Position numbers and translations under genes: made by a program. Below the pieces are notes generated by a model. That model did not search any database. It had not been told where the DNA came from and was given only the letters and a program-made list of their open reading frames with translations. DNA of 64,000 nucleotides from Mizuhopecten yessoensis (taxonomy: Eukaryota), in contig NW_018408494.1 of assembly GCF_002113885.1 (NCBI RefSeq), positions 319,316-383,315 of the forward strand, given 5' to 3'. Position 1 is the stretch's first letter. Every line of letters begins with the position of its first letter. Positions 1-64,000 of the stretch are shown piece after piece.

Positions 1-402
1 TCTGGTTTAGAAATGTCTGTAGTAATGAAACAAGTACAATTAAGTGCTGTATATAAAGATCCAAATTTTAATGTAAACTATACAATTTATGTAGACCACC
101 ATTATCCGCTCTCTGAACATTAATTGACCAGTGTTGAATAATGTACTCCCCATTCCATTTCACAATTTCCGATCCCTCTTGAGTTTTCCTCTTTTTTAAA
201 ACACTGCAGGCATTAAATCTTAAAATTCATTGATAACTCCATTTCCAATACTATACCTACACTTATTTTCAAAAACATTTTAGCTAGCATGTTTTTAATT
301 TGGGATGCTTCTCTTTAAAGTCAATCTTAATAATAGCAAACGTCATCTCTCCAGGCAATTCATTACAAACAAACATATGCACAATTTTCTGGATAGTCCT
401 AC

Positions 403-1620
403 CACAAAGTTGGGTCCAGTGGACAGGCGTTGACAGTTTTGTATTTCCTGAAGACAGAGGGAAGTAGCCAGGTGATCGTCAGCAGCATCATCAGGAACTC
501 CCCAGCGCATGTCAACCACCTAGGTTAATAAACATCACCACAAATTTAAGCAGTAATTATCTAATAAAACAATAAAACATATAACTGTCGGATATTCTTC
601 TCTGTATAATAATCTCACCACTTAAGGTTCTGCAATAACACTTTTTCCTCTGTTCAGGAAAACATTTGTGGGAAATTATTGTTTACAAAGCTAATAGCCT
701 AGATTATCGATGGATTCACTTTACTAGATGTGACTGATTGCTGTTCTTAATTGCTGTGTAAGGTAAACAGACAATTCAATGTACCTGGTATTCAAGTCCA
801 TACTTCTTCCTGCAATAGGATGTCAGTTTTGGATGAACCTCTTCTATCAATAAATTTCTTTCCTCTCTTGTATCTAAATTAATAAAAAAAAAAGCGAAAC
901 ATTTTTTCAAAAACCATTAGGTACAAATTTCTTTTAAGATACCTATTTTTCTATGTAAGTTACAATTTAGAAGTTTCAACCATGAATGACATAACTTATG
1001 ATAACATATATAATGACAAATATACAACAATACTACAACAACATACAACAAATATACAACAAAACTACAACAATACTACAACAACATACAACAAATATAC
1101 AACAAAACTACAACAATACTACAACAACATACAACAAATATACAACAATACTACAACAACATACAACATAAATGAGATGACTGTACACAGAGATAACATG
1201 ACATGGACATAAACAATCGAACAGTAAAACTGGACAATAAGAAGTTTTCATTTGCATAAAGAAATGTTCCCCCAAAGTAATGTGTTCATCCCACAGTATA
1301 AACTGTTTGACTGTTTTAAGATTAAGGTACACATATACAAAAGTAGACAACAGAAGCTGAACTGAAAGAAAATAATGTCCTTCACTGCAATATGATGGAA
1401 TAATTTGGCAATAAATAATGTCTCATAGCAAAATACTAGTTAAAACAATAGAAATTCACAAAAAAAAACATTAGGCCTGCATCCATACACAAATACCAAG
1501 ATAACTGACAACTGTACCTGTGAATGTTGAACTGATGAAGATCCTCACAACCCTGGAGTTGCGATAAGGAAGATCTAACATCGACCCACGAAGGACAGCC
1601 TTCACTCTTCTGACATCCAT
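403..1620 (-). CDS. NACHT and WD-repeat domain protein (NWD1/NWD2-like), first three coding exons; gene runs off the left edge
   Basis: Phase-consistent GT-AG exons 1620-1518, 873-785 and 519-403 give MDVRRVKAVLRGSMLDLPYRNSRVVRIFISSTFTD-TREERNLLIEEVHPKLTSYCRKKYGLEYQ-VVDMRWGVPDDAADDHLATSLCLQEIQNCQRLSTGPNFV. VRIFISSTFTD, ERN, DMRWG and GPNF are the N-terminal DUF4062-type motifs of the NWD1/NWD2 family. Confidence 0.85.
1018..1170. repeat. Low-complexity CAA/TAC tandem repeat (intronic)
   Basis: Repeated ~11-bp units such as acaacaatact, acaacaacat and acaacaaatat. Explains the ORFs 982-1212 and 1108-1350. Confidence 0.8.
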
Positions 1621-2341
1621 CTTTATTTTTTGATGTTATTCCCTACGTTTGGTACAATCGATTTGGAACATCCATTTTATTTCTCGGATTCCTCACACAA
1701 GAACAAATCTGACATAGTTTTGTTTCTTTCTTCTTCACCATAGTCCCACCATCTTTCAAACAAAAATATGAATGGTTTAAAGGGAGATGTCAAAATGTTT
1801 GGGTTTAAGATTGTTTTGTTGAACTGAAACTGTATTGTGTGTAAGCTAGATTAATCATGTTCTTAGTTTCTTCTCAGTAAGCCTAAAGTATAGGCTTTAC
1901 CTGTATTGTTGTTCAAATGAGACTCTCATTTCAGGCCGTGTTTTAACGTGACTCCTAAGTACTTGCAGCCTTGTCAACATGTTGTAAAATATTATTGCGT
2001 GGATGTACATATAATGTAGATTTATTGTGACAGCTAGATGGAGAGGACAGTACATTGGTCTGTGAGAAAGATAGCTTATTTATGTAAATCATATTGAAAG
2101 GTAACTACATGATGTACATCCTTTTCGCAAGTTAAAGTTATGCACCGTAGTCAGTGATCTGGTCATCTGCAAATAGGCGAATATATGTTGATCCCGAAAA
2201 GGCGATAAAGACCGTCCTAAAGAAACATCGACCATCATATCACCACTAGCACTCTCTGAACATACGTTTGTATAAAAACCATAAATCAATTAGGAACAGC
2301 AACAGTACACAATACAGCATGTACTGTCATGCCAGTTACTT

Positions 2342-2443
2342 AGCCCGAGTTTCCTCTGGCCCTGACACTAGACTTAGCCAATTTGACAGATATGTGTCAT
2401 CTATCTGTCAAAATGTCTTAAGTCTGCAGAGGAAACTCGGGTT
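2342..2443. mobile_element. Short palindromic (hairpin) MITE-like element; related copy at ~4011-4159
   Basis: The ends cccgagtttcctctg and cagaggaaactcggg are inverted repeats, with an internal tgacagata/tatctgtca stem. The copy at 4011 shares agccc..tttcc.ctgg.cctgac..cagacttag and aagtctg..cagaggaaact. Confidence 0.6.
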
Positions 2444-3608
2444 AGACAGTTACTGTAACGTTACGTTTCTATTTACACAAGCAGGCCGGTAGCTGATATA
2501 TGATGTATCACCAAAGTTTTAACTAAAGTACCAATATAATATGTATTTTTATAAATGTTATGGAACATTTTATTACCATCATCCTCAATCTTTATTTTAA
2601 TAAAAGTCATTTTTATATATGTATTATACCCCAAATTGCTATAATTTGTTAGACAGATAATAGGTTGGTAGGGATTGTCCAACCACCTGTTGTCTGTTCT
2701 ACACACAAGTACCACAGTATAAATGTATATCTTATATTGTTACTTAATATCTACAAGAATGACATCATCTTGCTTTATGATATGTACAGTGATACATATA
2801 ACTGATATTTTAATATTACAAGTGGAAACAACATCATGCATAGCCCCACATATATATATTATCAGAAGGAAATCATATTTGCTAATGACAACTCCATCTT
2901 ATACCGTCAAATAAAATAACATCTCATTTTGATGAAATAATATATCATCATCATATTTGACCAATTACAACTTATTCTATTCATATATATATTATTACGA
3001 GAAATTATACCATCTTATATTCATATTATAAGGTCAAATCCTTAGGACCTTTTGTTATCTAAGTAATTAAGATCTATACTAGAGGACCCCATTGGAAATA
3101 AGCTGCCACCCAGCTTTCATGGGATATCCTAGGTTAAAGCTTAGTCAAACAGATACATTGTAATTATAGTGCTCCAAAATTTGTGATATTAACTTTGATG
3201 TGATAAGCTAAATACTGTGATAAATCTGTGATTATTATGCAATTGAAATCTGTGATCATATGTGATATTTGTACCTGTATCTTGCTTTTACCGAATAAAT
3301 ATTATTATTATTATTATTAGATAAATGTAACTCGAGTTCTCAGTGTGAACTTGTCCTCGCACATTTTAAAAGTGCTCTTCTAATATTGATCAAACAATAG
3401 GTTATTTTAAATTAATATTTTAAATATCATATATAAAAAAGGTGCTCACAATAACTGTTATATACCAAAAACTATCCAAAAACGTGCACCTCACCATGTT
3501 TCTTTACAACATTGCTAGGGTAAACATCATTGGATTTTCGTATCTTCCAAACTAAAGAGCTCTCTTTTAGTTACGAATTAACTCCCCTTTTCAGCGAAGA
3601 ATGGAGTG

Positions 3609-6600
3609 ATGGCGATCTTCAGTGTTTACATCATCAACAAAGCCGGTGGTTTGATATACCAATATGACCACTCCGGAGCCAGACCCGAGGTGGAGAAGAC
3701 ATTCAGTTACCCTATTGAACTGGTGCTCAAGATTCACGACGAGAAACTTGTAGTGGCATTTGGAGAAAGAGATGGAATTAAAGGTGGGCGTGCCGATTCG
3801 GTTTCAGCGGTTGAGTTTGGCATCACACATGGATCTGACAATTCATAAGTCATAACAAACAACAAACTATCAGTTTAACTTTTCTCAGAAAGAAACGTTA
3901 ATAGGCGTTTTAGAGTCCACATGTGCATTCATATATACATGTACAATTAGTATCGGGTGCCAGTGGTTGGTACAAACTTTCAAGTACCATAAACGTGTAC
4001 AAATAGTTATAGCCCAAATTTCCACTGGTCCTGACTCCAGACTTAGACATTTTGACAGGCATATGTCTTCACCAGACTAAGAAATGTTGACAGGTAGATG
4101 TATCCATACATCTATCTTTCAAGATGTCTAAGTCTGGTGTAAGGACCAGAGGAAACTTTAATTATTATGTAGTCTCATCTACTCATTTAATAAATGATTG
4201 TTGCAGATTGATATGTTTATAACCAGATGATATTTATTTCGCATTTGTTAGTGGAAAGAAAACAAAATTAATCAACAGCCAAATAAGGATTCAAACCCTG
4301 TGAATCTTTTACCAACTTAGCTTCCTGGTCACTGGCTATCACCCAGTCCTTATATGATACAAAAGGAAAATTCCCTCTAGCTCAAAGCTAGAAGGCGACC
4401 GTGATCCTATGTACAATTAAAATCTGCCACACCTGATTACCAGTACGTCCATACCAATCAACCATATTTTATTTAAGTATTTGTCACCAAACACTCCTAT
4501 TTACAACCTAGATTTGGACTCTCCAAATGAATTAACATTCTACTAGCTGAGCTACAATTCCAACTGCATAAAGACTGGATTATCAAAAATAGCTCTGGGG
4601 TACTAATTAGGATAGGACATCAAGTCTTGGGTACAAGTGCTGGGGTACCAATGCACAGGTTACAAAACTGGAGTACAAGACTGGGGTGTCAAGGCTGAGG
4701 TACCAAGTCTGGGGTACCAAGGCTAGGATATACCAAGGCTAGGATACAAAGACTGAGGTACCAAAGCTAGGGTGCCATGACTAGGGTACCAAGTCTGGGG
4801 TATAAAGGCTAGGGTATCAAGGCTAGGGTACCAAAGCTAGGGTGCCATGACTAGGGTACCAATGCTAGGGTACCAAGTCTGGGGTACCAAGTCGGGGTTA
4901 CCAACGCTAGTTAGGGTACCAAGTCTGGGGTATCAAGGCTAGGGTACCAACTCTGGGGTACCAAGGCTAGGGTACCAACTCTGGGGTACCAAAGCTAGAG
5001 TTCCATGACTTGGGTACCAAGGCTGGGTTATATTACAAAGGCTGGGTGGGGTATCGGTGCAGAGGCTGGAAAACCATTATCATGGTAGGCCAGAAAGCAA
5101 ACTGTGTATATATATATATGGATTCAAAAAGTTTTCCACTTAACAATCAAGCACCATGTCTTATAATAAAGACATCAGTCTTCAATGGTATGTGTTTTAT
5201 AAATTGCAATACTAGTGATAATGTATTTTTTCTTCCACTCCTAATTATTTCAAACTTCAAACAGTATTCGAGATATTTTTAATATGTTATCATATTGATG
5301 CTAATGTTTATTTTCAGTTGGACACACTTTACTGTCAGTAAATGGTGTCCCAGCAGAGGGGCGCTTTTTGAAGAGTGATGGTCGGGACATCATGGATATC
5401 ATTGCTGCAGAAGAAAATTACCCAATTAGTCTCAAGTTTGGACGTACAAAACTGACTACAAATGAGAGAATCATGTTAGCCAGTATGTTTCACTCGTAAG
5501 TAATCTATCAATATATCGCACTACTTAAAAATATGACAGGTTCTGCTCCGAAAGATTTCATCAATACGGAAAGTATATCAAAATTTTCAAGGTGTTAAGT
5601 TTGGTCCAGAGTGACTGAAATAATTGATGGGTAGTAAAACAATGCAAAAACAATTGTAGCCTGTTGTTTTATCTCTGTATACATGTATATAACCTCTTGT
5701 CATATACAATGTAAGTATTTGTACCCTGTTGTTATATGTATTTTTATGCCCCCGCCATAAAATAGGGGGACATTTAGTGTTGCCCATGTCCGTCCCGTCC
5801 CATCGCATCCCGTCACGTCCTGTCCCATCCATGAGCGGGGGCACGGGGGCATTTATGTCTTACAGACATTTTCTAGTTAATATTAAGATATACAGTGTAT
5901 CTATTGGTAATCTATTTTTACTAAAAGATAAATGGTGCTTCATCTCTATTGCTACACGGAGATCCATTCCCTGTATAAATGACAAGTACAGTAAGACTGT
6001 TGACGCATAAAGATAAACTCTCTTTATTTGTAGACTGTTTTCTATATAAACTCTGTGTCTTTGTAGACTGTTTTCTGTATAAACTCTCTGTATTTGGAGA
6101 CTGTTTTCTATATAATCTCTCTATATTTGTAGTCTGTTTTCTATATAAACTTTCTATATTTGTAGACTGCTTTCTATATAAACTCTCTGGATTTTTAGAC
6201 TCTTTGGTAAGCAAACTCTCTGTATTGGTAGACTCTTTGTTATATGAACTCTCTGTATTTGTAGCCTCTTTGTTATATAAACTCTTTATATTTGTAGACT
6301 GTTATTTTATATAAACTCTCTGTATCTGTAGACTCTTTGTTATACAAACTCTATGTATTTTTAGAGTCTTTGTTATATAAACTCTCTTTATTTGTAGATT
6401 GTTTTCTATATAAACTTTCTATATTTGTAGACTGATTTCTATATTAACTCTCTGTATTTGTAGATTGTTTTCTTTCTAACCTCTTTGTATTTATAGACTG
6501 TTTTCTATACAAACTCTCTATATTTGTAGGCTGTTTTCTATATAAACTTTCTATATTTGGAGACTCTTTGTTTTACAAACTCTCTGTATATGTAGACTCT

Positions 6601-9600
6601 TTGTTATACAAACACTCTGTATTTGTAGACTATTTTCTATATAAACTCTGTGTCTTTGTAGACTGTTTTCTGTATAAACTCTCTGTATTTGGAGACTGTT
6701 TTCTATATAGACTCTCTATATTTGTAGTCTGTTTTCTATATAAACGCTCTATATTTGTAGACTATTATTTTATATAAACTCTCTATAATTCTAGACTGTT
6801 TTCTATATTAGCTCTCTGTATTTGTAGACGGTTTTCTATATTAACTCTCTGTATTTGTAGCCTCTTTGTTATATAAACTCTCTGTATCTGTAGACTCTTT
6901 GTTATGCAAACTCTCTGCATTTGTAGAGTCTTTGTTATATAAACTCTCTGTTTTTGTAGACTCTTTGTTATGCAAACTCTCTGCATTTGTAGACTGTTTT
7001 CAATATAAACTCTCTGTATCTGTAGACTCTTTGTTATATAAACTCTCTATAATTCTAGACTGTTTTCTATATGAACTCTCTGTATTTGTAAACTCTTTGT
7101 TATATATACTCTCTGTATTTGTAGCCTCTTTGTTATATAAACTCTTTATATTTGTAGACTGTTATTTTATATAAACTCTCTGTTTTTGTAGACTTTTTTC
7201 TATATAAACTCTCTGGATTTGCAGACTGTTTTCTATATATACTCTCTGTATTTGTAGATTGTTTTCTTTCTAACCTCTTTGTATTTATAGACTGTTTTCT
7301 ATATGAACTCTCTGTATTTGTATACTCTTTGTTATATAAACTCTCTATATTTATAGACTGTTTTCTATGTAAACTCTCTATATTTGTAGGCTGTTTTCTA
7401 TATAAACGCTCTGTAGTTGTAGACTCTTTGTTATGCAAACTCTCTGCATTTGTAGACTGTTTTCCATATAAACTCTCTGTATTTGAAGACTCTTTGTTAT
7501 ACAAACACTCTGTATTTGTAGACTGATTGCTATAGGATCACAACTGTCCCCTGAACCAAGGAGCTCTGGTATAGAAGTACTTGAGACGGATACTTTCAAA
7601 CTCCACTGTTTCCAAACCATGACAGGTTGTAGACTGTTTTCTATTTAAACTCTCTATATTTGAAGACTGTTTTCTATATATACTCTCTGTATTTGTAGAG
7701 TCTTTGTTATATAAACTCTTTATATTTGTAGACTGTTATTTTATATAAACTCTCTATAATTCTAGACTGTTTTCTATATGAACTCTCTGTATTTGTATAC
7801 TCTTTGTTATATAAACTCTCTGTATCTGTAGACTCTTTGTTATGCAAACTCTCTGCATTTGTAGACTGTTTTCTGTATAAACTCTCTATATTCGTAGACT
7901 GTTTTCTATACAAACTCTCTGTATTTGTAAACTCTTTGTTATATATACTCTCTGTATTTGTAGGCTGTTTTCTATATAAACGCTCTATATTTGTAGACTT
8001 TTTTCTATATAAACTCTTTATATTTGTAGACTGTTATTTTATATAAACTCTCTGTATCTGTAGACTCTTTGTTATGCAAACTCTCTGCATTTGTAGACTG
8101 TTTTCTGTATAAACTCTCTATATTCGTAGACTGTTTTCTATATTAGCTCTCTGTATTTGTAGACGGTTTTCTATATTAACTCTCTGTATTTGTAGTCTTT
8201 ATGTTATATAAATTCTCTGTATTTGTAGACCGTTTTCTATATAAACTCGCTGTATTTGTAGACTCTTGGTTATACAAACTCTCTGTATTTGTAAACTCTT
8301 TGTTATATATACTCTCTGTATTTGTAGATTGTTTTCTATATAAACTGGCTGTATTTGTAGACTCTTGGTTATACAAACTCTCTGTATTTGTATACTCTTT
8401 GTTATATAAACTCTCTTTATTTGTAGACTGTATACTATATAAACTATCTGTATTTGTAGACTGATTGCTATAGGATCACAACTGTCCCCTGAACCAAGGA
8501 GCTCTGGTATAGAAGTACTTGAGACGGATACTTCTATATAAACTCTCTTTATTTGTAGATTGTTTTCTATATAAACTCTCTATATTTGTAGACTGTTATT
8601 TTATATAAACTCTCTATATTTATAGACTGTTTTCTATATAAACTCTCTGTATTTGTAGACTCTTTGTTATATAAACTCTCTGTATTTGTAGACTGTTTTC
8701 TATATTAACTCTCTGTATTTGTAGACTGTTTGCTATAGGATCACAACTGTCCCCTGAACCAAGGAGCTCTGGTATAGAAGTACTTGAGACGGATACTTTC
8801 AAACTCCACTGTTTCCAAACCATGACAGGTATGTATATGTTTTTGTATGATTAAACAGTATTCAATGCAAAAAGTGCCCGGGGTGCTTAGCAGTTTTGGG
8901 AAATTAAAATAATTGCAAAACCTTCCAAAATTCTCAGCAAAACAATCTGTCTCAGGTAAATTGGTAAGTTATGGTTAAGGAAGGGATTGTCTATAAGAAT
9001 GCGGGGTAGGGAGGGGCATTTGTGGTGGAAGGGTAGCAAAGTCCTAATCTTATAACTTATAATATAAGCTAAGATACTATTGCTCGACCGGCTTGGCCTT
9101 TGCAACGCATATTTAGTAGCAATCTGTAGCGACAAGTCACTCAGAACTACCAATATGTGCTTGCACGCGAACGCAGTGATGGAGTATACGTAACAGCATA
9201 AGGGCTGTAATACAATACACATACAACAACACTGCCGACGTCCGTTTGCAGCACGTGGTCATCTGTAGCCACTATTAGCGCACAGCCACACAATAGCCAG
9301 CATTTTTTGTAGTTAACGTGGGACTAAGTCCACAATGCTACAAAAAACCAATCTGCCCAAACCGATTAAGAATGGTATCACAAGAAATTCACAAATTAAT
9401 GATTTGTGTACATATAAGCTGAGTTCGCCCCATACGCCAATTACTTGTTGATTAATAAGCTGTGTGATTTAAATATATATTGATTATATGTTTGTATGAT
9501 GATGTAGCCTGTTGATATGTATATATATAATTAAATGTTGTACATAATTTATGTCTCAGTTATTTGTTTAATTTAAAGTATAATATATAATATTGTACAG

Positions 9601-10410
9601 TGAACGAAAGAAGTCAAAAATCCTGTTTAATCTTGATTTTTTTCTTCCAAATGTTTGATATAATGGAATCATAACTTATAGACGTATCCTTCTTACAGAT
9701 AGCATAAATCCTTAGAATAACCAGCAAAATAGTCACGTAAATAATATTCAAAATCATACTTTTTCTAGTTCTACATGAATGAGCTAAGATGTGGTTGGGT
9801 GTCCACCATCAGGTTTGACTACATGTATAGTACCCTAAGCAAATTAGCTCTCAGCAAAAAAAATACCCAAGTTTGTAGTTAAATTAAAATATGATATCAC
9901 TTGCAGGCATCAAGTTCATCATTTTGGCTGACCCGCGGCAGATGGCCGTGGACGTGTTACTTAAAAAGCTGTATGAAGTCTACTCCGATTTTGCTCTCAA
10001 GAACCCATTTTACTCCTTAGACATGCCAATAAGGTAACAATACATTCACAACTCTAACCTGGTTATGTATGTGTGTGTATTGTGTAAAACTTATTCCCAG
10101 TACATGTATCACAACATTGTCCTCAGAAAGGACAACCACTGTTTCCTACTTTTTTGGAAAAGTTTTAAAATCAAAAGCATTTCTATCATCTAAGAAAAAA
10201 AAAGATCTTCACAATTTTAAATTGACAACTGGAGATGAGAATCTGTGTGTGAATTTGTGAAAACCAGTGTCAGTTTAGGAAAGATCCATCATAACTGTCC
10301 TGAAATTTTTCTGTAAACTTGCACATTTTATTTTCAGATGTGACCTGTTTGACACCAATCTTCAACAGGCGATAGAGCAATCGGAGAGACTGGGTATCAG
10401 TAATATATGA
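3609..10410 (+). CDS. TRAPPC4: Trafficking protein particle complex subunit 4 (synbindin/Trs23), 218 aa
   Basis: Exons 3609-3783, 5318-5495, 8725-8828, 9907-10033 and 10338-10410 are all GT-AG and total 657 nt in frame. Protein reads [18 protein letters not shown]...EKTFSYP...[54 protein letters not shown]...[29 protein letters not shown], the characteristic TRAPPC4 sequence. Confidence 0.96.
4625..5030. repeat. ~15-16 bp minisatellite (gggtaccaaggcta / ggggtaccaagtct) in TRAPPC4 intron 1
   Basis: About 25 degenerate units centred on GGTACC. Confidence 0.85.
5741..5878 (-). mobile_element. Minimal HINE/DINE-like (non-autonomous Helentron-type) element
   Basis: T-run followed by atgccccc..ggggga hairpin, a (gtccc)n microsatellite, the inverted gggggcat subterminal repeat and a ttctagtt end. 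Same architecture as the larger elements at 24.3 kb, 31.8 kb and 39.0 kb. Confidence 0.5.
7522..7625 (+). other. Full-length duplicate of TRAPPC4 exon 3 (104 nt) embedded in the 33-bp array
   Basis: Identical to 8725-8828 except one T>A (Phe>Ile). Flanked by tttgtAG and GTtgta. Confidence 0.92.
8460..8533 (+). other. 3'-truncated duplicate of TRAPPC4 exon 3
   Basis: First ~74 nt of exon 3 with the same T>A variant as the 7522 copy, then returns to repeat units with no donor. Confidence 0.9.
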
Positions 10411-11726
10411 TCTGGGTTGATATACACTCATCTTCATCTGGACTCAAACACTTCAGAATCTACAGTAATACCTGCCAGAGGCTTACGAATCTACAGTAAT
10501 ACCTGACAGAGGCTTACTGAATGTTTCCGGATGTTCAGTTCTGTACATGTACTTACCTGAAATCCATGGGTTCAACTCTCTGTACATATATTTTCTCTGT
10601 GATCCTGGAATATGTCAGGACAAAATTGAAGGCAAACAAAGAGCTATTTGATTGGTTCCAGGTAAAAAACACCTGAAAAATCCCTAGTTAGCCTGATACC
10701 GTTCCTTTGAAGATTACAGAGGAGCTGCATCCAACTTCAAAGCCAGTTAACTTGATTGTTTGGCTGCTTCACAATTCCTTTTGATGTTTATCAAAGACAT
10801 CATCCACAAGGTGTCAATTTGGTTTGGTTTTGTTATATTTTGTTTAACATCCTATTAACAGCTAAGGTCATTTAAGGACGTGCCTCCATGTGTGTTGTGT
10901 ATGTGTGCAACAGTGTATGTGTGTATGTGTGCTGGAGACAGGTGTAATTGCCTCCTTGTGATAGCACGGATCTAAGGTGTCGAGTAAAACACCTTCAATA
11001 TTGTCATGACATATTGCAGGAGTCAGAGAATATATGAATATTGGGAGCGAAACCCTTGGATTTCAACGATGAGTAATGTTTGACCATGTCTATTGTCATC
11101 TTTTCTTTAGATGCTTCAGAATCTACAGTGTTACCTGAAACAATTGTATTCTGAATCTGTTTCAAATTCTACCACATCTTAAGATCTGATCATATGAAAG
11201 TACTATTTGGCTTAAAATACCAAGGAACAAAAGGATCCGAGTTCACCAGATAGGAAACTGCACCTGGGATAAAACCTCCAGCAAATTTGAGTGGAAATCT
11301 ATGTGTAAGTGTGTGTTTATTATTGTCATTCCAGTATATATTTGTATACTATATATAGATTACTTACCATGGTACATCTTACACATATTTATGTTTTGCA
11401 TTATGAATAACTAAATTGTGCTTACATGTAACAAGAATGTATGTGACATAAATATCATACAGGTAATGTACAGTATACATATGTTAACGATTGTAAAGTA
11501 AGAATGTAAGCACTGAGATGAAGGAAAATGATGATCAATGTAATATTTGTATGATGTGAGTTTTGTTTGGTGTGAAGTGCATATGAATTGTGTGAGGAGA
11601 GAGCGAAAGAGAGAGAGATACAAATCTTGATTGTTGACTGATAGAATTTATCATTCCTGTGTGACATAGATAGAGATATCTCAACAAATATTAAGGTTTC
11701 GTGGGATGCTTTGCCGAAACGGAATA

Positions 11727-11930
11727 CAGTATACCAGGAAATTTTGCCTCGGTTTAACTATGCCTTTTTGGTCATCTGCAATGAGGGTAAAAATAAAATG
11801 ACAGCAAATATAAGTACAAGTATCAGCATATAACGTTATACCATGTGAAGAGCGAAATTAGAATAAGGTGAACATAGATGTTATTGGTGGAAGGCAAAAA
11901 TTTGACTGGGTGAAATTTACTGGTATACAG
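11727..11930. mobile_element. Tc1/mariner-type MITE (TA-flanked)
   Basis: ta|cagtataccaggaaattt ... aaatttactggtatacag|ta imperfect terminal inverted repeats. Confidence 0.65.
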
Positions 11931-14900
11931 TAGATGATAGATTGTATACACATACCATTATAAGTAGGTAGATCATCGTTGTGTCTACTTTATTCCTTTG
12001 TCTCTAGCTATGGGATAGTATACACTTATTGCCCAGGAAGTAGGGAGATATGAAGTTTGTTTCCCGAGGTAATTAATTCTGTTTCCCAGAGAGAAGGATC
12101 CCAGGAGAAATATGATTCAGTTAGTGAGATATACTTTAATATCTCCCTACTATCACAGCAATAAATCGTTTATTATACCAATACAGAAAAACAGTATAAA
12201 GAGAAAATACATCATTGAAAGGGCAATAACTCTGTACACACTATAGATGGGATTCCAAATTGGGGAACATAATGCGGGAGATTTAATGTTTTGTAAACTT
12301 ATGCACATGATTCAAAAGATATGTTTTGTCTCCCAGTCTGATGATGTATTTAAATAAATCAAACACATCAGTACACTATAAAGGATAACATCGACAATGT
12401 ACATCATTTACCTCAATGTAAAACTTTGAAACCCTATTTACTCAGTTTTATGTTTAAAAGCATCTTGATTGATACATTTGTTTCCTAATAATGATATGAA
12501 CTGGGGAAAAAAGAACTGTACAAAAACATGCATGAAAAAAATAAAAAGGTCATAAAAGATGTTTCTGTTGTTTTGTATTTATTATAGATATAGTATTGTG
12601 AAGTCTCCCTTTCATCATTTCACAGTCACCAGTTTTTGGTGAGGGATCACTCATAATTCTGATATAACAGTAAAGAAAATAAAAACATGAGTTGAGGTTC
12701 ACTGTTATTACCCTCAGCCAATAAAAAGTTATGGTTTTGGACAAGCTTTACACAATTTTGACCCATTGACTTCTTGCAACAAAAGATGAGCATACTGTAA
12801 CACACTCACATGTGACGGCACCTATTAAATTTTGTAGTTGATGAATTTACCAAAAATGAATTACACTGCTCCATACAGCTGTTTCGTACCTGAAGGACTC
12901 ATCCGGAATGACTTCGACCCTTTTGATATGGCCCTAGATAATTATGTTATGCGACGCTCCTTCTGGTAATGATGGGCACTTCTATAAAGTTTCATAAGAA
13001 AATATTATAGCAATCAAAAGTTATCCTCCTTAAAAACATAACGAAGATTTGACCTTTTATCCCTTGCTATGACCTTGACATTTATGTTACGAACACGTTG
13101 CTTTTTGAAAGAAATCAGAAATTATGGTATGTAAAAAACATTCCGATCTTTGACCACTATCATCGTTCGAATTCCTGGGCAGGGCACCAACAAAACACCC
13201 ATGTGTTGTGGAACAATGTAGACTTAGAATTTTATTCACTTCGCATTGTGGCCATGACAGTGAGTCGGAGACCATACCCCTATCCTGGCGTTGGCTCCCT
13301 CTGCAAGATCTCACAGAGAGTACATGTAGTTCTAAAGCACACCAAGTGCTGTACGCGAGTCATCCCTGCATGACCCTCCGGCCGAGGCCTTCATCCCTGG
13401 CCTCCCTCTCCAGAGGCTCACATTCTCGAACCTCGAATTTCCGTCTCTCAACTCTAGACTCCCAACTCCCTTTAAAATTCTCCCCAAGTACTTTTAACAA
13501 TTTATACAACGTTAACTATTCAAGAGTAGGTAACACCTTTTGTGCATATGTAATGAGGCACGAGAAGCAATTAACTGAATCTAACTACTAAGCAGACTTT
13601 CCTCTTCCAAAATAATAATACTAGATGTACCGTACGGATATGACGGTTATATTTTTTACCCTTTTTGTTTTGGGAGTTCTCACTCTCGTTCCTATGTCAT
13701 CCATGATAGCCGTTTAGCAAGTTATCTACAATTCAACAGCCCCTCTGTCAGTCAATGCACGATGTTACCCAAATCGTTAAATTTGACCTCGGATGAACTT
13801 TTGACCAAAGTGCTGCTCTCTACTGATACCCAATATCTTACATGTTATAAGATGGTTCCATTCTTTTTTATTTATTACCTGATTTACAGCCAATTTTATT
13901 ACAAGAAACGGGATTGAGACAGATCCAAATGAAGGAAAATGACAAAAACTGAACAAAAATCTTACAATACCCATCGAAAACCATAAAATTCAAGAGTATT
14001 GCAGAAACTATACATATTAATATACTATTGGCTTTATACGTCTGTGAGTATTGTAAACAATACTTGTAGCATAAATCTACAATTCAGAGAAAAGCCTTAA
14101 GTGCCTGTCGGCATCCTCATCTCACTATTGCATTAAACCATCGAAGTCGTGGAAACCTTCGTAATCAAAACTCTATAGTGTAAATAGACCTGTTACATTT
14201 ACAGCCATACTTTCCTTCCGAAGTAATTACTGTTCCTATTACATGAACGTTTCATTTTCTTTATACTCTACTAGATAGAACAGATGGTATGTGACGAAGT
14301 CTCTAAAGACGGCCATTTTATATGAAATATTCACGTTTAGAAAAGTTATGACAGAAATTTAAAAGTACTTAAAAGTTCTTTAAAACGGGAGAAACACATC
14401 TGACATAGATTCAGTGAGACTACAAGTTTCCTCCATACATGTATATAATTGATATATTGTGTGGCTTTAGAAAAATATTTTTGTGTTTGTCCTAAACCTT
14501 ATGAAGACATGTACACCCCCGAATCTGGAGAGCTCGGACTTAGCATGGTTATCAGCTTGTCTGATATAGAGAAATAGGAGTTTGACGAACTTTTAAAGCA
14601 AAACACAGTCACTGATATAAGGACTGATGAACGGCATTTTTGTTCAATTTCATACCGGCATGAACATTGAAAAAAATGCCGTTCAATCCTTTAATTATAT
14701 TTACATTCCGATTTTCAAGCTATTATTGAACTAAATATATAAACATGTATTCCTTTACTTCAAAGTGTCTTATGTCGTCAGTGCAAACGAGATTCCTTGA
14801 GCATCCTAACGTCACCAAAATGTTTGCGTACTTGTTCGGAGGTCTCATATTATTCGAGGCGGGAGGAGAAACTTCAAAATGACGCTGATCATAGCTCTAT

Positions 14901-16093
14901 GATCAAATTCAGTTGGCATTCATGTAGGCTTTGAATGCCATGGACCGATTGTTGACGTCATCATTATTATGACGTCATAATTGTTACGTTGGATACCACT
15001 GACCCTCCGTGGGCAATTGTTATTCTATTCAATGAAAAAGCATACACGATACTTAATTTTTTTGAACAATAAATGCTGATTGATAATAAGAGTAATTGAT
15101 TTTTTTATGAGATGAATCGATTACAAAAATACAAGTATTGAACTGCTTTCAGTTGCCATTCATAGGCAATATGAATGCTAAATGGACAAAGGCAAATTCA
15201 TTGAAGTGCATTATATTAGCAATTAGTTTGTTTTCCCGATATCATTATTTCTTAAAATTCATGTAGACTTCCCTTCTTTTAACTGTTCAAAATATCCTAT
15301 ATCTGTTCTACATGGGGGATCTTAGCTACATCAAGAAACCTTACCTACAAGCGAAATGTTTAAGGAAGATATCATAGTACCAAAGAAATACTATGCGTAC
15401 TGTATCGTTCTTATCAGGTAAAATACAGTGCCATGGCGATCTTTCTCCGGATTCTGTCCGTTCCATTTATTATAATAACTACATACGGAACACATCGAAC
15501 ACTACGTGCTGAACAAAGAAAACACCAACTGAGTTCCGAACATCAATTAAAAAAGGATATTATCAAGAAAGATAGACAGTTTAAAGGATAACCAGAATAG
15601 TAGGGTAAGTAACCGTCAACTGATCAACTCATTTGGATACAGAGACATTCGGATTATTCCCGGATATATATTACTCACATGACTTGTAGCAAGACACTCT
15701 GAAGTCCCACGTGTGGCCACGATCGATGATAATATTTATACAACACAGGGGCATGTTATCTGGTTATGAGCACTCTTTCTGTATTTGTTTGTTCATTTTT
15801 ATTAAAAAGACGAATATTTCAGTAGTCAATAGAGATATAAAATAGTTAATTTAAAAAAATTAACAGTAAATTTTAGGAATATTTATTACAAATAATATCA
15901 TCACAGGCCCCTGTGATCAGCAGGGTAAAGTAAATGCACGTGTCAATCACACAGCAATATAAACAATTACGACCTGCATCAAGTTGTTGCATTAAAAAAA
16001 TTGGAAACATCCTTCAAAATGTCGCAAATAATGTATTTTATTTGTGTATTAAATTGATAGGTACAATTAATAGTAGACCAGGAATTTTAGTCT

Positions 16094-16129
<36 letters not shown>

Positions 16130-16494
16130 TTNTATGTTGAAATAGATCACAGTCATCACCTGCCTGTAGATAAAAAGAGCCCTATTCTATATTAAGGTAG
16201 GACTCATTTTATACCACCCTCGTGAAACAGACATCCCGGCTCGTTCCCCACACACAAAAATTGCCCATTATGGCTGTGTGACATAAAAATTAGTTCTCTA
16301 TTATGGACTCTATATCGCAGAAAAAAAGGGGACAACACCCTTTCTTTATATAATATTTGATTCCTTTGCTCAAAGGATGCTGCATAACAAATTTGGTTAA
16401 AATATGATCAACTGCTTGGTCTCGAAGAGTAGTCTTTCACAGACTTAATTACTCACATAACCTCATTTTGGGCCTTGCATGTGAGCCCCAATTT

Positions 16495-16862
16495 AAGCAG
16501 CTATTTAGCTCATTCGGTAAAGCGTAAGACTAGTTAGCCAGAGGTCTAAGGTTCGAATCCTGACAGAGGCATTGAAAAAATAATGACCTCTAGATCTGTT
16601 ACATTGGCGCCCACGTACGTATAGGGACGCGGGAGATTTAATTGACAAAAAATACTCAGCAATACTTGCAATGGGATCGCTATGACCCCTGGAAAACTTG
16701 CGACTAGTTCCTTCCTGGAGGGAGAGTATGTCACCCTGACAAAATACTAGGCGCTTCCTACTGACTCGGCTTAGGGAGAAGTTCTCTTTAGTTGACATTC
16801 AGTAGAGCGCAAGACTAGTAAACCAGAGGTACCGGGTTTGACTCCTGGCAGAGGCATTGAAT
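16495..16862 (+). mobile_element. Degenerate TRIM-like mini LTR element whose LTRs contain a tRNA-like sequence
   Basis: tRNA-like A box (tagctcattcggtaaagcg) and B box (ggttcgaatcc), LTR-like end ...ctgttACA at 16603, then PBS-like TGGCGCCCA...AGGGAC (tRNA-Lys type), a purine tract agggagaag at 16773-16781, and a second truncated direct copy at 16797-16862. Confidence 0.6.
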
Positions 16863-16911
16863 GTGCAGTCAAACCTCCATAAATCTAACATTGAACTGCA
16901 TGGTGGCTTAA

Positions 16912-17557
16912 GGTCATTGGAGTGTATTGATAAACGGAAACAGGAAGTACATCCCTAGTTGAGAATCCAATGTAGGGAGACAGTATCACGATTTCCGCAA
17001 ATTCTAATGTTTAATATTAAATTGACGAATATTGTATGTTTATTAATGACAGAACAGTGTGTTCTCTCAATATTAAAGTATTTCAAAGCAATCCAGGCAT
17101 TGATTCAGGTGTTTTTTTATCAATGAGTCACATGTGTCCATTTTTTTCTTTACTTCAGGAAACCGGCTACCTATTTCACTACTGTGAAGTTTTTCAAGAA
17201 CGATAACTCTTACCTGCAATTACTATGTGTATATATGGTTTTATTATAAAATGTCAATTTTTATATCGTGTATAGAGAATTAATTTTACACAATTTCAGC
17301 ATTTATTAAATTGATATACATTAATGCAATACTTACATATGTCAGTACTTTTTGTTTTGACATTATTTTGTAAAAATATTGTGTCTTTCATTTTTTTTTC
17401 AAAATTCACTCCTTTTTACATAAATTTCCATTTAAAATCCTTAAAATTCTGACAACCTATATTCTTTTTGTGGCAGAAAATTTTCTTTACTTTAAAGCAA
17501 TATAACTACAAAAATTTAAGAAATTCTACTGAGAAATGGTGACACAATCCTATTACC
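16912..17557. mobile_element. Non-autonomous DNA transposon with TTAA target duplication (Kolobok-like)
   Basis: ttaa|ggtcattggagtgt ... acaatcctattacc|ttaa imperfect TIRs. The flanks rejoin as tggtggct...tccagatttcccc, which recurs uninterrupted at 17627-17665. Confidence 0.6.
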
Positions 17558-19186
17558 TTAATCCAGATTTCCCCCTTCTATGATGTTAACACTACTGATA
17601 TTCCATTTATAAATCAAACTTTAAACTGGTGGCTTTACTATAGTAATAGTCCAGATTTCCCCCTTATATGATGTCAACACTATCGATATTCCATTTATAA
17701 ATCAAACTGTTATGAGTAGAATTTCTCGTTGTTTTGAACATCAGTCAAGGCCCAAATGTTAGGAAAACATTAACAATTACAGCTAATAATTTAAAGTACA
17801 CCTGAAAACATTGATTGGTCCAGAGGATCTTGGGATCATTATAATACCTAAACATGCAAACTTTAGTGTATATAAATACATGAAACATATCTTTCTATTT
17901 ACACTGAATCTAATATTTATAGATTTCAAAATTAATTTCTTGCCTTGTGTTCCGTCTCTTAACAAACATGATCTCAAACATGTTTGATGTTCAACATTCT
18001 CAAAGGTCAATCTCAATGTTTCCAATTTTTCCTGATGGTACTGCTAAGTTCAAAACACAGAGGTTTGACTGTAGGTGTATATGCTTGAGGACTAATTATG
18101 ACTTATCATACATTGTATATGGAGCCCAGTTTATGACCCAGAGAAAACAGATTTTTTTCCCCCATTGCATCAAGATAGAACCCCTGGTCCTTATTAATAC
18201 AGATAATTTCCCAGTACATCCAGATAAAAATTCTGGTAATAATTTGGAAATTGGACAGATTTCTTTGAAGCACATTCAGATGTATCATTTAATCAAATGA
18301 ACATCTTAGGTGACTTCATCAAATGGATAAATAAAATTATGCCAATGATGGTCCAGTAATGTGTAGATAATGTGGTGTTAATGCTTAAATTGACGATAAG
18401 GATGTGACATCAGTGATGAAGTGAATGAAGATAAGATAATGAAACTACGATGATGTGACCATGACGACGATGATGTTGACAACAGTGATTGATACACATA
18501 GATTTTTGTCTGATGATACTGCTTTATTTCTTCTCTTTTATATGCAAATAAATCACATTTGTCTGAGATCCTTTAATAGAATACAATTATTGTTTCAGCT
18601 TTTCAGACTTGATATATTACTCTGAAGAGATCCTCTGATTGAACTGAAGGGATATTTCAACTTCCAGCAGAATGACCGACCAAACGGTATTGGTATAATC
18701 CACTTATTTATCTCAAGGACAGCCAGTTAGGTATTGGTACAATTGATCTTATCTTTGTTCGGAATTTGTTCCAAATTGGATTGGTTGATAAATTGAATTT
18801 TTAAAGAAAGAAAAAAGTTCTGGAAAAGTGGTATCCATTAAATTTACAAGGTGCATACAAATGTACTTTAACTATCTAACCTGTACCTCTATACAAACTT
18901 ACTGCAGCATGTAACTTCTTGTCTAAATAGCTTTGCATTGTAAATTATTTTATGAAGGTTACTTTAGATTTTGTTTATTTACGCTGTCACCAGAACTTTA
19001 AATGTCTGTATATATATATATATCTCTGTCCAGGGGGCAGCTCCTGTACTATTTCACAGAAGATTACCAAATTTGGTATTTAAGTATATAGAAAACAGGT
19101 CAGTGATCATGAGGTCACTGTGAACTCTGACATGTACAGTATCTGTTTTTGAAAAAAAAAAATCAAAGCTAAGCTTCCATACTTAA

Positions 19187-19801
19187 AGGGGCTGGTCAGG
19201 GAAAATGTTTAAAATACCTTCTTATGAAATATACCGATTCAAGTTTTGCTGAAATTCACTCCATAGAGTAAAAAATATAATTATATTAAAGAAATCCTAA
19301 ATCGTCACCCGACAGTCTAAAACTCTCAATTAACCCAGATCAGTGATGTAATTTTACCGAACGCGCGTCATCAACAAGGCCAAATGTAAACATCGCTGCG
19401 AAAGAAAAAGATGCATGCAAAAGTCATGACAGGCACGAGGTATCAATACCGTTATATATAACAACAACATATAGGTAGGAATACTACACTTGCATCATCC
19501 ATGACCTTTGAAAACATTTATTTACGTATAGTAATGCTGTCTTGTCCGCTAGTTGAGTCCGACATGGCTGATAGACGGCATGCTTTTGTTGTTATAATCA
19601 CTGCCTCACTTTCGAAACAACCACGTGACATATATAAATAGATCTGCGCTAAATTTACGCGGGGCTTCCCCAAGATTTCAGTGGTCAAAATTGGACAATG
19701 CAAGCAGAACTCGACCATCATATTGCCGTGGTATAACTTTTGGAAGGCCAGAGAACGCATTTTGACCCATTTATTTTGTATTTTTTCCCCGACCAGCCCC
19801 T
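19187..19801. mobile_element. Non-autonomous DNA transposon with TTAA target duplication (Kolobok-like)
   Basis: ttaa|aggggctggtcaggga ... tccccgaccagcccct|ttaa TIRs. Confidence 0.75.
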
Positions 19802-20799
19802 TTAACTTATAGGAGCACCGTATCTGGTTCAGGATATTCATCGTAGATACTATTGACCTCTGTCATAGTAAAAGGCTTCTCTCTCACACTTTGGCTTACC
19901 TTTGTACTACATGTATCTTACTTTGGTATGTAAGTACATTTTGGAACTTTATGCCTATGTATGCTAAAAGTAGGTCACTGTGATCTATATTTTTTTTAAA
20001 GTTGGTTTCAAACCAAACTTCTATACCATAACATGTGGGAGCATCAAACTTGGTACAGAGACACATTTGAGTATAGTGAAGTGTCACATACTAAAAGTAG
20101 GTCACCATTACCTCTATATGACCTTTCGCTACTATCATAGAAATGGGCTTGTTCACGCATAACTTCTTTACAACACCTATAAGCATCATTTAGAAAAAAT
20201 ATGTTCTTGTTTCGTTAATCCAGAAGTTGCAGAAGTTCAGACTTATTTTGGACGATATCAAGATGAATCAGATAACACTACAGTATATGAGTGACAAAAA
20301 TAATTATCAAGTAACAAAACCAAACAAAGGCAAAAAGAATAAAAGTAATGAAATTTTATTGTTGCTAAAATATAAACATGAAAAGACAGGTAATTATAAA
20401 TTAATCAGGTTAACATTCCCCGATATATGACCTTTATATATACAAACAATAAAATAAGACTGATAATCAAGTATTTCAAATTCCAATTAACTTACCAACA
20501 ATCTTGTTTCGACTAGTATATAAGTTTAACATTTTTGACCAAATTTTGAACAGGCAAGTAGTAATTAAACACTATTTTGTGTAAAGAAGATGAATCCACT
20601 ATATGGGCAAATATTACTACACAGCATATTACAGCATATTACTACACAGCATATTACTACATGCAAAGTAATTCCACTGTGAAGTGTCAAATGAACACAG
20701 GACTAAAAATTTGGCTTTTACCGATGAAGGATTAATTATAATATTTCACAGGGAAGGCATTTTCCAGTTTACAGTATGACCGACACTTATCATGTTTAT

Positions 20800-23700
20800 T
20801 CAGTCAGACTCTTTTGAATTTTCCTCGTCCTCCACATTGTTGAGGTTTTTGGTGTCTTTGATGTATGCCGTGATCATGCCCTCCAGTACATTCAGCGGTA
20901 CGGGCCCACATTGTAATATAGCCTCATGGAATTCACGAACGTCAAAAGCATCACCTGTAGTCAGACAAAGAATCTAAAGCAGATGTTTAAATTCACCTTG
21001 CGGTATTTAGTTTATGCATATATACATTTCATTGATGGAAAGCGGTTGTCATTTGGCATTGTATTTAAATGGACACTTAGAGGCATCAAAATAAACACAA
21101 CAGTTTAATATTTACTATGAAGAAAAATCAGAACAAAACAAATTGTCAACAACAATATAGTTACATTACAAAAGGTTGAAGCAGCACACATTGTTCACCT
21201 AAAATTTTCAGATGATGTTCATGGGTCATTGTTACGTACGTACCTAGTTCCTTTTCTGCTCTCTTTCTCAGTTCTTTGATCTTGAGTTCACCTATCTTGT
21301 ATGCACAGGCCTAGTAGAAACAGAAAGTAGACACTTAATAAGATTTAATTATACGTACAGTACCTAAAACAGGTACTTATCTTCAGTTTTGAAATATTAT
21401 GCAAATGATTGTTACTTACTTTTTGTACACAATGTTTATCTTACAGTTTAAAATTACCTTAACTTTCTGATGATTGGTCAAATGTCTATGAAAATACCAT
21501 ATCTACAATTTTGTATATTGAATTCAGCATTGTGTATCTTCAACTAAACATTAAAATAAAATCACAATTTAGCTGTATTTTAGCAAGTTAGCATATCATT
21601 TTTTCAGCATTATAAGATATTTCACATCCTAGCTTCCCTGTTCAGTATGTTTCAACTTTACCATAAATTGCTTCATTCTTTCTGCATCCTCCACTTTTCT
21701 TATCCTGAACACCCCATTACCACAAGCCTACTGATAAATTCAACATTCTTACCTGTCCGGGCCAAGTGACGTAGCGTTTGGACTCACTGTCAGCGAACCA
21801 TTCATGCATGAATGCTCTTTCGATTAAGTATTTTTTGGTACTCTCTAAAGACCACCTACAACAGAATAACTATATGAATATGAAACTGTCAAATCAGGAT
21901 TACTGTACACAAAATATGAAATTCTATTTATAGCAGTGGTGACCTTCACCTTCACCTAACTATCATCTGTCTATAGTGATCACCACCTGTCTCTAGATAC
22001 CAGTGTCTTTCAATTAAGCATTGAACTGTTTTTGTATGGTATTTATGATCTATTTGAATGACACAGCTTTGCAAGCAAACAACATAATGTGCACTAAGAA
22101 TCCAGACGTGAATTATTTATTTGATGATTGTATTGGAATCTGACTACAGTCGGTAGTTTCTATAACAGCCTCGTTATTTAACATGTCGTCAGAAACTGAG
22201 GAAACCGTGGCTGCGAGACACGTGAAACTGATAGCGTTTGAAGTGAGTGATCTTGTGACGGAGGACAAGGGTTTGTTACAAATGTCTGAAATGTTTATGT
22301 GTGCTGTGACTCATATTAGTAGGTCTGTAACATATGTGTCAGTAGGTCTATAGAATATGTGTATTTCAGACATTTGTAACGAACCCCTGTTGATCAGTGC
22401 AGTGTAACAGACGATATTTCTGATAAATTGCATGAGCGTTTAAATTGTTACCATTGCCGGCATTGGTGATTTCAACGGATGTGCATTTTGTACGATATTA
22501 CAGACCTTGCATGGTCTTGTTTTTGTTGTAATAAAAGTTTTTTTTATTTCATTTTTTATTTTGCACAAAAATTTACAATGACATTGTCAAGTCTCACAAT
22601 GCCCAGCGATATTTCAGCAGCCGTCGTGTATATTTATATTGGATATTGTAGTTCCGGTCAGTGTTGTTTTAATACGCTAAGAATTGTGTCTCGGGCTGCA
22701 TAGTGATTAAATTCCCATCAACGACACAGCTTTCAAAGAGGCTATATAGTGACCATGCCATGCAAATGTAAATATACCTCTTTGCTTTCATCATTGTCAG
22801 ACTGATTAAAAGGCAGGTAAGACTTTATCACAATTAAGAAGTTGACATACCCCATTGCATGTAGGCCAGTATCCACCACCAGACGTGCCGCCCGCAGGAT
22901 TTCAAACGTGTATCTGCCAAAACTGTATACAAATGTACAAAGTAACAAGGATGAGTGGGTGGCGATCCTTGGAGTAGAAATGGGTGGACTCAACTCATTC
23001 ACCCCTGAAGACACATTTGAACTCTTCCAATTCAAATGTTGGAATAGTTCATTATGAGGTTTCAGGGGTGAAGGAGTTAATATAGGAATAAGTTTCATCT
23101 TTCTCAAAGTTTTCATTCATCATTCATAGCAGTGATACTCATTGCAGAGAGGAAACGGGCATAAACTAAATTGTCACAGGGACAAAAGTCATGACTGATG
23201 GTAAAGTTGGCATATTAAAGTTAAACTATGGGGAAGATTTCTTGTCATTTGTTTTAAGAGCAGTGTTATTTTCACAATTTCAGTGGTAAGATGAACCATG
23301 AATTCTACACAAATCTGAACATACAATCTTAAAAATTCCAAACCCACCACTGTGAATTAGAATTTTCCAAATAAATGTGAAAAACCAATAGAAGCAGCAT
23401 ATAGTATTTAATATTGTTGATTGAGGCACAGATGAAAGCCTGTTTGTGATGGGTAATACTTACAGTTCATAATTTGTGCTGTATAGTCCTAGCTCCTCTC
23501 CCAGTGACTCGCAGTAAAGTCCCCAGCCCTGTGGACAAACATCAGTACAAAATGATAACCAACAAGATTGTTAATTCATCTGATATAACAAATGAAAAAT
23601 TAATGTGTCTTTGGTATAATTGAACAGCTTGAATTGCTTAAAACTGAATGTGGTGGTATAAAGTAGCCAATACTTCATTCAATACACAAATCTGTCTCAA

Positions 23701-25113
23701 AGTGAATTGTGGGTTGCAAAGATGATTTTGAATACGACATAATTCTGTCTCCAAACATGCTGACTGGGTACTGGGAGGACTGCATTAGAGGTGGCTGAAT
23801 TGCGAGAAAAAGTAATGAAAGTATTTCAGTATGAATGGAGATATATTTTCTGTTTAAGTTGTTTCAGATCATATAAAAACACAGCAGCCACTGCCCTCAA
23901 TGGAGACTAATATAATAGTTAATACACAAATTACGAAGAATTTGTAACCTTATTTTATATGAAATAGATGACAATGTCTGCAATCTGGAAATGCATGATG
24001 TTCATGATAAGTTACCTCCATGTAAGCGGTGTGGAGGGAGAATCTGGTGGGTGCCCGGGAATACTTCATGTCCTCTATGTACTGACGGAAGGCTGGCATT
24101 CCCTTCTGCTGTATGGCGTACATACTCTGTAAGGCAACAGGGTCCATACATTGTAACAAACAGTATACTAGTATACAGAAACTGATATCTCAAACAAGAG
24201 GCCTAAGAGACCTGTACTACTCAACTAGCTGTTACAAAATGGTTGTACACAAATATAAAATTTATTAAAGCTGTAATTGTTAAACAAAGACGTTTTATAC
24301 CAGATTAATTAACAACATATCCCAGAGTGATCTCGGTGCTCACCATAGTACCATCTTTATTAGTTCTAAGTCAGTTTGATATTTTCTCTTCTTTTCTCTT
24401 ATCTGTTTAATTGACTCATGTAAACAGTAAATGCACCTTGAGGTAAATTTTTATCTAAACTTAATACTGATGTGTATGAAAGCCAACCTTCAAAGTGAGT
24501 TTGTCATTTCACATATTTACTAGTACAGTACTAGATGTGAAAGAAATACAACTGATCATTACAATATCAGAAAGATCTGTTAAGTTCTTTCTGCAGCCAT
24601 CTTGTTTTTATGATCACTCTCAAAATGAAACATGCACAACTAAGGACCAAAGGCAGCCTGCATTTGATGGCCACCTGTCAATTGATTTGTTCAATCCTTC
24701 AGTCTCAAATGAAACATGCACAACAAGAGACCAAGGGGAACCTTCAAATTTGAGAAAGATCCCTCTAGTACATTCACTGTCAATCTCCAAGATGGCTGCC
24801 TGCTGGCCATTTTGTTTATCTGGTCAGTCTCAAAAGTAAACATGCACAAAAAGAGACCAATGGCAACCTACATATCAAGTTTGAGAAAGATCCCTCCTGC
24901 ACTTTCTGAGAAAAAGTGATAACAATGCAAGAATTGTTTAAGGACGGACGACAGACGACGGACAACTTACAAGAGGCAATTTGAATAGCCCGCCATCAAG
25001 TGACGATGGGTGAAAAAATGTCCAGCTGTATATCAACAAAAAGGGTTTTTATTTTACCTTACAATTTTATACCTTAGGGGAGGGGATCAAAGGAGCTTAA
25101 AATGTATGTCTGA

Positions 25114-25149
<36 letters not shown>

Positions 25150-28100
25150 CAGACAGAGAGAGAGACAGAGAGATTTCTTAATGGCCAGAGTGAACAGGAA
25201 AAGTTGGATCACCATGATCTTTTACCCGAACGGCTTGAAAGTGATATGAAAATAGTGGGTGTATTTGATAGCAATGATTTGAAAGTAATATGTTTGTCAT
25301 TTGCTAAAAACATGTATTAGATGTGATCCAAAGTGGAATGAAACTATCCACTGATTTCTTAATGAAAAAGTGTATATATAGTATTCAAAGCAGCAAAAAA
25401 AGAGTTTATGTATAGTGTAGCTCTTACAGGAACATGGGTAATAGTTAGGTCAAACATGGTACATGTACTAGTATTACAGTGCACTGAGATATAGCTCCAG
25501 TCCTTACCTGTAGGTGGTGCCCAGGCTCACCCTCATGGAGACTTAAAGCCATCAACTCATAAATTGGCCTAAAAGACAGATTAATCAAGGAGTAGACATA
25601 TTTAATAAAAAAAAGAAAAAAATATTTAAATACATGTATGTGATTACGCATTTCAGATTGTAGTATATCTTCTCAGATAAACACCAGATTCAGGTGTACC
25701 TGGTAATACTTTTAACTTACATCTATTTCTCAGATAAACGTGAGATTTTAAGTGTGGTTATAACCACAATATATATAATTACCTGTATCTTGTAATTAGA
25801 CTTTTTGGATACCTTGATTTACCTGTATCAGGTAATGATCACCAACTTATATCTGTGTCACTGATCTAGTAATATGATATAAACTTTACTTATTATACAA
25901 CAATTATGAAACAAGTTATTAGAGCTTATATTGATCACTCTTGTCGAATGTAAGCACGCAGGAGGACTTAATGTGGGAGGAAACCAGATTACCTGGTTAT
26001 ACCAATACCCTTACGTGTCAGAGAAGTGGGAGGTGTTAACGTAACAGTTATGATACCCTTACGTGTCAGAGAAGTGGGAGGTGTTAACGTAACGGTTATG
26101 ATACCCTTACGTGTCAGAGAAGTGGGAGGTGTTAACGTAACGGTTATGATACACTTACGTGTCAGAGAAGTGGGAGGTGTTAACGTAACGGTTATGATAC
26201 ACTTACGTGTCAGAGAAGTGGGAGGTGTTAACGTAACGGTTATGATACACTTACGTGTCAGAGAAGTGGGAGGTGTTAACGTAACGGTTATGATACACTT
26301 ACGTGTCAGAGAAGTGGGAGGTGTTAACGTAACGGTTATGATACACTTACGTGTCAGAGAAGTGGGAGGTGTTAACGTAACGGTTATGATACACTTACGT
26401 GTCAGAGAAGTGGGAGGTGTTAACGTAACGGTTATGATACACTTACGTGTCAGAGAAGTGGGAGGTGTTAACGTAACGGTTATGATACACTTACGTGTCA
26501 GAGAAGTGGGAGGTGTTAACGTAACGGTTATGATACACTTACGTGTCAGAGAAGTGGGAGGTGTTAACGTAACGGTTATGATACACTTACGTGTCAGAGA
26601 AGTGGGAGGTGTTAACGTAACGGTTATGATACACTTACGTGTCAGAGAAGTGGGAGGTGTTAACGTAACGGTTATGATACACTTACGTGTCAGAGAAGTG
26701 GGAGGTGTTAACGTAACGGTTATGATACACTTACGTGTCAGAGAAGTGGGAGGTGTTAACGTAACGGTTATGATACACTTACGTGTCAGAGAAGTGGGAG
26801 GTGTTAACGTAACGGTTATGATACACTTACGTGTCAGAGAAGTGGGAGGTGTTAACGTAACGGTTATGATACACTTACGTGTCAGAGAAGTGGGAGGTGT
26901 TAACGTAACGGTTATGATACACTTACGTGTCAGAGAAGTGGGAGGTGTTAACGTAACGGTTATGATACACTTACGTGTCAGAGAAGTGGGAGGTGTTAAC
27001 GTAACGGTTATGATACACTTACGTGTCAGAGAAGTGGGAGGTGTTAACGTAACGGTTATGATACACTTACGTGTCAGAGAAGTGGGAGGTGTTAACGTAA
27101 CGGTTATGATACACTTACGTGTCAGAGAAGTGGGAGGTGTTAACGTAACGGTTATGATACACTTACGTGTCAGAGAAGTGGGAGGTGTTAACGTAACGGT
27201 TATGATACACTTACGTGTCAGAGAAGTGGGAGGTGTTAACGTAACGGTTATGATACACTTACGTGTCAGAGAAGTGGGAGGTGTTAACGTAACGGTTATG
27301 ATACACTTACGTGTCAGAGAAGTGGGAGGTGTTAACGTAACGGTTATGATACACTTACGTGTCAGAGAAGTGGGAGGTGTTAACGTAACGGTTATGATAC
27401 ACTTACGTGTCAGAGAAGTGGGAGGTGTTAACGTAACGGTTATGATACACTTACGTGTCAGAGAAGTGGGAGGTGTTAACGTAACGGTTATGATACACTT
27501 ACGTGTCAGAGAAGTGGGAGGTGTTAACGTAACGGTTATGATACACTTACGTGTCAGAGAAGTGGGAGGTGTTAACGTAACGGTTATGATACACTTACGT
27601 GTCAGAGAAGTGGGAGGTGTTAACGTAACGGTTATGATACACTTACGTGTCAGAGAAGTGGGAGGTGTTAACGTAACGGTTATGATACACTTACGTGTCA
27701 GAGAAGTGGGAGGTGTTAACGTAACGGTTATGATACACTTACGTGTCAGAGAAGTGGGAGGTGTTAACGTAACGGTTATGATACACTTACGTGTCAGAGA
27801 AGTGGGAGGTGTTAACGTAACGGTTATGATACACTTACGTGTCAGAGAAGTGGGAGGTGTTAACGTAACGGTTATGATACACTTACGTGTCAGAGAAGTG
27901 GGAGGTGTTAACGTAACGGTTATGATACACTTACGTGTCAGAGAAGTGGGAGGTGTTAACGTAACGGTTATGATACACTTACGTGTCAGAGAAGTGGGAG
28001 GTGTTAACGTAACGGTTATGATACACTTACGTGTCAGAGAAGTGGGAGGTGTTAACGTAACGGTTATGATACACTTACGTGTCAGAGAAGTGGGAGGTGT

Positions 28101-31100
28101 TAACGTAACGGTTATGATACACTTACGTGTCAGAGAAGTGGGAGGTGTTAACGTAACGGTTATGATACACTTACGTGTCAGAGAAGTGGGAGGTGTTAAC
28201 GTAACGGTTATGATACACTTACGTGTCAGAGAAGTGGGAGGTGTTAACGTAACGGTTATGATACACTTACGTGTCAGAGAAGTGGGAGGTGTTAACGTAA
28301 CGGTTATGATACACTTACGTGTCAGAGAAGTGGGAGGTGTTAACGTAACGGTTATGATACACTTACGTGTCAGAGAAGTGGGAGGTGTTAACGTAACGGT
28401 TATGATACACTTACGTGTCAGAGAAGTGGGAGGTGTTAACGTAACGGTTATGATACACTTACGTGTCAGAGAAGTGGGAGGTGTTAACGTAACGGTTATG
28501 ATACACTTACGTGTCAGAGAAGTGGGAGGTGTTAACGTAACGGTTATGATACACTTACGTGTCAGAGAAGTGGGAGGTGTTAACGTAACGGTTATGATAC
28601 ACTTACGTGTCAGAGAAGTGGGAGGTGTTAACGTAACGGTTATGATACACTTACGTGTCAGAGAAGTGGGAGGTGTTAACGTAACGGTTATGATACACTT
28701 ACGTGTCAGAGAAGTGGGAGGTGTTAACGTTCGTTATGATACACTTACGTGTCAGAGAAGTGGGAGGTGTTAACGTAATAGATTCCTGGTCTCGATCCAT
28801 CGTTTGTACCAGCCATGTAGAACCCCACAGGTGCTGAGCTCATAGAGGCAGGAGCGGCTGTAATCCTGTTTAAAACATTCAACACTTCAATAATAGAGAA
28901 GTTGTGTTGTAAAGTTTAGCAGCTATGCAAGATTGAGACTCTGTTAGGAATGTAACAATACAAAATCTATCAAATTATTGATGTATTGTGTAAATAGTTG
29001 CCTCAGTAGAAATACATTGATAGTATACTTTATTATTTAACAGACATAATAAATCAATATAGGTGCAATAAGAATGAATATTTCTGATCAACCCATCTTC
29101 AAACTTTCCTCAATTTTTTTATCCATGAAGTTTAATTTTACATGAATTGACAGTTTTCTGATCAGAGTCAGATTTAATCTATTAATTTTCAAATAATTTT
29201 AACTTTTCATTTAAATTTTTAATAAAGAAAACAAGAAACATCAGCATTTGGCAAAACAGGTGTTGGCCAACTGTTAATGACGAGTTTGACCTTAGTAACA
29301 GGTTCAATTTTTATTTATGACCTTGACCTTTAATAAGTATCAGGGTCAATTGTTACCAATGACCTTGACCTTAGTACTGTAGTCATTGACTGGTTACTGA
29401 AGACCTTTATCGTTGTATTTAAGTCATGATATTTTAATTCAATGATATCAATATATGATGACCTTGACCTCTACAGATGCACTCATGATGTTACTTACTT
29501 CATATCAACATCGGGGATAGTTTTGAACAGCTTGGAGAGTTTGGGTCGGATTTTATTTGTACAGATATCTTTAATTCCAGCCAAAAGATCTTCCTGAATT
29601 AAAGATAAAGAATTGTAGCTGTTGTAAACATCAAAGATAGGTTACAGACCACAAACTATACTGCTACTTACAACGAAGAAATAAACACTACACAGCTCCA
29701 ATCATGTTTGCTTGGTTAAAACTAATGGTAAAAATAATATTGAAATAAAACTTTCAAGTGATATATTTTCTGATATTCATTAATGTCCCTATAATTAGAC
29801 TGCATTTATGGGTTTTATAGCCTGAATAAGCACAGACTTCTTAATGGGTTCACACTAAAACAAAATCTGTATCACAAGGAAATCTGTTGAACATATTTCA
29901 TTGCATGTATATATTTATTTTCAGTAAACATTTTAATAATTGGGGCATGTTAATAAACAGCAAAATATTGCAGTCAATTTTAAATAAAGGATCATAATTT
30001 GCAAATGAATTACCTCAGTTTGATAGTATAACTCCTTGTTGTCTTTGGCATGTCTTAGGAAGCGTTGTATATTTGACCCCAGTCCTTCCTCTTTTGCTAT
30101 TTGTTCCATGGCTTTTGTAATTCTTTCAACCTCTTGTAGACCAAGGTTGTGGACCTCTTGAGGTGTCAGATTTGTTGATGTATGGAACATTAGACACTGT
30201 TGGTAATATCTTTGGCCGTTAGGAAGGGTACAACACCCTATACTGGGTCTCGTCCTCCTCATATACACCTGCATATACAGGTAAACAAAATGTTAGACAC
30301 GGTTGGTGGTAGTTATAGTAGTGTGGGAGGGTACAACACCCTATACTGAGTCTCGTCCTCCTCATACACACCTGTATATACAGGTAAACAAAATGTTAGA
30401 CACTGCTGTGGTAGTTTTAGCAGTGAGGGAGGGTACAACACCCTATACTGGGTCTCGTCCTCCTCATATACACCTGCATATACAGGGGAACAAAATGTTA
30501 GACACTCCTGTGGTAGTTATAGTAGTGAGGGAGGGTACACCACCCTATACTGGGTCTCGTCCTCCTAATATACACCTGTATATACAGGGGAACAAAATGT
30601 TAGACACTCCTGTGGTAGTTATAGTAGTGAGGGAGGGTACAACACCCTATACTGGGTCTCGTCGTCCTCATACACACCTGTATATACAGGTGAACAAAAT
30701 GTTAGACACTGCTGTGGTAGTTATAGTAGTGAGGGAGGGTACACCACCCTATACTGGGTCTCGTCCTCCTCATATACACCTGTATATACAGGGGAACAAA
30801 ATGTTAGACACTGCTGTGGTAGTTATAGTAGTGAGGGAGGGTACAACACCCTATACTGGGTTTCGTCTTCCTAATATACACCTGTATATACAAGTAAACA
30901 AAATAGTATACAGCTCTGCAAGTAGTTACAGCAGTGAGGGAGTGTACAACACCTGTAGTTATCAACTTCTATATAAGGATAGCAACAAAAGTTAAATTAC
31001 TTACAGACATAAGATAATCCCGAAGATCAATAAAAGCAGGGATGACAGTATCCTCTAGTACAGATATAGCTTCTTTCTCCAACTCGGCCCTAAAGATAAA

Positions 31101-34100
31101 ATAAAAGTACATGCAATGTCTGAAATTTTTATTTTCACAGATTTTCCTCATCTTTTTGATGACCTAGTTACAGTTGAGTTTAGTAAGATCCTGCATGTGG
31201 ATGATATGTACTATTGACTCTATCTGAAGGATTGATATTTCACTGTAGCTTAATTATATGTTTACAGTACTGTAAAAACTCGTGTAATTAACGCAGGTTT
31301 TATGTGTTGAAATTAAGTTTGAAGCAGATTACACAGCTATAAATACATTCAGGTTTGGGGGTTTTCTCAGAAAGATTGTCAATTTGCATGGTATATTAAT
31401 ACAATGTTAAGTGTTTAGAATTATTGCCCTTGCAACAGCTAAGGTCATATAAAGATGCTGATGGCAATATACATTACAAGTTGAAATGTCAAATCATATT
31501 AATACATCCATCTTTATAAAAAATTGACATAAGTTTCAAGAACATATTTTCAAATATCTAAATTTTGAAAAGGAAATGCAAAGGGATGTATTTAAGTAAT
31601 CTGGTAGTAACCCAATGCTAATGATGTAAATCACTGGCTTACATTTCCTCTGGCGAAATACCATCCACTTCCTTTCTGAATGGCGACAAAAATGGTGATG
31701 CTTTCGGATCCAGCTTTCCATTGTTGGTTAGGGAGTTGATCTGGTCGGGCACTTCTCTCTAGGGAAAACAATTTGGTAATAAGTACAACAAGAGGCCCAT
31801 GGGCCTTAACGCTCACCTGATATATTTATACAGAGAGTTGATTTCGTTTTTAACATGAACAGAAATATTATTCAAAGTGACAAAAAACAATAAAACCACC
31901 TTATTCAATATCAAGCATACAGATTTCAGACTAAAAAGGATTTGAAACTAGCACCTCTGATTCTAAACAAGGAAAATGAAGAAATTTTAGCACACTGACT
32001 CCCTTGAGCCCCACCCTACAGCCCTTGGGGGTAGGGCTGGCTCAAAATTTTCAAAGTATCAAACTGTCAACTCAAGGTTATAATTCCAATCAAGTTATTA
32101 ACATGNNNNNNNNNNNNNNNNNNNNNNNNNNNNNNNNNNNNNNNNNNNNNNNNNNNNNNNNNNNNNNNNNNNNNNNNNNNNNNNNNNNNNNNNNNNNNNN
32201 NNNNNNNNNNNNNNNNNNNNNNNNNNNNNNNNNNNNNNNNNNNNNNNNNNNNNNNNNNNNNNNNNNNNNNNNNNNNNNNNNNNNNNNNNNNNNNNNNNNN
32301 NNNNNNNNNNNNNNNNNNNNNNNNNNNNNNNNNNNNNNNNNNNNNNNNNNNNNNNNNNNNNNNNNNNNNNNNNNNNNNNNNNNNNNNNNNNNNNNNNNNN
32401 NNNNNNNNNNNNNNNNNNNNNNNNNNNNNNNNNNNNNNNNNNNNNNNNNNNNNNNNNNNNNNNNNNNNNNNNNNNNNNNNNNNNNNNNNNNNNNNNNNNN
32501 NNNNNNNNNNNNNNNNNNNNNNNNNNNNNNNNNNNNNNNNNNNNNNNNNNNNNNNNNNNNNNNNNNNNNNNNNNNNNNNNNNNNNNNNNNNNNNNNNNNN
32601 NNNNNNNNNNNNNNNNNNNNNNNNNNNNNNNNNNNNNNNNNNNNNNNNNNNNNNNNNNNNNNNNNNNNNNNNNNNNNNNNNNNNNNNNNNNNNNNNNNNN
32701 NNNNNNNNNNNNNNNNNNNNNNNNNNNNNNNNNNNNNNNNNNNNNNNNNNNNNNNNNNNNNNNNNNATCAAACTGCTACCTAATACTGATAATGCTAACC
32801 CAAATTGAATTACTTCCAATGGCAATTAAACAAATGTTGGTCCAAAATGTGATTTCCCTATATAAACTATAGTAAAGTTTACCCCCTGTACATACTAGTA
32901 CACTGTGGTAATACCTGTACACTGTGGTACATACCTGTACACTGTGGTACATACCTGTCCACTGTGGTACATACCAGTACCCTGTGGTAATACATGTACA
33001 AATTTCAAAAAGTTGGCAAGTATGTGTATATACAACATTATTTGAATTTGTGATTTCCCACCTCTATAAAGAGATCACCAACAGACCACCTCTTTAAAGA
33101 GGCCACCAACACACCACCTCTATAAAGAGGCCAACAACACACCACCTCTATAAAGAGGCCACCAACACACCACCTCTATAAAGAGGCCACCAACACACCA
33201 CCTCTATAAAGAGGCCACCTACATACCACCTCTATAAAGAGATCACCAACAGACCACCTCTATAAAGAGGCCACCAACACACCACCTCTATAAAGAGGCT
33301 CCCCAGGGGAAAACTTGAGACCCCAGGGTCAAGAAATTAACAATTTTGGTAAAGCACCCTAAGACCCTTCAATCTATGAAGAGTATTTGATTCTACCATA
33401 TAACGGTCTTGAGAAGAAGAATTTTGAAATTTCAGTCAATTCAACCCTTTTTGGCCCCACCCATCAGCCCCTGGGGGTCAGTCAGGGCTCATCAAACTGC
33501 TACCTAATACTGATAATGCTAACCCAAATTGAATTACTTCCAATGGAAATTAAACAAATGTTGGTCCAAAATGTGATTTCCCTATATANNNNNNNNNNNN
33601 NNNNNNNNNNNNNNNNNNNNNNNNNNNNNNNNNNNNNNNNNNNNNNNNNNNNNNNNNNNNNNNNNNNNNNNNNNNNNNNNNNNNNNNNNNNNNNNNNNNN
33701 NNNNNNNNNNNNNNNNNNNNNNNNNNNNNNNNNNNNNNNNNNNNNNNNNNNNNNNNNNNNNNNNNNNNNNNNNNNNNNNNNNNNNNNNNNNNNNNNNNNN
33801 NNNNNNNNNNNNNNNNNNNNNNNNNNNNNNNNNNNNNNNNNNNNNNNNNNNNNNNNNNNNNNNNNNNNNNNNNNNNNNNNNNNNNNNNNNNNNNNNNNNN
33901 NNNNNNNNNNNNNNNNNNNNNNNNNNNNNNNNNNNNNNNNNNNNNNNNNNNNNNNNNNNNNNNNNNNNNNNNNNNNNNNNNNNNNNNNNNNNNNNNNNNN
34001 NNNNNNNNNNNNNNNNNNNNNNNNNNNNNNNNNNNNNNNNNNNNNNNNNNNNNNNNNNNNNNNNNNNNNNTTTTTGTTGACCTTTGTCCATGGAAGGTCC

Positions 34101-37100
34101 CTGCAAAATTTCATTGAAATTGGTTCAGGGGTTTTGGAGAAGAAGTCGAAAATGTAAATTGTTTACGGACGCACGACGGACGACGACGGACAAAAGGCGA
34201 TCGCAATAGGTCACTTGAGACTTTGTCTCAGGTGACCTAAAAATCTACTTTTTCTGATATCTTTCTGAAAACATATCTCGGGAGTGTCTATGTTTTTTAA
34301 ATACTTTTATTAACTTGCTTTGTTTGTAAAACTGAACAATGTGCTTAGTAATAAGAAGTTAACATCACAATGTATTATAATTGTAGACTGATATTTTATG
34401 TTTTTAGGATTATGAAGAGCTAATATATGAGATAAAATGAAAGTCTAAATAATTATATAAGGACACACTACTTCACTCTTTCTGTGAATCCAAATTTTCT
34501 TGCATATATCTGACCAAACTTACATCAGACATATTGTCAGTTCTAAGTGAGCATAAATGTGATTCATCAGATTTAAAGATTGTTATACATCAATCAGATA
34601 ATTAAATAATAGTTACCATGGATACCATGTGATTGACATAACCTATCTTTATCCCTTCTTCACACATCTCTCTGGCTTGGGAAATCTGAAATTATAAAAA
34701 AAATTATGGTTGGTAAATGTCAATGTGAAGGGTATAACTGGTGTTACCTAGGTAGGTAGGAAGTTTTATAAAACAAGGATAAGGTGTGCATTTAATTTTA
34801 ACTGGTACAGTATGGGAAGTATATATAAATAATCAGTGTTTGATAAATACAGACTTCATATAGTTGTAGAAAGTTTCCCTTACTTCATATATGCAAAATT
34901 TAATATTATAAGTTATCACACAATATTTGTCACTGACTATCATATTGAAAGACTTCAAGTCTTTCATAATCAAAAAAAAACATCTTATGTGGACAATCTA
35001 TATCAACTCTAGAATTGTGTGTGTATCCTAGGTCAACAAGTACAAAAGTTAATGATACAGGTCACCTAGTACAGGTCATGTACCAAGGTCATTTGTAAAG
35101 GTCAACAAGTAAAGAGGTCACTTTAGCAGGTCATGAAGAGCAGAGGTCAGTTATACAGGTCAGTGAGTACAGAGGTCGTTTGCACAGGTCATTTAGTACA
35201 AAAACAAGGTTCCTAACTCACCTGTCTGGGGTAACACTTGAGTCGCTCTATGTAGACTTTAAAGTCAGCTTCCTTCTCAAACTTAGAAAAGCTTAGTAGT
35301 AGATGTATATCATTGTGAATGCCATCTTGGAATGTAATCGGGAAACACCACCTATAGACCAATTTGCAAATGGATGTAATTCACTGTTTAAGTTAACACA
35401 CTTTTTCGTGTAAGCAATTTGAAAAGGCAGGCATTTAATATATGCAGTGGACATAACCACTAGTGTCAGACTTTTGTAAGAACTTATTAAAATAATTTAT
35501 TTTCAAAACAATACTTTTACTATTTACAAATGTACTTGGGAGTCAGCCTTGTGTCCTCACAAATGAACAGGAGTTTGCAATGAAATACACTAGTCAGAGA
35601 TTTACATAAAATTTAAAAGACAAAATAAAATTGCCCATTGTTTTCAAACAAAGTCATCCAGAGGAATCAAAACACTGACAGCTATATGGAAAGCATCCTC
35701 AATGTCCAGGGGTTTCACTCACTTTCGCTCTCTGCACCCCTGGAATATGTCATTGAAAATTGAAGGCTCAGTGTGTGCCACCTTATTGATGAGACAAGAC
35801 GACTAGTTTGATCCTTTGATGTACATAAAAAAGAATCTCACGTTCGCGTAACAGTAAAAAATGACAGGCTCTGAAAATGAGTGTCGATCCTTTGTAATCT
35901 TCAAAGGACATGTATCAGTGTAGCGATTTGTCGGTTTTTTTTTACCCGAGACCAATCAAACAGCTATCTTTCTGCCTTCAATTTTGCTATGAAATATTCC
36001 AGGGGTGCAGAGAGCGAAAGCCCTGGATATCGAGGAAATGGATAGTTACCCGTTAAATTTGCAGGCCAGTAGGAAAGTCTTGAATTCCTCTTTGAGTAGT
36101 GCGAGGTCAAGTTTAGCTGCATCACTGATGGCGTCGGTGTTGATTTCCCTACATCTCTCCAGGAACTTCTCCACTGTAATCTGTTGGGTACATAACTTGA
36201 TCAATTACTGCTTACTTTCCAATATTTCACACACATCTTGATACACAATTTTAATTATTAACTTGATGAGGTTTATTGATAGCTATATACCCACAATAGC
36301 CCACAAAGTAATACTATATATAGATGTACAGTTAAACCCTGATTAGAGGTCACACACACGTACAAGTCATGCGTCTGTTGTGGAAATTAAACTTGCACCT
36401 ATACCAGTGCATCATGCTTCCAATTTTTTATGGCATTGACTGTAATTTTTGTTTTGATGACTTAACCGCTACAGTTATCAAAAACAAAAGCAACAGGCTT
36501 AAGAATTTTAAATGAATATGCAAGATAAGTGTCACTTCAAAGTATCTGACTCAGGATTTGTTAATTTATGAATAAAGAATGAATAAAATTACTGATAGAT
36601 CAAACACTGACAGATTTCTTCTTAGCTAGACTTGAATACATAGTGCCTTTAGGGATACAATTTAGGGACAAAATCAGTGCATTTGGTATATGTACTGAGG
36701 CTAACATCGAGGACACAGTTTTTAATTCAAAAGGGAGGAAAAGAATCACAGTGAACTTAATTTAACTTGGCTATGATTTAGGGAATTAAGCATAGTCAGT
36801 AGAGCTAAGGACTTCAACGTTCAGCTAACATAGAATTATGAAAAAGAAAGTGACCTCAGTCACATGTACCTTCCATTCTTTAAGTGCTTCTAGTCCAATA
36901 TCATCTAACTTGTCGTCGTCATCATGAACACCGCAGTAAGAGGCAAACTCTGGACTGGTCTTTAATCTCCAACTCCATACTTCCTCAAATAGTCTGGTAA
37001 CTACTTTATCTTCTGGGCTGGCCCTTAGTGAGAGGAAATATTCTAATCGTTTTTAAAACGTACCATATCGTACTGTATCAGTATTAGCATCAAAGACACC

Positions 37101-37436
37101 CCAGATGGGAATATCTTTAGCATTTGTGTGGTAAATACTTAAAATAATCCTTTAGGTACTGGCTGTGACGTAAGAAAAATATGAAAGCAAAGAATCAGCC
37201 CGAAATAAAAAGCCGTTTAACGGTACTGAACAGACAGGTCTACAGTAGATTTTACGTTACAGGATGCCTGCATATTGACAAAGCGAAAGTAGGCCACGTC
37301 GCATCACTTCATTTGTCTTTCATAGCAACAAGTTTAAACAAAACCATTGGCTTATATGTTCTTTAAAACATGTTATAGTGTCTTTGCTTACTCACTCGTT
37401 ATCAACGTAACTCAGCGGACTGATTTCGAACTCCAT
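20800..37436 (-). CDS. DUF885-family protein (putative zinc metallopeptidase), 17 exons, 608 aa
   Basis: Exons 37436-37396, 37023-36870, 36180-36050, 35351-35222, 34685-34617, 31758-31643, 31089-31005, 30268-30014, 29593-29499, 28865-28749, 25568-25508, 24126-24016, 23528-23464, 22922-22851, 21855-21753, 21310-21244 and 20954-20800. All are GT-AG and phase-consistent (1827 nt). DUF885 motifs present: LPNGQRYY, TPQEVHNLGLQEVERI, DGSRPGIYYVN, LHEGEPGHHLQ, EGWGLYCE, RAARLVVDTGLH, RYVTWPGQACAYKIG, FDVREFH...GPVPL. Confidence 0.9.
22272..22388. mobile_element. Short hairpin MITE-like element (intronic)
   Basis: gggtttgttacaaatgtctgaaat ... atttcagacatttgtaacgaaccc inverted repeats. Confidence 0.6.
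22990..23080. mobile_element. ~90-bp TTAA-type MITE; second copy at 40434-40524
   Basis: aactcattcacccctgaa ... ttcaggggtgaaggagttaa. The second copy reads ttaaccctttcacc ... ggtgaaagggttaa. Confidence 0.6.
24311..25018 (+). mobile_element. HINE-like non-autonomous Helentron element
   Basis: aacaa start with gctcacc subterminal motif, internal direct repeats (tctcaaaatgaaacatgcacaac...gacc), a (gacg)n microsatellite, and a 3' ccatc..gatgg hairpin followed by an A-run. Confidence 0.5.
26005..28778 (-). repeat. 48-bp minisatellite built from the DUF885 exon 10 donor junction (58 units, near-perfect)
   Basis: Minus-strand unit TTACGTTAACACCTCCCACTTCTCTGACAC|gtaagtgtatcataaccg is the last 30 nt of exon 10 plus 18 nt of intron. 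Confidence 0.96.
30226..30905 (-). repeat. 102-bp minisatellite built from the DUF885 exon 8 acceptor junction (~7 units)
   Basis: Units start at 30226, 30329, 30431, 30533, 30635, 30737 and 30839. Each holds ~59 nt of intron ending in cAG plus the first ~43 nt of exon 8 (GTGTATATGAGGAGGACGAGACCCAGTATAGGGTGTTGTACCC). Confidence 0.93.
31787..34243 (+). mobile_element. HINE-like non-autonomous Helentron element with internal core repeats, spanning both N-gaps
   Basis: 5' aacaagaggccca..tgggcct..gctcacctga; repeated core (32767-32865 matches 33491-33588); (gacg)n microsatellite at 34165-34190; 3' ggtcacttgag..ctcaggtgacc hairpin plus aaaa. Confidence 0.6.
32887..33300. repeat. Two adjacent minisatellites: ~20 bp (tacactgtggtacatacctg) and ~28 bp (caccacctctataaagaggccaccaaca)
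   Basis: About 5-6 and 8-9 units respectively, lying inside the HINE-like core. Confidence 0.85.
35696..36036. mobile_element. TIR MITE (341 bp), unexpanded relative of the 42.2-44.2 kb element
   Basis: TIRs tcctcaatgtccaggg..ctttcgctctctgcacccctggaatat and atattccaggggtgcagagagcgaaag.ccctggatatcgagga. Confidence 0.85.
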
Positions 37437-37727
37437 ACTTTATCTGTCGGGCGTGGACAATGTCTTACATGTTGAGTGGAAGCACAATTATAAAAATAAA
37501 ACCGGACCTCGTCATTAAATCCGGAATTTATCGATCCATATTTTTTTTTAAATCTCTATCATTTCGTATTGGGTTTCACAAAATGATTGTTATTGAATTA
37601 TAAATAAAAGTTCAGTTATTTAATGACAATATTCAAATTAAATTATTGAAACAATTCTAAAAGTTTGCAAAGTGTTAAAAAAAATGCAGTGGAATTTGAT
37701 CTCACTCACGATCAGGTGATGGAGAGG

Positions 37728-38067
37728 TGATAGCTGAGTTGGTTAGAGCTTCCATCTAAAACTTAAATTTGGAGCTCGAGGTCTTTGGTTTAAATCTCAG
37801 TCTGGCCCAGTCACATGTTCCCTAGCTGCTTCCTGTTAAAGTTGTGCCTGTGTTCAGCAGTTGTTTAAATCCCTAAGCCAGTGTTATAAAAAAAAAAAAA
37901 TCTTTGGTTGAATATTTAGATTACGTGTGTAGTGGGACTGGCCGGGTCCGGTGACTACTGGTGATTACCTGTAGGTAGCTTACGACACTCGGTCTAGTAA
38001 GTCTGAGGTCCGGTGTTCGAATCCTGTTCTGGCCCCAAAACATTTTTCTACTCCTTTTATATTTACA
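37728..38067 (+). mobile_element. Two degenerate tRNA-like LTR/SINE-type copies
   Basis: tagctgagttggttagagc...ggtttaaatctc and tgtagtgggactgg...gttcgaatcc..ctggcc, similar to 58363-58490. Confidence 0.45.
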
Positions 38068-38171
38068 AACATGGTGTCAATAGTCTATGATTGTCCATTC
38101 CTAGTCATTTACCTTGTCAGAGTCTGGTATTGATCACATGTATAATGTTTGAGGATTATTTGTACTTGTAG

Positions 38172-39977
38172 GCGACAGAAGAGCAGTTCATTCGAGAATT
38201 ACATTGGTGTATTGAACAACTTCATCTTGGACTGGAAACACAGAATCCGGATTCCAAACAAGGTAAGATACAATTTCACGATATTATACGCTAGCCCCAT
38301 ATACTCAAGACTTATTAACAAATATATAATTACCAGGGAAAATGAGATCTAACATCCACTTGTGAATGTTCAGTGAAGTTCTGAATACCCCAGTTGATGT
38401 ATTCCTAAATGGAATTTACTAGTCTTGTCACAAGAGTAAGGGAAAGTAAAAAATAAACCAGACAACATCGAATTGGGAATATTGGCGAATTTAATCTAGT
38501 TATGTTTAGGCCCACTGGCTAGTGAATATACCTTTACATTGAAATCAATAAAAATTTAAGTATTTCTTTTATCAAGAGCAGCATCACCAAGCTGACGATC
38601 ATGAGCTATGTATGCTTCCTTCCCTTTTGTTTTGATGTCTTGTTGGTTGATAAAACTTAAGTACCTTGGCATATTTGGTTTCTGGTCTCCACTTTTCACT
38701 TTTAGTTCATATAGAAATAAGCTACATCTGGCCATGGTTTTACAAACCTTTCCCATTGCAGCTCGAGAAGCACAGAAGGTACTTAAGATTCTCTGTAGTG
38801 ACAAGGCTGCAGTGATCAAGAAGAGACAGGCCATGAGGAATACGTTTGGTGACTACCGACAGAAGATGCTCAATGCAGAGAAAAAAAGTGCCGCAAGTAT
38901 GTCAATATTCATATATAAAATTTGTTCAACATTTTGCCCCTGTGAACTTGTGCCATAGGACAACATGCCATAGCACCACATTCTTTGTAATTATCTGCCA
39001 AGCATCAACTTTTTATACCCCTTCTTTGACAAGCTCAGGGGTAAAAAGTACATTTGTATTTGCTTTGTCCATGCTTCCATCCATGCAGACCTTTGTTACA
39101 GGAGCATATCTCAGGTATGGTTTCATGAATGAGCATCAAACTTTGTATTTAGGTACGTGACTCGGAAAGGTGGTGTGTCGCATCCAAATACAAGGTCACC
39201 CTGACCTCAATTTGACCTTTGACCTTTACCTTAGCTAAATGTTATTCAGGTTTCTACCGTATACCTTAGCTACTGTTTCACTTAAAAGATATGCGGGGAG
39301 TAAGGGTTTTCTGTAAAGCAATGCTTCAAGTTCAACCTAGTTACTTTTAAATGACAAACCAAGTGGTCCACTGGGTCCTAATAGTTAGCCAGTAGTGAGC
39401 TTAGGGTAAGGGCTATATAGTTTATACTATGAATAACTTCAATCTAATTTCAAGGCCACAGGGATACAATCTTTTTAAAATTCAGACCTCTCAAGCACTA
39501 CAAAGGCCTGCAGGGACATGTTATCTAGCCTTATGCATTTATTTTTTATGCAGTATATCCTTTGTAAAGAATGTATTTCTCTCTCCAACAGCATTAAAGA
39601 AAACAAAGATGACACCTAAAGCTGACAGCAGTAGTTCTGTCTTCTACAAGAAAAGTGCTAGCACCCAGTACAATAGACAATCAGGTGATGAACCATCATC
39701 TATGGGAGATAACTGTGAAGAAATGGGGGACAACTCTATGAAAAGTATTGAAGACGATGTATCTGAAAGACTTGGAAATTTCACTTTCGTCAAATCGGAT
39801 GAAAATTTTACATTTGGTTTTCAATCGCCAGAAAAATCATCTGTGAATGATTTGGACACTGAAAACAGTAAGAAAGACAGTGCGATTGGTAGTCAATGTG
39901 GATCATTAGCAGCCGAAACTTTTGTTCTGCAGAAAACGGACAATTCTTTCAGATTTAATTTTGCAGGTCCCTCATGA
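38172..39977 (+). CDS. C8orf33: UPF0488 / C8orf33-like protein; first exon uncertain (candidate 37181-37222)
   Basis: Exons 38172-38262, 38762-38896 and 39592-39977 are phase-consistent. EEQFIRELHWCIEQLHLGL, LKILCSDKAAVIKKRQAMRNTFGDYRQKM and the C-terminal SFRFNF are the conserved blocks of this family. Confidence 0.82.
39010..39342 (-). mobile_element. HINE-like interspersed repeat (intronic)
   Basis: tttttatacccc..ggggta hairpin end, ccat-type microsatellite, tgacctttgacc motifs and ..acctagtt end. Confidence 0.4.
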
Positions 39978-41152
39978 AGATGAAGCTTTTTTCATTGAGA
40001 CTTGTTTCATCGGTTATGTAAACTGTCATTCTATACCGTGTAATGTCCGAGGACTTACAAACCCAGCTTCATCTCTCGCTAAATGTTGGTGTTTGGATAG
40101 TTTCCACAACTTAACAAACATAACACTACTAAGCTTGTGTAAAATATTGATGAATAAATTCTAAGTGAGATTACAATATCTGTTTAAGTGTGATTAATCC
40201 ACGACTAGAAAAAACTAATACCGGTAAGCACAGAATCAAATTATGAACATTTTTATTTCTTTTTTCATAGTGTTTGGTAGTTGGTACAGAGGGGTAACCA
40301 TTATGTAGAATAAAATATGACATTCTCTGATTAAAAGTCAATATGTAGTCAATGTGCTGGACACCTACATCATTTTATTTCATGTTATCTAGAGATTGAA
40401 TGACGAGGTTTTTATCAATAAAATGGTTTTGTTTTAACCCTTTCACCCCTGTGTAACTTTAATAGACTCTACCATGTATTGATATGGATGAGTCCTTTGT
40501 GGTCTACAGTGGTGAAAGGGTTAAGGTAAACAAAAAAAATATATTAACATAGCATGTGTTTTGAATTTACATAAAATAAATATTTATCTTTATAACATAT
40601 TCAAAGCATGTTTTGTGTATCGTACTAACAACAACACATAGGTTTCTGGTTGTATATTGACTATACATAAGACACCATCTATCAGAAAATATCACAGAAT
40701 AGTTGCAGTTGTTGGCTTATCACAGTAACACAGAGTTCTCATTTGTTTAAACTTTTACTGTAACTTCAGTTTTGGGGTGGTCAAAGACTTCCACTCACAA
40801 TTGTCCATCAATGTAGGCTCAATATTTGCCTATAGATGTAGACTTAAATGCCTATATTTAACAAAGTAATTCAATAATGTTTTTACTTTGAAAGGTAAAA
40901 GGTTTATGTCAAAAAACATCTTTTGAAATCAATAATCACTGTAAGATATTTAAGATACCTTTTAAAATATTAACAATATTGGAAAATTAAATTGTTTTAC
41001 AAAAAAAGTATTTCATTATTTCTCTCATACTGATTTGTCCATTACTTTCAAGGTAATAGTGCAAAGGATACAACCAATGAAATACATTTTTATAAAATCA
41101 CAAATCATAGAGACACTTTGATGTTAAGATAATTTCAGATTGAATGTTCAGA

Positions 41153-44100
41153 TCAGTACACAGTCAGGTTTTTCATGATGACAACATCGGAGCCGCGAGG
41201 ATTCTTGCCCCTTGGCTGCCAGGATGGGACATCACTGCCGTAGTTGGGAGCCCAGTAATAATGGCGGCGGATCTGATTACTGAGTTCACACAGCTTAGTA
41301 ACACCATCCACAACATAGGCTTGTATATCAGTGTTCTCTGGCTTCAACCGTCCACTCTCCAGCAAACTGGCAAAGGCCTGGAAAACAAACAACAGTATCA
41401 ATTAATCTGGGTATCTCATTAATATCCTCTTTCAAATTCATTAAAATCAGCCAAATATTATTCACTGTTGTGGGAAAAAAAATACCGGTAGCATAACTCA
41501 CTCATGTTGAAATAACAAAACAGCAAATATGAAATCTTATCCAGATTTAGATTTTCTGTGCTATATTATATATAGCATGCTTGCCAACGCTCCCTATTTA
41601 GATGGAAGACTCCTGATTTTGGACCCTGAAATTTAATGTTGCCAGCCAGTGAATTTGCTGGACTATTCCTATATTCTAAGATATAATAATTTCATCTGAA
41701 AGAACAACTCAAAGTATGTCATTTTAATCTAAATGGTTATTTTGTCCCTAAGGGTATATAGACACATTTTATTTATGTTTTTAATTGGGAGCACACAGAA
41801 TCTCCCCCATGAAAATCTCAAAAGTAGTTAAGTAGGTTACTGTACATGATCATCTACACTGTAAGTTGGTGTACAATGTTGACTTTTGTTAATGACACAG
41901 CAACAACTTACAATACAGGCAGGTTCTTCCAGCTTGTTTCCCCAGATGAATATACTGGTAAGGGTTGTGTTGGTCTTCATGGCGTCGGCCAGGGCACACA
42001 GGCCCTTGTTTCCAATGCCATTACTTGCCACCACCAAACTACAGATGTACATTGAATACATAAGGATGGTTCACAATCAAATAATTCCACAAGTTATTTC
42101 AAACCAATGAATTAAAATATTATTCCACAAAAGGTAAATTGTCTGTGTATCAGTACAGTCACCCTAGATACTCCAGGGGTAACCGTTACGCTCACTTTCG
42201 CTCTCTGCACCCCTGGAATATGATAACCAAATTGAAGGCATGCAGCTTGCTATTTGATTGTTCTCGGGTAAAAGAAAACCTGACCAATTGCTAAACCAGT
42301 CACTTTTACCGTTACGCGACCGGCAGATTCTTCTGATGTACATCAAAGGATCAAACTAGCCTTCTCGTCTCACCTACAAGATGATGCACACTGCACTAGT
42401 CTTCTCGTCTCACCTACAAGGTGATGCACACTGCACTAGTCTTCTCGTTCCACCTACAAGATGATGCACACTGCACTAGTCTTCTCGTCTCACCTACAAC
42501 ATGATGCACACTGCACTAGTCTTCTCGTCTCACCGACAACATGATGCACACTGCACTAGTCTTCTCGTCTCACCAACAAGGTGATGCACACTGCGCCTTT
42601 TATTTTGCCATGACATATTCTAGGGTTGCAGAGAGTGAAAGTCACACTGCACTAGTCTTCTCGTCTCACTTACAAGGTGATGCACACTGCACTAGTCTTC
42701 TCGTTCCACCTACAAGATGATGCACACTGCACTAGTCTTCTAGTCTCACCTACAAGGTGATGCACACTGCACTAGTATTCTCGTCTCACCTACAAGATTA
42801 CACACTGCACTAGGGTTCTCGTCTCACCTAGAAGATTACACACTGCACTAGTCTTCTCGTCTCACCCACAAGATTACGCACTGCACTAGTCTTCTCGTCT
42901 CACCTACAAGGGGATGCACACTGCACTAGTCTTCTCGTCTCACTTACAAGGCGATGCACACTGCACTAGTCTTCTCGTTCCACCTACAAGATGATTCACA
43001 CTGCACTAGTCTTCTCGTCTCACCTACAAGATGAGGCACACTGCACTAGTCTTCTCGGCCCACCTACAAGGTGATGCACACTGCACTAGTCTTCGCGTCT
43101 CACCTACAAGATTACACACTGCACTAGTCTTCTCGTCTCACCCACAAGATTACGCACTGCACTAGTCTTCTCGTCTCACCTACAAGATTACACACTGCAC
43201 TAGTCTTCTCGTCTCACCCACAAGGTGATGCACACTGCACTAGTCTTCTCGTCTCCCCTACAAGATGATGCACACTGCACTAGTCTTCTCGTCTCGCCTA
43301 CAAGGTGATGCACACTGCACTAGTCTTCTCGTTCCACCTACAAGATGATGCACACTGCACTAGGCTTCTCGTCTCACCTACAAGGTGATGCACACTGAAC
43401 TAGTCTTCTCGTCTCCCCTACAAGGTGATGCACACTGCACTAGTCTTCTCGTTCCACCTACAAGATGATTCACACTGCACTAGTCTTCTCGTCTCACCTA
43501 CAACATGATGCACACTGCACTAGTCTTCTCGTCTCACCAACAAGGTGATGCACACTGCGCCTTTTATTTTGCCATGACATATTCTAGGGTTGCAGAGAGT
43601 GAAAGTCACACTGCACTAGTCTTCTCGTCTCACTTACAAGGCGATGCACACTGCACTAGTCTTCTCGTTCCACCTACAAGATGATTCACACTGCACTAGT
43701 CTTCTCGTCTCACCTACAAGCTGATGCACACTGCACTAGTCTTCTCGTCTCACCAACAAGGTGATGCACACTGCGCCTTTTATTTTGCCATGACATATTC
43801 TAGGGTTGCAGAGAGTGAAAGTCACACTGCACTAGTCTTCTCGTCTCACTTACAAGGCGATGCACACTGCACTAGTCTTCTCGTCTCACTTACAAGGCGA
43901 TGCACACTGCACTAGTCTTCTCGTTCCACCTACAAGATGATTCACACTGCACTAGTCTTCTCGTCTCACCTACAACATGATGCACACTGCACTAGTCTTC
44001 TCGTCTCACCTATAAGGTGATGCACACTGCACTAGTCTTCTCGTCTCCCCTACAAGATGATGCACACTGCACTAGTCTTCTCGTCTCACCTACAAGGTGA

Positions 44101-47100
44101 TGCACACTGCGCCTTTTATTTTGCCATGACATATTCTAGGGTTGCAGAGAGTGAAAGTGATCTTAAACCTGGAGTAGTGAGGATGATGTACAGTAAAAAA
44201 CCTGTCTAATTGGTGCCTGAATATTTGAACATCTCGTCATATCGTATATGATATATATTGATAATACTTAGTCTAGTGTAGTGTTTGGAGTTCTGGCCTC
44301 TGTCAAATAAAACACCCAGATAATACTTACGTCTCTAGTGTAGTGTTATAGGTGGCTATAGCCTCTGCCAAGTGCATAGCACCATCATCTTCCAGTCTGT
44401 TGAACCCTAGATCAAGGATTTTGATGGATGTGTTGTTCTTCAAAACTTTGGCAAGTTCTTTTGTCCCATCTCGGGTGATTCTATTGCTATAAAAAAAAAC
44501 CAGTTCTAACAAAAGTGATCAATAAAACAAAGTTCAAATAAAGAATATTTTTTTAGAAAAGTAAATTATGCCACAAAGAAGTTTGGAATGTCTTTCAAAT
44601 GATTTTGAGAAATTTCAGTGAGAAGTCAAAACATAAATTTCATCATGAAGGGCTCACCAGCTGAGATCTAGATAGTTGAAAGTCATATTAGCCATCAAAT
44701 TTTCAGCCAATCGTGTCGCTCCAAAATCTCTCATATCATATTTCTGTAGATGGAGTTCTTCTATTGATGTATTCACCTGGAAAGATATGAAAAATACAGA
44801 CACAGATATGTAGGCATTATGCTCTAAAAGGCAGTGTAACATGAAGTATGCTAACGTTATAACAGCCATTTTAATTATCACTTTATTTAAATGTGAGGTA
44901 AACAGTCTTTTAAGATTCTAAACAGTCGAAGAATTGGAAAGAATACAAGAGTGAAGTCAAAACGTTTCGTCATAATCAGTAATAAGACATACTGGTCAAG
45001 AGCAATGAAACCTATAAGAGGTTATAGGAGATAACGGGGGTGAGGAAATCTCCAATGGTTACGGAGGGAGTGAGGAAACCTATAAGAGGTTATAGGAGAT
45101 AACAGGGGTGAGGAAATCTCCAATGGTTACGGAAGGAGTGAGGAAACCTATAGAGGTTATAGGAGATAACGGGGGTGAGGAAATCTCCAATGGTTACGGA
45201 GGAGTGAGGAAATCTATAGAGGTTATAGGAGATAACAGGGGTGAGGAAATCTCCAATGGTTACGGAAGGAGTGAGGAAACCTATAGAGGTTATAGGAGAT
45301 AAAAGGGGTGAGGAAATCTCCAATGGTTACGGAGGAGTGAGGAAATCTATAGAGATTATAGGAGATAACAGGGGTGAGGAAATCTCCAATGGTTACGGAG
45401 GGAGTGAGGAAACCTATAGTGGTTAAGGGAGAAGACAGCTGTAATGAAATCTATGGGGTTCTTATAAAAGAACATCTAATATCCACTTCTAATTAAAATT
45501 CCTTGCAGTCAATATAAGACAATGATTTCTTACTTTGAGCATCTTAGCAAAGTGGACAGTTGTCTCCTCCTGACAGCTGAAAATGAGGGGTCTGTTTACA
45601 TTGAGTGCCTTCAGGGTACTGTTTCTGAAGAGTACTGTGGGGAGTGCAATAACTGCTTCAATCGTCTGAAACACAAAGATCAGAAGTATGATTTGATTAT
45701 CGTATGTTACAAGATCATCCGCAAAAAAATCATAGCCTCAAACAAGATTACAGCACACTATCAATATTTTATACACTAAGATACAAAGAACAATACCTTA
45801 TTATTTATGTTTTTGATACATTATCATAAAATCACACATAGTATTATACAGAGGTAATGGTGGTGTTGTGGTTACTGTGAATGGAATTTCTCCATTTGAA
45901 AAAGTAATGAAAATTGTCTTTATTCGTTGTTAATGTTTCATCTTGCATATTAAATCAATAAACATAATATTCATCATCACACTAGTTACTAGAGTATGTT
46001 GATACGAAAATTTGAAATATGTCATTATTGTACCATGTCTTACATTCTATATAATTATATACACACAGCAAATTTTAAATTTTGGATCAACAACAAACTC
46101 ACAATATATGGTACCAAGTTACTTTGGCAAAATACCGGTGACTCAATCCAATACACATTGCCGAAACACTATGCTTGGAGGTAAAAACAAAACAATAATA
46201 AATTGACTTCTTTATTTATAATTAATATTTAAAGTGGTTTCAATACCAGGTATAATTCAAACATTATCTGCTTAATTCCTCAGAGAAAATTAAAAAAAAG
46301 ACGGGTCTTGGGACTCTATACTATTCAACACATCTCCAGTCTCACCAGGTCTAGAGCCTCTACTATTTGATACTTACCATGTCGGTATCTCCCAGGTCTA
46401 GAGCCTCTTCTATTTGATACTTACCATGCCGGTATCACCCAGGTCTAGAGCATCTACTATTTGATACTTCCCATGTCGGTATCACCCTGGTCTAGAGCCT
46501 CTACTATTTGAAATTTACCATGTCGGTATCACCCTGGTCTAGAGCCTCTACTATTTGATACTTACCATGTCGGTATCACCCAGGTCTAGAGTCTCTAAGA
46601 TTTGATACTTACCATGTCAGTATCACCCAGGTCTAGAGCCTCTACTATTTGATACTTACCATGTCGGTATCACCCAGGTCTAGAGCCTCTAAGATTTTGT
46701 TTACTTGTAACATCTGGGCAAAACACATTCCTCCTCTGTTCCCAATCTTGTTTCCATTTAATCTCAGCACTCGCAAACTCTCATTTTTCTGAAGACAAAA
46801 ACAGCAATGGTAGCCATACAAAATTAAACTTTCGTACATATGGCATCTACACACCATACTTCACATACAAAATTAAACTTTTGTACATATGGCATCTACA
46901 CACCATACTTCACATACAAAACAATCCTATCTTTCAACTTATGGATTAATTTCTCCACTTAATACATATTGCATGGATTAATTTCTCCACTTAATACATA
47001 TTGCATGGATTAATTTCTCCACTTAATACATATTGCATGGATTAATTTCTCCACTTAATACATATTGCATGGATTAATTTCTCCACTTAATACATATTGC

Positions 47101-50100
47101 ATGGATTAATTTCTCCACTTAATACATATTGCATGGATTAATTTCTCCACTTAATACATATTGCATGGATTAATTTCTCCACTTAATACATATTGCATGG
47201 ATTAATTTCTCCACTTAATACATATTGCATGGATTAATTTCTCCACTTAATACATATTGCATGGATTAATTTCTCCACTTAATACATATTGCATGGATTA
47301 ATTTCTCCACTTAATACATATTGCATGGATTAATTTCTCCACTTAATACATATTGCATGGATTAATTTCTCCACTTAATACATATTGCATGGATTAATTT
47401 CTCCACTTAATACATATTGCAAGAATAAAACCTTTTTTGGATAAAAATCTCTGTAGAACTATTTATATGTCGGAGTATATACACATTTTATCAAAGTGTA
47501 GAGAGAATTGCATAAATTGTGGTTTCTTTTGCAGAGTTGAGCAATGGTTGGATGCATCAAAGAGGCATTTGTTAGATCTCTATACAAATACCTAGAGTAT
47601 AACATAGAAAATATATAACAACATTATGGTAATATTACAGCAACAACAGTCTAATGTATAATAACAGTATAATGTATAATAACAGTATAATGTATAATTA
47701 CAGTATAATAACAGTCTAATGTATAACAACAGTATAATGTATAATTACAGTATAATGTATAATAACAGTATAATGTTTAATTACAGTATAATGTATAATA
47801 ACAGTATTATGTATAATAACAGTATAATGTATAATTACAGTATAACGTATAATAAAAGTATAATGTATAACAACAGTATAATGTATAATTACAGTATAAT
47901 GTATAATAACAGTATAATGTAATAATGTATAATTACAGTATAATGTATAATTACAGTATAATGTATAATTACAGTATAATATATAATTACAGTATAAGGG
48001 CAGTATGAATGCAGTAAAAGTACAGTATAATGTATAATTACAGTATAATGTATAATTACAGTATAATGTATAATTACAGTGTAAGTGCAGTATGAATGCA
48101 GCGAAAGTACAGTATAATGTATAATTACAGTATTATACAGTATAATGTATAATTACAGTATTATACAGTATAATGTATAATAACAGTATAATGTATAGCT
48201 ACAGTATAATGTATAATTACAGTATAATGTATAATTACAGTATAATGTATAATTACAGTTTAAAGTATAATTACAGTTTAATGTATAATTACAGTATAAG
48301 TGCAGTAGGAATGCATTATAAGACTAAGTATGTTTGATATGTGGTATGACTATTTTGTAGTATAGGTTATTTATAAATACTAAGTACATACATGTAAGGC
48401 CTTGGCGATTGCCTCCGCTCCCTCCGACTCAATGTCATTACACATCAGATTCAAATACTTCAGAGTCACCGTCTCCTACAAGCAAATATAATAAAGACAA
48501 TAAAAAACTGTATTACTCCAGGTAACTCTTAAAACTGTATTGCTCCAGGTAACTCTTGAAACTGTATTACTCCAGGTAACTCTTGAAACTGTATTACTCC
48601 AGGTAACTCTTAAAACTGTATTACTCCAGGTAACTCTTCTACAAGGATCTTGGTGGCAAAGTATGAAAGCAGTCAAAATATATACAAGGTAGAACTATAT
48701 CTCACAAGGTAGATTTATTATATATATTAGTCTTATCCCATCATCAGGTGAATTTACTCTCCTCACCAACCTCTGCAATTTGGCAATAAGTTCAGTCTTT
48801 ATTACAGATGAGGTGTGTTTAATTTGCCTTCATTATAGGAGTGACCTACCTCGTTGGTGCTATTAGTCCATTTTTCAATTTTTATTTTTTTATTTTTTTA
48901 AATAACCCAAAAAGTACCTGTGCTTTATACACTAGCGTGCACAATACGCAAATATTTACGGTATTACTAAATCAACAGGTAGATTTTCTTCATGTCTTAT
49001 CCAATCATCAGGTGAATTTACTCCTCACAGATCTCAAGCAATTTGGTGACAAGTTTAGTCTTTATTACAGATGAGATGTGACTTACCTCGAGCAGTTTTG
49101 CAATATGTTTTGCACCCACACTTGTGAGGTTATTGTAGCGGAGGTCCAGACCGTCGACGTATGTATTGTTACACAGAGTTTTATACAGAGCCTCTGCATC
49201 ACTGTCCACCAGACGTTTGTCCGTCAGCAGCTTGTTGTTCCCGGCCAGGTACAGGTCCATAGACTCCTTAAATTCACTGTAATTTACAATCATCATTATT
49301 ATAAGTCACAGTAGACTTTTACAAGATACCATAGAGCTTACATGTGACTTAATGTAACAAATTGCTATAACACACAGTCATCAACATACAATTTTGCTGG
49401 AATTGATTCCAACTTACTATCATGTGGCTTTACACTAGAAATGGCATAACTAGCATGTACATAGGTTTAAAAGGTAATATACTGTAATACAAATCAATCT
49501 CATTTTAATGAAAACTGAATGGCAAATTATGAATTAGGGATACATTATACTAACAGGAATGATATGGATATAAATTTAATGAATTTTAATAATATTGTAT
49601 GACTAGTGAGTAGCTATCAGCCTAACTATATGTAATTAGAATAATTTTGAGTTAATTTATGAGATCCAAACTTATTACAGGAATCAAATATTTTTAATAA
49701 TCGCAAATCTGTCAGAAAACAAATGCAGGTTCGAGATTGTTCACATTCGGAAAGAGCTGAATTTTAACAGGATGTTGATCACAAAGATATTATTTAGAGG
49801 ACAAAAGATATACAATTGTGAGGAAAAGGAATGTAATGTTTAGGGTGCATTTATGCACAGAAGTTGTAAATAGAGTGACATGTATCAGGACAACACAGAA
49901 CAGACATCAGGTAAAGTCGGTCAGTTACTGTAAGTGGCAATGGTGACAGGAGACTGAAAGAGCAGCACAAGAAAATCTAAAATGGGAATTGCTCAAAATA
50001 CAAATTCTTTAAAACCTGTTTTCTCTTAAATTGTGGGCTATCTAAACATTTTACAATGTTTGAATTAATCCTGTCTTTGTAATGTGTACATAAGGGTCAG

Positions 50101-53100
50101 AGTGCACTTTTTTGCTGTCTTGCAATGATCAATACATAAAGGCAAATGCATTTTTCCTGTTATACAATGTGTACATAAAGGCCAGTGAACTTTTCCAGTC
50201 TTGCAATGTGTACATACAGGCCAGTGAACTTTTCCAGTTTGGCAGTGAGTATATAAAGGTCAGTGCACTATTCCACTCTGGCAGTGAGTACATAAAGGTC
50301 AGTGCACTTTTTCAGTCTTGCAGTGAGTACATAAAGGTCAGTGCACTTTTTCAGTCTGGCAGTGAGTACATAAAGGCCAGTGAACTTTTCCAGTCTGGCA
50401 GTGAGAACATAAAGGCCAGTGAACTTTTCCAGTCTGGCAGTGAGTACGTAAAGGCCAGTACACTATTCCACTCTGACAGTGAGTATATAAAGGTCAGTTA
50501 ACTTTTCCAGCCTGGCAGTGAGTACATAAAAGCCAGTGCCTCTTGCCAGTCTGGTAGTGAGTACATAAAGGTCAGTGCACTTTTCCAGTCTGGCAGTGAG
50601 TACATAAAAGCCAGTGCCCATTGCCAGGCTGGCAGTGAGTACATAAAGGTCAGCGCACTATTCCAGTCTGACAGTGAGTATATTAAGGTCAGTGCACTTT
50701 TCCAGTTTGGCAGTGAGTACATAAAGGTCAGTGCGCTATTCCAGTCTGTCAGTGAGTATATTAAGGTCAGTGCACTTTTCCAGTTTGGCAGTCAGTATAT
50801 AAAGGTCAGTGCACTATTCCAGTTTGGCAGTGAGTATATAAAGGTCAGTGCACTTTTCCAGTTTGGCAGTGAGTACATAGATCAGTGCACTATTCCAGTC
50901 TGTCAGTGAGTATATAAAGGTCAGTGCACTTTTCCAGTTTGGCAGTGAGTACATAAAGGTCAGTGCACTATTCCAGTCTGTCAGTGAGTATATTAAGGTC
51001 AGTGCACTTTTCCAGTTTGGCAGTCAGTATATAAAGGTCAGTGCACTATTCCAGTCTGGCAGTGAGTATATAAAGGTCAGTGCACTATTCCACTCTGGCA
51101 GTGAGTATGTAAAGGTCAGTGCACTATTCCAGTTTGGCAGTGAGTACATAAGGGTCAGTGCACTTTTCCAGTCTGGCAGTGAGTACATAAAGGTCAGTGC
51201 ACTTTTCCAGTTTGGCAGTGAGTATATAAAGGTCAGTGCACTATTCCAGTCTGGCAGTGAGTACATAAAGGCCAGTGAACTTTTCCAGTCTGGCAGTGAG
51301 TACATAAAGGCCAGTTTTTAAAGGAGGTGGGGGGGTGTTTAAACCATGTCATTAAAGACTACCATAAGTACTAGTCATTAACACTATCACAAGAAATTCT
51401 ACATGTACTGGATACCTATAAGCCTAAGGGATTTTGGTTAATACTGAATCTGATGGGTACCTATAGAATGGTATTAGTATAATACATATTACATATATAT
51501 ACTTGTATGTTTCAGCTTGATATTTTCGTTACTTTTATGAAGTTTTATCACACTTGTAGAGGAAGGGGAGATAACTGAAGGTTTGGTCCAGTGTGACTAC
51601 TACTGGGTATATGTTACAGTTTCAATATGAATACCACTTGGTATGTGTCACAATAGGAAGGGCAGAGATTAGGGAAAGCTGGGACAACAGGCAATCAAAA
51701 TGGCCTAATTATAACATTTGAGAAATTCAATGCAGATTTTTAACTTAACTCATGGTCAATTGAAATAGTTGAAAACTTGGAAATGGTGCATATAGCGTTT
51801 AAAACATTTAAAATCACTGGAAGGGTAAAGGTTTCAGTATAAACACCAATGGGGATATATGTCACTGTAGGAAGGGTGGAGTATAACACTGTGTCTCAGA
51901 CACATGGTTGAGAAGAATAGTTCTAGGTTTAATGGTTTCACCAAGATTAATAATGTTTCAAGGGCAAGTAGGTTTCCATGCCATTGCTAATGTTAATGTT
52001 TTAGTCACTCGGAACCCAGTGTGGTGCATCTTGCTCATTTTTTTCAGAAGTTAAGACTTTGGTAAATATGAACGGGGAAGCTTGAGTGTGTGAGGGGAAC
52101 ATGTTTTATTTCCCCATCATGAGATCAATAAAATCCAAACAGACATGCTGTTATAAAGATGAGATATAATAGTAATTATCATGATAAAACTAATAGGTTA
52201 GGCAGCAACATATCACATCTAGTGACTAGTTATCAATGGTGGAAGCACTTGTACTAGAACTTATAAGTTACACTGGACTCTATCCAGTTAACAATCAATT
52301 TTAATTAAAACTACATGTATCATTGATCTAAAACTAACACAGTAATCATGTTTTACACTGCCCTTTCTTGTGTTTCTACTTGAAAGTGTTTAAGATCCCC
52401 AATGCAGTTTACACCTGCAGTGTTTCTTCAATCATCAACAAAATGCAACTCATGCAGTTTTTGTGACATGCTGTTAGAGAGAAGACAGACTATTAATGAG
52501 GAGCTACAAAGGAAAGTGTGTTAACAGTTGAAAACAAACACTAAACTTCGTGTCAATAGTGTGTAATGGAACATGCTCATACCATCCTAAAACCTGGACC
52601 AAATATTACCACCAAAATATAAAATACAAAAATAAAGCCAATCATCAGTGTTTACCTTGATTCCGTCCCCGTATAAACAATTACAGGATAAAAGATACAT
52701 TTAATGGCCATAACATTGATTATAGAAGCTATACTTTTGGTCCAGGTTTTGTAACAGAGTATAAACTCATAGAGTGATATTTTTTGTAAATACTTACCCT
52801 TTTTTCTTTAGTCTGTTTTGTATTGAAAACGTGAAGGGTTGTTTATAGGTGAATGTTATTCAATCATGAGTGAATTAAAACCAAAACAAATCATACAAAC
52901 CACACTGCTAAATAATCAAGTGATACAGTTATGTTCAAACTTGGTTCATGCAAAATAAGGTATATGTTAGAACTTTGTTTTTTGAAATCTTTCAGTGAAC
53001 ACAAACTTGAAGTGTTTTAATTATTATGGATGTGAATTAAACTTATTAAAAGTATTACATGTGTATTGTATTATGGATAATGTAAGGTTGAGGAAACATT

Positions 53101-53841
53101 GTATCTATATTTAGTCATCAGACCATGATATTAACACATTGTACGAATGAGTGATTGCATACACAAGTATGCTAGGAACACATGTAATTAATTTAAAAAA
53201 AACATGAGTCAATTCTCCACTGAAACACTAATTATTTATGCAACCTTTTTTGCTTTATGTAAAGTTCTTAATCAATAATATGTATTAAACTGCAAGTTAA
53301 TTGCAATCTAAAACCACCACCTGAATAATTTACTTTTCCACTGATATTTCTTATTAATAATTCACATAATCATTCATGTAGAAAGTTTCCAATTTAATGT
53401 ATATAACAAATTCTTTCATAAAGCTATTCCATAAACACATTGTGTACGTCCTGTTTTAGAATTAAAGATTGTAATCTAAACATGAGCCTTAATCGGTCTA
53501 AAACTTTCTGATATTTATTGACAAATTAAGTTAAATGTTATTACAGTGCCCACACCCGGTATTTCCGATTTAGTATTGTCCTAATCATGCTTCATTAGAA
53601 TGCACACGTGTATATTTTTTTTTCATTCTTTAAAATTCAAACACAATGTCATCCTGAGATACGTATTTTGTGAAATGCTACATACATGCAAATTCTCATT
53701 ATGGATATGTTAATTATGTACTTACAACACAGCTTCTTCCTTTTCTTTATCAAACATCAATGTGACATATGGGTTTGGTTCAATGCCCAACTCTGTACAG
53801 ACCGCCTCATACCTGAAGGCAGTAGAGTGGATGTCAGACAT
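41153..53841 (-). CDS. LRRC34: Leucine-rich repeat-containing protein 34 (RI-like LRRs), 9 exons, 425 aa
   Basis: Exons 53841-53726, 49276-49087, 48475-48392, 46788-46660, 45665-45534, 44776-44658, 44486-44331, 42038-41912 and 41377-41153 are GT-AG and total 1278 nt in frame. Motifs: YEAVCTELGIEPNPY, LAGNNKLL, LDLRYN, LDLGDTD, NVNRP..QEETTVH, LDLSCNRITRDG, IWGN, GRLKPENTD..YVVDG, RRHYYW. Confidence 0.92.
42171..44174. mobile_element. TA-flanked MITE inflated to 2 kb by an internal 40-bp satellite
   Basis: ta|ctccagg..cactttcgctctctgcacccctggaatatg ... catattctagggttgcagagagtgaaagtg..cctggag|ta. Unit ctagtcttctcgtctcacctacaagatgatgcacactgca occurs ~40 times. Confidence 0.88.
45007..45420. repeat. 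~66-bp minisatellite (two related ~33-bp halves), ~6 units
   Basis: Unit gaggaaacctatagaggttataggagataacaggggtgaggaaatctccaatggttacggaggagt. Confidence 0.9.
46345..46696 (-). repeat. 47-bp minisatellite built from the LRRC34 exon 4 donor junction (7+ units)
   Basis: Minus-strand unit ..AGAGGCTCTAGACCTGGGTGATACCGACATG|gtaagtatcaaatagt. The tacttacc motif recurs every 47 bp from 46371 to 46653. Confidence 0.93.
46941..47421. repeat. Perfect 32-bp minisatellite, 15 units
   Basis: Unit atggattaatttctccacttaatacatattgc. Confidence 0.95.
47645..48300. repeat. 18-bp AT-rich minisatellite
   Basis: Unit acagtataatgtataatt; gives the (MYNNSI)n ORF. Confidence 0.9.
48503..48638. repeat. 27-bp minisatellite, 5 units
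   Basis: Unit aaaactgtattactccaggtaactctt. Confidence 0.9.
50080..51315. repeat. 39-bp minisatellite, ~31 units, in LRRC34 intron 1
   Basis: Unit gtgagtacataaaggtcagtgcacttttccagtctggca. Confidence 0.92.
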
Positions 53842-53928
53842 CCTGGTAACTGGTCACTCAAAACTGGAAAATTTGAAAGAACACTAATGATTAAAAAATA
53901 TTTTAATGGAAAGAAAATGGGTAAAGTT

Positions 53929-54290
53929 AGGGTTAGACACTAACTTTTTTTGCTTGGTAGTCCGCAGGACTAGTTGAATAGATTATTTACTAGTCCTTCG
54001 TCAATGTAACTAGTCCAAGATTTCCATAAGGAAACATCGCTATCTATAGCACAAAACATCAAAAGTAATTGACTCTAGCATATTTAAAATAACTACTGCC
54101 ATAAAAATGTTGTGAAGTTTAAGAAAATTTTGACAATTATCATGCAATATATCTTATTTTAAGCAGTTTTTTTTTTATTTAATGATCATATATTTCACAA
54201 GTCCAAAGGACCAGGTAGGCTAGGTGTTTCACTAGTCCTGGCCGAAATCTAGTAGTCCAGGACTAGCGGACTAGTATAGTGTCAACCCCG
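53929..54290. mobile_element. TIR MITE (possibly hAT-like) just upstream of the LRRC34 ATG
   Basis: agggttagacacta ... tagtgtcaacccc TIRs with repeated internal actagtcc/ggactag motifs. Confidence 0.5.
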
Positions 54291-55689
54291 ACAGCAATAA
54301 TGCAAAAACTGTTTCTATCATTACTACTTTTGTAACATTATACACTGCAACTTGATCTGGGTTTTTTGTAGTTGTGTGTAACTATATATGCACTTCAAAT
54401 TGTTCAACTAGTCATGATTTGGTGGGTAAAACGCAGGAACACTGAATAGTACTACAGTTTGGACTTTTTTCCGGTCATTAGGTAGCCGCAGTTAGTCAGA
54501 GACCGTCCTTTTGTTGTGTCATCCTTCATATACTTAGGGTTTGCACATATTTATAATATTGAAAAAGTCGTATATCATTATCTTATTTACATTTATACAT
54601 GTGTACACATTTGTTTGTTCTTTCTCTTCGATTGTCGAATATCTTCAACTTCAACAGGATACTCTAAAACGTTCAATATACTGAACATTATTTAGAGGCG
54701 TAAATATATAGCAATATATTAGAATAAGGTTAGATTAATTAATGAGTATCCCCACTAAATCACCGGCATTTCTACAGTTTCCTTCCCTTTACTGGCGTCA
54801 TGATCTTCCTCTTTTTTTTCAAGTTCTTTGTAGGATGATATTTCCATTTTTGCGATTAGCGAGTCATCCCCACTAAACCCCTATTACACTGGTATATACA
54901 TCATCATTTGGTCTTAATATTACATCAAACCTTCATGCTGCAATTATCAATTCGTATCTACATTTGAAAAGTACGGAAAAGAATCATACCATTTTATTTA
55001 AGATTAAGCATTCGTAACTTTTTTCATAGAAAGCGTCATTTCAAAAGCAATTTCTACAATAACAAAAAAACAATATTGTTACCTCCCCTCCCGTACCGGA
55101 TTTTGGAACTTCAACGATCTTACGATGAGTTGGATATCAACGTATGTACATAATTCTGTTACAGTGGATAAAAACATATTAACTTGATAAAGATTCATAT
55201 GATGAAAACAATTCAAATTATTTTCCTCACTTAATTGTATACAGACCATGAACGTCATGAATCGACAAATAGGAGTGCGAAATGACATCCCTATGCCAAA
55301 GTGCAGTTTTCAACAAACTGGTGGCCTGATCGAAATTGACATTTTCATGACTCTCAATGTAAAAACATTTACAACATGCTTATTTTTTCTTTAAGTCGGA
55401 ATAATACCCTCATACAGCACCTGATATAAAATATTCAAAGGACCTATTCCCGCCAGCGTCGTGTTGCCACAACAACTTTTAGAAGAAAATCTCAGTCATC
55501 GGGATCTCGCAGGTGCTTGAAGATTGAAGTAAAGGGAAGTAACCTTTTTGATGTGGGCTGTCGAGCAAAGCACTGGGCCGTTTTCGTTAAGCGGTCAAAC
55601 CGGTCGGACCAGTCCACAGGGCGAGGCCTAGTACTCTCAAATCCTTTCAAGGCCTGCATAAACTTTTGCAGGTTCGCCTGGATTTATAC

Positions 55690-57620
55690 CCGAAATGACG
55701 ACATTAAGACTAATATACTAAACGATTACTTTGTTTCAATATCTACTTTAGACGATATTAACATTGACGTACCTGTGATAGAATCTAGAACTGACTCGAC
55801 CATCTCGGACATACCGTTTAATATTAATGACATTATCGACATTCTAAAGACATTAAAAATCGGTATAGCTGTAGGAAAGGATACTATTAGTCATACCATG
55901 CTAAAGAATACCTCTAATTCAGTTGCTTATCCCCTTTCATTGATCTTTCCGGCGCTCATTTTTGGAAACTGGATATTTTCCCAAACAATGGAAATATATG
56001 CTCTAGTTATGCCGTGGGGTGTTTTTTTTTAAAAAAGGAGATAAACAAGACCCTTCAAATTATAGACCTATTGCACTACTAAGTACTATTGGTAAAGTTT
56101 TCGAAAGATTAGTCGCTAAATATTTACATAACTACATTTTAGATCATTCTCTCATATATACATATCAGTCATGTTTTCAAACAGGTCATTCTACTGTATA
56201 CCAGCTTATAGAGATATATCATACTATGTGCGACAATCTTGAAAAAAAACAGCCAACTTGTCTAATTGTTTGTGATATTTCTAAGGCGTTTGATCGAGTG
56301 TGGCATAGGGGGCTGGAAGTGAAACTAGCTAGCTATGGAATATCGGGAAAATTATTGGACTGGTTAATTAATTATGTTACTAATAGATCTCAACAAGTTT
56401 TTATTGGAAATAGTAGATCTTCTGTTAAGATAACAAATGTATAAGTACCTCAGGGTTCGGTTCTTGGCCCATTGCTATTTATACTATATATTAATGACAT
56501 AACAGATAATATAGAAAGTCTATCAAAACTTTTTGCTGATGACACCTATCTTTTGTATTCGTATAATCACCACAAGTAATTGAACAAAAAAATAATGATG
56601 ATCTCGTAAATAAACAATTGTGGGCAGAAAAGTGGCTTGTTAAATTCATTCCTGCAAAAACAGAGGCTTTACTTATTTCTAATATTGAACTTGATCACCT
56701 CATTGAAATTAACTTTAATAATGTAAGTATTGAATTTATTGAAAATCATAAGCATCTGGGAGTATTCATCAATGCTAACTGTAAATGGACCTATCACATT
56801 GATAATATATGTAAAAAAGTAGTTAAACAATTAAGTGTCCTCCGTAAATTGAAATATACCCTGAACTTTGGGATGATTGTTCTATTACTGATTCAGACAA
56901 ATTAGAAAAGCTACAACTTGAAGCTGGACGTATTGTCACTGGTTTACCGTCGTTTACTAGTAGACAATCTATATATAATGAAACTGGATGGGTTCTCTAG
57001 CCCATCGGAGATCCCGTCGAAAGGTACAATTATATTTTTAAATCCACAATAATATAGCCCCTAACTATCTCAACACTCTACTCCCTTCCCTTGTCGATAA
57101 CTCTCACTATAATCTTCGAAACGTTGAAAACTACAACCTACCTAACAACAGACTTGAATTATCTAACGTATCCTTTTTTCCTTCCACTGTTAGATTGTGG
57201 AACCAGTTACCTACTAGTATACGACGTAGCGCCACGTTCTCATCATTTAGAAACGCCATTCAAGACGTAAGCTTGCCTCTCGTACCAAATCCCTTTTTTA
57301 TGGTGATAGAAAAAACAATATTTTGCAAACAAAATTAAGAAACCGTTCTAGTACTTTGAAAAGTGACCTGTTTCGTGTTAACCTTATTGATTACCAACGT
57401 TGTATATGTGGCTTCCCTATTGAAGACACACACCATTTCTTTTTTACCTGTGATAAATATAACGAACAAAGAGTTAAGCTTTATCGTGAACTGAATGAAT
57501 ATACATGCTTCTTAATTTAAATCTACTTTTATTTGGAGATACATCTCTTTCGGAACAGGGAAACATAACGATATTCATGCATACTCAGCAATACATTCGT
57601 GACTCTAACAGATTCTAGTA
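55690..57620 (+). mobile_element. 5'-truncated, decayed CR1/L2-group LINE (reverse transcriptase pseudogene)
   Basis: Frameshifted RT motifs [82 protein letters not shown], and a C-terminal C-x-C...H...C knuckle. Confidence 0.92.
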
Positions 57621-58362
57621 CCCCACCCCCCACCCCCACCCCTGTCCTCTCTCTCCGGAAATACCAGAAAGCACGGAACGACCAGGAGGAAGGTTTTATA
57701 GGAATGTGTTGAACATGCAGAAAGTTGTGATCAGCGAATTGAGTAACACTTGTCTGTTTGCATGGAGAAAAAACAACCACATGGTCCGATATGCTTTTTT
57801 TTAATATCTGTTGCTTTGGAGGCAGATACCATCTGTCATACATTAATAATGATGAGGATGTATGTATTATAATTACAGACTATTACGCACTGCCATCCTC
57901 GATACTCCATGGGCGTAACTGAGCGTAATCCCTGCTGTAGTATCAAGGATGCATTGACCCTCACCGGACAGATGGCTGTTCTTTTAATTGAACAAGCATA
58001 TACGACAAAAAAAAACATTATTTGTACTAAATGTAATGGGATAAACAAGAGAATTTTAACCAGATTCCCCAAATAGCCAGCACCCTATATTGAATTTGCC
58101 TTTGTCCGGAAATCATAATTTCCTATGCATGTCATCTCATGTAACTGATTGGCTAAATGAAAATTAATTTTATTCTGTTGATTTTTTTCATACATATATT
58201 GATTGACCGATACAGAATGCATAGAAATGCCCACTGTAACCTATACTTAAATTCAGCTTGTAAGCCGCTGATATTCGTGAATTATCATCGTCAGTAAATG
58301 AATATTTGATGTGTCCCGCTATATTAAGAAAAGATATGAAAACACTTATCCGCGTGTAATAT

Positions 58363-58490
58363 TGTAGCGGAACTGGACTTGGTTGATTGTCGGCGACCAG
58401 GAAGCTCAATTGGTAGAGCGTCCGTCTAGAGTTCGGAGGGTCCCGGGTTCGAACCCATGTCTGGCTGTGCATTTTCCATCCTCTGTTACA
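58363..58490 (+). mobile_element. Solo tRNA-containing LTR-like element (TGT...ACA, 128 bp)
   Basis: TGTagcgg...agctcaattggtagagcg (A box)...gggttcgaaccc (B box)...ctgttACA. No acceptor stem, so not a real tRNA. Confidence 0.6.
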
Positions 58491-59369
58491 GTGCACCAAT
58501 TATAATATGATTTATTATTTCGATACATATCATGTACAGGTAACAGGGAGGCAGCTCTGAATCATCTCTGTTACAATATGGAAACGACAAAGCAAAGGGT
58601 TCATCCTTGACTATTCTGCAGTTGATGTTGATTAGGAATATTTTAAGTAGGAAATTAACTTAACGTGAATATTGGAGGGGGGAAAAAGAGAAAATATTTC
58701 AAAGTTTATAGGCAAGCTATATTTGAGAAAAAGTCTATTGCAGTACAATGGTTGATACCTTCTAATCAACTATGTACAATATTACAAAGTATTGTTTATA
58801 AATGACACTCTTAGCTGACTACTTTGACACTGGAGTCAGAATAAAAATTTATGGCCGAAAATGAGACGCTGTGGCACACAAAAAAAACAAGATCATTTGA
58901 AGACTACAATAAAGTCATTGATAAAATGCACAACGATATCAATTATTATTGTTATCTATAGTCAACCTCTTGGTACTATTGTTGTTGAGTTTCAGATCAT
59001 AGGAAAACCTTACAATATCTATACCGGTAATTGTTTTGGGTCAATAATGATGTACCACAATTCAATGAAAATCAGCTTCACAGCTCAATGAAATTCCTCA
59101 TTAAAAATGCAATATATTTGATATAATTGTTGGCTTTGGAGCTTCCAAACAAACATATTTCTGCTGCATTTAAAAGCTGCTAATAAAGGTCAAGCAACGT
59201 AAATAAAAAATAAAAAATAAAAAAAAATGTATACATGTTAGGGGAAAAAATGAAGCTAAAGTATGACAGTACTGGTAATAAATCTTTGTAATTATGAAAT
59301 GTTACAGCACTGGAGAGCAAACATAGAAGGAGTGTATCTGTGTATCTGTGTATCTGTGTATCAAATTTT

Positions 59370-60265
59370 AACTCTTGTCCTCTAGCTTGGCATTCAATAA
59401 AAGCGATACTAGGAAGATGGGAAAAGTTCAAGAGAGAACCATGCGTTTAATAGAAATGATTTTACTACCCCAGTTAAAGACATTTTTATTAGAAACAACT
59501 TTTATTTTTTACATGTTTGCCGTCTCAAGACAATGGCTAGGGAGGTCTACAAAATGTGTAATGATATTGCACCTGATTTTTTAAGAGCTCTTATTGATAG
59601 AAACCAAGTTTTATATAATTTCAGGAAGAAAGATACGGTCAAGATTCCAAGGGTAAATACCACTACTTTTGGTAAGAGGTCTCTTTGCTTTGAAGCCGCC
59701 CAGATGTAGAAGAGTCTACCTAATGAGATGCGTCAAGCTAAAAACTTCAGAGTGTTGTGTCGACTGTTGCGCACCTGGGGTAGTGAACTCTGCAAATGCT
59801 CTCTATCAACTGGAATAGGCTTTTTCATTTTTGTTTGTACTCTGTGATATCCGCCATGACTATTTTTTTTAGTTAATTGTCACGGGTTTTATATCAGTGT
59901 TTATGCAATACACCTTTTAAACCGCTGGTTTTGTAATTGTTCTTATTTTGTGTTCTCTTTAAAGTGCATTTAAAAATGACTGCATTATTATTTTATAATT
60001 TGGTGTTATAGGGCTAGGTAGGTAGGGATTGGCCCAACCACCTGTCCTGTGACACCCCACACATATATCATATATATTGTTATTTTCTTATATAACTTTA
60101 GTGTATTTTATTTAGCTCACCTATATTTAAGTCATCCATGTAGGCCTATGTTTATTCGCATGTTGATTTTGTTTCTTTCAAATTATATCTATGTTTGTCG
60201 CAGAAATAGCTCTACCGAGCTAATGTTTGTTTATGGTATGCGACGTTATTTTTTTATTTATTTTT
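59370..60265 (+). mobile_element. 3' fragment of a CR1/L2-group LINE with 3'UTR
   Basis: Broken ORF KVQERTMRLI...YNFRKKDTVKIPRVNTTTFGKRSLCFEAAQ. The 3'UTR motif taggtagggatt.gcccaaccacctgt is shared with 2660-2695. Confidence 0.55.
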
Positions 60266-61250
60266 TAAATCTGGGCGAAACGCAAAAATAGACAGGTGCT
60301 TAAAGGGAAGTAACTCTTATTGAAAATAATAGAGCCCTTACTTTTTACGCTTAAATGTTTTTCTACATGTAGAGCGCTCTAGATATGATTTAGTGTTTAT
60401 AGCAATCAATGAAAACAAAGATATAATATAAGAAAATAATATAAATATGGCGTATTCAGCTCGTGTTGTAATGTCTATAAATAGACAAATATGTTGGAAT
60501 ACACCGTTAACGTCAGAGCACAAATTGATCCAATCAAAATGCTTGTTATAAGTCTATTCGGGCATAAGGGCACATGGATACGAAAGTGTGTATTACCAAC
60601 GGAGCATCAAAACAATCAATATGGCGCACTGTCTATTGTTAACTGGCTAGGTGGATTGTGAGCAAAAAGAATGCGATTTACATACCATATACGTAATAGA
60701 TCAATGTGATCGCATGTCAATGTTTGAGTGGAAATATCTATAGGACTTCTGCAAGGTGCGCTAATGCAAGTCAGCACATGCTTACAAAGTGGTCACCGTA
60801 AGTCGTGCATTTGACAGTTCCGCTGTTCTGAACTCGTTCGGTCATGTTGCTTGTCAGGAGCTTGTTGGCTTCGGTACTTTCATGTACAACGATAGGATAT
60901 TGACAAACAACCATGATGACATCATTAGGAAGTGGATTTTAATACATCAATGTTGAGAAAATGGTAAATTTGTAGCACTCAATTTCGACAGATCCATCTA
61001 AGCCGAAGCTTTTATGTGTATTGCGTTGGATTTTACCGTTAAATTTTGTAGTGTTGTTCGTTCACGGATTAGCACATATGTAGTGATAGCTAACAAAGGG
61101 TACCAATGCAATGGCTACATATGTCTACGTTTATCATTAGCTTATTATTTCCGGTGTCCTAATTTATGTTTGAAACATATAACTTATTGCGTTTAGGTAG
61201 ATGGAAAAGAATTTCGTTTGCACATAAACAAATTTAGGCTTCTTGACAAG

Positions 61251-61797
61251 ATGAGTACCACATTGATAGAACTGCCTCCTACAACCCCAAAACAACATGG
61301 AGGTAAGAAGGGAGCCCCAGGATTGATCACACTGTCCGAGAATCAGGTGATCCCAGTGGCGAACATCCCGCTCACACCGCGAGCCCCTCAGCTTAACGGG
61401 GCAGCAAAGAGGGGTGCTTCTGGCCCCATTGTAACGACAAGTGATGAAGAAAGTGATGGGTGTAGTAGTCCTCGGTCAAACATTTCGCACAACTTATCAT
61501 ATCAACCTAAACATCAGTCATCCTCGCAAAATCAGCATCACCAACCACAACCTCCGCAATCACAATCACAACAGCGGGCGTACGAGGCATATGAACATGA
61601 TCATGATTACGAAAATGTGGCTTCACCGAGTGGGAGCAGCACCGCTAGTGGACCTGTTTATGTGCGACCACCAGGCTTCAGACACCACGCACAGGAGATC
61701 AAAAAAACAAAAAAGAAAAAGACAGCTTTACTTGAATTTAGATCATCAGGCCTGAAAAAGCGGGCTCCAACGCCACCAAAAGTCCGCCCAAAGAGAG
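61251..61797 (+). CDS. First coding exon of an unidentified gene (disordered, Pro/Ser/Gln-rich N-terminus); continues beyond the window
   Basis: ATG in aagATGa context, 182 open codons of higher GC, ending at AGAG|gtatta. Contains DYENV and a KKTKKKK basic stretch. Confidence 0.75.
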
Positions 61798-62677
61798 GTA
61801 TTAATTTTATTTCTTACATTTTAATGGTAAACCTCATACTTCATTTGTATATTGAGATGGTGATTTATTTGGTCCTGTTTTCATGAAAATCTTCTCATGC
61901 TCAAACTCAGATTTTGTGCTCAAGTCTGATTTCATACATTAATTAAAAACAAAACATTTGGTCAATGACTGAGACGAATTTTGGGAGAGACTAAAAAGCT
62001 GAATACTGTTTTGTTTGTACTTGACGTTTTGGCGGTGTAACATGATTTGGACGTTTGACTTCAGCACAGAATCTGTACTTGAGAACAGTTTCATGAACAC
62101 TGCAGGCACAATTTTGTTATTTTGTTTTCACTCAACAGAGATCAGACTAAGGCACTTATATTTAATCATGCGCCTGGAGGTAGGGGGCAGACTGGTGCTG
62201 AAAAATGTAGGTGGAGTTTCCTTAGGTCAAACAAGATCATCTACTGCACAATTGTTATATTGTAATGGCTATAATTATATGTATATATGTATTTTGCTGC
62301 AGTCATTTATAGTATGATCCTGCATTATTGTACTAGTGTATAGGGAGCATGGAGTGTTTAGCTTTTCTGTTGGGCATCAATCTTTATGTTTGTACAGTAT
62401 GTACCCCTTCTTTGTCAGACATTGCTATAGCTCCATTCCCTTATACTAGAAATCCCACAATGGATACATAGCTGGGACACTAGACCAATATATCAAATGT
62501 AGGTCACTCAGTGACCTCACCAACTTCGGTTATACTTTGCATTTTAGCTCCATTTCGTTAGATATGCGCTTAGTTCTATTTCCGTCAGAAGTTGGAGCAG
62601 CTACATGTATTTTGTAAAAACATCTTTATTTCATTATCTTTGTAGAAATAGCTGATCCAAATATTACTTTACTTTCA

Positions 62678-63912
62678 AGAATAGTGTTGATCACTGTATA
62701 TATTACACATGATATACGAATAGTGTAGATCACTGTATATATTACACATGATATACGAATAGTGTAGATCACTGTATTACCTATTATATATTACCTATGA
62801 TATATACGAATAGTGTAGATCACTGTATATATCACCTATGATATATGAATAGTGTAGATCACTGTATATATCACTTATGATATACGAATAGTGTAGATCA
62901 CTGTATATATTACCTATAATATACGAATAGTGTAGATCACTGTATATATCACTTATGATATCCGAATAGTGTAGATCACTGTATATATCACCTATGATAG
63001 ACAAATAGTGTAGATCACTGTATATATCACCTATGATAGACAAATAGTGTAGATCACTGTATATATCACCTATGATAGACAAATAGTGTAGATCACTGTA
63101 TATATCACCTATGATAGACAAATAGTGTAGATCACTGTATATATCACCTATGATATAGGAATAGTGTAGATCACTGTATATATTACCTATGATATGTACG
63201 AATAGTGTAGATCACTGTATATATTACTTATGCTATATGAATAGTGTAGATCACTGTATATATCACTTATGATGTACGAATAGTGTAGATCACTGTGTAT
63301 ATTACTTATGATATATGAATAGTGTAGATCACTGTATATACCACTTATGATATACGAATAGTGTAGATCACTGTATATATTACCTATGATATACGAATAG
63401 TGTAGATCACTGTATATATCACTTATGATGTACGAATAGTGTAGATCACTGTATATATTACTTATGATATATGAATAGTGTAGATCACTGTATATATCAC
63501 CTATGATATATACAGTGATCTACACTATTCATATATCATGGGTGATATATACAGTGATCTACACTATTCATATATTACTTATGATATATGAATAGTGTAG
63601 ATCACTGTATATATCACTTATGATAGACAAATAGTGTAGATCACTGTATATATCACCTATGATAGACAAATAGTGTAGATCACTGTATATATTACCTATG
63701 ATATATACGAATAGTGTGGATCACTGTATATATTCCCTATGATATACGAATAGTGTAGATCACTGGATATATCACCTATGATAGACAAATGGTGTAGATC
63801 ACTGTATATATTCCCTATGATATACGAATAGTGTAAATCACTGTATATATTACCTATGATAGACAAATAGTGTAGATCACTGTATATATCACTTATGATA
63901 TACGAATAGTGA
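62678..63912. repeat. ~39-bp minisatellite, ~30 units, with an internal inversion
   Basis: Unit gaatagtgtagatcactgtatatatcacctatgatatac; inverted block at ~63504-63574. Confidence 0.93.
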
Positions 63913-64000
63913 GTATGTTAAGTATACTCTCTATTCATGTGATACCTGATGTTCATGTTGAAAATAAGAATCACATGAAATATAAATCATCTGCAGTATT

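Follow-up and report, generated by a model that had tools for sequence, protein, structure and literature searches.

Minisatellites whose repeat unit spans an exon-intron boundary have been described in amphioxus, at Adh3, the globin genes BflGb6 and BflGb9, TnC and PGBD5 (PMC3087553, PMC3902484). They are called mirage minisatellites, a name that these papers credit to Canestro et al. 2002. Their units are locus-specific, 10-160 bp long and found at either end of the intron, and the GT or AG is duplicated along the array. The traits of the class include length polymorphism between alleles, with somatic instability in Adh3. Mirages evolve in concert and leave splicing normal, and the origin of the class is stated as unclear (PMC3087553); they have been proposed as raw material for intron gain. 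A comparable human case is the 37-bp VNTR of F7 intron 7. Its first unit spans the donor, and its downstream pseudo-donors are reported to be functional but silent by a 5'-to-3' first-come choice (PMC1557585). Tandem copies of splice signals are likewise the substrate in the Rogers model, in which, as discussed in PMC3087553, introns are gained by tandem duplication of AG/GT proto-splice sites.

Four arrays of this kind are present in a 64,000-nucleotide window of the scallop Mizuhopecten yessoensis. The window lies on contig C5167 of an assembly of 987.6 Mb and 82,659 contigs. An earlier note on this DNA did not recognize the arrays as a named system. That view was wrong, because the defining features of mirages that could be tested are found here: a boundary-spanning unit, GT or AG duplicated in many units, concerted evolution (mixed in Ylistrum) and undisturbed splicing (in TRAPPC4, at low depth, and in the RefSeq model of DUF885). 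The array class itself is already known, from amphioxus and, in similar form, from human F7. The scallop arrays differ from those of amphioxus in their bivalve host, in reaching about 80 copies, in a donor bias measured genome-wide and in being shared between genera. The F7 VNTR is a single human locus at a donor only, and the abstract of PMC1557585 describes neither an acceptor counterpart nor persistence across species. The Rogers model differs in its outcome, since all 17 exon boundaries of DUF885 are conserved in the four scallops compared, without a new intron or exon. Two findings are new. Three of the four arrays have counterparts at the corresponding junction in other scallop genera, and across the genome tandem arrays contain an excess of donor words but no excess of strong acceptor words. 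A literature search found no reports of mirage minisatellites in bivalves, which is weak evidence of absence.

The genes mapped in the window are TRAPPC4 (5 exons), DUF885 (17 exons), C8orf33/DUF4615 (3 exons seen) and LRRC34 (9 exons), together with 3 exons of another gene at the left edge. All mapped exons have open frames and GT-AG ends, and they provide 65 junctions. Protein identity searches, run one exon at a time, gave Sybindin matches to TRAPPC4 exons 1 and 4 and a PF05960 match to DUF885 exon 8 (E 1e-17). DUF885 is on the minus strand, and all 17 of its exons match RefSeq XP_021368710.1 of M. yessoensis contiguously and at 100% identity. Two N gaps (32106-32766 and 33589-34070) lie within DUF885 intron 5. 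They conceal no exon, because exons 5 and 6, which join in phase 0, adjoin in the RefSeq protein (residues 153-175 and 176-213) and are also adjacent in three other scallops. No junction array contains or abuts an N gap. The arrays and the exons to which they belong are as follows.

6013..8737, plus strand: 33-bp acceptor array found by TRF, about 80 units, each of 21 nt of intron end and 12 nt of exon start; the last unit forms the acceptor of TRAPPC4 exon 3.
7522..7625, plus strand: complete copy of TRAPPC4 exon 3 inside the 33-bp array, 104 nt, 1 mismatch, AG before it and a weak GT after it.
8460..8533, plus strand: partial copy of TRAPPC4 exon 3 inside the 33-bp array, 74 nt.
8725..8828, plus strand: authentic TRAPPC4 exon 3, joined to the end of exon 2 at 5495 (11 RNA reads and one RNA contig).
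26005..28778, minus strand: 48-bp donor array found by TRF, 57.8 copies, 99%, each unit of 28 nt of exon end and 20 nt of intron start; the first unit forms the donor of DUF885 exon 10 (28749/28748) and 57 are decoys.
28749..28865, minus strand: DUF885 exon 10, from the exon map and RefSeq match.
30014..30268, minus strand: DUF885 exon 8, from the PF05960 and RefSeq matches.
30221..30953, minus strand: 102-bp acceptor array found by TRF, 7.2 copies; the last unit forms the acceptor of DUF885 exon 8 (30269/30268) and 6 are decoys.
46345..46691, minus strand: 47-bp donor array found by TRF, 7.4 copies; the first unit forms the donor of LRRC34 exon 4 (46660/46659) and 6 are decoys.
46660..46788, minus strand: LRRC34 exon 4, 88-98% identical in three scallops.
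49033..49046, minus strand: fossil copy of the end of LRRC34 exon 2, 14 nt, 54 nt downstream of the donor, with its GT lost.

The structural description in the earlier note was borne out for all four arrays. TRF recovers periods of 33, 48, 102 and 47 bp at the places claimed, exon maps and TRF agree that each unit joins an exon piece, the GT or AG and an intron piece, and the four units are mutually unrelated in sequence. Exon maps and a search with junction-centred 24-mers place all extra copies on the intron side, the end unit next to the exon being the functional junction. Nearby copies of the 24-mer number 70 at the TRAPPC4 exon 3 acceptor, 57 at the DUF885 exon 10 donor, and 6 each at the DUF885 exon 8 acceptor and the LRRC34 exon 4 donor; the same search found no tandem copies at the remaining mapped junctions of the window. 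Splice signals in the decoys are largely intact (AG in 65/71 for TRAPPC4 and 6/6 for DUF885 exon 8; GT in 57/57 for DUF885 exon 10 and 5/6 for LRRC34 exon 4). Several further arrays come to within 30 nt of a junction but do not cross it.

Two of the proportions given earlier stand in part. Arrays at "4-5 of roughly 60" junctions become 4 of 65, the fifth case being only a fossil, and the share of "about a third" of all arrays holds for those longer than 300 bp (4/11), not for those with a period of at least 10 (4/21). The fifth case had been described as an older two-copy array at the LRRC34 exon 2 donor. The 14-nt copy of the exon end exists, but its GT is lost and the large duplicate there is made of intron alone. 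The copy equals the Pecten exon end exactly and has 3 mismatches to Mizuhopecten's own exon 2, and the fossil retains the ancestral state of the exon. A dispersed or transposon-borne satellite was considered and rejected: the 48-bp unit was found only at DUF885 and on a repeat-only scaffold, TRAPPC4 exon 3 only at its own locus, and the four units are unrelated.

The earlier note allowed that the arrays might be artefacts of the assembly. In a short-read assembly such as this one, a gap-filler could have produced both the 57 near-identical 48-bp units and the embedded copies of the exon. For TRAPPC4, contigs from the DNA runs of two independent studies were examined over 5250-10450. They pass at the left edge from the unique flank into the array and at the right edge from the last unit through exon 3, and contigs of the array unit stand at 30-60x single-copy depth. 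The TRAPPC4 array is real, because both edges and the excess unit depth are seen in two independent DNA studies. Three other scallop assemblies also carry matching arrays at the same junctions, so that an artefact is ruled out as far as the existence of the arrays is concerned, and as a general explanation it has practically no chance of being correct. The embedded exon 3 copies are a separate matter. They have no DNA depth in the two other individuals, in which exon 3 is at single-copy depth, and the complete copy has a trace of RNA depth and no joint to it among those listed. Since they are absent from two other animals, the copies are either private to the reference (allele-specific) or misassembled. 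The 48-bp unit is abundant, and scaffold C1308 (6.2 kb, gapped) is composed solely of it, with variant units present; its copy number at DUF885 exon 10 is uncertain in this short-read assembly. The contigs from DNA runs are collapsed over the arrays and carry no allele lengths.

Splicing appears undisturbed where RNA or gene models bear on it. In TRAPPC4 the joint from 5495 to 8725, with GT..AG ends, is supported by one RNA contig and by 11 raw RNA reads with 8 different starts, and no decoy joint is found among the joints listed, a depth at which use below about 25% is possible. The RefSeq model of DUF885 uses the authentic junctions only.

These data bear on the possibility, raised in the earlier note, that the arrays are used as length-variable sponges or poison switches. 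In the form considered here, they would be functional devices whose decoys tune expression, either as sponges for U1/U2AF or as poison switches. The intact GT and AG of most decoys and the persistence of arrays across genera at some junctions are what such a device would have. The position of the functional unit next to the exon carries no weight, since any junction-spanning duplication forces it: the end unit stays attached to the intact exon, and all other copies come to lie in the intron. Early stops after decoy use are found for most decoys, at codons 2-28, with several later stops instead of the single exception claimed. The early stop at DUF885 exon 10 is unremarkable, because GTAA in a phase-2 intron reads TAA. 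A poison design based on these stops was rejected: AT-rich intron sequence yields them by itself, and junction-array periods are divisible by three in 6/19, as by chance. None of the arrays is present in all of the close genera, the donor consensus is lost in the Ylistrum LRRC34 decoys, and the 11 RNA reads contain no decoy joint, again with use below about 25% possible. The sponge or poison-switch reading is therefore unsupported and seems very improbable.

Enrichment of arrays at junctions was assessed in two ways. For counts anchored to exons, the null was arrays placed at random in collapsed sequence. The window has 4 junction arrays where 1.0 are expected (P 0.02, in a window chosen after the fact), and ortholog sets from three scallops have 9 where 3.5 are expected (P 0.01, partly at the same junctions as the window). 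Abalone has 2 against 1.0 expected; oysters have none (2.4 expected), nor does amphioxus DUF885 (0.4 expected). A set of about 140 myosin junctions, chosen without regard to repeats, contains 2 clear donor arrays (35 bp x3 and 40 bp x5) against about 1.6 expected. This is the only fully independent set and is not significant; it repeats the phenomenon and not the excess. Kinase loci contributed no junction set, most of them being single-exon domains. In the exon-anchored sets, acceptors and donors carry arrays equally often. A weak pyrimidine tract at mirage acceptors was not significant (TTTYCAG in 0/6 against 17/127, P 0.34).

The second approach was a genome-wide word test, scored as the share of a word's occurrences that start three copies 15-45 nt apart. 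This share is 2218/19714 (11.3%) for the donor word CAGGTAAGT and 9671/93518 (10.3%) for DDGGTAAGT, and 3.0, 2.7, 4.8 and 2.0% for four control words, the 4.8% belonging to the one-letter control DDGATAAGT. Donor words are thus in tandem arrays 2.2-5.7 times as often as the controls. For the strong acceptor word TTTYCAGG the share is 0.7%, below the 1.9% of its control, and genome-wide acceptor enrichment was not found. Among the matches listed, contigs C1-C123 carry about 15 distinct arrays of the donor word and 1 of the one-letter control, two words whose single counts are equal. The units of the genome-wide donor arrays listed all differ, so that these arrays are not one mobile family, and several read by eye as coding before the GT. 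The word counts are copy-weighted, use few control words and were made without reference to annotated exons. Read literally, they would put the number of donor arrays at roughly one to several thousand and the proportion of donors with arrays at a few percent, which agrees with the 2 of 32 window donors that carry arrays.

It could be argued that there is no real bias, that a minisatellite-rich genome places a few percent of junctions in arrays by chance, that the window was picked for having several and that the donor-word excess reflects word composition. The modest P value of a window chosen after the fact, the myosin set and the high share of DDGATAAGT would agree with this. Donor words nevertheless exceed all four controls at least twofold, distinct arrays stand at about 15 to 1 at equal single counts among the matches listed, the ortholog sets show an excess and arrays recur at the same junctions across genera, and chance alone is an improbable explanation. 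The enrichment over random placement on which the earlier note depended is partly supported: the bias is real but uneven, with a donor excess in the word counts, a modest exon-anchored excess in the window and the orthologs, and no support from the strong acceptor word or the myosin set.

The comparison between genera covered one gene cluster in Mizuhopecten, Ylistrum, Pecten and Argopecten; Solemya was left out. The cluster is syntenic in the three other scallops, each of which has 3-4 junction arrays in about 52 junctions. In orthologous introns, the LRRC34 exon 4 donor array is present in Mizuhopecten, Argopecten and, decayed, in Ylistrum, the DUF885 exon 10 donor array in Mizuhopecten, Pecten and Argopecten, and the DUF885 exon 8 acceptor array in Mizuhopecten and Ylistrum. 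The TRAPPC4 exon 3 array is absent in Argopecten. Pairs of arrays at shared junctions between species number 7 against 1.2 expected (P about 6e-4), and fourfold sites agree at only 48-57% between species. At LRRC34 exon 4 the first decoy is at +17 in an identical 47-bp register in Mizuhopecten, Ylistrum and Argopecten, despite an identity of only about 55% at synonymous sites. The first units of Mizuhopecten and Ylistrum are identical at 40/47 positions, against 57% at fourfold sites, and variants found only in decoys are common to different genera. In Mizuhopecten and Argopecten the decoys resemble the exon of their own species most closely, whereas in Ylistrum the picture is mixed. These features are best explained by a single old array that has stayed matched to the conserved exon end. 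At exons 8 and 10 of DUF885, the unit breakpoints in Mizuhopecten are not those of the other scallops (102 against 56 bp at exon 8, 48 against 39-40 bp at exon 10), which suggests that repeated birth or re-derivation is also at work; repeated independent births would fit these differences as well. Taken together, the cross-species data speak for long persistence no less than for a high birth rate.

Junctions, mainly donors, might instead be hotspots of array birth. Breaks or template switches would arise there from polymerase pausing, R-loops or the assembly of the spliceosome, and some junctions with local microhomology would be hit repeatedly in different lineages. The genome-wide excess of donor words, the differing DUF885 breakpoints, an AAGT word in LRRC34 exon 4 about 49 nt before the AAGT of the donor, and the arrays that end close to junctions without spanning them are consistent with such hotspots. 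The LRRC34 unit, however, measures 47 nt in each of the three genera that share it, which departs by 2 nt from the register of the microhomology, and decoy-only variants are shared too; this favours one origin. A hotspot account is possible but rather unlikely.

The reading that we consider the most probable, with some reservation, is that these are tolerated, long-lived mirage arrays that are born by local duplication, re-templated by a conserved junction and trimmed by selection. A local tandem duplication would happen to take in a splice junction, and the array would then grow by ordinary minisatellite turnover, that is, slippage, unequal exchange and conversion. The spliceosome would take the first donor and the last acceptor, as it does in TRAPPC4 and in the RefSeq model of DUF885, leaving all extra copies intronic and the array tolerated. 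The conserved functional end unit may keep re-templating the array, with long persistence or re-expansion as the result, while free intronic arrays would decay. The excess of arrays and their recurrence at the same junctions across genera may mainly reflect this identity of the end unit with a conserved functional junction. Selection would trim the set, donor decoys being silent under first-come choice of the 5' site and strong acceptor decoys being scarce and probably purged. A broader version, which we put forward tentatively as a possibility, is that thousands of junction-anchored scallop arrays stay at the same sites across genera by concerted evolution of exon ends and decoys. Intronic repeats would then exchange sequence with coding exons, and the donor bias would be set by splicing-coupled birth or survival.

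Descriptions of mirage minisatellites have so far dealt with single genes. With roughly one to several thousand cases and several genomes, scallops make the contributions of birth and persistence, the first-donor and last-acceptor rule and intron gain by tandem duplication testable at genome scale. In bivalves the arrays also have a practical bearing on gene prediction, primer design and short-read assembly.

The 33-bp acceptor array of TRAPPC4, which ends at the authentic exon 3 acceptor, contains two copies of that exon:
7522-7625, whole exon 3 copy
8460-8533, partial exon 3 copy
These copies were not found in DNA contigs from two other individuals. RNA depth in the array bin that holds them is at trace level, with no joint there among those listed. 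Genome-wide in M. yessoensis, tandem arrays hold a smaller share of the occurrences of the strong acceptor word TTTYCAGG (0.7%) than of its control (1.9%), a comparison of one word with one control.

Several arrays stop short of a splice site, with 27-45 nt or less from array end to site:
window 35086-35191
window 46815-46921
window 48504-48638
fetched locus L041, 1300-1488
fetched locus L049, 667-1456
An excess of arrays near junctions may be broader than the mirage class, in which the tandem unit spans the junction. Two further arrays of the window were noted:
42355-44110, 40-bp array in a dispersed element
62679-63911, 39-bp array
Junction derivation was rejected for the former, which is transposon-borne; a relative of its host element, at about 35690-36020, lacks the array. 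The latter is strongly self-complementary and has a short inverted block at about 63500-63580. A broken, reverse-transcriptase-like LINE remnant was seen by eye at 55700-57600.

The DUF885 family is labelled bacterial in Pfam, and intron-rich members occur in molluscs, amphioxus, cnidarians and arthropods. In three scallops a called C8orf33/DUF4615 gene encloses all of DUF885 on the opposite strand, a nested antisense layout that probably holds for the window as well:
window 20800-37436, DUF885, animal gene of 17 exons
L064, 7167-26301, called C8orf33/DUF4615
L065, 6557-25997, called C8orf33/DUF4615
L066 (Argopecten), 8379-24014, called C8orf33/DUF4615
L066, 15624-17563, 71-bp x27 array in DUF885 intron 10
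The 71-bp array contains pieces resembling the end of exon 10 and the start of the intron in Pecten, with the donor lost; it is a detached, derived mirage. Oysters have 0-1 junction arrays in 58 junctions. Haliotis DUF885 (L070) has them at 3 of 32 (exon 8 donor, exon 11 donor and exon 16 acceptor), and the mirage class therefore extends to gastropods.

What the first reader, a model, noticed from the sequence alone, without database searches (positions are those of the whole stretch)
26005..28778. 57 near-identical decoy 5' splice sites behind DUF885 exon 10
One real donor (CAC|GTAAGT at 28749/28748) is followed by 54 copies with essentially the same 30-nt exon end and GTAAGT, then 3 distal copies with GTAAGG. 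Together they occupy ~2.75 of the 3.18-kb intron. U1 base-pairing cannot tell them apart, yet any downstream choice reads ACG TAA and truncates the protein just before the HEGEPGHH motif. Variation is confined to the array edges (a 46-bp unit next to the exon; ccc variants distally), suggesting very recent expansion or active homogenisation. It is a natural test of first-come or exon-definition donor choice, and possibly a U1 sink.
Basis: partly seen in the sequence, partly recalled or inferred. Interest (0 to 1): 0.82.

Follow-up and report, generated by a model that had tools for sequence, protein, structure and literature searches.

The report
Splice-donor minisatellite in scallop DUF885 intron
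An intron of a scallop gene opens with about 57 tandem copies of its own exon end and splice donor, but RNA reads use only the first copy; this kind of repeat is already known from amphioxus ("mirages") and from human genes such as F7.

Summary
On the minus strand, exon 10 (28749-28864) ends CAC|GTAAGT. A 48-bp array (26005-28778) follows, made of the last 30 nt of the exon plus the first 18 nt of the intron. It holds 58 donors: the real one, 54 GTAAGT copies and 3 distal GTAAGG copies.

Raw RNA reads from two runs join the first donor to exon 11 (124 reads). Essentially none run into the array, so the decoys are silent in steady-state RNA.

- The copy number and the perfect uniformity come from a short-read draft assembly. 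That assembly also holds an unplaced 6.2-kb scaffold of variant units of the same repeat. "Variation only at the edges" therefore cannot be trusted.
- Repeat words are tens of times more abundant than flanking words in independent runs, so the array really has tens of copies.
- The kind is published: amphioxus "mirages", and human F7, IFI6 (25 pseudo-sites), CBS, LMNB2 and PDGF. The donor-choice experiment was done on F7 in 2006.
- This scan has noted the same kind about 39 times on other DNA of this genome.

Verdict: a real, large, new member of a known kind, and most likely a tolerated by-product of a minisatellite-rich genome.

The parts
28749..28864 (-).
   Evidence: RNA joints 28864<-29498 and loose ends at 28748. 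Pfam DUF885 profile 321-352. Translation.
28743..28751 (-). Authentic 5' splice site CAC|GTAAGT (8 of 9 matches to the consensus CAG|GTAAGT); the cut is between 28749 and 28748
   Evidence: 64 (X23) + 45 + 15 (X24) raw RNA reads and one 1553-nt RNA contig (X17) continue from here into the start of exon 11.
26005..28778 (-). 48-bp minisatellite whose unit is the last 30 nt of the exon plus the first 18 nt of the intron; 57.8 copies in the assembly
28703..28748 (-). First intronic unit, 46 bp (proximal edge variant)
26111..28702 (-). 54 identical 48-bp units, each with a silent copy of CAC|GTAAGT. The uniformity may be an idealisation by the assembly.
   Evidence: RNA depth about 0; caveat.
26005..26110 (-). 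Distal edge: two 48-bp units and a partial third, all with GTAAGG (7 of 9 matches). The last runs into unique intron after a 3-nt indel.
25569..26004 (-). Unique tail of the intron with polypyrimidine tract and acceptor ...cttttag|G
25508..25568 (-). Next exon (61 nt) encoding PIYELMALSLHEGEPGHHLQ, the putative metal-binding motif of DUF885
   Evidence: The loose-end consensus of the RNA reads equals 25538-25567.
28750..28750 (-). Expressed variant A>T at donor position -2 (Thr>Ser codon; site becomes CTC|GTAAGT). It is still spliced at the first donor.
   Evidence: 15 reads in X24 with a loose end at 28751 whose consensus differs by this one letter.
29498..29592 (-). Upstream exon (95 nt) of the same gene
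   Evidence: RNA joints.
30013..30268 (-). Upstream exon (256 nt). Its acceptor lies in the last unit of a second, 102-bp junction array (30221-30953).

Best explanation
This is a splice-donor-spanning minisatellite (a 'mirage'). A 48-bp piece covering the last 30 nt of a DUF885 exon and the first 18 nt of the old intron behind it was duplicated in tandem. It was then amplified to tens of copies by slippage or unequal exchange (inferred). Each unit carries a copy of the 5' splice site. The spliceosome uses only the most upstream copy, the one next to the real exon with its real acceptor 116 nt upstream (shown for steady-state RNA). The reason is inferred: 5'-to-3' scanning or exon definition, as shown experimentally for human F7. 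The copies are silent passengers. Any use of them would give a stop codon and probably decay of the message. The array is most likely a tolerated by-product of a very minisatellite-rich genome and has no function of its own. Its exact length and its uniformity in this draft assembly are unreliable.
For: Anatomy. The exon part is ancestral coding sequence: it matches the DUF885 profile. A paralogue on contig C661 has the same intron position and phase and no repeat within 1.5 kb on either side. The unit is locus-specific and is found nowhere else in the 988-Mb genome except the unplaced scaffold C1308.

RNA: exon depth is about 90x. 64 + 60 reads leave the exon at 28749 into exon 11. Depth in the array is 0 in X23 and about 2 reads in X24. 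No loose ends of 3 or more reads lie at donors 2-9. The 5 reads at 28318 have only about 31 letters on the shared 30-nt exon end, so their placement is ambiguous.

Tens of copies are real. In DNA run X2 the flank contig stops at 28751, where the repeat begins, and summed array word depth is about 660-7200 against 68-88 in the flanks. In RNA run X17 the array words are at 148-250 against 3.9 for a unique intron.

The window is about 21% minisatellite, with some 16 arrays.
Against: Steady-state RNA cannot exclude decoy use followed by nonsense-mediated decay. Earlier notes of this scan report more junction arrays than chance predicts in this genome. If that holds, it hints at a bias or a use that a purely neutral account does not explain; I did not test it. 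No orthologue from another species could be fetched, so the age and the ancestral donor (GTAAGG or GTAAGT) are open.
Confidence: 0.8

Rival explanations
1. Assembly artefact: the real locus has only a few units, and gap filling of a short-read draft blew them up into 54 identical copies.
For: The draft has 82,659 contigs. The 54 units are perfectly identical, whereas most other arrays in the window show 74-92% matches. A leftover scaffold consists of variant units with N gaps.
Against: In an independent DNA run, array words are roughly 10-100 times more abundant than flanking single-copy words. In an RNA run they are about 25-60 times a unique intron. The leftover scaffold suggests more repeat, not less.
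Confidence: 0.06
2. Expression rheostat: a share of transcripts is spliced at decoy donors, gains the TAA stop and is destroyed, so that array length sets the output of the gene.
For: All 54 decoys are as good as the real site (8 of 9 matches). Every decoy choice gives a stop. In human IFI6 and CBS the first two pseudo-sites are used.
Against: No read runs from the exon into unit 1, and there are no decoy-to-exon-11 reads with an unambiguous anchor among more than 120 junction reads. In F7 the pseudo-sites do not compete at all.
Confidence: 0.08
3. Local U1 platform: 57 strong U1 sites in the intron hold U1 snRNP on the nascent RNA. They would protect it from premature cleavage or change splicing kinetics, or act as a U1 sink.
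For: Only the sequence itself: 57 sites with 7-8 of 9 consensus matches.
Against: Nothing measured bears on it. As a cell-wide sink, the sites of one moderately expressed gene are negligible against the abundance of U1 (general knowledge). The paralogue does without it. There is no conserved RNA family or special fold.
Confidence: 0.04

Closest known systems
Human F7 intron 7 minisatellite (37-bp VNTR, 5-9 repeats; Borensztajn et al. 2006, PMC1557585)
   Same: The first unit spans the exon-intron boundary. The authentic donor is followed by identical pseudo-sites, and only the most upstream site is used.
   Different: Here there are about 57 pseudo-sites instead of 4-8. The unit holds 30 nt of exon rather than 4. 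The sites are strong (GTAAGT) rather than weak (gugggu). No mutational test has been done here.
Amphioxus 'mirages' (Adh3, globins BflGb6/9, TnC, PGBD5; PMC3087553, PMC3902484)
   Same: Minisatellite-like tandem duplications of exon-intron boundaries in a marine invertebrate. They occur at donors and at acceptors, do not disturb splicing, and their edge units escape homogenisation.
   Different: Different phylum (a mollusc by earlier notes of this scan). Copy number is much higher than the 2-6 units described for the globins.
Human IFI6 (6-16) intron 2, CBS intron 13, LMNB2 and PDGF intron 4 minisatellites (as reviewed in PMC1557585)
   Same: The splice donor is repeated 10-25 times behind the authentic one.
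   Different: In IFI6 and CBS the two nearest pseudo-sites are used constitutively. Here no such use was seen in over 120 junction reads.
Intron gain by tandem duplication of an AGGT segment (Rogers model, cited in PMC3087553)
   Same: Tandem duplication creates spare splice signals.
   Different: No new intron is made here. The intron position and phase are shared with a paralogue that has no repeat.

Membership tests
Splice-junction minisatellite ('mirage', F7 IVS7 type) | Head-to-tail array of a unit of about 10-160 bp | tested here: met
   Period 48, 57.8 copies, 99% matches.
Splice-junction minisatellite ('mirage', F7 IVS7 type) | The first unit spans a real exon-intron boundary, so the splice site is repeated in the intron | tested here: met
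   The unit is 30 nt of exon plus 18 nt of intron. The boundary at 28749|28748 is proven by RNA reads.
Splice-junction minisatellite ('mirage', F7 IVS7 type) | Normal splicing uses the authentic site and the pseudo-sites stay silent | tested here: met
   124 reads use the first donor, array depth is about 0, and no decoy loose ends have an unambiguous anchor. This holds for steady-state RNA only.
Splice-junction minisatellite ('mirage', F7 IVS7 type) | Copy number varies between alleles or animals (VNTR behaviour) | tested here: inconclusive
   There are variant units on a leftover scaffold and in another animal's contigs. No array length was measured.
Splice-junction minisatellite ('mirage', F7 IVS7 type) | Pseudo-sites are functional once the authentic site is disabled | not testable with these tools
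   This needs a minigene or a natural mutant.
DUF885 (PF05960), family of the host gene | Match to the Pfam profile and the HExxPGHH motif | tested here: met
   Searched exon by exon. The exon at 30013-30268 scores 65.6 bits (cut-off 32.4). Exons 10 and 11 give collinear sub-threshold hits at profile positions 321-352 and 358-376. The motif HEGEPGHH is in exon 11.
Intron gain by tandem duplication (Rogers model) | The duplication creates an intron that was not there before | tested here: not met
   The paralogue on C661 has an intron at the same codon and phase without any repeat.
Dispersed satellite or transposon-borne repeat | Copies at many loci of the genome | tested here: not met
   Found only at this locus and on the unplaced scaffold C1308, which is made of the same repeat.

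The most novel reading that the evidence does not exclude
The array is not neutral. Either decoy-donor use followed by decay tunes DUF885 output by array length, or scallop genomes have a mutational process that seeds minisatellites preferentially at splice junctions.
Probability: 0.08. Interest if true: 0.6.

Novelty: new member of a known kind. Interest (0 to 1): 0.25.

Why it matters
With about 57 strong, identical pseudo-donors this is, as far as the papers read here go, the largest natural array of competing 5' splice sites; the largest cited there is IFI6 with 25. The RNA shows clean choice of the first one. It is therefore a good natural substrate for asking how far upstream-first donor choice holds, but the principle and the kind of repeat are already published. 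The practical lesson concerns annotation. Gene predictors and short-read assemblers will mishandle such introns, and perfect uniformity of a repeat in a draft assembly should not be read as biology.

Tried and rejected
Following the tool's own advice I laid the exon plus the first nine units instead. Donors 11-58 and the distal junction were therefore not examined directly, and no DNA depth from raw reads was available.
- A word search with the exon-10 ORF found nothing. Given the length filter, this says nothing about relatives. As a result no orthologous intron from another species could be fetched.
- I did not use the large profile search, because the protein family is not in doubt.
All protein searches were done exon by exon, by reference.
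- The 915-aa open frame on the plus strand of the array is an artefact of the repeat, with no Pfam family.
- There is no Rfam family in 25300-29100.
- The RNA fold of the exon end plus four units is no more stable than shuffles (z = +1.4), so masking of the decoys by structure is rejected.
- Allelic imbalance as a sign of decay was rejected. Variant shares differ from site to site (12-45%), which suggests pooled animals.
- Searches failed on frame or term syntax.

Full report
**What is there.** On the minus strand the window holds a multi-exon gene of the DUF885 family.
- Searched exon by exon, the exon at 30013-30268 scores 65.6 bits against PF05960 (cut-off 32.4).
- The two exons around the finding give collinear weaker hits, at profile positions 321-352 and 358-376.
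I did not verify the numbering.
- The next exon is 25508-25568 and encodes PIYELMALSLHEGEPGHHLQ. The intron is 25569-28748, 3180 nt.

**The array.** TRF reports a 48-bp repeat at 26005-28778 with 57.8 copies and 99% matches.
- The unit is the last 30 nt of the exon plus the first 18 nt of the intron.
- A count of the donor motif gives 58 sites: the first at 28749|28748, then a 46-bp unit, then 54 identical 48-bp units (26111-28702).
- After these come two units with GTAAGG, one of which carries a further change, and a last GTAAGG copy at 26014. That copy passes into unique intron after a 3-nt indel.
- Reading through any donor gives ACG TAA.

**Which part is ancestral.** The exon end is ordinary DUF885 coding sequence.
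- A paralogue on contig C661 has an intron at the same codon and phase (…TCA CA|GTATGT) and no tandem repeat within 1.5 kb on either side.
- The intron is therefore old, and the array is a later, locus-specific addition copied from the junction. It is neither an intron gain nor an inserted satellite.
- In the whole 988-Mb genome the unit occurs only here and on one unplaced scaffold.

**How far the assembly can be trusted.** The genome is a draft of 82,659 contigs.
- Earlier notes of this scan call it the Yesso scallop. From memory the figures fit that published short-read assembly; I did not test the name.
- Scaffold C1308 (6.2 kb) consists only of this repeat, in three islands separated by N runs, which I left alone.
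- Nearly all of its roughly 13 units differ from the consensus at 1-4 places. Several changes recur: position 31 C>A five times, the GTAAGG change three times, and GTTAGT twice.
- Such variants are absent from the 54 identical units of the main scaffold. A short-read assembler can anchor only the units next to unique sequence, and it fills the interior with the majority unit.
- "Variation confined to the edges" is therefore what the method would give in any case, and it is not evidence for recent expansion.

**Reads.** I laid 28290-30300, which covers exons 8-10 and the first nine intronic units, with two raw RNA runs, one RNA contig run and one independent DNA contig run.

RNA results:
- Exon 10 is covered about 90-fold in each raw run.
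- 64 reads (X23) and 45 reads (X24) leave the exon at 28749/28748. Their loose ends agree with each other almost perfectly (agreement 1 and 0.99), and the consensus equals 25538-25567, the start of exon 11.
- 15 further reads in X24 do the same but carry a single variant at 28750.
- A 1553-nt contig of X17 joins exons 8, 9 and 10 and leaves exon 10 at the same point, into the start of exon 11.
- Depth inside the array is nil in X23 and about two reads in X24. No loose ends of three or more reads lie at donors 2-9.
- Five reads placed at donor 10 (28318) have only about 31 letters on the stretch. That is the 30-nt exon end shared by all units, so they are ordinary exon 10-11 reads with an ambiguous place.
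- In steady-state RNA the first donor is therefore used, and the copies are not. Decoy products destroyed by nonsense-mediated decay would escape this test.

**Copy number.** Contig word depths are not copy numbers, but they speak against "only a few units".
- In the independent DNA run X2 the flank contig stops at 28751, just where the repeat begins. Summed array word depth is about 660-7200 in the bins where array contigs were placed, against 68-88 in the flanks.
- In X17 a 77-nt array contig stands at 148 against 3.9 for a unique intron piece.
- Both fit tens of copies.
- X2 also has array contigs with 2-5 differences at about single-copy depth. These are variant units, though some may be the distal GTAAGG units.

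**Mechanism.** 54 of the 57 copies match the real site exactly from -30 to +16, with 8 of 9 matches to the consensus. The distal three have 7 of 9.
- Nothing in the RNA fold sets the first apart (z = +1.4).
- What differs is the upstream context: only the first donor lies 116 nt behind a real acceptor.
- The best-supported account, by inference from the F7 work, is 5'-to-3' choice of the first functional donor behind the exon, or exon definition. [quoted passage not shown]
- The origin by tandem duplication and unequal exchange is inferred from the anatomy.

**Comparison with what is known.**
- Tandem repeats that span an exon-intron boundary were named "mirages" in amphioxus Adh3. They were then found in its globin, TnC and PGBD5 genes, at donors and at acceptors, without aberrant mRNA.
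- In humans, F7 (5-9 units), IFI6 (25 pseudo-sites), CBS (15-20), LMNB2 (10-15) and PDGF (16-18) have such arrays. F7 was used with 50 constructs to test donor choice.
- The present array meets the defining features that could be tested and exceeds those examples in copy number.
- It is a new member of a known kind.
- This scan has about 39 notes of the same kind on other DNA of this genome.

**Context in the window.** About 16 minisatellites cover roughly a fifth of the 64 kb.
- Of the six junctions verified by RNA in the stretch laid, two lie in such arrays: this donor, and the acceptor of exon 8 at 30268, which sits in the last unit of a 102-bp array. There too, only the exon-proximal copy is used.
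- I did not test whether junction arrays exceed chance in this genome. Earlier notes give answers ranging from "as expected" to tenfold.

**Verdict.** The claims about homogeneity rest on an assembly that cannot show it. A function as a rheostat or a U1 platform is not excluded but has no support.

Noticed in passing
window 30221-30953 (minus-strand gene): A 102-bp array (7.2 copies, 92% matches) ends inside exon 8. RNA reads place the acceptor at 30268, in the last unit, joined to an exon ending at 31005. No depth lies further into the array, so only the exon-proximal acceptor copy is used.
   Followed up: partly
G000 contig C1308 (L009:1-6201): An unplaced 6.2-kb scaffold consists only of variant copies of the same 48-bp unit, in three islands separated by N runs of 3748 and 1836. 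It is probably leftover repeat reads or the other haplotype of this array.
   Followed up: partly
window 28750: An expressed variant at donor position -2 (A>T on the gene strand, Thr>Ser) occurs in 15 of 60 junction reads of run X24. This weaker first donor (7 of 9 matches) is still the one spliced to exon 11.
   Followed up: partly
window 28856, 29513, 30041, 30086, 30218: Expressed single-letter variants occur at shares of 12-45% that differ from site to site within one run. This suggests pooled animals or more than two haplotypes in the RNA runs.
   Followed up: no
window 28864/28865 to 29498/29500: The exon 9-10 joint appears in two forms of similar count. One has a single replaced letter at the junction, most likely an allelic variant at the exon edge rather than alternative splicing.
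   Followed up: no
window 46941-47421: A 32-bp array has 15 copies at 100% identity. This is a second perfectly uniform repeat in a window where most arrays show 74-92% matches, and it may likewise be idealised by the assembly.
   Followed up: no
window 6013-8737, 42355-44110, 46345-46691, 50133-51315, 62697-63911: Further large minisatellites with periods of 33-47 bp. I did not check those exon boundaries.
   Followed up: no
G000 contig C661:328550-328633 (L011:1501-1584, minus): A DUF885 paralogue exon (54% identity over 28 residues) has the same intron position and phase, donor GTATGT, and no tandem repeat nearby.
   Followed up: yes
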